From the UHGV virus genome UHGV-1356165: a DNA stretch of 44,902 nt; one strand, written 5' to 3'. This stretch comes from a virus. Under the pieces are notes generated by a model, which made no database searches, was not told where the DNA came from, and was given only the letters and a program-made list of their open reading frames with translations. This document shows, one piece after another, positions 1-44,902 of the stretch (its first letter is position 1; every line of letters begins with the position of its first letter). Made by a program: the position numbers and the translations under genes.

Positions 1-154
1 ATGCAATGATTAAAGCAATGACTTTGACTGCTACCGTTTGATCAATTTCGATTGTATTATCCATTTTCATGCCTGCCCATGTAACACTGGGCAAGCAAAG
101 AAGGAGGAAGCACGCTCGAAGCAATGCTTGTTTAGGGCTAGATATTACTTTCAT
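1..154 (-). CDS. Partial ORF, N-terminal 51 codons, running off the window start. Hydrophobic signal-peptide-like N-terminus (MKVISSPKQALLRACFLLLCLPSVTWAG...). Lies downstream of the tail fiber gene.
   Basis: ATG at 154..152 preceded by AGGTGA RBS 4 nt upstream. Open to position 1. Absent from the ORF track because it is truncated. Confidence 0.3.
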   Translation of the reverse strand, partial: MKVISSPKQALLRACFLLLCLPSVTWAGMKMDNTIEIDQTVAVKVIALIIA

Positions 155-203
155 AAATCACCTATATAAGTTTTATAGATAATAGCATTGTTTTTTAATT
201 ATG

Positions 204-229
204 AAAAAACCCCCGAAGGGGTTTGTTTT
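204..229. terminator. Bidirectional rho-independent terminator after the tail fiber gene
   Basis: Hairpin CCCC-cgaa-GGGG (210..221) flanked by A6 (204..209) and a T-rich run (222..229). Confidence 0.6.
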
Positions 230-2462
230 AACTAACATCTACAGACACTTGAATACCCGTAAGAGTTACAGGTGATGTTGTTAAGTTTAAAAATTCAACA
301 GAAACTACATCTGCGGAACTCACCCAAGCTCTCAAAGCCACATTCGCTATGTCTTGATTCACAGACGCAGCAACACGATCACCCAACACAGCACCCGAAA
401 CATTGTACGTTACAACCGTTTTTGATGATGCTGCTATTGTTACTGTAGATGTGTTTTCTACATGATTGATTAAGTTTGAATATGCTTTACTACTTGTAAA
501 AACTTTTATTGAATCGATAATGCTACCAGAAAATAATGGAAGCGCGATATAGAGCTGCCCACCAACCGCAATCAAATTTTTAAAATTAGGTGAGGGTACA
601 TAAACATAACGACTCAAATCCCCAAGTGATTGCACTACAGTAAAAATGCCGCGACTCAATATTTCGCCAAGTGAAGCGCTACCCGTGTGTAATTCTGGAA
701 CAGGTATTTGTTTGCCAATTATCTCAAAACCAGCAAAATCAGAAGTGATGGGAATTAACATGACGACACCACCTGTACACTCAATATAATAATTACCTGT
801 TTTTAAATACGCTGTATTTGAATTATTAAACGCATAATTTCCATTATTCATTATGATTGGATAATGTGATTTTCGTGTAAATATTGAATTACTTAACAGG
901 AGTGAATTTTGCGGCAGGAAATCAAAGGTAATATTATTTAAATTAGCATTTGTATGATCAACATTAAAAGTCGGATAGTTTGTAGCAATAGATTTAGATA
1001 TATATTGACTAGTTGCATCAATTTTTATTTGTGCATCACCGCCCTCCCATACAGACGCATTATCTGTAACTGTTGAGTTAATTAAAATAAACTTATTACT
1101 CGCAACCAGACCCATTAATGATTTATCTAATTGAATATTTGTACAGTTTGTAAAGACAAAAGACTTTGATGATTCGATAGATGTATTTGTAAAAGAGATC
1201 AATTGAGAGTCGTAAAAATATGCTGAATCAGACTGGTTTGAGTTGAAATTGCCACCATTGAAATACAGTGATCTAGCCCTATAAATTTCATGCTTTGTAC
1301 AATTACTGATATTGCAATTGTCAAAAGACACAACAGCTAAATCAATATCAATACCGCCACTTGTTCCGTTTGTCATGCTGTGCAAGCTCAAGCCACGAAA
1401 ACAAGAAAAAATATCACAGTTCTTAAAGAAAACTTCAGAACCACCCCACAGTCTCAAACCAGTTCCGGCATAACTTATATCAGCATCATCAATATAGATC
1501 ATACCAACGCGCTGTAAAGTGAAAGCAGCATCTACTGAAACAGTCGGGTTTAAGAAAAAATCTTTAAATTTTGCATACTGCCACCGCAATGAATATGCAG
1601 AACCAGCCGTAGTACTTGACGAGACCAACGCAATAGAAAAATCAAAAATTGTACTTTTTCTACCCTGCCCCGCTAAATTAAAGGCAGTTGATCCAAAATC
1701 AACGCGATCAAGGGAAACTGTATTTGCGCAATATCTACCAACGCCAGCTTCAACAGATTTTTTATTGTTAATTGCATAGGTTAGTAGTGCAGTTATGCGT
1801 GTTGTGTTGAAATCTCGTTTTGTTGAATCATCAACATAAACACCACACGCATCAAATGTAAGCGTATCTTCTATCAGTTGCACCCACCCATCGATGCAAC
1901 TAAATCCATCATTTTCGCTAGAGCGGGATGTGACATACACATAATTTGCTGTGCCGCGATACGGTTTTGCAAGTGCAAAATTAGGAGCGTAGTATGATTT
2001 TACATTTACTACTTGACCATTGCGCGGATTGATTATAGTAATTAATTCGGCGATACTTTCAACTGTTGTAATCGAATTTGGTGAATTATCAAATTTCCAC
2101 CCCTCCATATTACTGTTTGGATTATTTGTATTATTTGCAACTGTATTACGAACAATATCACCATTGCTTAACATAATACGCGCATGTAAAGGATAACCAC
2201 CAATTGCTGTAGCAAATGCCGCATCAAATTCATATGGCAAGCCTTTGTTTAAATGAACAATGTGCTGTCCGTAAAGGTTGAGAATACCATTAAAATCTTT
2301 GCGCTCAGGAGGAATACCACCCGCAGAAATAGGGGTTTGGGTTACCTCGGGAAATCCTTCATCTTGTGTTGCGTTTTGAGGTTCAGCACCAACACTTTGA
2401 GGGATTGTGTTTTTATCACCATTTTCAGCAAATGGGGTTGTTACTAAAGTTGGATTAGTCAT
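228..2462 (-). CDS. Large tail fiber or tailspike. Conserved fiber N-terminal module, then a beta-helix body that may be a polysaccharide depolymerase.
   Basis: N-terminus (..GIPPERKDFNGILN..IGGYP) shares the P2/Mu-type tail fiber attachment motif with the adjacent fiber gene. Body rich in N/S/T/G with NCxI/SNC repeats typical of right-handed beta-helix tailspikes. Terminal gene of the tail module. Confidence 0.6.
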   Translation of the reverse strand: MTNPTLVTTPFAENGDKNTIPQSVGAEPQNATQDEGFPEVTQTPISAGGIPPERKDFNGILNLYGQHIVHLNKGLPYEFDAAFATAIGGYPLHARIMLSNGDIVRNTVANNTNNPNSNMEGWKFDNSPNSITTVESIAELITIINPRNGQVVNVKSYYAPNFALAKPYRGTANYVYVTSRSSENDGFSCIDGWVQLIEDTLTFDACGVYVDDSTKRDFNTTRITALLTYAINNKKSVEAGVGRYCANTVSLDRVDFGSTAFNLAGQGRKSTIFDFSIALVSSSTTAGSAYSLRWQYAKFKDFFLNPTVSVDAAFTLQRVGMIYIDDADISYAGTGLRLWGGSEVFFKNCDIFSCFRGLSLHSMTNGTSGGIDIDLAVVSFDNCNISNCTKHEIYRARSLYFNGGNFNSNQSDSAYFYDSQLISFTNTSIESSKSFVFTNCTNIQLDKSLMGLVASNKFILINSTVTDNASVWEGGDAQIKIDATSQYISKSIATNYPTFNVDHTNANLNNITFDFLPQNSLLLSNSIFTRKSHYPIIMNNGNYAFNNSNTAYLKTGNYYIECTGGVVMLIPITSDFAGFEIIGKQIPVPELHTGSASLGEILSRGIFTVVQSLGDLSRYVYVPSPNFKNLIAVGGQLYIALPLFSGSIIDSIKVFTSSKAYSNLINHVENTSTVTIAASSKTVVTYNVSGAVLGDRVAASVNQDIANVALRAWVSSADVVSVEFLNLTTSPVTLTGIQVSVDVS

Positions 2463-2463
2463 A

Positions 2464-3900
<1,437 letters not shown>

Positions 3901-3901
<1 letters not shown>

Positions 3902-5085
3902 TAGCTCTCCGCAATTTGAATTCTAAAATTAGTTAGCGAAGGGTATTCATCGATACCAATTGGCAATTCATCTGACCACGTAGAGCCGTCAAAACTTGCG
4001 ACAATGCTTTTCAGTCCAATGCTCGGTAGTCCACAAATGTAATCAGCAGGAATAACATTTTTAGCAATCCGCAAACGATCATCACCGCTTTGAGATGCGC
4101 TTAAAATTAAGCTTTTAACTTCATTCTGAATAGTCAATGAAATTTTAGATAAGTCTTTTATAATAACCTTAATCCAAATATCTTTGAATGTTGGGCGAAG
4201 AATCTTGATAGGGTAAGTAGGGTTGTTGTGGTCGAATGTTTCAGCTACTACGGTGACGTCAGTATTTCCATTCCATGAGCAACCTGTGCCTGCTTTAATA
4301 AATGCAGCTTTAGCTACATCATAATCAGTGCCACCAACTACAGACACAACAATCGAATTACGAATTAAAGGATAATCAGTAACGCCTTTTGTTACAGTGG
4401 TATCTGTTGGGTTAGATACCACATAAGCGTCAATCACATTACGCACAGCAAGCACAGCGCCCAATGTTGCATCATCGGTCATCTTTGCGTTAACTGCTAC
4501 AGATTCACGACGGCGAACATTGAAATCGACACGACTTTCTTCTGCGTAACCCATAACAGCACTTTCGGTATTGTAAACTTGATCAAGACCATTTAAAGCG
4601 GATGGAATGATGACAATAGAATTTGGTAATGCTTCAATTGCGCCCGCAGTATCGCAGATACAGGTAATCTCAACCGTGCCAGTCGAGCCAATGTTATATG
4701 TTCCAGATGTGCGCCATGTTCTGCCCTGTAAGTCTTGAACTGCAAAACCACTAGGAATTACAGCACCTGATAAACCTTTGAACACTACAGGGCAAACTGA
4801 ATTTGTAGCAAGATTGCGGGTTAAGAAGTAAAGTTCACCGACTGCATCTTGATAAATACCAGTGGCATAGTTTGGGTCAAATTGATTGCCTTGCTCCACC
4901 AACGTATCGTAAAAGTCTTTTACAATTGCGGTCATTGAAGTGGCTAGTTGATACTGAAATGAACCTTGAACGCGCGACAGGTTTCCACCCATTGCGGTCT
5001 CAAGCATTGACCAAACACCGTCATTAATTTCTTGTGTAGTCGGGACAACATATCCGTTCGGTGTAAATGTGATTTTTGGGATCAT
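3901..5085 (-). CDS. Baseplate J-like protein (Mu gp47 / P2 gpJ family)
   Basis: 394 aa. Position and size fit. Translationally coupled to neighbours on both sides. Confidence 0.6.
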
Positions 5086-5447
5086 AGCCCAACTACTCCC
5101 GTTAAATTATCTTCGTTCGTGAACTCTATATTACCCGACATTATACGATCTTTTAGTGGATTTAAGCGAACATTCACCGATACTACACCATCAACCAAGA
5201 TTGACCTGTCATGCAACTGGCGTTGATATAAAGAAATTGGGTAACCTGATTTACCCATAATTTCCTCAAGGTATGGGATGCCGTCATTCTTTTTGTAATA
5301 GTCATCACCTCGAAACACACGGCAAGATGAAGCAATGTCTTGAGCTTGTTGATAGACATCCGTAGCAATTGCAATATTGCCTTGCGTGTCTAATTCCAAA
5401 TCCCATGTGTAGGGATTTAAAAATATGGTTTTCATAAGCAAACCCAC
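5082..5447 (-). CDS. Baseplate wedge protein, GPW/gp25-like
   Basis: 121 aa. Sits between the V-spike and the J gene. Confidence 0.55.
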   Translation of the reverse strand: MGLLMKTIFLNPYTWDLELDTQGNIAIATDVYQQAQDIASSCRVFRGDDYYKKNDGIPYLEEIMGKSGYPISLYQRQLHDRSILVDGVVSVNVRLNPLKDRIMSGNIEFTNEDNLTGVVGL

Positions 5448-5505
5448 AAAACTGTTATTGCATACATGATAACAACAAACAGGCTAAATACTAAATTTTT
5501 AATAA

Positions 5506-6114
5506 TTACCCACCTAGAGGAGAAGTGTTCGAATTTCCAGACTGAACACCACCATGTGAGTGACCGTCAACAATAGAACCATCTTTTAAAACAAGTGTTC
5601 CATCAGCTTTGATTGTCAAGCCGTTTATGTTCACATCACCAACAGATTTGATATTTAATCCAGAATTGGTGAATTGAATATACTGCTCAGGCACTTGATT
5701 AGACCAGCCACCAAAAAAGAATGCGTCTGCAATGTCGGAATAGCGAGAAACGTTTTGAGCAGCCATTGCGCGAATACGTTTTACAAGTGAAATGTCACGA
5801 CTGCAAAAACCACAAAACCCAATGTCGCCAATTTGCGGATCAAGAATCACAGCATTCTTACCTCCAGTAACTCGAAAATACGGCACGTTATGAATTTCAC
5901 CTAAATCGACATTATTGTTATCAGCATCAGTACGTTGTGTGAGAATCTTAACTGAAACAAATCCAACAATATCTAAGCCACCGCCATTAACCGCTGTGAC
6001 TTGAACCAATTCACCTGTGTTGAATTGACCCGCAACAGCTAAGACGTTTTGCTGAAACTCCTTAACGCCACCAAAATTTAATATGTTGTAATTACTAGCG
6101 TTGGACTGCTGCAT
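5506..6114 (-). CDS. Baseplate assembly protein V / central spike
   Basis: 202 aa with an OB-fold-like N-terminus and a Gly-rich C-terminus (HSHGGVQSGNSNTSPLGG). Position after the hub gene. Confidence 0.5.
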   Translation of the reverse strand: MQQSNASNYNILNFGGVKEFQQNVLAVAGQFNTGELVQVTAVNGGGLDIVGFVSVKILTQRTDADNNNVDLGEIHNVPYFRVTGGKNAVILDPQIGDIGFCGFCSRDISLVKRIRAMAAQNVSRYSDIADAFFFGGWSNQVPEQYIQFTNSGLNIKSVGDVNINGLTIKADGTLVLKDGSIVDGHSHGGVQSGNSNTSPLGG

Positions 6115-6982
6115 CTTTTGAATCTCTCCAAGTTGCGTTTATGGCCATTCCCCACTTACCTTGAGGGATGTTGCTTTCTAGTGTAACAACCATACCGTAG
6201 ATGCGCCAATCTGTATTTGCAATTTCAATAATTGAATCTTTAACGCGAACAATTCCACCAAAACGAATAGATGGGTCATAAGCACAGTTAAAATTTAAAC
6301 CACGTTGGTCAGGCTCAGGATAACCTTGCAATCCTGTAGATGGACTAATAACAGGAATTTTAAGATTGCGCTCACCATCTTTTTTACAGATGACAATTAA
6401 CTTTTGCTCAATGTACAAATCAAAATCGCACATTTGACATAAGTTTTTTATCTTCTCAATATTAGAGCCTAGTAGCTTCAAGTCTGTTACCGCGTGAGTA
6501 GCCCCGTAATTCTCAAATTGATAACCTGATTGCGTGGCTAACTCCTTAATAATATCGGCAGCTTCTTTTTCTTCACCCTTTTGCATAGTGTAGGGGTCGC
6601 TATATCTTAATTGATCTGCAATTGCCATTTGACTTGTGATAATTAAGTCGCAGTTTGGCGCACCATCCATCTTGATTGTAGCAAAGGTAATATTACCTTC
6701 ATAGATAACAGATAGCTCCTCACCTTGCTCTCCTGCTTCAATTTTTACAGTGTTTAGGATGGCTTTCATTGTGTTCCATTGCACACGGAATAATTTGTTC
6801 ATAGTGGCAATTGGTAAGTTTTTTACAACAATTTGCGCAGTAGGGGATATAGAGCCATTGCCGTAATTTAAAGTGGTCGATATAGCTAAACCTGTTGACG
6901 ATATGCGATTATTATTCTCGCTATCAAATGATTCCTTACCATCCTGCAATGTAAGCGTGATGCGCTGTACTTTTCTTTTCAT
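6095..6982 (-). CDS. Baseplate hub / tail protein (Mu gp44 / P2 gpD-like)
   Basis: 295 aa. Gene order only. Confidence 0.4.
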   Translation of the reverse strand: MKRKVQRITLTLQDGKESFDSENNNRISSTGLAISTTLNYGNGSISPTAQIVVKNLPIATMNKLFRVQWNTMKAILNTVKIEAGEQGEELSVIYEGNITFATIKMDGAPNCDLIITSQMAIADQLRYSDPYTMQKGEEKEAADIIKELATQSGYQFENYGATHAVTDLKLLGSNIEKIKNLCQMCDFDLYIEQKLIVICKKDGERNLKIPVISPSTGLQGYPEPDQRGLNFNCAYDPSIRFGGIVRVKDSIIEIANTDWRIYGMVVTLESNIPQGKWGMAINATWRDSKDAAVQR

Positions 6983-6985
6983 AAT

Positions 6986-7015
6986 AAAAAACCCTCATAA
7001 TGAGGGTTATTTTAT
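6986..7015. terminator. Bidirectional intrinsic terminator closing the 7015..7266 accessory gene
   Basis: Hairpin AACCCTCA-taa-TGAGGGTT (6990..7008) with flanking A and T runs. Confidence 0.6.
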
Positions 7016-7266
7016 CACAACATATTCCTATTCACTTTTTTATGTATTTCATAAAATTCAAAATTAGATATATCATATTCTAAATTTGAATTTATTCCTT
7101 TTAAGCTAATTTTTACAAATTCAGATCCACACTTATGGCTAATAGAAGATATCATAACCTTTTTCTTTTCCACAACATTATAAAAAACTTGTCCGCACTT
7201 CATAAGTTGCTCAAAATGATCAAACCTCATTATAGATTTATTATTTTTTATAAATAAATTAAGCAT
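7015..7266 (-). CDS. Accessory gene (moron), 83 aa, very AT-rich, no recognisable domain
   Basis: Own consensus promoter and own terminator. Inserted between tail genes. RBS GGAGGTGA. Confidence 0.5.
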   Translation of the reverse strand: MLNLFIKNNKSIMRFDHFEQLMKCGQVFYNVVEKKKVMISSISHKCGSEFVKISLKGINSNLEYDISNFEFYEIHKKVNRNML

Positions 7267-7292
7267 AAATCACCTCCAATAATTGAATATTA

Positions 7293-7321
7293 ATTATATA
7301 AAAATATAAAATTAATTGCAA
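7293..7321 (-). promoter_or_regulatory. Sigma70 promoter cassette copy a: TTGCAA-17-TATAAT
   Basis: Minus strand -35 TTGCAA (7316..7321), 17-nt spacer, -10 TATAAT (7293..7298). GGAGGTGA RBS and ATG follow about 20 nt downstream. Confidence 0.6.
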
Positions 7322-7359
7322 CTATTGACCATCATTCCAAACCATTAAATACCGTGTGC

Positions 7360-7599
7360 CTAATCCATCATAAGTAGGGTCGCTTGTTCCATCAATGTCA
7401 TAAAAGAAAAACCAAAGCCGATATAGGTGCGATCAAGGCAAACGCGGTTGTACAAGACTTTACCGTCACTACTTTCTAATGATGCATATAGCCTGTCTTT
7501 GCGCGTGTTTAAAGTGATTTGCCAAGTCACACCGTTTAATGTTGTGCTGAAAAATTGGTTAGGTACAGCAGCCACAGGAATATCAAATTGAGCCATCAT
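7360..7599 (-). CDS. Tail-module hypothetical protein
   Basis: 79 aa. Overlap-coupled to 7596..8234. An alternative C-terminal reading frame opens at a T5 run, so the C-terminus is uncertain. Confidence 0.35.
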   Translation of the reverse strand: MMAQFDIPVAAVPNQFFSTTLNGVTWQITLNTRKDRLYASLESSDGKVLYNRVCLDRTYIGFGFSFMTLMEQATLLMMD

Positions 7600-8234
7600 G
7601 AACCTCCAAAAATATCAGACAAAATACTTGTGCGTTGAGTAGACGTTTTTGCCCCACCATCAACAGTGTTTGAGTCGCTCGGCTGTTTAACTTCTTCTAA
7701 ATCATAATCAACCTTAGCTTCAAGCACTTCTTCTAAATCAAGGTTGACAGTAAGCATTGTTGCCCCGTTTTGAGCAGTTCGAGTTTTATTAATGCCAATT
7801 AGTTGATATCTCATAAAAACATATTCAGGGGTGATGGTGTAAAAAGAGATAGTTGATTTAAGTAGCGCTTCGAGCTGTGTAAAGAAAACCTGTCTTTCTT
7901 CAATACTGTTGCCACCTTTTGCAAGCGTCACCGTAGCCATACTTGGCGTGTTTACCTTGTTGTATGAAGCAAATGATCCTTGTTCGACTGGATATTTTGA
8001 GATACTCGCAGCAGCATCATAGCTCATACTGATAAATGAATCGGCTAAAACAATCGGAATACCAAACTCATTAAAGATACCCCACTTCTTACCAAACACG
8101 GCGTTAATAAGCGCAGCACCGCCCAGCGACAAGCCAACATTAGCCAGCGTTGTTGGTGCTACAAAATTTGGGACGCTCGGCATTCCATTCATAATAATCT
8201 CACTTAAAAGAAGGTCGTTGAGACAAGAAGCCAT
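7596..8234 (-). CDS. Tail protein, possibly Mu gp43-like DNA circulation protein N-terminal region
   Basis: 212 aa. Immediately after the tape measure gene in Mu-like order. Confidence 0.35.
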   Translation of the reverse strand: MASCLNDLLLSEIIMNGMPSVPNFVAPTTLANVGLSLGGAALINAVFGKKWGIFNEFGIPIVLADSFISMSYDAAASISKYPVEQGSFASYNKVNTPSMATVTLAKGGNSIEERQVFFTQLEALLKSTISFYTITPEYVFMRYQLIGINKTRTAQNGATMLTVNLDLEEVLEAKVDYDLEEVKQPSDSNTVDGGAKTSTQRTSILSDIFGGS

Positions 8235-10164
8235 TAGTTAAGCCGAGCGCCATATCTTGACCTGTACCCAACATAGTAGGAGAGGTTGTTTGGATTTCCA
8301 CCCTATCTACATTAACTTCAACATTGTTCGCTTGATTAGCGATAGGTTGATTAGCTCTAACTCCTGCCAAGTTAATCTTATCACTTTGTCTCATGGCTTG
8401 CTGTGCGTTCTGAATCTGCATATTTTGATTTGAGTTGCCACCCAATGAAACATTAAAGGGCTGTGGCATTTTATTTCTATCAGCAGAAGGAGTTCCGTGA
8501 ACATGAATGGATTTCCCAGAACCAAAAACTTGACCAGATGCTTTTGCCTGTCTTTCAACTTCAGCAACCCACTTTTTAGTAGATTCGCTTGCTTCCCCTA
8601 GAAAATTAGGATTTGCATAAGACACATTTTGACCAACAATAGAAGGTAAGCCAGCAGCTCTTTTTGCTAAATAATTTTTAACAAAGTCTTGCATTTTTGG
8701 TGAAACCCTACTCATTGGTACTTTTTCAACACTACCGTATGCACTTTTTCTCGGGCTATTGATATCAGAAAACGCCCATCTTTGATTGGCAACACCTCTT
8801 ACACCAGTTCCGTATTTTCCAGATGCAGCTCTATTTAATATAGTGTCAATAACACCAGCAGCCTGCTTCTCAAAATCACCATTATTTAAATTTGGTGCAA
8901 CTTCTGTTGAGGCAACTTTCATAATGTCAACAATATCTTGTTCGGTTAAGTTTAGAGTTCTGCCAAACATTTTTCCAGTGCCACCACCAGTATTGCCATT
9001 TGAACTTTGTGGATTAACTAAATTCTTAGCCGCATTCTCCAGCGTGCCATTTTCTTGACCTGTTAAATCGTCAACCACGCCTGCAACATTAGAGCCAAAT
9101 TGTTTGATCATACCCCACGCTTGTTTGCCTGCACCACTAAAATCACCAGACATAAGTTTTTCAACAATCTCAGCATATCCACGCAATGTTGGAATGGTAT
9201 TATTGATCATGTCTTGATATAGATTCTTGAATGCGTTTTTTAGGTTGTCAGTAGACAGTGTGGCGTTATCAATATACTTGCTAAACGCACCCCAATCGAA
9301 TAACGATTTACCACCCTCAGCCCATGTTTTATAGTCATCATAAAGCAAACCAAATGCAGCACCTAAAGCGCCTACAGTGGCAATAAATGGAATAAACGGC
9401 GCAATGAATGCTAATGCCGCAATAGTGGCTTTAATTAAAATTGGGGTTAATACCGCACCAATAACAAATGACAGTGCTTTAAATACCGCCTGAACCTCTC
9501 TTTGGTGCTGTTGCAGGTATTCAAACATGCCGAGCGCAACTTCACTTAATTTAACAAACAAGGGAATAACTGCATTCCCAAGCATTGTTTTGAGTGATTC
9601 CCATTGCGAGCCAATTAGTGCGCGATTCTTTGCTAAGTCTCGACTTGCTTGTAGTTCAGCTTCACTAGACTTATACATCGTGTTTTGGTAGGCAATCATC
9701 TTCTCCATTTCTTGCCGACCTTGCACTAAAGTATTAAATGTTTCCTCATCAATACCCATTTTAGATGCAATAGAGAATGCCTGCTCACGATCCATTTTAC
9801 TAAATGAATCTGCTAAATCGAGCATTACATCATCAGTCTTGCGAAGATGCCCTTGTGTATCAACCATCGACACACCTAAGGCATTCATGAACGGCAACAG
9901 GGTAGTATCACCCATCACAACAAAATCATTCATCCCCATGTTTAGGGATTTCATTGATTCAGTCATGCCTTGAGCAGAACCACCCATTGCAGACGCAGCA
10001 CCTTGCCAATTCTTGATTGTCTGTGACGACATGCCAAGATTGCGTTCAAGAAAGTAAAGCTCATCGTTTAGTTGCTGAACTTGATCAACAAGCTTAATTA
10101 AACCAGTAGCAGCAGCAGCCACAGAAAACCATCGGGCAAGCGTCTTGGTGACATTACCAACCAC
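8200..10164 (-). CDS. Tail tape measure protein, main body
   Basis: 654 aa, Ala/Gly/Gln-rich, helical. Lies between chaperone and baseplate genes. The apparent N-terminus is in the neighbouring frame (10098..10292). Confidence 0.7.
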   Translation of the reverse strand: MVGNVTKTLARWFSVAAAATGLIKLVDQVQQLNDELYFLERNLGMSSQTIKNWQGAASAMGGSAQGMTESMKSLNMGMNDFVVMGDTTLLPFMNALGVSMVDTQGHLRKTDDVMLDLADSFSKMDREQAFSIASKMGIDEETFNTLVQGRQEMEKMIAYQNTMYKSSEAELQASRDLAKNRALIGSQWESLKTMLGNAVIPLFVKLSEVALGMFEYLQQHQREVQAVFKALSFVIGAVLTPILIKATIAALAFIAPFIPFIATVGALGAAFGLLYDDYKTWAEGGKSLFDWGAFSKYIDNATLSTDNLKNAFKNLYQDMINNTIPTLRGYAEIVEKLMSGDFSGAGKQAWGMIKQFGSNVAGVVDDLTGQENGTLENAAKNLVNPQSSNGNTGGGTGKMFGRTLNLTEQDIVDIMKVASTEVAPNLNNGDFEKQAAGVIDTILNRAASGKYGTGVRGVANQRWAFSDINSPRKSAYGSVEKVPMSRVSPKMQDFVKNYLAKRAAGLPSIVGQNVSYANPNFLGEASESTKKWVAEVERQAKASGQVFGSGKSIHVHGTPSADRNKMPQPFNVSLGGNSNQNMQIQNAQQAMRQSDKINLAGVRANQPIANQANNVEVNVDRVEIQTTSPTMLGTGQDMALGLTNGFLSQRPSFK

Positions 10165-10292
10165 TTTGTCCGTTTCACTAACCGATTCAGTAAGTTTTTT
10201 ATTTTACCAACGGCTTTATCGGCTTCACGATTATATTGTGAGCCGTCTAACCCAAGTTTTACAATTATCGACTCAACAATATTTTCAGCCAT
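10098..10292 (-). CDS. Probable authentic N-terminal segment of the tape measure gene in an adjacent frame
   Basis: ATG at 10292 overlaps the chaperone stop (AATGGCTGA). The frame ends at 10098 after an A6 tract. The TMP frame opens at 10203. The frames join at A_AAA_AAC (10194..10202). Confidence 0.45.
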   Translation of the reverse strand: MAENIVESIIVKLGLDGSQYNREADKAVGKIKNLLNRLVKRTKWLVMSPRRLPDGFLWLLLLLV

Positions 10293-10551
10293 TTTTACTC
10301 TCTTTGTTTAGAAGATACTTAATCTTGTTTTCATTATACGTGGCTACTTGCCAAACTTCGATAATTCTTAATGCTCCTTCCAATCCGATGCAGCTATTCA
10401 ATTCTTGATAACTGCACATTTTTGTAAGCAAAGCCCGATAAACGGTTTCAGATACATTTAAGGGGTTTGCCAAAATATCAGGATTTATGCCTTGATTAGA
10501 TTGAGGGTCATAAGAATAGTCAAGTGTCAGGTTTCGCCTTGTCTTAAAAAA
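10285..10551 (-). CDS. -1 frameshift extension of the tail chaperone (GT / E' analogue)
   Basis: The -1 frame is open from 10551 to the stop at 10285..10287. Shift site TTTTTTA lies at 10545..10551 on the minus strand. The extension ends overlapping the TMP ATG. Confidence 0.55.
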   Translation of the reverse strand, partial: FFKTRRNLTLDYSYDPQSNQGINPDILANPLNVSETVYRALLTKMCSYQELNSCIGLEGALRIIEVWQVATYNENKIKYLLNKESKNG

Positions 10552-10952
10552 TCAAGATGCAACTTTAAAACTTGACCAAATAAGATTGTAAAGGTCGCAG
10601 CCTCTTTAATTTCGTCATTCCAAATAACCATGCGCGGTTGTCCGCCAGTCGGAACGATTTGAACACACTTATTAAGTAAATCAAATTTTAATTCGCGTGA
10701 ACGTGCAGCAGGGATACGTCCAATAATGGTGGCCACCATCGAACCTAACTCAATCATACCTTTCATAGACTTTGTATCAAGCTCAAGCACATCAACATCT
10801 TTAAGATTCATGCCTGCTGTAGATGCTTCATATAGCAATTCATGCGCCCATTCATCAGCCTGAATGGCTGGCAATTCTGTAATCAGGAAAACCTTTCCAG
10901 CATCGCGACCATTTGTCGCTGTAAATGTTGTTTCTTTTAAGCCATTACTCAT
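10527..10952 (-). CDS. Tail assembly chaperone (lambda G / P2 E / Mu gp41 analogue)
   Basis: 141 aa. Lies between tube and tape measure. Carries slippery heptamer T_TTT_TTA nine codons before its stop. Confidence 0.6.
   Translation of the reverse strand: MSNGLKETTFTATNGRDAGKVFLITELPAIQADEWAHELLYEASTAGMNLKDVDVLELDTKSMKGMIELGSMVATIIGRIPAARSRELKFDLLNKCVQIVPTGGQPRMVIWNDEIKEAATFTILFGQVLKLHLDFLRQGET
10545..10551 (-). promoter_or_regulatory. Programmed -1 ribosomal frameshift slippery heptamer U_UUU_UUA
   Basis: GAT TTT TTA in the 0 frame of the chaperone. The -1 frame carries a TGA immediately upstream and is open downstream. Confidence 0.55.
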
Positions 10953-10996
10953 GTTTTCACTCCAAATTTAAGAAAAAGGGGATTGCTCCCCTTGTG

Positions 10997-11446
10997 TTAG
11001 TTTACTTCTTCGATACCGCCAGAAATACCTTCCAGAACGTATGTATGACCTGTCAACAATTGAGCAATGCCTGTGCCACCTGATTTACGAACAAGCGTGC
11101 CAGTGATGGTTTGCTTGCGTTTAACAGATGGATAATACAGTTGCAACTCAACTACGCGCGCTTCCATGTTGTTCATAAAGTCGTTATAAATAGTTTCAAA
11201 AGTTGAAATAGATTGACTATTTGCAGCAAGTGAAACAGTTGCAGTGGTTGTATGTGGAACCCAACCAATTGACAACTTACCATCCACACCAATTTGAGTT
11301 TGTGCGGTAGTCACTTCATCAAGTGAAGCAAATGCGTCAGATTGAGCGCCTGTAATTTTGATCCAGTCATCAAATACTCCAGCACAACGTAGCGATAAGA
11401 CGCTATTCGCGGCTGTAATTGTATTCGGATTTAATCCCATAGCCAT
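10997..11446 (-). CDS. Tail tube protein
   Basis: 149 aa. Directly downstream of the sheath gene. Confidence 0.55.
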   Translation of the reverse strand: MAMGLNPNTITAANSVLSLRCAGVFDDWIKITGAQSDAFASLDEVTTAQTQIGVDGKLSIGWVPHTTTATVSLAANSQSISTFETIYNDFMNNMEARVVELQLYYPSVKRKQTITGTLVRKSGGTGIAQLLTGHTYVLEGISGGIEEVN

Positions 11447-11459
11447 TATTTAGCCCCTT

Positions 11460-12926
11460 TTATTGTACGTTGGTTGAAGTCATTTCAATCTTCTGCATAG
11501 ACGAGCCGTCAGTATAGAAGAATTTAATGATAAATGATTTACGCTCAATTCGAGTATCTGTTGATGGTAGTGTCACAGATAAAACCCAGCCTTGCGTAAA
11601 CAATTGATTAGCAGCGTTCGCAATTCCTGACTCTTGAATCACTTGGAATTTTTGGGAATCAGATAAATTTACGCCTGCGCGGATACCACCAAAATTAATA
11701 CCCTGATCAATTGGATCTTGCATGTATGCTCGAAGTGCCGCAATACCATCTTGATTGTAAGGGATGGTTTTTTGTGAACGAAGTAAGTTTACCTCAGCCA
11801 ATTGAAAACCAGTGCTTAAAAATACCTGAAAATCAAAATTATCAATCCATTTATATTTGCCAGTTACAGCCCCAATCCCAGCCATCTGGAAACGGTTGCG
11901 AATTACAGCCCACGCGCCATAGAAAGAATAACCGTTAGCTTCAAGCGTAGTTGCGTCAGATTCGCGCGTTACGTCAGCCACTAAGCCTTCTTGTGTGCGG
12001 AATGCTGTAGTGGTTCGACCATTGGTTTCTTCATAGTTTACTGAACCAGATACGCCACAGAAAAACGCAGCTTTATCAAATGTTCCGTAAATTGGCACAA
12101 CGCCTGCTGTATTCTCTTTCGCCCACTCACCAAACGATAAGCCAGATTGGGATAGTGCCAAAGGGTCAAGTCCCCATGTATAAAGCTTGAAACGGCTGTC
12201 TTGTTGAGTCACCCAAGTTGCCATAGCTTTTAACGAGTCATCATCAAGCGTGCTGTCAGTGTAAGTAAAGTTCACAAAATCAGGTGAAAACTCTAATACA
12301 CGCTCTGTTACCGTTTCAGCAGTATCGGCAATTGTATTGTTGTTTAGTGTCGCAGCAGTGGCTTGTGTAAGCTTGAGTGTATTCGCTACAGCGCCAGAAC
12401 CGAACGTGACAGATGAACCTGCTCCCGTAGTTCCTGATTTAATGACAAATCCTTTTACGGTAGATTCGTAAGTTACAGGCACAGCTAATGCAGTCGCAAT
12501 CAATGCAGCAGCATCAGAAAGACTATTAGCGGTTGATAGGTTAACAGTTACGTTTTTAAGCGTTCCGTCAATTGTGATTGTTAGTGTTCCATTTACCGCC
12601 TGAATTTGCGCATCAGTTAAGCCTGATACATCACCACTTGTAAGCGATGCAGCAACATCAACCTTGTTGTATTGCGAAATGAATAGTGAGTTAGGTCGAG
12701 TGGTAGCGCCTTCAAAACCGTTAAAATACACTACAGCAAAATCGTAAATATCACTATTTAGGCCGTAGTGCTGACCAACCAGTGTGGCGCTTGAGTATTC
12801 ATAGTTAGGAAACACAGCTTCACTGGCTAGCAAAACCGTATTTAACCCCAATGGATTTCCACCACCACCAATAACGGCAGGGTAGACAGCAGCGATGTTT
12901 TTCGCTGGGATCGAGTTAAATTGCAT
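11460..12926 (-). CDS. Contractile tail sheath protein
   Basis: 488 aa. Size and position typical of Mu gpL / P2 FI sheath. Confidence 0.7.
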   Translation of the reverse strand: MQFNSIPAKNIAAVYPAVIGGGGNPLGLNTVLLASEAVFPNYEYSSATLVGQHYGLNSDIYDFAVVYFNGFEGATTRPNSLFISQYNKVDVAASLTSGDVSGLTDAQIQAVNGTLTITIDGTLKNVTVNLSTANSLSDAAALIATALAVPVTYESTVKGFVIKSGTTGAGSSVTFGSGAVANTLKLTQATAATLNNNTIADTAETVTERVLEFSPDFVNFTYTDSTLDDDSLKAMATWVTQQDSRFKLYTWGLDPLALSQSGLSFGEWAKENTAGVVPIYGTFDKAAFFCGVSGSVNYEETNGRTTTAFRTQEGLVADVTRESDATTLEANGYSFYGAWAVIRNRFQMAGIGAVTGKYKWIDNFDFQVFLSTGFQLAEVNLLRSQKTIPYNQDGIAALRAYMQDPIDQGINFGGIRAGVNLSDSQKFQVIQESGIANAANQLFTQGWVLSVTLPSTDTRIERKSFIIKFFYTDGSSMQKIEMTSTNVQ

Positions 12927-13407
12927 TAATAGACTCCAATTCGAATTGAGACACGTCCGTCACTATATTAACTGTTTTTTCATACTTTGTATTGTATTGC
13001 AAATCAAGGTCTAGCATAAACCTTAATTCGTATTGTCCCGCTTCATTCACAAAAGTTAAATCCCTAACTTGTGGCTGATTGAGTGGCACACATTCTTTTA
13101 AAATCTCGGTAGTGATTGGCGTATTCCAGCATGTTGCCACTTGTTGAGCTAAGTCATAAGAATCTTCACCATAAAAATCTAGCTGCATAACCCCTTTGAC
13201 TGAGTTAAACACAACAAGCTTATCATCCCAAACTGTATTTGAAAATTGATCAAGATGACCAGACGAGCGAAACGCCATAATGATAGCGTTCTGTGGGATA
13301 GGCTGATTGTTGTTGTACGCTTTGATAACTCGATTTGTGTCAGTGATTTCTAGCAGGCTAATCAAGTATTGACGCATATCAACATAAATCGGTTTTAATA
13401 TCTTCAC
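12916..13407 (-). CDS. Tail completion / sheath terminator-like protein
   Basis: 163 aa. Position upstream of the sheath gene. Confidence 0.35.
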   Translation of the reverse strand: MKILKPIYVDMRQYLISLLEITDTNRVIKAYNNNQPIPQNAIIMAFRSSGHLDQFSNTVWDDKLVVFNSVKGVMQLDFYGEDSYDLAQQVATCWNTPITTEILKECVPLNQPQVRDLTFVNEAGQYELRFMLDLDLQYNTKYEKTVNIVTDVSQFELESINAI

Positions 13408-13886
13408 GGCGCAAATACTCCCTGATTAAAAGGCTGTGTGCCTTGACCTGAGAAGCCAAAATATCGGGTATCACTTTTAGATATTTTACCTGTGTTTTGA
13501 ATCAGGATTTTTACCCAATCATTGTATGATTCTACAATCTTTTTCACATACCATTCTGTCGGATCGTCTTCGCCATAAGGTTTAATCACAAGAAATGTTG
13601 TGCCTAATTGCAAACCACGTCTAATAGCGGGAATCATGCCATCCGCATAAGCAAGCATAAACTCGCCTTGCTGGTTAGCAAATCCAAGATGCGCCAAGTC
13701 CTCAACGTCCATTGATTGCGTTTGAATAACTTTGGGTTGAGTTAAATAGGATGGTATCTGCGTTCCATCGTCTGACACGGTATAACCCGTACTAACACGT
13801 AGCAATGCTTCAATGTTTTCATTGACCGCTACTGTCATTGTATTGGCAAGCGCCCTGACTCTTAATGACATAAAAAAAAGCCCCAT
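13404..13886 (-). CDS. Tail or neck protein. Likely true start at the second Met (13871).
   Basis: 160 aa. The start region consists of a GGGCTTTTTTTT-ATG element with no SD. Confidence 0.35.
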   Translation of the reverse strand: MGLFFMSLRVRALANTMTVAVNENIEALLRVSTGYTVSDDGTQIPSYLTQPKVIQTQSMDVEDLAHLGFANQQGEFMLAYADGMIPAIRRGLQLGTTFLVIKPYGEDDPTEWYVKKIVESYNDWVKILIQNTGKISKSDTRYFGFSGQGTQPFNQGVFAP

Positions 13887-13938
13887 GTTGTATGAGACTT
13901 ATTTTAGCATTTTATTTAAAAACCAATAAAATAAAAAA

Positions 13939-14172
13939 TTATTTTATCAATTCAATTTCATGCTCTTCTACAGCCCAGCACTTTCCATCCTCACCAAGAC
14001 CATTTGCTTTATGCAGTTCATCCGATTCTTCAACATTAAACTGAACGTAAGGAGCAGTATCAATATCCAAAACAACACCTGTAACTCCGTTCTTTAAAAT
14101 GCTTGGATTTCCATTTGATGCAACCAATACAACCTTATCACCAATTTTAAATTTATTCATAATAACCTCCAA
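13939..14172 (-). CDS. Accessory gene: 77-aa standalone copy of a small domain also found at the N-terminus of 39442..40206
   Basis: Own promoter (14186..14214) and GGAGGT RBS. About 60% identity to residues 3-75 of the 254-aa membrane protein. Confidence 0.5.
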   Translation of the reverse strand: MEVIMNKFKIGDKVVLVASNGNPSILKNGVTGVVLDIDTAPYVQFNVEESDELHKANGLGEDGKCWAVEEHEIELIK

Positions 14173-14185
14173 TAGTTGAGTGTTG

Positions 14186-14214
14186 ATTATATATTTATAT
14201 AAAACTTAATGCAA
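14186..14214 (-). promoter_or_regulatory. Promoter cassette copy b: TTGCAT-17-TATAAT
   Basis: -35 at 14209..14214 and -10 at 14186..14191 on the minus strand. GGAGGT-N4-ATG downstream. Confidence 0.6.
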
Positions 14215-14216
14215 CA

Positions 14217-14648
14217 CTAATTATCAACAATTTCATAATTAATTGAGTCATGCATTAACATAGTGTCGCGAAGTGGCGAATTTTTACCCTTCTTAGCAAT
14301 AGTTGCAGGCGCGTTAGGTGGATTGTTAAAGGTGATGATCGTATATTGAATATCTTGAGTCATCTGCATACCAACCAAGCCTAGAATCTTTTCAATAGTA
14401 TAGCCCGCCCTAGCACCCTTCACGGCTAATTCACCCCATGCCTTTTTGTGTTCCGCAATAGTGTCACGAAAGAATGGACGGCTCGGAATATTCTTAAACC
14501 CATATTCGTTCTTATACGCCACTGTAGCTACTTTAGTTCCATCAGGGTAAGTAGAGTTCTCCATGACCCCAACTTTAACGTGCTGAGCATTTGACGAGAT
14601 TAAGCGGTTTAATGCTTGGTCTAGTGAGCCTGAGATTTTTATTGCCAT
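14217..14648 (-). CDS. Virion morphogenesis / head-tail joining protein
   Basis: 143 aa. Position in the head-tail connector region. Confidence 0.35.
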   Translation of the reverse strand: MAIKISGSLDQALNRLISSNAQHVKVGVMENSTYPDGTKVATVAYKNEYGFKNIPSRPFFRDTIAEHKKAWGELAVKGARAGYTIEKILGLVGMQMTQDIQYTIITFNNPPNAPATIAKKGKNSPLRDTMLMHDSINYEIVDN

Positions 14649-14673
14649 AAAAAAGCCCTATGTTGTATAGGGC
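14649..14673 (-). terminator. Intrinsic terminator abutting the start codon of 14217..14648
   Basis: GCCCTA-tgttgta-TAGGGC hairpin (14655..14673). The U6 tract (14649..14654) runs directly into the ATG. Confidence 0.55.
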
Positions 14674-14681
14674 TGATTATA

Positions 14682-14993
14682 TCATTTATTTATTTTTGGT
14701 TTTAGAGTGTCAATAATTTGACCATTTTCATTTCTAACATAATAAGGAAGATTGTTTTCCATATTGTATTTAAGCTGATTTAGTTGACCAATAACAACAT
14801 CAATACTCCCTAAATTATTAAAATGCATAACCATCAAAACTTCATTTTCATCCAAATACCTGTCTTTTGATATTGTCTCTCCAACTATACCATTGCCATT
14901 TTTTCCAATAATTAGTGAATATTTTTCCTTGTGACAACCCTGCATAACTTCAAGATCACCAAAACCAAAATCCAACTCTAAAGCCTTGTTCAT
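14682..14993 (-). CDS. Accessory gene, 103 aa, unknown function
   Basis: Own RBS (GAGGAttgaaaaATG) and a TATAAT at 15080..15085 upstream. Terminator immediately downstream. Confidence 0.45.
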   Translation of the reverse strand: MNKALELDFGFGDLEVMQGCHKEKYSLIIGKNGNGIVGETISKDRYLDENEVLMVMHFNNLGSIDVVIGQLNQLKYNMENNLPYYVRNENGQIIDTLKPKINK

Positions 14994-15136
14994 TTTTCAA
15001 TCCTCATTGATACCTAAAAAATTAGTGTGGCAGTCATGTAGGTTGCATGATGTTCGGGTGCTACCCTAGCCACAAAACAATTATATCATTCATCACCAAC
15101 ACATAAACGTGAATAAAATTCACCTTATTTAAATTT

Positions 15137-15250
15137 GATGAATAATTTTAAGTATGCAAATTTTGCATAGATGAATGAATTAACAATAAACCAAACAAAG
15201 ATGAATTATTTTCACTTAACGACTTTTGATCAAATGCTATAATTCATCTA
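15137..15250. repeat. Iteron-like array: AGATGAAT(T/G)A(A/T)T three times direct (15137, 15169, 15199) and once inverted (15240..15250)
   Basis: Read directly from the sequence. Spacing about 30-40 bp. Confidence 0.5.
15154..15168. promoter_or_regulatory. 15-bp perfect palindrome ATGCAAA-T-TTTGCAT. Two back-to-back copies of the TTGCAT -35-like hexamer. Candidate operator.
   Basis: Direct reading. Sits between the GATGAAT repeats. Confidence 0.45.
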
Positions 15251-15612
15251 TTGCTTACAACCAGTGTGAAACTAAGCAAATCGGTTATGTGGTCGGAACA
15301 ACTATAACGGCAGCGCATAGCTTAAATAATCCTGTACTGTGAGGGTCAAGCAAACAGGAATCTGTTGGAATGGTCAGAAATGGCGTAGTGAGCAGAGCTT
15401 GGGGCAAGTTAAATTGTCGTATTCACTAACTAAAGCAAATTTAACAAAGGCTTTAGACTTTAATCGAAGGGTCGGCTCCAGTAGCATACTTTGATAAAGT
15501 TAATGTTCAAGATAGTTTTTTATAGACTGTCTTAGGATGAATATTAACTTTTTCTCTCAGAATCTCACCAATAGCATATATACATACTACTTAATTAAAT
15601 AGAGTTAGGAAA

Positions 15613-15837
15613 ATGAGTAAAAAATCAAAAACACCGAAACTGAACTTAAAAAAAGATCAAATTCAAGAATTGGAAAATTGGCTCATCACCAAAGGCGCGG
15701 ACATTGTTTCCATTAAAAACAAGGGTGAGCTAATCAGATTCATCTTTGAAGGTCGATGCGGTTTAATCTACAACACATTCAGAGCCAATCCACTTGGTAC
15801 GCAATTGGCTAAAGTCTTCCTGATTACCCACAAATAA
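15613..15837 (+). CDS. Small basic protein (74 aa). The only plus-strand gene inside the structural region.
   Basis: AGGAAAatgagt RBS. Own plus-strand terminator. Convergent to the neighbouring minus-strand operon. Confidence 0.5.
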   Translation: MSKKSKTPKLNLKKDQIQELENWLITKGADIVSIKNKGELIRFIFEGRCGLIYNTFRANPLGTQLAKVFLITHK

Positions 15838-15855
15838 CCGAGTGGGTTTTTTTTG
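15826..15855 (+). terminator. Rho-independent terminator of the plus-strand gene
   Basis: ACCCAC-aaataaccga-GTGGGT followed by T8. Confidence 0.6.
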
Positions 15856-15905
15856 GGTTTGCGTTCGGTTCTATTTTGCAATACGTTCGCATAACGACTG
15901 CATAA

Positions 15906-15929
15906 TAAAAAACCCTCACTAGGAGGGTT
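15906..15929 (-). terminator. Terminator of the minus-strand accessory operon
   Basis: AACCCTC-actag-GAGGGTT with U7 on the minus strand. Confidence 0.6.
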
Positions 15930-16119
15930 AATCTGAACTAATCACTTCGTTATAACACATGGCGTGAAAGAAAAGTAAAAGCACTGTAATGACGCCATTT
16001 AATATCCAAAAAAAGTCTGGTTTTTGAACCAAATTAAACAATGTATACCCAAAGTTTATAAGATTAGCGCTTATCAAGAAGCCAAGCGCCAAACCAAATT
16101 TAAAGTTAATCTTCTCCAT
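15928..16119 (-). CDS. Small membrane protein (63 aa, two predicted TM helices)
   Basis: Hydrophobic segments (LALGFLISANLINFGYTLF and ILNGVITVLLLFF). Coupled to the upstream gene. Confidence 0.5.
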   Translation of the reverse strand: MEKINFKFGLALGFLISANLINFGYTLFNLVQKPDFFWILNGVITVLLLFFHAMCYNEVISSD

Positions 16120-16120
16120 T

Positions 16121-16708
16121 TTATAAACTCCATTTTATGACAATGAAAAGTACTGCAATCATAAAAACAAGCACCACCATAGGCATATAATATAAAACAT
16201 GATCCAATATTTTTGGAGGAAATTCTATAATTTCAACTTTCGTTTTCATTTTTTGTGAAACTTCTTCCTTTAAGTCTTTTTTAGAAATTTTAGCTTCATA
16301 ACCCATAAACAATTTACTCCAAGAAGTTTCTGATCCTATTGTATATTTTTTATTTAAAAAATTTAAAATCATAACTTCTAATTCTCCAAAGTTTATTTTG
16401 TTTTGAGCACACCAGTTAATATAATCAACACCATTTACGTAAAAAGTGGTTGAGTACTCAAGAAGCTTAACAATTGCATCACCTTTAAAATCTGTCACTT
16501 CGCTTATTGCAAAGTTGTAAGCTTTATATAGATTTGTATATTCATTACCTGTCACAAACTCCTTTCTAATAAAAAAATCCATAGGCTCTTTTATATCTTC
16601 AAAAAGCTTTTCTGTGCATTGCTTAATAAGCGCTTGTTCGTCATTGTAAGCTTTCTCAATCTCTAATAGTTCTGTTTCGTAATCTCTAACTTTCATACCA
16701 ACCTCCAT
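16121..16708 (-). CDS. Membrane-anchored protein: soluble N-terminal domain of about 165 aa plus one C-terminal TM helix. Likely start at the second ATG (16696).
   Basis: C-terminal YYMPMVVLVFMIAVLFIVIKWSL. GGAGGT-N4-ATG upstream. Very AT-rich. Own promoter. Confidence 0.5.
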   Translation of the reverse strand: MEVGMKVRDYETELLEIEKAYNDEQALIKQCTEKLFEDIKEPMDFFIRKEFVTGNEYTNLYKAYNFAISEVTDFKGDAIVKLLEYSTTFYVNGVDYINWCAQNKINFGELEVMILNFLNKKYTIGSETSWSKLFMGYEAKISKKDLKEEVSQKMKTKVEIIEFPPKILDHVLYYMPMVVLVFMIAVLFIVIKWSL

Positions 16709-16720
16709 AAGTAATAATTC

Positions 16721-16749
16721 ATTATATAAATATATAAAAATAAATGCAA
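16721..16749 (-). promoter_or_regulatory. Promoter cassette copy c: TTGCAT-17-TATAAT
   Basis: -35 at 16744..16749 and -10 at 16721..16726 on the minus strand. Confidence 0.6.
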
Positions 16750-16885
16750 CAAGTAATTAGGCAATACATAAAATAAACCCCCATCATGTGACAGGGGTTT
16801 TATGTTATTGGTGGCTATAAGTCCCAAGCCTCTAGTCCAAGACCAGTACCTTCACCAATAAAACCATCATAGCCTTCATCTTTCA

Positions 16886-17322
16886 TCACATTCTCCAAAA
16901 TCTTAATTTGTTTCTGTTAACAGGCATAGGCGCTTCCGCACCAATCCAAAGGGCAGTGCGCCACGGCGAAGTCTTAGCATAGAATTCAGCACCGTATGGC
17001 GTAGCTTTAAGCCATTGCTCCATAGCCCCCGACCCCATAGGATAATCAGTGCTAATTGACACACTACCTTCTGTAGCTGATGAAATGCGTCCTACAATCC
17101 CTGTGTTTCCGCTAGTGATCCTGTTTTGCAATTCAGCTTTATGAGCCACTAAAAGCCAATACCACAACTTGCGATTTTTCAAGCTAATGCAAGACGTTTC
17201 GCTATTATCAAGCAAGCCTTCAATAGATTCAAAAAGTAGGTTAACTGCTCGTTTGAATAGCTATTGAATTGCGGAAACGCAAGCTTAAACGCATCAGGAT
17301 CAAAAACAAAAACATTGGACAT
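16886..17322 (-). pseudogene. DUF4054-like head-tail joining gene split by a -1 frame break (or a homopolymer indel)
   Basis: ATG at 17322 gives MSNVFVFDPDAFKLAFPQFNSYSNEQLTYF... and stops at 17173. The remainder (..LLVAHKAELQNR..) continues in the next frame from about 17262 to 16886. A5 run at 17231..17235. Confidence 0.45.
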
Positions 17323-17324
17323 GC

Positions 17325-17675
17325 TTACACCTCGTCAGAGTCTTTTTTAGCACCAGTTGCTTTGTCTAACTCTTGTGTAGTTTTTTGGTCAAGACCAGAT
17401 TTAACACCTTTCAATTCTTTGGCTTGAGCCTTTGCCGAGCTTTCAGACTTAGTTTCGTAAATATGTTGATTAATGCAAATCGGGTGATTCTTATAAGTTT
17501 CGCGCCACTTATCCCAAAATGATTTGTCAATATCGGTTGTTAGTCCGATCTTTTCGTCACGGTCAACCATGATAAAACCATCTGGTGAATTGTAGCCGTT
17601 AATTTTCTTTTTAACTCCGTCAACCTCTAGGGTTAAACCAGCTGGAAGTTTACAAGCAATCATTACTGTAGCCAT
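17325..17675 (-). CDS. Head-tail region hypothetical protein (116 aa)
   Basis: Position only. Confidence 0.4.
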   Translation of the reverse strand: MATVMIACKLPAGLTLEVDGVKKKINGYNSPDGFIMVDRDEKIGLTTDIDKSFWDKWRETYKNHPICINQHIYETKSESSAKAQAKELKGVKSGLDQKTTQELDKATGAKKDSDEV

Positions 17676-17678
17676 TGT

Positions 17679-17804
17679 TTACGCTCCTAAATATGCAAAA
17701 TCTGCAAGTTTTTTAATTGTAGCCAATGCAGCATCATCTGGATAATTACCAGTGATTTTAATGTGATCAAGAATAAGTTGAGCCTTGAAGTGTTCGTAAC
17801 TCAT
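17679..17804 (-). CDS. Unannotated 41-aa ORF
   Basis: ATG at 17804. Stop at 17679 abuts the next gene start. Below the ORF-track size threshold. Confidence 0.25.
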   Translation of the reverse strand: MSYEHFKAQLILDHIKITGNYPDDAALATIKKLADFAYLGA

Positions 17805-17832
17805 GTCTGAATCCTCTTTAAAGATATTAAGA

Positions 17833-18249
17833 TTATACATCACAAATATAAGTAAAACTAACTTTTGCTATGAATGTGTCTGTGGCAGACGTTCGTAATG
17901 ACATCATGTTCGAAGCATGATTGTAGTATACCAATCCTAATGTGTCTCCATAATTGTCACCAAGCGCCTGTGTGTAAAAATCCATTACAGGTTTAAACTC
18001 AGCAGGAAATGAAAATAATTCACTTTGACCACCAAGCGCCATAGGGTTTATAAATGTTAAAACCAGTTGGCACAGATTGCCTACACGGTAAATGACACCT
18101 GAACCACCACCTGTTAATACATCGAAGTTTAGAATTCCAATTCCAGACAAGTCTGCTAAGCAGTCCTCAATCCTGTTTAGATTGGTTGCGTTAATTGGTG
18201 TCTCGGTGCTTGGTTTGTTTTTCCAATCTGTTTTTTGAAACTGTGGCAT
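17833..18249 (-). CDS. Hypothetical head protein (138 aa)
   Basis: Downstream of the capsid gene. Confidence 0.4.
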   Translation of the reverse strand: MPQFQKTDWKNKPSTETPINATNLNRIEDCLADLSGIGILNFDVLTGGGSGVIYRVGNLCQLVLTFINPMALGGQSELFSFPAEFKPVMDFYTQALGDNYGDTLGLVYYNHASNMMSLRTSATDTFIAKVSFTYICDV

Positions 18250-18357
18250 TTTACTTCTCCAATAAAAAAGGTATCATTTCGGTGATACCTTTTAATTTAG
18301 CTTTGTGGGTATAAATCCTCGCTCGGATACAAATCCAAAGCAGGGAACAACCCGTTA

Positions 18358-19350
18358 TCAGGGCGTATTGGTTGCCAACTGGTTAGCAATTAAAAATGGA
18401 CGGTAGATAATCGCACCAAGTGTTGATTGACTGCGCTTTTGATACCAAGAAGATGTACGAACATCAACAGCATGAACACGTAGCTTTTCAACAAACGCAA
18501 GGTCTAGTGTATCCTGACCCAACCAGCTATCAACTACAAGCTGAATCTTTTCTCCTGCATCAGTTGAATATTGCGGAACACCGATAACTTCAAGGTTAGG
18601 GAAGTTTTTCTTGATTGTATCCCAAGCATTCAAGCCAAATTGGTTGACCGCGTGCAGCTTGGCCTTCATCACTGGCGACAAAATCAAAGTCATTTTGGCA
18701 TTTTGATCTGCAAAAACACCATTCGATTGTTCAACTAATTGCGTGTAAAGGCGCAGCACTTCATTGTAGAGCTGCTCAGCAGTCAAGCTATACCAGTTAG
18801 CGCCTACAGAATCAGGTAGCAAACTAGGGTCATTCAACATACCGTAGTTTTTAAGACCAGCTACACCGTAGATATAGATGTAGTTTTGAGTTTGATTAAG
18901 CGTCAATGTTGCAGCCTTGATCTTTTGTTCAGCAAGTGGGATACGATACTGTGCAGCACGCTCTTGCTCTAACTCACCAATAGTAATGTTTGTTTGATAA
19001 CGGTAAGGCTGGCGAAATTCCCAGTTTACGTTATTCTCAGACATACCATTGTCATTGTAATCGCCATAACTAGACGTTTGACCGTAAAGCTCAGAGATTG
19101 CAATGCTTACTTGCATATCAGCACTTGAACCCATTTGACGCTCGCCAAATGTTTCACCAAGAATCATTGGTGCGGTTAGTGTTTCAATGAATCCAGGAAC
19201 AATAAACGTGCTTAGAAAAGCAGGAATACCACTGTTCGCAATTGTTTGTGCCACACCGCCATTAATATCATCCATTGCCAAGACAGTAGCGTTTGGATTC
19301 AAATTCATGTTGTAGCGTTGGTTTAACACATGAATATCGTATGAGTTCAT
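18358..19350 (-). CDS. Major capsid protein
   Basis: 330 aa. Follows the scaffold and decoration genes in the usual order. Confidence 0.6.
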   Translation of the reverse strand: MNSYDIHVLNQRYNMNLNPNATVLAMDDINGGVAQTIANSGIPAFLSTFIVPGFIETLTAPMILGETFGERQMGSSADMQVSIAISELYGQTSSYGDYNDNGMSENNVNWEFRQPYRYQTNITIGELEQERAAQYRIPLAEQKIKAATLTLNQTQNYIYIYGVAGLKNYGMLNDPSLLPDSVGANWYSLTAEQLYNEVLRLYTQLVEQSNGVFADQNAKMTLILSPVMKAKLHAVNQFGLNAWDTIKKNFPNLEVIGVPQYSTDAGEKIQLVVDSWLGQDTLDLAFVEKLRVHAVDVRTSSWYQKRSQSTLGAIIYRPFLIANQLATNTP

Positions 19351-19361
19351 TCAGCTACCCC

Positions 19362-19856
19362 TTATTTCGCTGTAATTTTGATGATAGAGTTCGCTGCGCC
19401 AACAGTAGCAACAGAAAACGGCGTTTCAGTGTAGCCTGAAATTGTAGCACCAGCAGCACCAGTTTGAATTGTGCCATTCGTGTTTGAAGCAAATACTTTT
19501 TGGCCAACAGTTGCGGCAGTGGTTGTCACAGCATAAAAATCACCACGATCATGCAGAGTAACTTCAACACCTGACGGAATTAAATTGCCGTATGATGTTT
19601 GCCATTGGGTAATCACTGCAATGTTTGAGTTGCGGCTTACAAAACCAAGCGCGTAATTGGTTGTGTCAGCAGGCTTAGCGTTTGTGGTAGTGCCGTCAAC
19701 AAGTGACGCCCAAGCAAATGCAGCAATTGTCACGCCAGCAGTTCCAGCGACAAACTGAAATGCGCCTGCGATGACAGAATGGTATGGGCCAATTGAAGCG
19801 AAAGCACCAGCCACGCCAATTGGGTTATATAAATTCACATTAGTTTGAAAAGCCAT
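19362..19856 (-). CDS. Head protein (possible decoration or DUF2190-like)
   Basis: 164 aa, Ala/Gly/Thr-rich. Lies between scaffold and capsid. Confidence 0.4.
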   Translation of the reverse strand: MAFQTNVNLYNPIGVAGAFASIGPYHSVIAGAFQFVAGTAGVTIAAFAWASLVDGTTTNAKPADTTNYALGFVSRNSNIAVITQWQTSYGNLIPSGVEVTLHDRGDFYAVTTTAATVGQKVFASNTNGTIQTGAAGATISGYTETPFSVATVGAANSIIKITAK

Positions 19857-20377
19857 TATTTTAACCCCTTGAGTGCTTTAACAGTGGTTTCAGACAACTT
19901 GCCCGATTTTGGTTTTGAATCCATTGCAACAGCAGGCGATTTGTGCGACTTAACAAGAGCGGCTAGACCAGCAGTATTAATGCCTGTGGTATCAACACCT
20001 TTTTGTTTAAGCGCATAAGCATAAACTTCGTAATCAGAACTAAAACCATCAAGTGCAATTGCGCCTACTAATGGCTCAACTTCACGACCAGCTTTAAAGA
20101 TATTCATGATAGAGCCGCGAACCTCTGCTGCATCCATAGCATGCTTCTTATCTTCATCACGATCTTTTTCTTCACGCTTTTCACGTGCTCTAAGACGCAT
20201 GGCTTCTGATTCGTTGTCTCTGTCAGCCTGAGTTTGCTTGTCTTCATCTTTGGCTTTCTTATCGTCTTCCTCAGAATCTTCTACAATGTCCTCATCTTCG
20301 GCTTTTTTGTCTTCATCCTCATCCTCTGCTTTCTTATCATCGTCAGCATCGAGAGCCAAAGAACTATGCACCGCCAA
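19856..20377 (-). CDS. Scaffold-like protein with an acidic tandem-repeat N-terminus
   Basis: The DKKAEDEDED repeat is also a DNA-level tandem repeat (about 20240..20350). ATGA overlap with the next gene. Confidence 0.4.
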   Translation of the reverse strand: MAVHSSLALDADDDKKAEDEDEDKKAEDEDIVEDSEEDDKKAKDEDKQTQADRDNESEAMRLRAREKREEKDRDEDKKHAMDAAEVRGSIMNIFKAGREVEPLVGAIALDGFSSDYEVYAYALKQKGVDTTGINTAGLAALVKSHKSPAVAMDSKPKSGKLSETTVKALKGLK

Positions 20378-20411
20378 AACAGCTTTTTTACATCTTCCAA
20401 AGAATCCATGC

Positions 20412-21197
20412 CTAACTGTTTTTGCAGCTTTGCAAGGCTTCCGTTTTAAGTTTGATTGTCATCAATTGACCCTCTATTGAATCTGCGATAATTGCGTCAC
20501 TGCCAATTCTACCACGTTCTACGATAGCAACGTGATTACCATGTATTTCTCGCATAATACCATCATAAGGAATGCCATTCCAAGTGCCTGCTGTCATATC
20601 AGGCGTATAAGCATAACCCGCTGATAATTCACCTAATGCGCGGCTTTCAATATAGTTAATACCTTCCTGATCAAATACGCGCAAAGATGACCACACTCGC
20701 CCTTCATCATCCATTGTGATTTCAGTTCCAATAGAACCAATAGTTGACTCTTTTTCAGGCTGTGAAGCATCTACGGGGATATGGCGTTTAAGAAGTTGCA
20801 AGCCTTTAAATGTAGGTAATGCTTTGCGTAATTCTTCTGGATCACGCAGCAGCATGTATTCCTTGTTTGGATCAAGACCTAATTCTTTCCAGTTCGGAAT
20901 AGATGAACCTGAATAGGGATTAACGGCAGCTTTAGTGATGATTGTCTTGTCAACAAGCAAATGATTGTTTCTATCATAGCTTCGAGCTGACCTATCCATT
21001 GCATGTTCAGGCTCTTTCTTTTCTTCATCAAGCCATTGATTAAACAATTCTTCAAGCTTGTCAAAATCGGTATCAGTCGCCATGCCTGCTTCTTTATATG
21101 CAATAGCAATCGCTTGATCTTTCGGCCTACCCGAATCAATTAACTCTTTAATGTTTGCGTGTATTGTCTCTTGGGACTTACCCTCAATTAATGGCAC
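20412..21197 (-). CDS. Prohead protease / DUF2213-like head maturation protein
   Basis: 261 aa. Upstream of scaffold and capsid. Confidence 0.4.
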   Translation of the reverse strand: MPLIEGKSQETIHANIKELIDSGRPKDQAIAIAYKEAGMATDTDFDKLEELFNQWLDEEKKEPEHAMDRSARSYDRNNHLLVDKTIITKAAVNPYSGSSIPNWKELGLDPNKEYMLLRDPEELRKALPTFKGLQLLKRHIPVDASQPEKESTIGSIGTEITMDDEGRVWSSLRVFDQEGINYIESRALGELSAGYAYTPDMTAGTWNGIPYDGIMREIHGNHVAIVERGRIGSDAIIADSIEGQLMTIKLKTEALQSCKNS

Positions 21198-21230
21198 TTC
21201 AATACCCCTATTAATTTTTTACATTATGCA

Positions 21231-21256
21231 ATAAAAAAGCCACTCGTTAAAGTGGC
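21231..21256 (-). terminator. Terminator closing the micro-gene operon
   Basis: GCCACT-cgttaa-AGTGGC with U6 on the minus strand. Confidence 0.6.
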
Positions 21257-21296
21257 ATTGTTCTGTCTATGTAAGATTTACTCATAAACTTAAACC

Positions 21297-21440
21297 TTAT
21301 CCATTTTTTAGTAAAACCTCCCACATAAACATTTTATTATCATCAAACCTCCAGTAGAGCGGATATTTATTCATATTTCCACACATCTCGTAATGCGTCG
21401 CGCCCTGCGGTGCATTCTTTCTGATTTCTTCAATGGTCAT
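21297..21440 (-). CDS. Unannotated 47-aa micro-protein, ATHY family copy 1 (MTIEEIRKNAPQGATHYEMC...)
   Basis: ATG at 21440. Paralogous to 29504..29671 and 38844..38990. Confidence 0.45.
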   Translation of the reverse strand: MTIEEIRKNAPQGATHYEMCGNMNKYPLYWRFDDNKMFMWEVLLKNG

Positions 21441-21579
21441 TGATATATTCCTCATAAGTTAGTAAATCTTTATATGTATTCAAGCTACCACAAGAAATAC
21501 AACAATCTGCACTACTTGTTGATGTATACCCACAATCATTGCATCGTGTTATTTCCATTTCTACATCTTTGTCATTCAT
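21430..21579 (-). CDS. Unannotated 49-aa zinc-ribbon micro-protein (CNDCGY...CCISCGS)
   Basis: ATG at 21579 overlapping the upstream stop (ATGAATGA). Four-Cys motif. Confidence 0.4.
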   Translation of the reverse strand: MNDKDVEMEITRCNDCGYTSTSSADCCISCGSLNTYKDLLTYEEYINDH

Positions 21580-21853
21580 CAACTGCTCCTATCATGGCTT
21601 TGTAAACCTCATGAACTTGGCTATCAAAGAAAAATTCATCGTGTGCATCGTATCCAGCTTTTAGCATTTTCTTATTTGCAATAACAGGCACAAGCACATA
21701 ACCCTCACGATTTCGGCTTGCGAGCCAAGAAGTCCACATCATGTGAATACTTGATTCTTTATACGTGTTGCAACTCTCATTCCATTCTGCATCAGATAAC
21801 CATGTATCCGATATAAAGGCCTCAAATAACTCACGTTCTTTTTCAATATTCAC
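21572..21853 (-). CDS. Small protein, EKER family (paralog of 33232..33606)
   Basis: Shared EKER..F / GYVLVP / Y.AMI.A motifs. Confidence 0.45.
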   Translation of the reverse strand: MNIEKERELFEAFISDTWLSDAEWNESCNTYKESSIHMMWTSWLASRNREGYVLVPVIANKKMLKAGYDAHDEFFFDSQVHEVYKAMIGAVDE

Positions 21854-22038
21854 TCTTTAACTCCATAATGTTTGCATATTAGCGGGTAGTGTAAAATTAT
21901 CAATTTCCACAATGGGTGACTGTTATCAAGATTGTGAAGATTTCCACCCTGAGTGCAAACCAATCCATTTTTAATAAAAACCCTACATCCTATTGAACCA
22001 AGTATTTTAATTAATTTTTCAGCAGTCATTAACTTCAT
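21850..22038 (-). CDS. Hypothetical small protein
   Basis: Overlap-coupled. Confidence 0.35.
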   Translation of the reverse strand: MKLMTAEKLIKILGSIGCRVFIKNGLVCTQGGNLHNLDNSHPLWKLIILHYPLICKHYGVKE

Positions 22039-22333
22039 ACCTACCTCACAAAAAATATAATATAAAAAATAACTAGGGATGTGATCATGTAGCCCGCTCT
22101 CGTCAATCCGTCTTGAGCGAAGATTGCACTAATCATCCAAGCCACCCCCATCCCAAAGCAGATAAACGACAAGTCAGACATTACGTGTACTCAAATTTTT
22201 TACAAAGTATAGCAAATCTGTACACTTTTCGTTTGATTGTTACATTATTTCTCCTCACCATAAAGCATGGCTTCCAGTTGGGTTATTTGTTTTTTAGTTC
22301 TTCAAAACACCATTCATTAAAACTCCTCGCATC

Positions 22334-22578
22334 TCAATCCATATCGGTTAATTTATTAAAATTATTTAAGCACCACTGAAAAGAACTCCAGTTCACCTTA
22401 ACACCACTTTCAATGCATCTTGATTTTAAATCATTAAGATCGCTTGTTGATTTAATCTCAGTTGGTCTAAAACTCTTATACCCCCAATAGTATCCAACAT
22501 AGCCGTATTCGTTAGAAACTATAACTTTTTGTTTTTATTAAATATCCCAATAATTATACCATTTTCATAAGTAAGCAT
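22334..22578 (-). pseudogene. Small gene with a frame break at AAAAACAAAAAG (plus strand 22524..22535)
   Basis: MLTYENGIIIGIFNKNKK then, in the next frame, VIVSNEYGYVGYYWGYKSF...LTDMD. The plus-strand ORF 22113..22379 is its antisense artefact. Confidence 0.35.
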
Positions 22579-22604
22579 ACATTACCCCATTGCTTTGAGT
22601 TGGT

Positions 22605-22793
22605 CTAGGGTGATTGCTTTGTGAAAATTAGTGGGATTAAAATTAAAAAACCATATCCACTGTTATTAAAAGTCACCCATTCTGGATTAATTGTTAACTT
22701 AAATGTTAATTTTAATCCTTTGGATTCCAGTGTTTTAATAACCTCATCAAGCGGTTGCTGCTCATTAATTTGGATTTTCATGTTTTTATACAC
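22605..22793 (-). CDS. Hypothetical small protein
   Basis: 62 aa. Within the micro-gene operon. Confidence 0.35.
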   Translation of the reverse strand: MYKNMKIQINEQQPLDEVIKTLESKGLKLTFKLTINPEWVTFNNSGYGFLILIPLIFTKQSP

Positions 22794-22794
22794 A

Positions 22795-22983
22795 TTAATC
22801 TCCTAACCACTCAACATTGCAAAAAATAAGAAGTTCCTGTTCTGACATCTTGGATTCATTAATAGATTGTTTACACTCGCAGCTTTTTGATGCAATAGGA
22901 TACCCCATGCAGCCACACATATTTCCCGAGCAACATCCAATAAACACAATCCCAGTGTCTTCACATATACTGCAAACTTTCAT
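22795..22983 (-). CDS. Cys-rich zinc-binding small protein (12 Cys in 62 aa)
   Basis: CSICEDTG..GCCSGNMCGCMG..CECKQ. Confidence 0.4.
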   Translation of the reverse strand: MKVCSICEDTGIVFIGCCSGNMCGCMGYPIASKSCECKQSINESKMSEQELLIFCNVEWLGD

Positions 22984-22992
22984 ATTTACCCC

Positions 22993-23196
22993 TTAAAAAT
23001 CATCCACAATTTCATGCTTTGATGAATCATACACAAAGCTGAAATGCTCGAACTCATTAAATAAAACCTGATTAAGCACTGACTGGCAGCACTCACTCAC
23101 AATCTGATTGTATCGCTCCAACGTGATGTATAAGCCTTTCCATCTGCCGCGTATTGCGATGGATGCAACATCTTCACCGTGAATTATTTTGATCAT
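22993..23196 (-). CDS. Hypothetical small protein
   Basis: 67 aa. Confidence 0.35.
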   Translation of the reverse strand: MIKIIHGEDVASIAIRGRWKGLYITLERYNQIVSECCQSVLNQVLFNEFEHFSFVYDSSKHEIVDDF

Positions 23197-23396
23197 TTCA
23201 CACCTACTATGCAGTAATTCCGTATAATTAATTTATCTTTTGAATAAGCTTTTTGATTTGCCTGACATTGAGCCATGTTTGCCTGTGGTATTTGTACAGT
23301 TGTAACAGATCTAGCAGCGCAATGCATTCCACAACTTTCATCCATAGTAAACATCACCAAAACCAAATAAACTACGTTAATCATTTTAACCACCAA
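23193..23396 (-). CDS. Hypothetical small protein, Cys-containing
   Basis: 67 aa. Confidence 0.35.
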   Translation of the reverse strand: MVVKMINVVYLVLVMFTMDESCGMHCAARSVTTVQIPQANMAQCQANQKAYSKDKLIIRNYCIVGVK

Positions 23397-23610
23397 TCCA
23401 ATGACCGAAATTTAACATTGATATAGCAATAATAATAAGAATTGCCGAAAATACTAAAAATACTGGAAATCCAATAATCATTAATCTTTGATTTAAGTAA
23501 TCACTTGGCTTGTACCTAAACAGCAAAACAATAAAAACAAGACCAAAAATTATGATTAAAATAGGTATTGCGTACTCTAAAAAATTAATCATTTCAAACC
23601 CTCCAATCAA
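23386..23610 (-). CDS. Small membrane protein (two TM helices)
   Basis: Hydrophobic (ILIIIFGLVFIVLLF..GFPVFLVFSAILIIIAISML). Confidence 0.4.
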   Translation of the reverse strand: MIGGFEMINFLEYAIPILIIIFGLVFIVLLFRYKPSDYLNQRLMIIGFPVFLVFSAILIIIAISMLNFGHWIGG

Positions 23611-23613
23611 TAA

Positions 23614-23826
23614 TCACCACAATGCAATTATTTCACCATCAGCAATATCTTCAGAAAAATCAGTGTCAGTGCAATCAAACCACTGGCCACCATTAACACT
23701 CATGTACAAAGCAACACCATTTTCAACATAGTAAAAACATATCCAGCTAGAATCTACAAAGCTGTAATGAGTTGCGTCTTTTGGCGCTATATTTCTTGCT
23801 TTTGTTAAGTACATAAAAACCTCCAA
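23614..23826 (-). CDS. First gene of the micro-gene operon. Likely start at the second ATG.
   Basis: GGAGG-N5-ATG immediately downstream of promoter d. Confidence 0.4.
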   Translation of the reverse strand: MEVFMYLTKARNIAPKDATHYSFVDSSWICFYYVENGVALYMSVNGGQWFDCTDTDFSEDIADGEIIALW

Positions 23827-23836
23827 TCAATAACCC

Positions 23837-23865
23837 AATATACAATACTATAAAATTATATGCAA
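23837..23865 (-). promoter_or_regulatory. Promoter cassette copy d: TTGCAT-17-TATATT
   Basis: -35 at 23860..23865 and -10 at 23837..23842. Confidence 0.55.
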
Positions 23866-24395
23866 CATATAGATAAAATAAAACCCCGATACTTTACAGC
23901 ATGGGGTTCTAATCATTGTATCGGCACAGTCAAGAGTAACTTCTTATGTAAGGATAACACTGAAGCCTAAACGATTTTAATACTTGTATTTTACTCTTGA
24001 TTACTCCGAGAAATAATCGTGATGCATAGGACACATCTTTTAAATACAACACCATCGTTTTAATGGTAATTAAGCCAATCAACCGCATGATGCAACCCAT
24101 GCCCTGTACAGTAAATTGATCAACTTAGATGAAGTGAACAATTGCGCCAAACGCTAACAATGAAGCTATGCAATCAGGTAGTGTGTAGCCCTATGCACTC
24201 GCCTATTCACTTCTCTAAATTGCCTTCTTTCAGGCTGTCAATTGATCGGCAACGTGCGAATAGTTGCATACATGCACTTTGATGTATCTGACGCATGCTT
24301 AGCTCTTACTGTGTCGCCCACAGATTCGATCAATAATCAAATAATACCAAACCAAACTAAAAATACAAATCAGTTGTTTTGATATGTATTATTAA

Positions 24396-25049
24396 CTAAT
24401 TTAATAAAGTCTTAGCAATAGATGAAACCCTATCCTTGCAAAGCTTGTAAATCTCCTTGTAATCAAGTCCAGCATTTAATCCATCACTAATGGCAATTTT
24501 AACCATTGTTTCCGCTATCTTTATTTCATCCAATTTTCTGATAGGCAATATGTCGCGCTGACCTGCTTCAATGCCTAAAGCAGCATTTGTCATCTTTGTG
24601 ATGGTCATGTAATACATTTCTGCATTTGAGCTACCATTTTTTCTTGCATAGTCAACCAAGTCACGAATAGCATCAGTTTCCAAGTGTCGAACTTGTTTCC
24701 CTTCAATTCTAGCTATATCTCTCTTAGCTAATTGCGTTCTAGCGTCACGAAATGCTTTAACTAGCTTTAACTTTGCGGCAACAATATGATTATTGTTTCG
24801 CATTAAAGTTAGAAGAAAGTAGCATTGATCTTCATTCAATAAAGCAAATCTAACTTGAGAATTGTTGTATCCACATTCCGTTTGAAACGGAAGCTGACCA
24901 AGTGACTCAAATTGCGATTTATACTTATCTATGTTTTCAAGTATTGTGCGATGACGGTGATTTAATTCTGGAGCGAGTAGGCGAGAATCTACACGAAACT
25001 CAGATTTAATTAAGGCAATGGAAAAATCAGACATAATTTTAACTCTCAA
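24396..25049 (-). CDS. Rha-family phage regulatory protein (antirepressor-like)
   Basis: The N-terminal FRVDSRLLAPELNHRHRTILENI resembles the Phage_pRha domain. Confidence 0.5.
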   Translation of the reverse strand: MRVKIMSDFSIALIKSEFRVDSRLLAPELNHRHRTILENIDKYKSQFESLGQLPFQTECGYNNSQVRFALLNEDQCYFLLTLMRNNNHIVAAKLKLVKAFRDARTQLAKRDIARIEGKQVRHLETDAIRDLVDYARKNGSSNAEMYYMTITKMTNAALGIEAGQRDILPIRKLDEIKIAETMVKIAISDGLNAGLDYKEIYKLCKDRVSSIAKTLLN

Positions 25050-25074
25050 AGTTGTGCCACTATTGGCAATTTAA

Positions 25075-25845
25075 TTATACCATAGAATCAGGAACATCAA
25101 TTATTAGATATTTTCTACATTTGCAAAAAGGTAAAAATGCAGGCTGAATGTACTGGCCCGAAATATAGCAGCCTTTTTCTATCTCAAACCTTGTGCCGTG
25201 CGCTTTAACATGGTCATGTCTAGGTGACTTTGATGCGCTGGAATGCAACCAAATAGCCTCTTTAATCCCAAGCTCTTGCGCCCTAGCATTCTCAAAAGCC
25301 TGATTCAACTTAGCAGTCTGATCCTTCGCAATGTTCTTTGCCCTGCGATCTGTTACGCCGTCAATCTCTTTTAGTTGCTTGATTAGTGATTCAACATCAT
25401 AGCCATTCTTAACACTACGCCAAACAGCAGAACGAACTTTATCTAAATACTCATTACCGATAGACTTAATTAGCGCCACATTTTCCTCAAGCGCAATCTT
25501 CATCTGTTCCTCAACATCAGGCGTATACTTTGGACTAACCGTAAAACCACGTTTCTTTAATTGATTGAATAGACGCTTGTCATAATGCGTCTTAGACTTG
25601 CCGACCAACTCTTTAGCAATCTCTTTCGGCATCGTATCAAGCTTGTTTTGCCACCGATCAATCAACGAATCAATAACATGGCCAATCCAGTCGATAATAC
25701 CATCCATAGCAATTTCTGAACGATAAGGCTTAACGACATCCTGAATAATGTCGTTTCGCATTTCATCCATCATGGCCTGCATCTGCTCACGATACCATTT
25801 GGTTATCGAAGCAGACGGGGCGATTGAGTTAAGAGTTATTTGCAT
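25075..25845 (-). CDS. Head morphogenesis protein (Mu gpF / SPP1 gp7 family)
   Basis: 256 aa. Directly after the portal gene. Confidence 0.55.
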   Translation of the reverse strand: MQITLNSIAPSASITKWYREQMQAMMDEMRNDIIQDVVKPYRSEIAMDGIIDWIGHVIDSLIDRWQNKLDTMPKEIAKELVGKSKTHYDKRLFNQLKKRGFTVSPKYTPDVEEQMKIALEENVALIKSIGNEYLDKVRSAVWRSVKNGYDVESLIKQLKEIDGVTDRRAKNIAKDQTAKLNQAFENARAQELGIKEAIWLHSSASKSPRHDHVKAHGTRFEIEKGCYISGQYIQPAFLPFCKCRKYLIIDVPDSMV

Positions 25846-26215
25846 TAGCTAGGTTAGCCTCAATACGTTTTACAATCTCAATCATCCTTTCTTTTTTGTA
25901 TACAGGCTCATTGTTTTGAATTCTTTTTTTAACATCATCAACAGTTCCATAAGTGCCAACCCTACCAAAATCAATCATTGCTTGTTGTAGTTCAGATGAA
26001 TTAAACCCATTAGGGTCATCTTTTAGGTAACCATCATCCCAAGAAAACTTGCGCTTGTCACCAAACCCTCTTAGTTTAACAATTGCTTTTGTTGCCAACA
26101 TATAGTCTTTTTTTATTAAAACATAAGGATTACTTATCAACATTTTCACCACCTCCATCATCATAAGGATCAACCTCAGGTGCATTGCCCTCCAATTGAT
26201 ACCCACTGTCTTCAT
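25829..26215 (-). CDS. Hypothetical protein. Probable true start near 26143 (MLISNPYV...).
   Basis: Overlaps the portal 3' end when taken from the first Met. Confidence 0.35.
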   Translation of the reverse strand: MKTVGINWRAMHLRLILMMMEVVKMLISNPYVLIKKDYMLATKAIVKLRGFGDKRKFSWDDGYLKDDPNGFNSSELQQAMIDFGRVGTYGTVDDVKKRIQNNEPVYKKERMIEIVKRIEANLANANNS

Positions 26216-27584
26216 CTTCGGTTAAAGCCTGACGCGCTTCATCATTATCTATTACACCCTCTTGAATGTAAATCTGCGCGGTCTGTGCTTTCTTGAGATT
26301 CACATCTGCACGCTCATTGTCATCCAACTGATACAACGGATTGAACTTGAACTGAATATCAGGGTCAACTTCACCCCATACATTTAACTGAATAATATCA
26401 ATAATCTTGTTCATGATCGGCATTAAAAACGCTTCTTGCTTTGCGCTAATTCCGTCATACATTGCACGGAACTCACCATCGCTAGTATTTCCTAGTCCAG
26501 CAGTAGGCGTGCCGAAAATCTTAATTACAGGCAATTGAGCAGGGTAAGCTTGCATGACCGTGAACTTATCTAATAGCTCAGGAAGACTTGTAAGCGGGGT
26601 ATTGATCTGGAAAAATTCTTCTGTCTCTTTGTCCATGCTCACAATGCCGCGATTATCACGCATCAAGGCAAGCGTCTTCAATCGAGCAACTAATTGATTT
26701 ACACCATCATCATCACCTTGCAGTATGGCAGTCATATCAGTTTTTAAGCCAGTCAAGCTAAACATCGTAATGACTTTAGCAATCGAATCAGCAACAGACT
26801 GGAATCTCTGCACATACGGCAACATTAACTGCGACATTGCAATACCGTAGAAATTGTATGCAGGCTTAAGCATATCAGGCAAAGGTCGGGTGATAAGCGT
26901 CATTAGACGACTGTGATGAATTTGCTTACCCATAGCCCACCATACTGACGGAACAAAAAAATCAGGCTTAGTTGCGTCATGAGCGTTATATATACTTGGC
27001 GCAGTCCACATTGGCTCAATGACTGTGAAGCCTTCTAGTGAACCCTTGCGAATACCCTTATCATTAATCAACAGTGGCAAATCTGTTTTATCATCTTGAC
27101 CTTTAATTGAAATAAATAAGTGAGCGCCACCGAAGTATCCATCCTTTTCTACTGCTCGACGCATCAAGCCACGCACACCTAAGCGCTTCAACTCAGACTC
27201 AATGACGTCAATCTTTTCTTGATCCTCGCCTTTAACCTCGCCCCATTCTCGCGTCATTTCTTGAGCCATTGTTTCAATGACTAAACGATATTCGGTAGAT
27301 TGCGCAAGCTGTGACAACGCCTGATAACCCAAATATGAGCTATAGAATTGAGCATCAAGCCCTGCATAGTTTGAAGCTGTGCAAAACCCATCCATCGCCA
27401 TTGCGTCATAATCAGGCGCTACACCATCAGGAATAGATGGTGCTTTGTATGCATTGGCGGGTGCTTGATATGGATTTAGGTTTGTATGATCCGTAGCAAC
27501 TTCAAGTCGATTCGCCAATGACTGCCATTTTGCTCTTTTCTTCGGCTGTGTTACCTCAGCATCTTTCTTTTTAAACCAGGTCAT
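26130..27584 (-). CDS. Portal protein
   Basis: 484 aa. Follows large terminase. Acidic C-terminus. Confidence 0.65.
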   Translation of the reverse strand: MTWFKKKDAEVTQPKKRAKWQSLANRLEVATDHTNLNPYQAPANAYKAPSIPDGVAPDYDAMAMDGFCTASNYAGLDAQFYSSYLGYQALSQLAQSTEYRLVIETMAQEMTREWGEVKGEDQEKIDVIESELKRLGVRGLMRRAVEKDGYFGGAHLFISIKGQDDKTDLPLLINDKGIRKGSLEGFTVIEPMWTAPSIYNAHDATKPDFFVPSVWWAMGKQIHHSRLMTLITRPLPDMLKPAYNFYGIAMSQLMLPYVQRFQSVADSIAKVITMFSLTGLKTDMTAILQGDDDGVNQLVARLKTLALMRDNRGIVSMDKETEEFFQINTPLTSLPELLDKFTVMQAYPAQLPVIKIFGTPTAGLGNTSDGEFRAMYDGISAKQEAFLMPIMNKIIDIIQLNVWGEVDPDIQFKFNPLYQLDDNERADVNLKKAQTAQIYIQEGVIDNDEARQALTEDEDSGYQLEGNAPEVDPYDDGGGENVDK

Positions 27585-27602
27585 AAGAAATACTCTATTA
27601 GC

Positions 27603-29012
27603 TTAATGCTGATTCTACAGCAGATAAGTTGATGTTCATACCACCAGTGACAGGCGCATAACTCATAATAAAAGCATCTGCCAAGTTGGGTGACTTAATA
27701 TCACGTTTGGCCAAGTCTTTTTTACTTCCACCTTAACCCGACCATTGTTATCAAAGTCGCGCATTGGGATAGACAATTCCATCTTTAGCTTTTCAATGTG
27801 CGGCATATCAGAACTAATTGATATCAAATCATCAAGCTTGTATTTAGGCACCTCATCACCGTTTTTCATCGCTTGTATAACCTGATGTGTCAATCTAAAC
27901 CTGTCAGCAATCTGCCACCATGTTTGGCTTTTTAGGTTAGCAAAGAAGTCTTTGTTTTTGATTTGGCCTGCACGCTCATAATATGCCTCTGGCTTTTGAA
28001 CCGCCGCGCCTGCATTAAATTTACCATGTCTAATGTTTGCGCCATTTGATGAATTTAACTCATTAAATTTAGAACCAACTCCAGCACCCACACCTATTGA
28101 ATCGTAAATAACAAAAGCTTTAAGCTCTTTTGCTTTGCTATAAACTTTGGTGCATGACTTTAATAGCTCATCTTCTTTGCCATTCCATTCTTCACACCAG
28201 TGAGCAACAATACCCTTTCTGTATACCATTGCGTTTTTATCGCCACCAGAGTCTGCAACGTCGTAACCAATGATAGGCCTACCATCATCCGATAGGTTTA
28301 GTAATTTATGCGCATCAATAGCAGAATTAACCCAAGATGCTTTAATGATGCTTGAATCATCATCCGAACTTGGAACGCCAAGATAAATCTTTTCAAAAGT
28401 ATCAGGGTTATTCTTTTTGTGGTTTTCAATAACCTTTAATGCTGTGCTAGACAGGAATCTGTTCTCATCATAATTCACAAGCCTGATAATTGTATCGTCT
28501 GGCTTATTTACAACAAAGTTCTGCCAAACAAAATCTGAAACCAAGTCAGGGTTAAACAACAGCCAACATTCCGAACCCTCTTTTCGAATAGTCGGCTCTA
28601 AAACTTGCCATTGTCCCTCAGTTAAAGCGTGAGATTCTTCTGACCACAAAACATCCACAGACTCAATAGATTTGATTTCACTAATATGACGCCACAAGCC
28701 ATAAAACATAAACTCAGAGCCAGTTTTTTTATTAATGATTTTATTGTCCAAAATCCTAAAATTATCACTCAATCCAAACCTTTCGATCTGGATTTTAAGC
28801 AACGAGTAAACCGATTCTTCAATCTTGTTTTGCAACTGACGAACACACAAAAAACGCAGCTTGTATTTGTTAGATAAAAACACAGCCATGCCAGCAGCAT
28901 CCCAAGACTTTCCAGACATACGCCCACCCATCAAAATCTTATTACGGGCTTTTGTAGTCCAGAACGGACGCAATACAGGATTAAGACTAGGCCTCTCTTT
29001 CAATGTCTGCAT
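27603..29012 (-). CDS. Terminase large subunit. The C-terminal about 40 codons are in the next frame after an A6 run.
   Basis: Walker A GGRMSGKS. The listed frame ends at 27663. The alternative frame gives ...KKDLAKRDIKSPNLADAFIMSYAPV...ALS* ending at 27603, a typical terminase C-terminus. Break at plus-strand T6 27719..27724. Confidence 0.65.
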
Positions 29013-29463
29013 AGAAATCGTCCAAGCTATTGTTCATAGTCACATTAGATTGTATTTGCTGCTTATCAGCCAAACCAAGCTCACGACTAATAATATTAGC
29101 ATTAAGGAATCCACCACTAGCACCCTCAAATTTTTGAGAGAATATTACAGCTTCTATTTCCTCAACGATGTCAGAAAAATCTTGTTTAGCTTTATATTCA
29201 GACCAACCCTGACGGCTAATTCCAATAAAAAAACATAAAGCCTGAATTGTCATGGCTCTCATTTTTGGAATCTCACCCTCAACAATTTCACCTTCATAAG
29301 AAAACAACTTTGTTTCTATTAATGGATTCTCCTCAACCCACTCAAAATATTCACAAGCTGCATCCCACAAATCATCAGGCGATGCAAAAATTGGTTTACG
29401 CCCATGACTTGATCGCTGCATCCAAAACTTATTATTGTTTGGTGCGACCATAACCCACTCCAA
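28987..29463 (-). CDS. Terminase small subunit
   Basis: The N-terminal ..HGRKPIFASPDDLWDAACEYFEWV.. resembles the GRPTKYTPE.. small-terminase N-terminus. Overlap-coupled to large terminase. Confidence 0.55.
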   Translation of the reverse strand: MEWVMVAPNNNKFWMQRSSHGRKPIFASPDDLWDAACEYFEWVEENPLIETKLFSYEGEIVEGEIPKMRAMTIQALCFFIGISRQGWSEYKAKQDFSDIVEEIEAVIFSQKFEGASGGFLNANIISRELGLADKQQIQSNVTMNNSLDDFYADIEREA

Positions 29464-29492
29464 AATTAATTTATTTCATAATAACATAAAAC

Positions 29493-29516
29493 AAAAAACC
29501 GCGTTAAAGCGGTTTA
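29493..29516 (-). terminator. Terminator before the packaging operon
   Basis: AACCGC-gttaaa-GCGGTT with U6 on the minus strand. Confidence 0.55.
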
Positions 29517-29671
29517 AGTAATCCAATCCAAGATTTATCTATTGCCACATTGCCAGTTGGAGTTATTTCATACCAAAGAAATCCGATTTTTCTATGATAC
29601 GTAATATATTCATATTCAATGTAATGCGTCGCCCCACCAGGAGCTTTGTCTATAATTTCTTGCTTAGTCAT
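29504..29671 (-). CDS. Unannotated 55-aa micro-protein, ATHY family copy 2 (MTKQEIIDKAPGGATHYIEY...)
   Basis: ATG at 29671. Stop inside the terminator hairpin. Confidence 0.45.
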   Translation of the reverse strand: MTKQEIIDKAPGGATHYIEYEYITYHRKIGFLWYEITPTGNVAIDKSWIGLLKPL

Positions 29672-29830
29672 TTTTACCACCCTTGAGTGCTTGTTCTAAC
29701 TCACCAGCTATAACACTTAAATTTTGCAAATGCTCACATAACTTAGGTACTTTCTCTTTTAAAACATCCCATTCGTGAAATTCATTCATTGCCGATTTAT
29801 GGATATCTTCGACTGCTATTAAAGCTGTTT

Positions 29831-30100
29831 TTATGTGTTTTTTTGTGCATCCACCCGTGCCTGCAACTCATCAATTCGCTTTTGCTGTTTTTGCCAAGTT
29901 TGCAAACCATGGTCTAGGTCTGCTACACCATACCCACCCTTTTTAGTTGTATATGGAGTAAATCTAAGCTGTAATTTTTGTCTTTCTTGACCCTGTTTAT
30001 GAATAAAGTTTTCATAATCCAATCTAGTTGTCTCATTAAAAACCCTAACTGATGTTTGGTAATCCTCTAATGTTTCAAACTCTTTTTTAAACTTATTCAT
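29831..30100 (-). CDS. Hypothetical protein. Start at MNKFKK (30100) rather than the listed upstream Met.
   Basis: ATGA overlap with the preceding gene stop. Confidence 0.4.
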   Translation of the reverse strand: MNKFKKEFETLEDYQTSVRVFNETTRLDYENFIHKQGQERQKLQLRFTPYTTKKGGYGVADLDHGLQTWQKQQKRIDELQARVDAQKNT

Positions 30101-30101
30101 C

Positions 30102-30467
30102 TCAAACCCCTTCCACATAAGCCTTAATTGCATCTTGATAATCCTCAAACAAAGCATCATCAAAATTACTAAAACCCTCAACCACTGGCGCTAAAAAGTC
30201 ATCCGTAGTTCCGCTAAATTCTTTTAACACCACATCATAAACTTTTCCATTAATTGCAACCTTAGCCACAACCTCGCCCTCTTTTGCATCAATGTCAAAG
30301 TCTTGCTCAATCTCATAATTGTTAAACTCATAAGAATTTAACGCTTCAAGCAATTCCTCAACCTTAGCGCAGTCATTACCACGCGCGATAAATCCATTCA
30401 TGTTACCCGCAATAGCCTCTTTCAAACCATCACAACCATACTTATCAATAAAATCAAATGCGTTCAT
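30102..30467 (-). CDS. Highly acidic 121-aa early protein (candidate DNA mimic or anti-restriction protein)
   Basis: About 27% Asp+Glu. First gene behind promoter e. Confidence 0.4.
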   Translation of the reverse strand: MNAFDFIDKYGCDGLKEAIAGNMNGFIARGNDCAKVEELLEALNSYEFNNYEIEQDFDIDAKEGEVVAKVAINGKVYDVVLKEFSGTTDDFLAPVVEGFSNFDDALFEDYQDAIKAYVEGV

Positions 30468-30492
30468 TTCAAATCCTCCAATTCATAAACCA

Positions 30493-30521
30493 ATTATATA
30501 TATTTATAAAATTAAATGCAA
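30493..30521 (-). promoter_or_regulatory. Promoter cassette copy e: TTGCAT-17-TATAAT
   Basis: -35 at 30516..30521 and -10 at 30493..30498. A second TTGCAT lies at 30523..30528. Confidence 0.6.
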
Positions 30522-30561
30522 CATGCAAACGTAAAAAAGGATGCCTTAGCACCCTATTTAT

Positions 30562-31134
30562 TTACTGTTGTTCTGGAAATCTTTTTATCCCATCAAAATT
30601 TCCTTTAGAAAAATTTATAGCTTCATCTACATTATAGATTAAATACACTGGGCCACCACGCCAATCCGATGCCCATTCTTTTTGTTTGTTATTCAATCCT
30701 CTTCTCCCATAACCCGTGTTTGGGTTTTTTACATCAAATAGTTGCCAGCCTTTCTCTCCACACCAAGCCAAACCATCTGGAACACCAAAACCCATAGCAC
30801 TAAGATCATGCACTGCTGTTATTTTTTTTATAACAGAAAAAATCTCTTTATGATTGGCATCTTTTTTTGATCCGTATTTTTTCATAGCTTTTATAGAAGC
30901 CTCGCCAGCTCTTTTTGCCCCGCCACTTTCTATAAAGCACTTGTACGAGCAAAATTTTCTATTTTGACTTAGCGATACTCTAAACTCCTTATTGCAAAGT
31001 TCACAGGAAATTAAAATAATTTCTCTTGGATTTGGTTGATAATACACTTTTTTAGGTTTGCTTGCTCTACAACATTCGGCGCTGCAAAATTTTCTATGTG
31101 AATTTTCTGGTTTAAATGATTTTTTGCAAAACAA
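30562..31134 (-). CDS. Two zinc ribbons plus a C-terminal VRR-NUC (PD-(D/E)xK) nuclease domain
   Basis: GVPDGLAW..GWQLFDVKNPNTG..LNNKQKEW matches the VRR-NUC D...EVK...Q.W pattern. Starts with TTG and has no SD. In frame with the upstream ORF across one TAA. Confidence 0.5.
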   Translation of the reverse strand: MFCKKSFKPENSHRKFCSAECCRASKPKKVYYQPNPREIILISCELCNKEFRVSLSQNRKFCSYKCFIESGGAKRAGEASIKAMKKYGSKKDANHKEIFSVIKKITAVHDLSAMGFGVPDGLAWCGEKGWQLFDVKNPNTGYGRRGLNNKQKEWASDWRGGPVYLIYNVDEAINFSKGNFDGIKRFPEQQ

Positions 31135-31205
31135 ACAATTTACATTAATTAATTTTATTTTTGATAATGAATAGCATTCAAAAGAGACAAAATATAGATT
31201 TTTTT

Positions 31206-31406
31206 TTATAATTCAAATATTTTTTTATTACAATGTGAACAATTCTTTGTTCCACCATTTTTGAAATTTGGATTCTTATCTCCAGACAATCTATGTTGGT
31301 AATCTTTAGCCATACAAGATTTAGAGCAATATGTTTTTCTCTTTTGGTGAACAGTTGCCTCTTTTATTACATTACAGGAGTTGCATTTCCATATTCCAAA
31401 TTTCAC
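31206..31406 (-). pseudogene. N-terminal zinc-ribbon repeats of the same nuclease, separated from it by a single in-frame TAA (31206..31208). GTG start with no RBS.
   Basis: CxxC..KxYCSKSC repeats. The same reading frame continues through TAA into the 30562..31134 ORF. Confidence 0.4.
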
Positions 31407-31565
31407 AAATCTTTTTAATAAAAAATAATACTCTCAGTGTTTGTTTTCTTTAAAAACACAATTCAATCCTCATTGAAAACCTGATGTAAGTATGTGCCAC
31501 ACGTTCAGGTTAAACGCTATTCGGGGATCAGCCTAGGCACACATTAATTATATCACATTTCTATT

Positions 31566-31784
31566 TTAACCATTCCTATTATTCATCTGATTAATTACAG
31601 TTACCGTTTGACTGCCACCTTTGTTCGATAGCGACCAAATCAACGCCCAAATCCAGCCAATGAAAGTAAAACCAAACACCAAGTTTACAATCAGTATACC
31701 CCACCGACTCGTATGGCCACGAAAGAACGCGATAATCGTCGGCAGCATATAAGCCAAAAACATCAATACGATTGCGATTTCCAT
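31566..31784 (-). CDS. imm: Superinfection immunity protein (Imm, PF14373-like)
   Basis: YMLPTIIAFFRGHTSRWGILIVNLVFGFTFIGWIWALIWSL matches the Imm_superinfect consensus. Confidence 0.7.
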   Translation of the reverse strand: MEIAIVLMFLAYMLPTIIAFFRGHTSRWGILIVNLVFGFTFIGWIWALIWSLSNKGGSQTVTVINQMNNRNG

Positions 31785-32599
31785 TATTTACTACCTTCAA
31801 TTAAATTTACGATCAGTTTACTATATCCGCCAATATCGACCCAGCTATCAAGGTGATTAGCGTCACCATGAACCAATCGAGCCATCTTTGACGCAATCAT
31901 GTGTAATGCTTCTTGATGCGGTGCGGGCATATTTTCATAATTACCAATGCGCAAAGCTTTTAAAATATCTCGGGTTGTTTTTGCTACGTCTTCATAACAC
32001 CCATACTGGCTTTGACGTTCTGACAAAATCGAATCAATATTATTTTGACGCACTTCTTCAATTTCCGCGTATTGATCGTTTAATGATGGGTTGCGTTGCC
32101 ATAAAATACGATCTTTATTTTCCATAATACCTATTTTAGTTAAATGGTGAATCATGTAACCAAATCCAGTTGAAATAAAAGCAAGATTTTCCTTAAATGT
32201 TAAAAAATTATTACCATCATAAAACTTAAAATAAACCTCAGCATTTTCTGGCACTTCAACACCACCATCCAAGTGATAAGCTTCAACCAATTCATATTTA
32301 CCGTCGCGCTCAACCAAATATTCTTTCATTTTGCGAATCCATAAAATTCTGGATTTTCTATCCACAACGATTTCTTTTTTTGACCAAATTGGTAAAATTT
32401 CAAAAACATCTTTTATATATCCAAAAACAATTTCTTCATTAAATTTTAAAAAAATCTTTCGGTCAGCAAATTCAGAATAAACTTCTGCTTCTTCTGGAAC
32501 CAAAATCCACCCCTCAGGAACACCCTCATTCTCACCATCAATTACATGCAATTTGTAATTTTCATCTAAATATTCCAACTTACTCATAACCCACTCCAC
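31784..32599 (-). CDS. Protein with an N-terminal internal tandem repeat of about 75 aa and a C-terminal DUF6378-like domain. Probable start MSKLEY at 32587.
   Basis: Repeats VPEGWILVPEEAEVYSEF..KSRILW and VPENAEVYFKFYDGN..KDRILW. C-terminal ..RQSQYGCYEDVA..HQEALHMIASKMARLVHGD..DSWVDIGGYSKL. Confidence 0.5.
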   Translation of the reverse strand: MEWVMSKLEYLDENYKLHVIDGENEGVPEGWILVPEEAEVYSEFADRKIFLKFNEEIVFGYIKDVFEILPIWSKKEIVVDRKSRILWIRKMKEYLVERDGKYELVEAYHLDGGVEVPENAEVYFKFYDGNNFLTFKENLAFISTGFGYMIHHLTKIGIMENKDRILWQRNPSLNDQYAEIEEVRQNNIDSILSERQSQYGCYEDVAKTTRDILKALRIGNYENMPAPHQEALHMIASKMARLVHGDANHLDSWVDIGGYSKLIVNLIEGSK

Positions 32600-32663
32600 A
32601 AAATAAATGCCACTGCTAAACCAAAAGCCAAACTCACCAACGTGTGAATAATTTTATCTCTCA

Positions 32664-32810
32664 TCACATCCACCATGAAGTCAAACCACCAACATTGCAG
32701 CAGTTACACATTACAAAACCATCCTTGTGCCAAAAAATCTGACTAAGTGATGAAACCGAACCACCTGCAAGCTTTGTGTTAACACTTTCAACCTGATTTA
32801 AAATTTTCAT
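32664..32810 (-). CDS. Unannotated 48-aa Cys-containing micro-protein, first gene behind promoter f. A 25-aa hydrophobic peptide ORF follows at 32590..32667.
   Basis: GGAGGAtaagtaATG. CNCCNVGG motif. Confidence 0.3.
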   Translation of the reverse strand: MKILNQVESVNTKLAGGSVSSLSQIFWHKDGFVMCNCCNVGGLTSWWM

Positions 32811-32834
32811 TACTTATCCTCCAAGCTATGATTC

Positions 32835-32863
32835 ATTGTATAATTTTATAAAATTAATTGCAA
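32835..32863 (-). promoter_or_regulatory. Promoter cassette copy f: TTGCAA-17-TACAAT
   Basis: -35 at 32858..32863 and -10 at 32835..32840. A shared CATAGCTTRGGAG leader is also present in copy g. Confidence 0.55.
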
Positions 32864-32876
32864 CGTTTTAATTCAT

Positions 32877-33239
32877 TTAAATTAATTCATTTAAAATCTG
32901 ATTAATTGCATCACGCACTAATGGCCACGATTCATCATTTAGCGTAACTTTGTGCTGAAACACCCGTCTTAAATGATGAACATTCACCGCATCACCCAAC
33001 ACATCCACAAGACGCTTTTCATAACCACGCCCGTATGTGAGCTTGTACTCAGTCAACAACGGATACTGCTCAAGCTTCCTTTTATGCGCTAACTGCTTTA
33101 ACTTTGCTGCACCAGCATTACCTGCTTCAAAGCTTTCCAGTGCTTTTTTATTCGCTAAAAAATCCTCAACGTCTTTTTGCAACTTTGCAGCTTTTTTGTA
33201 TTTATCGGGATTCGAATATCCATGAATAGGGCTAATCAT
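32877..33239 (-). CDS. Hypothetical protein (120 aa)
   Basis: Last gene of the operon upstream of promoter f. Confidence 0.4.
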   Translation of the reverse strand: MISPIHGYSNPDKYKKAAKLQKDVEDFLANKKALESFEAGNAGAAKLKQLAHKRKLEQYPLLTEYKLTYGRGYEKRLVDVLGDAVNVHHLRRVFQHKVTLNDESWPLVRDAINQILNELI

Positions 33240-33606
33240 TGTCTTGCTCCTGCGCTGCGTTTATCATATATAAGTAAGCTTTTTCCATGTCGCCATAATC
33301 ACAACCAAGACCAAAAAATCCAGCATTTATTATTTCATCTGTCGGCTCTTTCGGCACAAGCACATATTCACCGCTTTCAACCTTTGCAAGCTGGGCTTTG
33401 AGTGAGTCAATTTCAGCTTTTTTTGATTCTGCGCATTTTTTCCATGCTTCAAAAGCAAAGTATGCAGATTTGTCGTGCCTTCCTTCATAAAAATATCCAT
33501 TTTCTTGATTAAAGCACTCTCCAAAAACATACTCATACTCACCATTAAAATGTTCTTGAAAAACTTTACGCTCTTTTTCTAAATCAATCATCTCAATACT
33601 CTCCAT
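33232..33606 (-). CDS. EKER-family protein (paralog of 21572..21853)
   Basis: EKERKVF..., GEYVLVPKEPT, YLYMINAA. Confidence 0.45.
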   Translation of the reverse strand: MESIEMIDLEKERKVFQEHFNGEYEYVFGECFNQENGYFYEGRHDKSAYFAFEAWKKCAESKKAEIDSLKAQLAKVESGEYVLVPKEPTDEIINAGFFGLGCDYGDMEKAYLYMINAAQEQDND

Positions 33607-33802
33607 ACTTTTTACTACGCTTTAAACCCAAAAACCGATGACTATCTTCTTTAGCCTGCAACCACTCAGCTTGCTTTTTATCCTTCAAACGCAAAACCAT
33701 CAAGCAAACTAAAAACACAATCAAAACCAATAACAATGCAATTTTCATTTTGGGCGCTCCTCTAGTGAGTCTATCCAATTCCCATTGTATGATTCCATCC
33801 AA
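33593..33802 (-). CDS. Small protein with an N-terminal TM helix. Likely start MKIALLL.
   Basis: Hydrophobic stretch followed by a charged coil. Confidence 0.35.
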   Translation of the reverse strand: MDGIIQWELDRLTRGAPKMKIALLLVLIVFLVCLMVLRLKDKKQAEWLQAKEDSHRFLGLKRSKKYGEY

Positions 33803-33996
33803 CCTTTTTCAGGATAATAAAAATTATCACCAATGTGCATGAAATATCCATTTTCTTGTAATTTTGGCTTTTTATAATAACCAAAAACATTTCCATTTGA
33901 ATCCGTAGCAATCCAATTAACTTCTTTTGGCACATTTGACCAATCATACTTTGTCATTCTACAACCTCCCATGAGCCACCATTTAAATGAGAGCAA
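33745..33996 (-). CDS. Hypothetical protein (83 aa)
   Basis: Overlapping small early genes. Confidence 0.35.
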   Translation of the reverse strand: MLSFKWWLMGGCRMTKYDWSNVPKEVNWIATDSNGNVFGYYKKPKLQENGYFMHIGDNFYYPEKGWMESYNGNWIDSLEERPK

Positions 33997-34139
33997 TCAT
34001 TAATATCCAAAAACACTGGAAATCCATCATCGCCCGCAATATCAACATAAATGCCACAACCATGAATTACATTATAAACCTTACCAAGCGTCAAATATTC
34101 AGGCAACTCACCGTTAAAACTTTTGATTTTTACTTTCAT
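33954..34139 (-). CDS. Hypothetical protein (61 aa) Confidence 0.3.
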   Translation of the reverse strand: MKVKIKSFNGELPEYLTLGKVYNVIHGCGIYVDIAGDDGFPVFLDINDCSHLNGGSWEVVE

Positions 34140-34201
34140 CTCAACCTCTCAACCAATAATAAAAAACAACTAAACCATGCCAACAAACCAAAACGGACGA
34201 C

Positions 34202-34441
34202 CTAAGCAAATCTTTTGCCGCGTACTTGAACAGCCTTGCGTTTATCCGCAACTCTCTTTTGTGATCCATTTTTCAGCACCTTGTATTTACGCCAAACAAT
34301 CACAGGAAATAAAACCACGCTTAAAACCAATGAAACAACACCCATTACAGACCAGAACAATTCTGACAACAATTTTGGCGCTAATTTAAAAAATCCAAAA
34401 ACTTCAACCAATGAATACCAAATTGCTTTAATAAGTGTCAT
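34202..34441 (-). CDS. Small membrane protein (two TM helices) with a basic C-terminal tail. First gene behind promoter g. Kil-like or exclusion candidate.
   Basis: AGGAGattgaaATG. TM helices plus a KRKAVQVRGKRFA tail. Confidence 0.45.
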   Translation of the reverse strand: MTLIKAIWYSLVEVFGFFKLAPKLLSELFWSVMGVVSLVLSVVLFPVIVWRKYKVLKNGSQKRVADKRKAVQVRGKRFA

Positions 34442-34464
34442 TTCAATCTCCTAAGCTATGCACT

Positions 34465-34493
34465 AAATATATAACAATATAAAATTTAATGCA
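34465..34493 (-). promoter_or_regulatory. Promoter cassette copy g: TTGCAT-17-TATATT
   Basis: -35 at 34488..34493 and -10 at 34465..34470. Confidence 0.55.
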
Positions 34494-34562
34494 ACAATTT
34501 ACCGCAATGGATGCATAAATATTTTTTACACACCCAATCGAATTGATATTCATGCAAGCACT

Positions 34563-34853
34563 TCATAGCCTGCGCCCTGCTGCGATTTCCTCTGGCGTTG
34601 CATGTCTTATGCAAACCTTTCCACTTTTCAAGCTATCAACCTTGTGTATGGCGCTTTGCTTACTATATTTCTCAGTGAAGACATATAGGTCGCCTATTTC
34701 AAATATATTGTGCTGTCGGCGGTATTCCAGTAATTCACCCCTAAGCTTTTCTCTATATTCTTCACAAGAAGTGATCATCAACATCGATCTTTCATCCATG
34801 TAAACCAATTCTCTTTTTGCTCTTTCATATCCAAACCGTTCAATTAAATTCAT
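34563..34853 (-). CDS. Hypothetical protein (96 aa)
   Basis: Coupled downstream of the helicase. Confidence 0.4.
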   Translation of the reverse strand: MNLIERFGYERAKRELVYMDERSMLMITSCEEYREKLRGELLEYRRQHNIFEIGDLYVFTEKYSKQSAIHKVDSLKSGKVCIRHATPEEIAAGRRL

Positions 34854-35107
34854 TTCAACTCTCCTAAAACCGCATTACTTAAACTATTTTCCAAAACTAA
34901 AACCTGACGCTCGCACCATTTTTGATAGTTTCTTGTTTCCGACTCCGTGGCCTGCTTTGGAACAATGGTTTTTCTGCGCGCTGGATGTACATGAATTTCG
35001 ATTAGAGCCGCTTTGGCATTTAATTCAGGTGTAAGTACCGCATTAGAATTAAGATGCTCATACGCGCATACGCTTCGATCTAAATCTACTGTGTATTGGT
35101 TTGGCAT
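34850..35107 (-). CDS. Hypothetical protein (85 aa) Confidence 0.4.
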   Translation of the reverse strand: MPNQYTVDLDRSVCAYEHLNSNAVLTPELNAKAALIEIHVHPARRKTIVPKQATESETRNYQKWCERQVLVLENSLSNAVLGELK

Positions 35108-35119
35108 ATCCCAGCCTCC

Positions 35120-36481
35120 TTAAAAATCTTGATTTTGCAAAAGCTCAGCATCGACAAATCGACTATACTCAAGCTCTGTACTTAAAATCACAGTTCCAGT
35201 TTCACCATCCCGAACCTTTGCTGCGATAATCTCGGCAAAACCCGCGCTTTGACTATTTTTATTGTAAACCTCGTCACGATAAATAAATAAAATGGTATTT
35301 GCGTCCTGCTCAACTTGGCCGGACTCTCTTAAATCCGACATTTGCGGTCTTTTATCTGCTCTATCTTCAACTTTTCGATTTAACTGAGATAAACAGAAAA
35401 CAGGACAGTCAAACTCTTTGGCTAGTGCCGATAGTGCTTTTGATATCGAACCAACCGCCAAGTGGTTTTGATCTGTTTTTAATGGCGGTGTAAGCAGTGT
35501 TAGGTAGTCAATAAACACCGCACCGACATATCCATACTGCGCCTTTAGCTTTCTGCAATTTTTCCGAATATGAGAAATTGTAGGGCTTGATTTGTCATCA
35601 ATCATAAGCTTTGATTTATCCAATCTTAAAATTGCATCATTAACCCCCTTCCACTTGTCATCAGGGACACGCGCGTTTCTTAATTGTGAAACTGTCACAT
35701 TTGAGTGACTAGAAACAAGTCTTCTCACAATAGCCTCACGTGGCATTTCTGCTGATTGAAATAAAACTGGGTGCTGCTGAATGAATGCAATATGATCCAT
35801 CATGTTTTGAATCAAAGTTGTTTTACCCATAGCTGGACGAGCAGCGATAATAATTAACTCGCCCCTCCCCATATACCCAATTTTTTCATCAAGATCAGTA
35901 AATCCAGTTTTAACGCCGTTAATTTTTTCAATGCCTTTTGCCCGATCCTCCATTCGCTTATTGATTTCGCCAAACATATCTAAAGCAATGTTATACGCAC
36001 TATCACAAGTTTTATCGTTTGATGTATTGTCCAATGTTGCTAAAACGCCGTCAGATTGCGATATAGCCGTGTCAGTATCGTATTGGGTAGTATCTATGGC
36101 AATGGTCTTAATTCTCTCACCTGCGTCAAACAGTGAGCGTCTACGAGCATAGTCAACTATCTTTTTGGCGTGATCAGCAAGTAAGTATGCAACTCCGATT
36201 GTAGAATTCAATTCAATCAGATATTTTTCATCAACCAGCTTACAGTCGTTTGCATCAAGCTTAATTGAATCTAAAACCATGAGAATGTCAAAACCCATAC
36301 CCAAGTCATAGATTTTTTTAATGTGCTTAAAAATTACTTTATGCTTTGTTGCGTAAAAGGCTTCGCTGTACAACTCATTCATCACATCATCAATGCCAGC
36401 ATTCAAAGACATCAAAGCCGATAAAACCGATTGCTCAATTTCAATTGAATATAGATTTTCGTTCACAAGTAAATTCCTCAA
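35120..36481 (-). CDS. dnaB: Replicative DNA helicase, DnaB family
   Basis: Walker A AARPAMGKTT. N-terminal DnaB-like domain (IEQSVLSALM). 453 aa. Confidence 0.8.
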   Translation of the reverse strand: MRNLLVNENLYSIEIEQSVLSALMSLNAGIDDVMNELYSEAFYATKHKVIFKHIKKIYDLGMGFDILMVLDSIKLDANDCKLVDEKYLIELNSTIGVAYLLADHAKKIVDYARRRSLFDAGERIKTIAIDTTQYDTDTAISQSDGVLATLDNTSNDKTCDSAYNIALDMFGEINKRMEDRAKGIEKINGVKTGFTDLDEKIGYMGRGELIIIAARPAMGKTTLIQNMMDHIAFIQQHPVLFQSAEMPREAIVRRLVSSHSNVTVSQLRNARVPDDKWKGVNDAILRLDKSKLMIDDKSSPTISHIRKNCRKLKAQYGYVGAVFIDYLTLLTPPLKTDQNHLAVGSISKALSALAKEFDCPVFCLSQLNRKVEDRADKRPQMSDLRESGQVEQDANTILFIYRDEVYNKNSQSAGFAEIIAAKVRDGETGTVILSTELEYSRFVDAELLQNQDF

Positions 36482-37218
36482 GCTGATTTAGATTTTTTTC
36501 GATAAAGAAGTGCCAATGGTAAATCTTCTGTTTTTGCTTCCACTGTCTGCGAATTGTTAATTCGATTTAACCAGTAGTCTGCTTTCCAATGTTGAGCATT
36601 AAGCCATGCACTCGGCGCAGCTATAAACTCGCCTCCATTCTTGATCCACATTTCATCTTTTTTGAACTCAGACAAAACACTCATGATCAAATCAAAATCT
36701 TTTTTGTATTTCTCAAAAGTTTTATTTGCAGCCTCTCTCGTTCCCTTGCGTTTGCAAGTTGGGTATTCACTCCAAAATTTATCAAATTTTTCACTGTAAA
36801 CTACTGGTTGTTTCTTTGGTTGTTTCTTTGGTAGGTTCTGCGTCCCAATATTGGGTTCATTCAAAGACCCAAAATTGGGTTCATTACATGGGAATTTTGG
36901 AATCATTCCGTTTTTGGGTTCATTACCAAATTCTCGACAATTTACCCCAACTAATTGCAAAACTCTAACCCTACCTGTAGACCCTTTTCTTTCTCCTGTA
37001 TCAACCAAAAACCCATTTTCGATAAGTGTGTTCACAACCTTCTTAACTGTTTTGATATCCAGTTTTGTGTCTTTCTCAAGTCTAGCCATTGAAGGCCATG
37101 CTGTATTATCTTCTCCAGCACGATCAGCAAAAGCCAAAAGAACAAGTCTTTCAGATGATGTATTTACATCTGCAACCCAAGCCCATCTCAAAGCATCAAT
37201 ACTCAATTTCATCACCAC
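36478..37218 (-). CDS. Replication initiator / replisome organiser with an N-terminal HTH (DnaD/O-like)
   Basis: The N-terminal LVLLAFADRAG..WPSMARLEKDT pattern. Overlap-coupled to dnaB. Internal iteron array. Confidence 0.6.
   Translation of the reverse strand: MVMKLSIDALRWAWVADVNTSSERLVLLAFADRAGEDNTAWPSMARLEKDTKLDIKTVKKVVNTLIENGFLVDTGERKGSTGRVRVLQLVGVNCREFGNEPKNGMIPKFPCNEPNFGSLNEPNIGTQNLPKKQPKKQPVVYSEKFDKFWSEYPTCKRKGTREAANKTFEKYKKDFDLIMSVLSEFKKDEMWIKNGGEFIAAPSAWLNAQHWKADYWLNRINNSQTVEAKTEDLPLALLYRKKSKSA
36845..36930. repeat. Four iterons, (A/T)TTGG(G/A)(T/A)TCATT, at 36851, 36875, 36897 and 36914 inside the initiator gene. Candidate origin of replication. A perfect 12-bp tandem duplication GGTTGTTTCTTT x2 lies at 36806..36829.
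   Basis: Direct reading. Spacing 17-24 bp. Analogous to lambda ori inside gene O. Confidence 0.5.
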
Positions 37219-37431
37219 TCATCTAAACTGACCACTAACAGCAAAGTACAACGGCATTGGTTCTTCGCCTTTCTTGCGTGAAATGTATGCGTCTTGAATT
37301 TCTTCAATCTGAAACTCATCAAGCGCAGGATCATAAAACCCTTTAACTTGACCAAATTGATTGATAAATTCAGGGTATTCTTTTTCAAACCAAGTTATAA
37401 AGAACAGGGCTTCTTTTGGCATTTCAGTCAT
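37219..37431 (-). CDS. Hypothetical protein (70 aa) Confidence 0.35.
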   Translation of the reverse strand: MTEMPKEALFFITWFEKEYPEFINQFGQVKGFYDPALDEFQIEEIQDAYISRKKGEEPMPLYFAVSGQFR

Positions 37432-37442
37432 AATCTTTAATC

Positions 37443-37649
37443 CTATACAATTCTAATGATATGGACGTCATTGCCAATTTTTCGGCATGAATACTTTCTG
37501 TCAGTTACACCATGGTATTTAAGACGGTGGTTGATCAAACTAACCATGGTAGGCGTTGACTTGTTTTCAGCAATAATAATGTCACCAACAACCATTGATA
37601 AAATATCGTATTTAGGCTTTGCGCCAGACTTACCAACTACACCAGACAT
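37443..37649 (-). CDS. Hypothetical protein (68 aa)
   Basis: AGGAGAtttaaATG. First gene of the replication operon. Confidence 0.4.
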   Translation of the reverse strand: MSGVVGKSGAKPKYDILSMVVGDIIIAENKSTPTMVSLINHRLKYHGVTDRKYSCRKIGNDVHIIRIV

Positions 37650-37743
37650 TTAAATCTCCTTTATTAAACATATTTATAATTATACATATTAATATTTAGT
37701 AGTCTAATCAATAATTCTAATATTTATATTTATTTTACTAATG

Positions 37744-37765
37744 AAAAACCCGCCGAAGCGGTTTG
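37744..37765 (-). terminator. Terminator after 37783..38130
   Basis: CCGC-cgaa-GCGG with U5 on the minus strand. Confidence 0.5.
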
Positions 37766-37782
37766 GGTTGGTTTAATTAATT

Positions 37783-38130
37783 TTAGTAGACTTTAGCCAC
37801 GCATTTAATCGACACAGCAAATTCGCTATTTGCCACTTCGATCATTGATTTAGCCCATTGCTCGCCACTGTTTTTGATCAAGTCGGTAAAAGTTAGTGTT
37901 CCGTCAGGTCGCCAACTGAAATCAAATTGATCACCGTTTTCAATTTCTACCGTGCCGTCTAGTGTCCAACGCTGCGGTAGTTCAAAGTTAGACATTGGAA
38001 AGGCTGTATAAAACGCCTTGCCTTTGAAATATTGCTTCTTGTAGTTACGCACTTGTAAGCTAGTAAAATTGGTCGGCATGACTTTTAACGCTTCATGCCA
38101 TTCGATTAAGTCAAATTCTAGGGTTTTCAT
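37783..38130 (-). CDS. Hypothetical protein (115 aa)
   Basis: Coupled to the methyltransferase. Confidence 0.4.
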   Translation of the reverse strand: MKTLEFDLIEWHEALKVMPTNFTSLQVRNYKKQYFKGKAFYTAFPMSNFELPQRWTLDGTVEIENGDQFDFSWRPDGTLTFTDLIKNSGEQWAKSMIEVANSEFAVSIKCVAKVY

Positions 38131-38847
38131 AGCTCTACCAAATGATTAACTTTAAATAATTTCTCCACAGCGTTGTGCGTGGCTTTCTTCCTTGTGCTTG
38201 CAAAATTGGTTTTAATTTCACCTTGCCATACACATTCAAAATCATCTGGAGCATTGTATTCAGATACAAATACAATATTTCTTTTTGCTTGCTCACGACA
38301 CCAATTAAAGAATTTATCATGATCGAATGAACCTGTTTTATATCCTGTTGTGCCTTGATATGGTGGGTCGCAGTAAATTAAACAGTCTTCAAAATTTAGG
38401 TTTTCGAAAGAATCGCAAATAAATTGCACGTTTTTGATTTTTGGAGATTGCTTAAGTGCATTGCGCTTTCCATATCCGCAAAATGTTGTGTCATCGCTTC
38501 CTTTTTCTCGAGCATAACTATTATCAAACTTTCCACCAAAAGAAAGCATAAACCTAACCCAGCTTGTAATTCTTTGCGGAGGTAGCCCTTTATAAGACTT
38601 GTATTCTTCTTCACTTACAGAGTTTGGAAGAAAATCAGAAATATCCCTAATATCAATTAATGCGTGAATAGTATGATCATTTAAATCGTAACCGATACGC
38701 TTAAAAGTGTCTGGCACTTTATCGATCATGTTTGCACCACCAACAAAAGGCTCAACCCATGTTGTAATTCTGTGTTTTTCACATTCTTCCAACATGATTG
38801 GCAATAAGTGTTTAGCAATTCTGTTTTTTTGAACCCATGTATTTCAT
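38127..38847 (-). CDS. dam: Dam-like N6-adenine DNA methyltransferase (alpha group). The N-terminal 8 codons are in the adjacent frame.
   Basis: EPFVGGA (motif I) precedes CDPPY (motif IV). The true start MKYMGSKKQ at 38847 is separated from the rest by a frame break in a plus-strand T7 run (38823..38829). Confidence 0.75.
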
Positions 38848-38990
38848 AATTCCTCCAAATCCTCAATGTGACCAATAGCTGTGTATTCTAGCCATTGGTA
38901 AAGTTCTTCACTCCAGATAAAGCAAGCGCAATCAAAGTGAAAATAGGCATTCATTGACGCGCTGTAATGTGTAGCTTGTTCGGGTTTCAT
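38844..38990 (-). CDS. Unannotated 48-aa micro-protein, ATHY family copy 3 (MKPEQATHYSASM...)
   Basis: ATG at 38990. Its stop overlaps the dam ATG (ATGA). Confidence 0.4.
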   Translation of the reverse strand: MKPEQATHYSASMNAYFHFDCACFIWSEELYQWLEYTAIGHIEDLEEL

Positions 38991-39028
38991 TATTATCTCG
39001 ATGCCCTATATTTCAAGGGCGGTTTAAA

Positions 39029-39430
39029 TTAAAAAGGTAAATCCGTATCAGCATCATCATTGCGGTTATTCTGCCCGTAGCCAGTGTTTTGACGCTGACC
39101 ATACTGTGGCGCTTTAACATCTTGCTGTTGCGCAGGACGAGAGCCTACAAGCTCAATATGAGTGATTCGCACATTATTGTAAGTTTTACCTTCATATTCA
39201 GAAAATGAAACTTCACCAACAACAAAAACCTGTGCGCCTTTTGTGAGGTAATCCATTAAACTGCCTTCGGCTTGTTTTCCGAATAGGTTGCAGTTCCACC
39301 AGTTTGTGGTTTTACGCTCACCCCAACCTACACTTTCAGCAACGCTAAATTTTAGCATTTGCCCTGTTTGTGTAGCTTTGCGCTCTGAATCTTTACCAAG
39401 TTTACCAACAAATGAAATTGTATTAGACAC
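39029..39430 (-). CDS. ssb: Single-stranded DNA-binding protein
   Basis: OB-fold N-terminus. Gly/Gln/Asn-rich tail ending with an acidic DDADTDLPF tip. Confidence 0.8.
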   Translation of the reverse strand: MSNTISFVGKLGKDSERKATQTGQMLKFSVAESVGWGERKTTNWWNCNLFGKQAEGSLMDYLTKGAQVFVVGEVSFSEYEGKTYNNVRITHIELVGSRPAQQQDVKAPQYGQRQNTGYGQNNRNDDADTDLPF

Positions 39431-39441
39431 TTAAAAACTCC

Positions 39442-40206
39442 TTATGCTGCTTTGTAGATGAAGCAGCCGAGAATGAAAACAACCAGCATTACAAAGAATA
39501 CTAGCGCGAGAATTAATACGCCACTGTTAGATGGTTTTGGTTTTTCAGCTTCTTCCTTAATAGATTCTGATCTAATATCTAACGCAACTGCAAATCTAGC
39601 AGGGATAATTTCTCCATCGTATATAACATAATCACCCTCACTATATCTGCCAGTTAAACCGATAGAGCTATCATAATGAAGACATTCTTTTGCTTTTGGC
39701 TCAACCTCTGCAAGTGTTTGGTTTATTTCTCCAGCAATCACCGAAATATCAACAGGTGTAGATTTAATTTGAACAACTTCCTTAATCTGTTTACGCAAAG
39801 ACTTGTATCGAGCGTCAGACATATCACCGCGATTGGTAAACTGACTTTCGCGCGTTTCAACCGACAGAAAGCTGTCACCTTTGTTTAATGCTCGGCTTAA
39901 ATCAAGCTTGCTGATTCCAGTGCTTAAAATGTATTTGTGCAGCTTGTAGCGGTTTGATGTTTTGAATGATTGGCTTGTTTTTGGTTTTAACAATTCAATT
40001 TCACTATTCATAACAACCCAGCATTTACCCTTTTCACCAAGACCCCCACCACTATGCAATTGTTTTGACTCCCCAACATTGAATTGAACTTTTGTTGTAT
40101 TTTCACCATTAGAGATTACAACACCAGTCACCCCATTTTTTAAAACACTTGGATTGTTTCTAGAATCAACCAAAACAACCTCATCACCAACTTTATACTT
40201 ACTCAT
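39442..40206 (-). CDS. Membrane-anchored protein: N-terminal small domain paralogous to 13939..14172, a central domain, and one C-terminal TM helix
   Basis: C-terminal VLILALVFFVMLVVFILGCFIY. Own promoter h. Confidence 0.5.
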   Translation of the reverse strand: MSKYKVGDEVVLVDSRNNPSVLKNGVTGVVISNGENTTKVQFNVGESKQLHSGGGLGEKGKCWVVMNSEIELLKPKTSQSFKTSNRYKLHKYILSTGISKLDLSRALNKGDSFLSVETRESQFTNRGDMSDARYKSLRKQIKEVVQIKSTPVDISVIAGEINQTLAEVEPKAKECLHYDSSIGLTGRYSEGDYVIYDGEIIPARFAVALDIRSESIKEEAEKPKPSNSGVLILALVFFVMLVVFILGCFIYKAA

Positions 40207-40232
40207 AGTAAAACTCCTTAAATTGAATATTG

Positions 40233-40261
40233 AATATATATTAATATAAAAATTATTGCAA
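40233..40261 (-). promoter_or_regulatory. Promoter cassette copy h: TTGCAA-17-TATATT
   Basis: -35 at 40256..40261 and -10 at 40233..40238. Confidence 0.55.
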
Positions 40262-40282
40262 CAGTATTTGTTAAATTTGCAT

Positions 40283-40312
40283 AAAAAAAGACCCCTATGG
40301 AGGTTAGGGGTC
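40283..40312 (-). terminator. Terminator of the nucleotide-metabolism operon
   Basis: GACCCCTA-tggaggt-TAGGGGTC with U7 on the minus strand. Confidence 0.65.
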
Positions 40313-40349
40313 TGTGAAGAGGTTTTACTTGAGTTTGATCAGTATAATG

Positions 40350-40553
40350 TTATTTAATGCGTCTTACAAGCTCGGCTTGCAATTCATTTAAAGCATCGTT
40401 GTGACCTGCTTTATAGAATGCATAAAAACATAGCCAGTGCTTTTGAATTGTCTCATCCTCAAAGCTGTAAATGTATTTCTCACATTCTTTATGGTTCATG
40501 TTTGAAGCATTGATACCAAGATGACCAAGCGCTTTTGCAAAATTACTCAACAT
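40350..40553 (-). CDS. Hypothetical protein. Start at MLSNFAK rather than the listed upstream Met that overlaps the dUTPase gene. Confidence 0.35.
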   Translation of the reverse strand: MLSNFAKALGHLGINASNMNHKECEKYIYSFEDETIQKHWLCFYAFYKAGHNDALNELQAELVRRIK

Positions 40554-41052
40554 TGAAATTATCCTCGATTGATTTTGTGATTGGATCTGTTGAGCCAAAA
40601 GCGCCTGTACCACGATCCGATGTACCTAAATCATCAACAAGTTCTAAGGTTATTTTAGGAATAGGCATTATAATGATTTGTCCGATTCTATCACCAACTT
40701 CATAATGTTTTTGCTCTCGTCGATCCTTATAAGCATAGTTATCAACCCCCATGTGAACAGGTCGGTTAAATTTAAATTTAAAAATAACTTCGCCACGATA
40801 ACCAGAATCAATTACACCAACCGAATTAGCAAGCAACAAATCTTTTTTGCTAATGCTCGAGCGTGGAAAAAGATAACCGACAAATCCTTTTGGGATAGCA
40901 AACGCTAATCCCGTGCCATAGCAGATATTTCCATCTCCATCATAAGATTTACTTGTTGCGGTCAAATCTAATCCCGCGTCAGAATCATGTGCGTAACTTG
41001 GAACTACAGCATCATCGGATAGTTTTTTAATTTTTACAGTTAGATTTTCCAT
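40543..41052 (-). CDS. dut: dUTP diphosphatase
   Basis: Motif III GVIDSGYRGE. 169 aa. Confidence 0.75.
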   Translation of the reverse strand: MENLTVKIKKLSDDAVVPSYAHDSDAGLDLTATSKSYDGDGNICYGTGLAFAIPKGFVGYLFPRSSISKKDLLLANSVGVIDSGYRGEVIFKFKFNRPVHMGVDNYAYKDRREQKHYEVGDRIGQIIIMPIPKITLELVDDLGTSDRGTGAFGSTDPITKSIEDNFNVE

Positions 41053-41327
41053 TATTTAGACTCCAAATAAAAATGGCGTTCCGAATAAATTTCAGTAACT
41101 AATTTGCTTTCCGATCCATCGTTTTTCAAAACTCCCACATACGCAGACCAGCCATGTTTAGGTTTATAACCATACTTATATTCAACTTTGTAAACAATTG
41201 CCTTTTTCCCTTTATGAGTATAATTAAGTGTAATAACATCACCAATTTTAATAGGGCATACACTTTCTGCAAATTTTTGCTTAGCTTCTTCCAGTTGTTT
41301 CTCCAAACTTTCGATTAAATGTTCCAT
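41052..41327 (-). CDS. Hypothetical protein (91 aa) Confidence 0.4.
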   Translation of the reverse strand: MEHLIESLEKQLEEAKQKFAESVCPIKIGDVITLNYTHKGKKAIVYKVEYKYGYKPKHGWSAYVGVLKNDGSESKLVTEIYSERHFYLESK

Positions 41328-41704
41328 TGATTCAAAACCTCTATACCATGTTGTTTAAGATAGTTAACACCTAATTGCTTCTCGGGTTCGTCACGATGTT
41401 CTTTGTAATACACCGTCTTAATACCTTTTGAAACAATCAATTTTGAGCATTCTAAGCAGGGAATGTATGTCACCGCCATAATTCCGCCTTTGAAACTAAA
41501 ATCGTTATCGGCGAAGAATGCGACAATTTCTGCATGCAGTACATCAGGATTTGACTTATGCATGTTGCAATTACATTCTTCTGTTGTGCCGTGATTCATG
41601 CCAATACTGACAACTCGGTTCGCGAGCATAATAGCTGCACCAACCTTTTTCTTTTTGCATACGCTTAATGACTGAGCGTAATCTGCACTTTCAAAAACGT
41701 TCAA
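41315..41704 (-). CDS. dCMP deaminase (cytidine/deoxycytidylate deaminase zinc-binding fold)
   Basis: HAEIVAF and PCLECSK zinc-ligand motifs. Confidence 0.7.
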   Translation of the reverse strand: MNVFESADYAQSLSVCKKKKVGAAIMLANRVVSIGMNHGTTEECNCNMHKSNPDVLHAEIVAFFADNDFSFKGGIMAVTYIPCLECSKLIVSKGIKTVYYKEHRDEPEKQLGVNYLKQHGIEVLNQWNI

Positions 41705-41906
41705 AATCTAAAACCCATTCAAGAATATACAATTGACCAGATAGACTGTTAATCATTGGTTGAAATTTCATAGCATCTTCTGTTGTTTTTGCTTCATCTG
41801 CTTTAACGACAATCTCTCTAATTTCAGATTTAATTAACTCAGCTTTTTCTTTAATCTCTTCAACTGTTTTCATTACTTTGCTCCAATTGTTCAATTTTCT
41901 TTTCAA
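41691..41906 (-). CDS. Hypothetical protein (71 aa) Confidence 0.35.
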   Translation of the reverse strand: MKRKLNNWSKVMKTVEEIKEKAELIKSEIREIVVKADEAKTTEDAMKFQPMINSLSGQLYILEWVLDFERF

Positions 41907-42141
41907 TGCGGTGATGCGTAGAACGATGTAAAGATTTATCAGTTAGCTTCTTTCTTAGCTTTTTGATTTTATCCTTTACAAAGTCTTTTTTAGATAGTGA
42001 CTTTAATTCACTCTCCCCAATTTCGTTTAAGCATGTGCGAACAAATAGAGAAAAGTTATCCATCTGCATAGCCTTATCGTATGCGTCGGATTGATCTTTT
42101 TCGTCTAAGTTGAAGCATACAGCTTTAAGTTTGTTATTCAT
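41860..42141 (-). CDS. Possible ribbon-helix-helix regulator (93 aa), first gene of the minus-strand early operon
   Basis: The N-terminal KLKAVCFNLDEKDQSDAYDKAMQMDNFSLFVRTCL fits a beta-alpha-alpha RHH pattern. Sits at divergent promoters. Confidence 0.3.
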   Translation of the reverse strand: MNNKLKAVCFNLDEKDQSDAYDKAMQMDNFSLFVRTCLNEIGESELKSLSKKDFVKDKIKKLRKKLTDKSLHRSTHHRIEKKIEQLEQSNENS

Positions 42142-42153
42142 TTAAAACTCCTG

Positions 42154-42196
42154 TTGATTTGAATTTAATTTTATACTAATATAAATTTCAACGCAA
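42154..42196. promoter_or_regulatory. Divergent, face-to-face overlapping promoters. Plus strand: TTGATT-17-TAATAT (42154..42182). Minus strand: TTGCGT-17-TAAAAT (42168..42196).
   Basis: Direct reading. Both spacers are 17 nt. They drive the recombination module on plus and the nucleotide-metabolism operon on minus. Confidence 0.5.
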
Positions 42197-42216
42197 CACA
42201 AACTAGAGAGTTTTAC

Positions 42217-42915
42217 ATGAGTAATTTAACAACTACACAAGATAACGTCGTTAATCCAGTTTTACAAATGATTGAGCGTGTAGCGCTTGATCCCAATTCG
42301 GATGTAGCAAAGCTTGAGAAAATGATTGATTTGCAAGAGCGCGTAATGGCTAGACAAGCAAAAGAGCAATTTGATTCTGCCATGCTTCAATTTCAAATAG
42401 AGAAACCGATTCTTGAAAAAGCATCAAAAGGGCATAACTCAAAATACGCAAAGTTAGAATACATTCAATCTGTAATTGAGCCTGTATTGCGCAAATTCGG
42501 CTTATTTGTTCGATGGAATACGCAGGCCACTAATGATGGAAAAACCCGAGTTACATGCATTTGTAGCCACATTGGAGGGCATAGCGAATCATCGTCAATG
42601 GATGTTGCGCCAGACAAAGGTGGAAGCAAATCAGATATTCAAGCTAATGGCTCTGCAATTAGTTACGCGCAACGCTACACAATGCGCTCTTTGCTCGGCT
42701 TAGTTATTGCGGAAGATACAGACGGGGTGACTAAGGCGACCATTACACCAGTTCAGGTTAAAATTCTTGAGAAAAAATTGGCATTTCTTTCGCTTGATGC
42801 AAAAGACAAGATGGTTGCTCACATCGGTTGTGAACTGCATGAAATTGAAAAAGGCGCGTTTGATTACTGGTGCAATCAGCTTGATTCAAAAGTTGCAAAA
42901 AAGGGTGCTGAATAA
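42217..42915 (+). CDS. Single-strand annealing protein, ERF-family-like
   Basis: The ..GSAISYAQRYTMRSLLGL.. motif. Directly upstream of a YqaJ-type exonuclease. Confidence 0.5.
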   Translation: MSNLTTTQDNVVNPVLQMIERVALDPNSDVAKLEKMIDLQERVMARQAKEQFDSAMLQFQIEKPILEKASKGHNSKYAKLEYIQSVIEPVLRKFGLFVRWNTQATNDGKTRVTCICSHIGGHSESSSMDVAPDKGGSKSDIQANGSAISYAQRYTMRSLLGLVIAEDTDGVTKATITPVQVKILEKKLAFLSLDAKDKMVAHIGCELHEIEKGAFDYWCNQLDSKVAKKGAE

Positions 42916-43538
42916 TGGAAATTATTTACGATATTGAACAAGGCTCGCCTGAATGGTTGGAATTAAGACTTGGTTTGATTACTTGCTCGGAAATAAAAAA
43001 AATCCGAGCCGATGGAGTGGGAGCGCAGGACTATATCAACGGTTTGGCTTACGAGAGAATCACGGGTGAATCTTCATCTGTATTTTCAGGCAATCAATGG
43101 ACGGAACGTGGTCATAAGATTGAGCCAATTGCTCGTAAACTATACGAGCTAAAAACAGGCTTAAATGTTCAGGAAGTTGCTTTCATAACTAATCATGGTT
43201 TCGGTTATAGTCCCGATGGATTGGTTGAAGAAACAGTTGGAGGTAAGCTGCATTATCGTGGTGCAATAGAAATTAAGGCTAAACAACCAAAAGACCAAAT
43301 TGATATATTGCGTAGTGGAGAAATTCCAAAGGAGCATAACGATCAATTGGATGGGGGTTTATTGTGCGGTGATTTGTATTTTATTGATTTTGTATCGTAT
43401 TGTCCAAACTTACCAATATTTATTAAGCGTGTTTATCGAGATGAGCGCAAAGCACAGTTAGATAAACTTGCCTTACTGATTGAAAAATATAATGCACAGA
43501 TTGACAATATTGTTAATCAAATTTCAGAAATGTATTAA
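42915..43538 (+). CDS. YqaJ-like / lambda-exonuclease-family recombination exonuclease (PD-(D/E)xK)
   Basis: The N-terminal GSPEWLELRLGLITCSEI matches the YqaJ consensus. ATGA coupling with the SSAP. Confidence 0.7.
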   Translation: MEIIYDIEQGSPEWLELRLGLITCSEIKKIRADGVGAQDYINGLAYERITGESSSVFSGNQWTERGHKIEPIARKLYELKTGLNVQEVAFITNHGFGYSPDGLVEETVGGKLHYRGAIEIKAKQPKDQIDILRSGEIPKEHNDQLDGGLLCGDLYFIDFVSYCPNLPIFIKRVYRDERKAQLDKLALLIEKYNAQIDNIVNQISEMY

Positions 43539-43552
43539 TTGGAGTTAAAGAA

Positions 43553-43768
43553 ATGAGTGAGTGGATTGGTGTTGATAAAATACTTCCTAGAAAAAATACT
43601 TTGGTAGCTTGGATAAAAATGAACAATCCAATTGAAAACGGAATAAATAAAAAATGGATATCTAGAGTTGATGATGTTTTGTGGGCGGATCGCCACGATG
43701 GATATCATGTGAATATAACGGATATAGATGCGACCCACTGGATGCCACTACCTGAGCCACCTAAATAA
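43553..43768 (+). CDS. DUF551 protein
   Basis: MSEWIGVDKILP...THWMPLPEPP matches the DUF551 signature. Confidence 0.6.
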   Translation: MSEWIGVDKILPRKNTLVAWIKMNNPIENGINKKWISRVDDVLWADRHDGYHVNITDIDATHWMPLPEPPK

Positions 43769-43795
43769 AATTAGCCCCCATTACGGGGCTTTTTA
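43766..43795. terminator. Bidirectional terminator between the convergent recombination and lysis operons
   Basis: AGCCCC-cattac-GGGGCT with an A5 run and a T5 run. Confidence 0.65.
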
Positions 43796-43816
43796 ATTCC
43801 ATTGAATTACACGGAA

Positions 43817-44077
43817 TTAAAACAAACCTTTCAAACTATTATAGATAGACTTCGCAGCATCAATAAAATCTGAAATGTATTTAGCCCAATTATCCCAATT
43901 TTTACCCACGCCTTGAATTAAGTTTTTAGCAGCAGCAAGTACCCACTCTTTTTTGGATGCGCCCGATTCTTTGCTAGATTCGATTGCGTCCATGAATTGT
44001 GAAACTTGGCTGTAAATTTCTTGGCCGATGGTGATAAGTTGAATTGTGCCTTGTACGGCGGTTGCGATGTTTGTCAT
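43817..44077 (-). CDS. Lysis-cassette-associated hypothetical protein (86 aa)
   Basis: ATGA-coupled to the endolysin. No clear TM helix. Confidence 0.35.
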   Translation of the reverse strand: MTNIATAVQGTIQLITIGQEIYSQVSQFMDAIESSKESGASKKEWVLAAAKNLIQGVGKNWDNWAKYISDFIDAAKSIYNSLKGLF

Positions 44078-44607
44078 TAGTAGCTCCTTAAAGCTTTTTC
44101 AAATGTTTCAGCATAACTTGCGACAAGTTGCGCCTTGTCTGTTCCGTTAATGATACGTCTGGCGTTTACGTAATCTTTTTTAGATTGGTCAATGTAATCA
44201 GATAGTCGCTTGCCAGTAAACCAACCTTGCTTCATACCAAGAATCATAATCTTGACAGCAACTTCTGGTTTTAATGCAAGTTCTGGATCATTGACTAAAT
44301 CCAAGCCAAGCATCTTGCCTGCTTTCTCATATCCAGATTTCCAAGTAAGTTGAACATATCCATACCCAATAAACGGATAATAAGGTTTAGAGCGCAAATA
44401 AAGGTCACTGCCGCGCTCTTTGATGGGTAACATTGTGCGCGCTGTTTCGTGCCATGTAGTAGCAAGCATGTAGGCTGCTTGTGGGTAGCTGATTGATTTA
44501 TCCTTATCAAACTCATCAACCAAGAAATTAGTGGCGTTCACTTGTGTTTGAGTAAGTGAACCAAAGGCTTTACGCAATATGTCAAAGCCACCTTTTGTCA
44601 TTTTCAT
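44077..44607 (-). CDS. Endolysin, glycoside hydrolase family 19 (LysAB2-like)
   Basis: YPQAAYMLATTWHETARTM..YYPFIGYGYVQLTWKSGYEKAGK..GWFTGKRL closely resembles the Acinetobacter-phage GH19 lysins. Confidence 0.8.
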   Translation of the reverse strand: MKMTKGGFDILRKAFGSLTQTQVNATNFLVDEFDKDKSISYPQAAYMLATTWHETARTMLPIKERGSDLYLRSKPYYPFIGYGYVQLTWKSGYEKAGKMLGLDLVNDPELALKPEVAVKIMILGMKQGWFTGKRLSDYIDQSKKDYVNARRIINGTDKAQLVASYAETFEKALRSY

Positions 44608-44888
44608 TTACCACCCCCAAATTTGCTTTTGATAAATCCTGTGATTTCTTCTTTGATCTCAGCCTGAGTTTCAGCACTCGATAGCCACATGAGATAGAAG
44701 ACCATAATTGGCGCACCTAGCGAACCCATAACAAAAGTTGGTAGGGCGGTCATAAAGATGCCGTACTCAAGATGGAATGTGAGCATCAAACCAAACAAAA
44801 CACCAATTGCAGTGCCCACCCAAATTTTGGTTACTTTCGGGTAGGGCATTGATCTATCAAATGTCGTTGGAATCAAAGCAGATGACAC
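44604..44888 (-). CDS. Holin-like membrane protein (94 aa, 2-3 TM helices)
   Basis: Hydrophobic helices. Overlaps the endolysin start. Confidence 0.5.
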   Translation of the reverse strand: MSSALIPTTFDRSMPYPKVTKIWVGTAIGVLFGLMLTFHLEYGIFMTALPTFVMGSLGAPIMVFYLMWLSSAETQAEIKEEITGFIKSKFGGGK

Positions 44889-44902
44889 GCCACCCGAAAA
44901 TG

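Follow-up and report, generated by a model that had tools for sequence, protein, structure and literature searches.

The window analyzed here, the whole stretch of 44,902 nucleotides, is a near-complete genome of a phiAC-1-like Acinetobacter myophage. Its relatives have been described as virulent or strictly lytic, and the phage of the window is considered virulent as well. About 55 of its proteins were scanned against PHROGs or Pfam. Neither these proteins nor the phiAC-1 annotation included an integrase or repressor family, so lysogenic conversion, named in a first-pass annotation as one possible role of the accessory genes, is unsupported. The phage encodes a recombination module of its own, comprising an ERF-family annealase and a YqaJ exonuclease (42217..43538, plus strand; PF04404, 2.8e-17, and PF09588, 7.5e-14), which is a candidate for driving recombination between short homologous stretches.

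Promoter copies and the units they head

Eight strong copies of a promoter-like element, designated P1 to P8, are located on the minus strand; all were delineated by pattern and PWM. Of the eight, four precede the main early operons, replication genes included, and four are situated among structural genes. At site 1, the P1 core (7293..7322; GTTGCAATTAATTTTATATTTTTATATAAT) is followed by a leader, GGAGGT, and the ATG at 7266. The unit (6990..7266, minus strand, 22.5% GC) consists of an 83-aa ORFan (7015-7266) and a terminator (7008-6990) whose T-tail reaches into the ATG of the baseplate-hub gene at 6982. At site 2, the P2 core (14186..14215) directly follows the Neck1 stop codon and precedes the ATG at 14160. 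The cargo (13878..14160, minus strand) encodes 73 aa (13939-14160) and ends in a terminator (13900-13878). Its product duplicates the N-terminal portion of an early protein, the 39442-40206 product, whose N-terminus it matches at 61% identity, and is 85% identical to its orthologue in ERR11042211. At site 3, the P3 core (16721..16750; ATG 16696) is located within a 993-bp insertion relative to phiAC-1, after a terminator (16775..16800, minus strand) that is also present at the empty site of phiAC-1 and SRR30800408. The site-3 cargo (15911..16696, minus strand, 29.3% GC) comprises a 191-aa protein with a C-terminal hydrophobic stretch, a 63-aa hydrophobic protein, and a terminator at 15929-15911.

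The P4 core (23837..23866; ATG 23814) occupies a pre-protease site after a terminator (23882..23908, minus strand) that is 89%–95% conserved in Obolenskviruses, and its unit is closed by a terminator just upstream of the head protease block (21239..21256, minus strand). The P5 core (30493..30522; ATG 30467) follows the terminator closing the P6 unit (30538..30555, minus strand). The P5 unit is closed by a further terminator (29496..29515, minus strand), after which an extended -10-like sequence, TGTTATTAT (29486-29478), is found ahead of the small terminase gene. P6 (32835..32864; ATG 32810) and P7 (34466..34495; ATG 34441) head early operons, and P8 (40233..40262; ATG 40206) heads an operon for a 254-aa protein, SSB, a methyltransferase, a replication initiator, and DnaB. 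P8 is preceded by the terminator (40289..40313, minus strand) closing an operon that starts from a weaker promoter variant. The terminators in this unit map are hairpins followed by a T-run. The variant (42197-42168, TTGCGT-N17-TAAAAT, ATG 42141) is the minus-strand member of a divergent overlapping pair (42158..42197, both strands) conserved in phiAC-1 and L096. The plus-strand member (42158-42187, TTGAAT-N17-TAAATT, ATG 42217), overlooked in the first-pass annotation, faces the ERF/YqaJ operon, and each -10 falls within the spacer of the other.

In all nine copies, GGAGG or AGGAG begins 12–15 nt past the -10 and is separated from the ATG by 4–7 nt, as previously proposed, and the distance from -10 to ATG is 22–26 nt (9/9). 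Predicted 5' UTRs would therefore be only about 15–19 nt long. The longer leader CATAGCTTRGGAG is indeed shared by the copies at 32835 and 34466. Starts inside the ribosome-binding site, reported for several open reading frames, were found for only one longest ORF (16121..16708, MEVGM), and two others begin at upstream TTG codons. The description of every copy as heading an AT-rich accessory unit, usually with its own terminator, fits the copies at 7293, 14186, and 16721, whose short units contain 22.5%–30.8% GC versus 38%–41% for late genes, but not the remaining ones, which head units of 1–6 kb with 34%–38% GC.

Sequence, conservation, and possible readers of the core

The pattern TTGCAW-N17-TAYAWT has eight matches in the window versus 0.32 expected; none of 100 shuffles contained eight, and all eight strong matches lie on the coding strand. 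Seven of the eight were placed exactly in the first-pass annotation, and the copy given as 34465-34493 is at 34466-34494. Strong similarity among copies spans only about 30–34 bp, from G at -36 to T at -7, and the "roughly 60-bp identical" element is thus reduced to a 30-bp core, G-TTGCA-WTWAW-TTTTATA-N4-T-N-TAYAWT, beyond which the leaders form three loose subfamilies. The -35 is GTTGCAW, the -10 is TATAAT, TATATT, or TACAAT, and the 17-bp spacer carries an invariant TTTTATA at -25 to -19. Mean pairwise identity of the spacers is 76% versus 49% after internal shuffling (z = 12.7), and within the spacer the copies therefore resemble each other more than random AT-rich DNA does. The strong copies score 36–42 bits against a Markov-shuffle maximum of 16 with a PWM built from the same eight copies and hence not an independent test; on this PWM the minus-strand variant reaches 20.7 bits and its plus-strand partner 22.1 bits. 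In this AT-rich region, generic promoter-like hits are no commoner than in shuffled sequence, as would be the case if the copies were chance likenesses of intergenic DNA. The motif, PWM, and spacer statistics, together with conservation of the copies across 12 genomes, leave this reading a negligible probability, and it was rejected.

Between the window and phiAC-1, 209 of 210 nt match in orthologous cores versus about 94% in adjoining 30-nt bins, and "variable" core positions are likewise unchanged between orthologues. The P6, P7, and P8 cores are identical (30/30) in phiAC-1 and L095; the three early copies are thus fully retained in a third genome whose neighboring protein is only 40% identical. 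Judging by these alignments, purifying selection acts on the promoter cores. Across the lineage, 14 distinct 30-mers occur, with G-36, TTGC, A-27, TTTTATA, T-14, T-12, A-11, A-9, and T-7 invariant. The motif is confined to phiAC-1-like phages; none of 185,579 representative species genomes of bacteria and archaea contained it, and a host promoter was therefore not its source.

The sequence, strand, spacing, and position of the copies support their assignment as sigma-70 promoters combined with ribosome-binding sites. Transcription would start at the cores, probably early and at a high level. Promoters of A. baumannii are of the canonical RpoD type (PMC6182133), and a study of a related phage concluded that host RNA polymerase is used (PMC12859838). 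A long, lineage-specific consensus is also typical of promoters of phage RNA polymerases, and the motif could be read by a phage-encoded polymerase or sigma factor instead of host sigma-70. This is highly improbable, since the layout comprises a -35-like element, a 17-bp spacer, and a TATAAT-like -10, and neither the scanned proteins nor the phiAC-1 and AP22 RefSeq annotations yielded an RNA polymerase or sigma family.

The -35 reads TTGCA throughout where the consensus has TTGAC, and spacer conservation goes beyond the needs of a plain sigma-70 promoter; therefore, something beyond sigma-70 may read the sequence. GTTGCA and the spacer TTTTATA could be recognized, additionally or mainly, by a lineage-specific phage factor, such as a repressor shutting off early promoters or a protein modifying RNA polymerase at the promoter, the motif then being a regulatory "brand." The constancy of even the variable core positions and the lack of a host counterpart are consistent with this. 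Further evidence comes from the sister Obolenskvirus phages (AP22/AB1-like), which have the same genome architecture and in which this analysis found the whole motif replaced by an exact 16-mer, ATTTACTATTGAGAAT, at syntenic positions, after Neck1 and even directly past the same conserved terminator ahead of the pre-protease ORFan cluster. Their promoters also have a TTGCAW-type -35 and a 17-bp spacer, but conservation falls on the -10 and start region (TACTAT-TGAGAAT), not on the -35 and spacer. The 16-mer also occurs inverted, operator-like, inside the spacer of TTGCAT-N17-TATAAT promoters; neither lineage has the element of the other, and both the window and phiAC-1 lack a homologue of the AP22 HTH regulator gp68. 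On the other hand, the PHROGs/Pfam scan of about 55 proteins yielded no candidate factor, a Rha-like regulator being the sole regulator found, and a ribbon-helix-helix assignment for the first early gene product (93 aa) found no support. Moreover, strong early promoters of virulent phages such as T4 and T5 carry extended consensus sequences for which the host holoenzyme alone suffices. They resemble the promoters predicted here in being numerous, nearly identical host-polymerase promoters conserved past both hexamers and deviating reproducibly from the host consensus. The sequence itself is different, and no Alt-like ADP-ribosyltransferase or other known polymerase modifier was identified among the proteins scanned here. 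A dedicated phage factor is thus rather unlikely, although it is the strongest competitor of recognition by host sigma-70.

Gene turnover between conserved arms

The cassettes were compared across about 11–12 related genomes, including phiAC-1, the L-series, ERR11042211, and SRR30800408, and the same cassette was found at the borders of gene exchange at four hot spots, as the first-pass annotation had anticipated. Site 1 contains four unrelated genes (83, 84, 111, and 119 aa) or is empty, the flanking genes then overlapping at ATGA; the P1 30-mer is identical in phiAC-1, L098, and L100 and heads different genes there. Three unrelated cargos were found at site 2, where the P2 30-mer is identical in L097/L108 and L103, absent in phiAC-1 and ERR11042211, and replaced by a type-2 leader in L101. 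Site 3 has four unrelated cargos, the P3 30-mer heading three others in L098/L104, L106, and L107, and five or more different first genes occur at the pre-protease site. Behind P5, phiAC-1 contains an additional gene, gp22, bounded by SD-ATG sequence repeats.

Along site 1, identity is 90% upstream and 93% in the core, falls to 69% in the leader and about 35% in the cargo, and rises again to 89% in the terminator arm and 92% downstream. Homology breaks on the left inside the promoter-to-SD module and on the right at the conserved terminator. The best-resolved junctions are located at terminator tails (GGGTTTATTTTATG versus GGGTTTTTTATTATG), SD-ATG repeats, or 2–3-nt microhomologies, and none is inside a promoter core; many breakpoints between the window and phiAC-1 lie away from any promoter copy. 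From genome to genome, a given site retains the 30-mer variant peculiar to it, and this speaks against frequent crossover of different promoter copies. Most exchanges thus resemble replacements between conserved flanking sequences, broken at the leader/SD and at the tail of the terminator. Thus, of the proposed cassette exchange, the turnover of unrelated genes behind site-specific promoters at four hot spots, with empty sites in relatives, is borne out, but free crossover between promoter copies is not.

The copies are probably lineage-specific host RNA polymerase (sigma-70 type) promoter and translation-start modules bordering exchangeable gene slots in a virulent phage. Four of them would drive the main early operons with replication genes, superinfection-immunity genes, and ORFans, and three in the structural region would drive short AT-rich ORFan units ending in an intrinsic terminator. 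A slot has the promoter-to-SD module as its left arm and the terminator as its right arm; both persist over evolution, whereas the intervening gene is gained, lost, or exchanged. Recombination could use these arms, possibly with participation of the ERF/YqaJ pair.

The structural-region copies could instead be obligatory promoters of the downstream late blocks, each forming with a leader gene and an attenuating terminator a "gate" opened late by antitermination, for which lambda PR'-tR' with Q is the model. The genes at 13886 and 6982 begin within or just past the T-tails of cassette terminators, with no room for promoters of their own, and the hairpins before late blocks are weaker (-7.9 to -9.9 kcal/mol) than three of the four preceding promoter copies (-13.4 to -14.9 kcal/mol). 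However, sites 1 and 3 are empty in SRR30800408, phiAC-1 has no cassette at sites 2 and 3, and the flanking late genes are simply joined; the copies are thus dispensable for late expression. Since extended -10-like motifs (TGnTATWAT) also precede the terminase, lysis, Neck1, and Rha genes, and no Q-like protein was found, such gating is very unlikely.

Similar arrangements in other phages

Promoters and terminators framing slots of gene exchange are a pattern already known from other phages. The T4-type phages have promoter-early stem-loop (PeSL) cassettes (Arbiol et al. 2010, PMC2839356; Comeau et al. 2014, PMC4122927), which likewise combine repeated sigma-70-like early promoters, ending 3' in an SD and start codon, with associated terminator stem-loops. 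As in the window, they are located upstream of ORFans in plastic regions, at borders of insertion, deletion, or replacement between close relatives, with a few copies within virion modules. In contrast, the present phage is a 45-kb non-T4 myophage with 8–10 copies versus about 50 in PeSL phages, and its stem-loop is a separate terminator, upstream of the promoter (4/8) or distal to the cargo, rather than interleaved with the -35 and -10. Retention of a promoter variant by each site is another difference, and promoter and terminator activities here are predicted.

The short units also resemble morons of lambdoid phages, being promoter-gene-terminator units of deviant GC content (low here) that separate two late genes lying side by side in relatives. 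Classical morons, described by Hendrix and colleagues, belong by definition to temperate phages, in which the prophage expresses them, whereas no lysogeny module was found among the proteins scanned here. Unlike morons, the units of the window all draw on a single promoter family, with different cargos occupying the same slots.

The phage and its repeated predicted promoter

The 44.9-kb window represents essentially the entire genome of an Acinetobacter myophage. The nearest deposited phage is phiAC-1 (host A. soli), with about 90% identity across 74% of the structural half, and the next-nearest group comprises the Obolenskvirus phages (AP22, AB1, and others), with about 75% DNA identity. Two Logan contigs of run ERR975268 match parts of the window at 100% identity. 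Almost all genes are carried by the minus strand, and no RNA family or tRNA was found in the window using Rfam (gathering thresholds) and ARAGORN. The head maturation protease (19856–21197, -), a single ORF of 447–456 aa in relatives, is distributed over three frames in a stretch of about 60 nt close to homopolymer runs. The identical ERR975268 contig has the same split, which reflects either a misassembly or a genuine frameshift. The accessory genes of this phage had been likened to lysogenic-conversion or early genes in the first-pass annotation. Lysogenic conversion is unsupported, since no integrase or repressor family was found among the roughly 55 window proteins scanned or in the phiAC-1 annotation, and the relatives are characterized as virulent or strictly lytic in the abstracts of the papers on them.

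The motif TTGCAW-N17-TAYAWT was found 8 times in the window, always on the minus strand, versus 0.32 expected, and none of 100 shuffled sequences reached this number. These strong copies, designated P1–P8, have their lower coordinates at positions 7293, 14186, 16721, 23837, 30493, 32835, 34466, and 40233; seven had been placed correctly, and the eighth (P7, 34466–34494) is shifted by one base relative to its earlier position. A ninth copy, previously listed as a variant at 42168, exists but is truly weaker, at 20.7 bits versus 36–42 for the eight, on a matrix built from the same eight copies and hence not an independent test. All eight have the sigma-70 layout (a -35-like hexamer, a spacer of 17 ± 1 bp, and a TATAAT-like -10 box having A at position 2 and T at position 6): TTGCAW, exactly 17 bp, and TATAAT, TATATT, or TACAAT. 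The -35 box agrees with TTGACA at only three or four of six positions. Every copy is located on the coding strand, with an ATG 22–26 nt past the -10 box. As described earlier, GGAGG or AGGAG follows 12–15 nt after the -10 box in nine of nine copies, with the ATG 4–7 nt further on, and two copies have the common leader CATAGCTTRGGAG.

The conserved unit is 30 bp long, G-TTGCA-WTWAW-TTTTATA-N4-T-N-TAYAWT, and not an identical element of about 60 bp as originally proposed; pairwise BLAST between copies yielded alignments of only about 18–42 nt around this core. The expected similarity of the copies outside the hexamers was borne out for the spacer: the mean pairwise identity of the spacers was 76% versus 49% after internal shuffling (z = 12.7), and therefore their conservation goes far beyond AT-richness. 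In 14 distinct 30-mers of the lineage, G-36, TTGC, A-27, TTTTATA (-25 to -19), T-14, T-12, A-11, A-9, and T-7 are invariant. Between the window and phiAC-1, 209 of 210 positions in the orthologous cores agree, even those varying among copies, and the adjoining 30-nt bins are about 94% identical. Three early copies in contig ERR11042211 are 30/30 identical, although the neighboring first early protein is only 40% identical to that of the window. The promoter core is under purifying selection. Taken together, it is probable that these elements are host sigma-70 promoter and RBS modules that also border gene slots. The bordering role was established by genome comparison, and the transcriptional role is suggested by sequence, position, and conservation.

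The weaker copy is part of a pair at 42158–42197, where a plus-strand partner (42158–42187, 22.1 bits) overlaps the minus-strand variant head to head and faces the ERF/YqaJ operon. The -10 box of each lies within the spacer of the other, and the -10 box of one is reverse-complementary to the spacer element TTTTATA of the other. An antisense TTGAAT is located just downstream of the -10 box in P1 and P8, possibly a relic of a bidirectional ancestor similar to this pair.

Gene slots and their cargos

Exact-protein look-ups in public assemblies yielded eleven further contigs of this lineage from Logan and ENA runs, including ERR11042211, SRR30800408, SRR13068996, SRR33299909, and ERR14760771. The contigs are 89–91% identical to the window across 55–85% of their length. 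All 11 have the window promoter type, and none has the element found in Obolenskvirus.

Site 1, the slot of P1, has a virion gene of 91 aa on one side and the baseplate hub on the other. The same 30-mer precedes four mutually unrelated genes of 83, 84, 111, and 119 aa, while in SRR30800408 the site is empty, with no cassette and the flanking genes overlapping at ATGA. When the four genomes carrying different cargos are compared, pairwise identity averages 90% over the 60 nt upstream of the core, 93% over the core itself, and 69% over the leader; it falls to about 35% at both cargo ends and recovers to 89% over the terminator arm (40 nt) and 92% further downstream. At site 2 (after Neck1), promoter P2 precedes three cargos unrelated to one another, and three genomes lack this promoter. 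Four cargos were found at site 3 (P3, after a shared terminator), which is empty in two genomes, phiAC-1 and SRR30800408; the window cassette is a 993-bp insertion versus 34 bp in phiAC-1, with junctions in similar terminator tails. At the pre-protease site (P4), at least five different first genes follow the same terminator and promoter. The regions behind the copies are mosaic relative to phiAC-1.

The left breakpoint lies within the promoter in one related contig (L101), directly past the -10 box in another (L098), and past the SD sequence in a third (L100). In phiAC-1, the SD-ATG sequence is repeated on both sides of the extra gene gp22. The window cargo at site 2 (73 aa) is 85% identical to its ERR11042211 orthologue and only 61% identical to the paralogue in the window itself; it is a captured 5' fragment of an early gene, joined at SD/ATG to the site-2 promoter. 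The sequence AATGCTAAAATAA precedes the cassette terminator both at site 2 in the window (13899–13911, -) and at site 1 in L098, L100, and L101, and therefore the right arms of different slots are related too.

The idea of cassette exchange by homologous recombination between the copies thus holds in part. Unrelated genes are found behind the same promoter at four hot spots, but frequent crossover between different copies is not evident, since each site retains its own 30-mer variant across genomes. The observed pattern fits an exchange in mixed infections in which the conserved flanks stay and the segment between them is replaced, with ectopic joins now and then at the leader/SD or at the terminator tail. 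The window encodes an ERF-family annealase and a YqaJ exonuclease. Enzyme pairs of this type act on short homologies, and this one may take part in slot exchange. According to the proposed mechanism, the sigma-70 promoter and RBS modules would express early operons and small accessory cassettes, and the same modules form the conserved left border of the gene slots, with the intrinsic terminator as the right border.

Predicted transcription units and promoter recognition

A unit map based on the sequence places the variant (42197), P8 (40262), P7 (34495), P6 (32864), and P5 (30522), all on the minus strand, at the head of the early region. This region encodes dCMP deaminase, dUTPase, SSB, methyltransferase, a replication initiator, DnaB, a superinfection-immunity homologue, and many ORFans. 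P4 (23866, -) heads a cluster of roughly ten small ORFs that separates the packaging genes from the head genes, and P3, P2, and P1 (16750, 14215, and 7322, -) each precede one or two small genes inside the head/tail/baseplate block. Most units end at hairpin-plus-T-run terminators. Products of the three short units had no match to families of known function, and the same is true for nine of ten tested genes directly behind the copies. Judging by hydropathy, the two site-3 products are a 191-aa protein whose C-terminal part includes a hydrophobic stretch and a hydrophobic protein of 63 aa.

Small paralogues at 23614–23814, 21297–21440, and 29504–29671 (-) share the N-terminal motif APxGATHY (phrog_6698), and two of the three are the final gene ahead of the terminators preceding the packaging and head blocks. 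Four regions of 307–619 nt (14994–15612, 22039–22604, 24089–24395, and 31135–31565) lack a convincing ORF, which is unusual for a genome with such tight packing; the first is located between convergent genes and is non-coding in phiAC-1 too.

The promoter is lineage-specific. Scanning of the 30-nt degenerate pattern over IMG/VR, JGI metagenomes, and 185,579 representative bacterial and archaeal species genomes revealed only phiAC-1 plus six isolated matches in other contigs. Three of these six were inspected and had no downstream SD/ATG, and the three genome matches were in non-Acinetobacter taxa. An earlier 18-nt pattern gave mostly single matches among the matches listed. AP22 has no copy at ≥10 bits. 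Its genome contains six exact copies of ATTTACTATTGAGAAT, reading as a -10 box TACTAT plus TGAGAAT, at 24–39, 8953–8968, 37514–37529, and 43043–43058 on the plus strand and at 17148–17163 and 35830–35845 on the minus strand. This element was also found in contigs L092–L094, L089, and L090, and it is the only one in AB1-like contigs whose capsid protein is 94–95% identical to that of the window. At the syntenic pre-protease site, a terminator common to both groups is followed by a promoter of each lineage's own type. ATTTACTATTGAGAAT usually forms the -10/start region and also occurs inverted within the spacer of TTGCAT-N17-TATAAT promoters; this orientation independence looks like that of an operator. 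The AP22 HTH regulator gp68 has no homologue in the window.

The main alternative, compatible with the promoter reading but rather unlikely, is that the 30-bp extended lineage-specific sequence would also be read by a phage factor. The non-consensus -35 GTTGCA, the invariant spacer TTTTATA, and the presence in the sister genus of a different exact 16-mer directly after the same conserved terminator are consistent with such a factor, but searches of PHROGs, Pfam, and PADLOC with about 55 proteins yielded no candidate: sigma factors, RNA polymerase, MotA/AsiA, Q-type antiterminators, and defense families were all missing. The sole regulator among these proteins is Rha-like (24396–25034, -), with no tblastn match in phiAC-1 or AP22. 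Its gene is located after a head-morphogenesis gene, with TGGTATAAT ahead at 25082–25074. A MotA box was considered and rejected: TTGCAWTWA is similar to the T4 box TTGCTTTA, yet it contains an additional base and its distance to the -10 box is greater by one base, and MotA/AsiA are absent. The idea, made by eye, that the 93-aa first early protein is a ribbon-helix-helix regulator was not supported by structure and profile searches either. This protein has three homologues only, its AF2 model is all-helical (pLDDT 73) with no Foldseek match at E ≤ 0.001, and the profile search against PDB found coiled coils only.

The late-region copies could also be regarded as a gate without which the late genes further downstream would not be expressed. 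At 6982 and 13886, start codons are located within or beside the T-tails of cassette terminators. However, a gate is disfavored because relatives lack these late-region copies. Where a cassette is present, late transcripts must get past its terminator, so that termination there would have to be leaky or be overcome by antitermination. Searching for k-mers ahead of the late blocks revealed terminator tails only and no shared late-promoter motif. Extended -10-like motifs TGnTATWAT are in modest excess (13 versus 7.0 expected; 11 of the 13 are coding-strand motifs) and precede terminase, lysis, Neck1, Rha, and endonuclease-type genes, which hints at a second promoter class of the extended -10 type. 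A speculative scheme, to which we assign a low probability, combines the phage-factor 'brand', i.e., the lineage-specific 30-bp core, and the extended -10 promoters into a two-class temporal switch. The brand promoters, which depend on the -35 box, would be switched off or modified late, to the advantage of promoters that do not need this box. This would resemble the action of anti-sigma-region-4 proteins, such as T4 AsiA or that of Thermus phage P23-45.

Comparison with known systems and other repeated 5' elements

As host sigma-70 modules bordering gene slots, the copies have their closest described counterpart in the promoter-early stem-loop (PeSL) cassettes of T4-type phages. PeSLs are repeated strong sigma-70-like promoters with stem-loops and SD/ATG, which precede ORFans and border indels between close relatives (PMC2839356, PMC4122927). 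In agreement with the PeSL definition (PMC2839356), the repeated motif found here is sigma-70-like and has an SD and a start codon at its 3' end. It is located upstream of ORFans in variable regions and borders indels or replacements at four hot spots in 12 genomes. As for the stem-loop, a terminator hairpin lies within about 60 nt upstream of four of the eight copies (at 16800, 23908, 30555, and 40313) and is absent from the other four, and no copy has a hairpin between or over the promoter boxes.

Three short units (7322–6990, 14215–13878, and 16750–15911) also correspond to the structural definition of morons. At the sequence level each has its own promoter and terminator, they are inserted between genes adjacent in relatives (sites 1 and 3 are empty in some), and their GC content of 22.5, 30.8, and 29.3% deviates from 38–41% in the flanking late genes. 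The difference is that the window phage is not temperate, and expression from a prophage (lysogenic conversion), typical of morons, does not apply. This is a PeSL/moron kind of arrangement in a phage group where it was undescribed; the case is sound and clearly delimited, and not an unexpected one. Our literature search found no paper on promoters of phiAC-1-like phages and no transcriptome of the group.

In the PeSL/moron principle, regulatory arms frame gene slots, and a newly acquired gene is thereby insulated and immediately expressed. These data extend the principle, known from T4-type phages of 170 kb and from temperate lambdoid phages, to a lineage of small, virulent Acinetobacter myophages. 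They also define four precise hot spots of variable ORFan genes, which may include host-takeover, exclusion, or anti-defense functions. Relatives of this phage group are in development for therapy against A. baumannii, and knowledge of how accessory genes enter and are expressed serves safety screening and engineering. The slots lend themselves to engineering, as genes insert there naturally and promoter, RBS, and terminator are already in place. The lineage-specific promoter brands offer a testable handle on transcription timing in these phages.

Other repeated 5' elements were noticed. One module consists of an extended -10-like TGATATAAT or TGGTATAAT, a branched RNA structure of ~50 nt, and a hairpin with the SD GAGG in the loop (TCAAT-GAGG-ATTGA), followed by a start codon. 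It is located at 15088–14994 and 31555–31450 (-) in the window and at ~19175–19293, ~14460–14576, and ~1305–1421 in contigs L095 (ERR11042211), L104, and L101, respectively. The module has no Rfam match; compensatory changes were found in 6 of 21 predicted pairs among the five sequences. It precedes different genes, including those for a T5orf172 protein and HNH-like ORFs. In addition, the terminators before the protease and small-terminase genes, at 21256–21185 and 29515–29445 (-), have the same loop CTTTAACG, and a conserved motif (TTGCATAAT or TG(T/G)TATTAT) comes after each. In lineage members and AP22, the stems of these terminators have changed in a compensatory way, with loop and motif retained.
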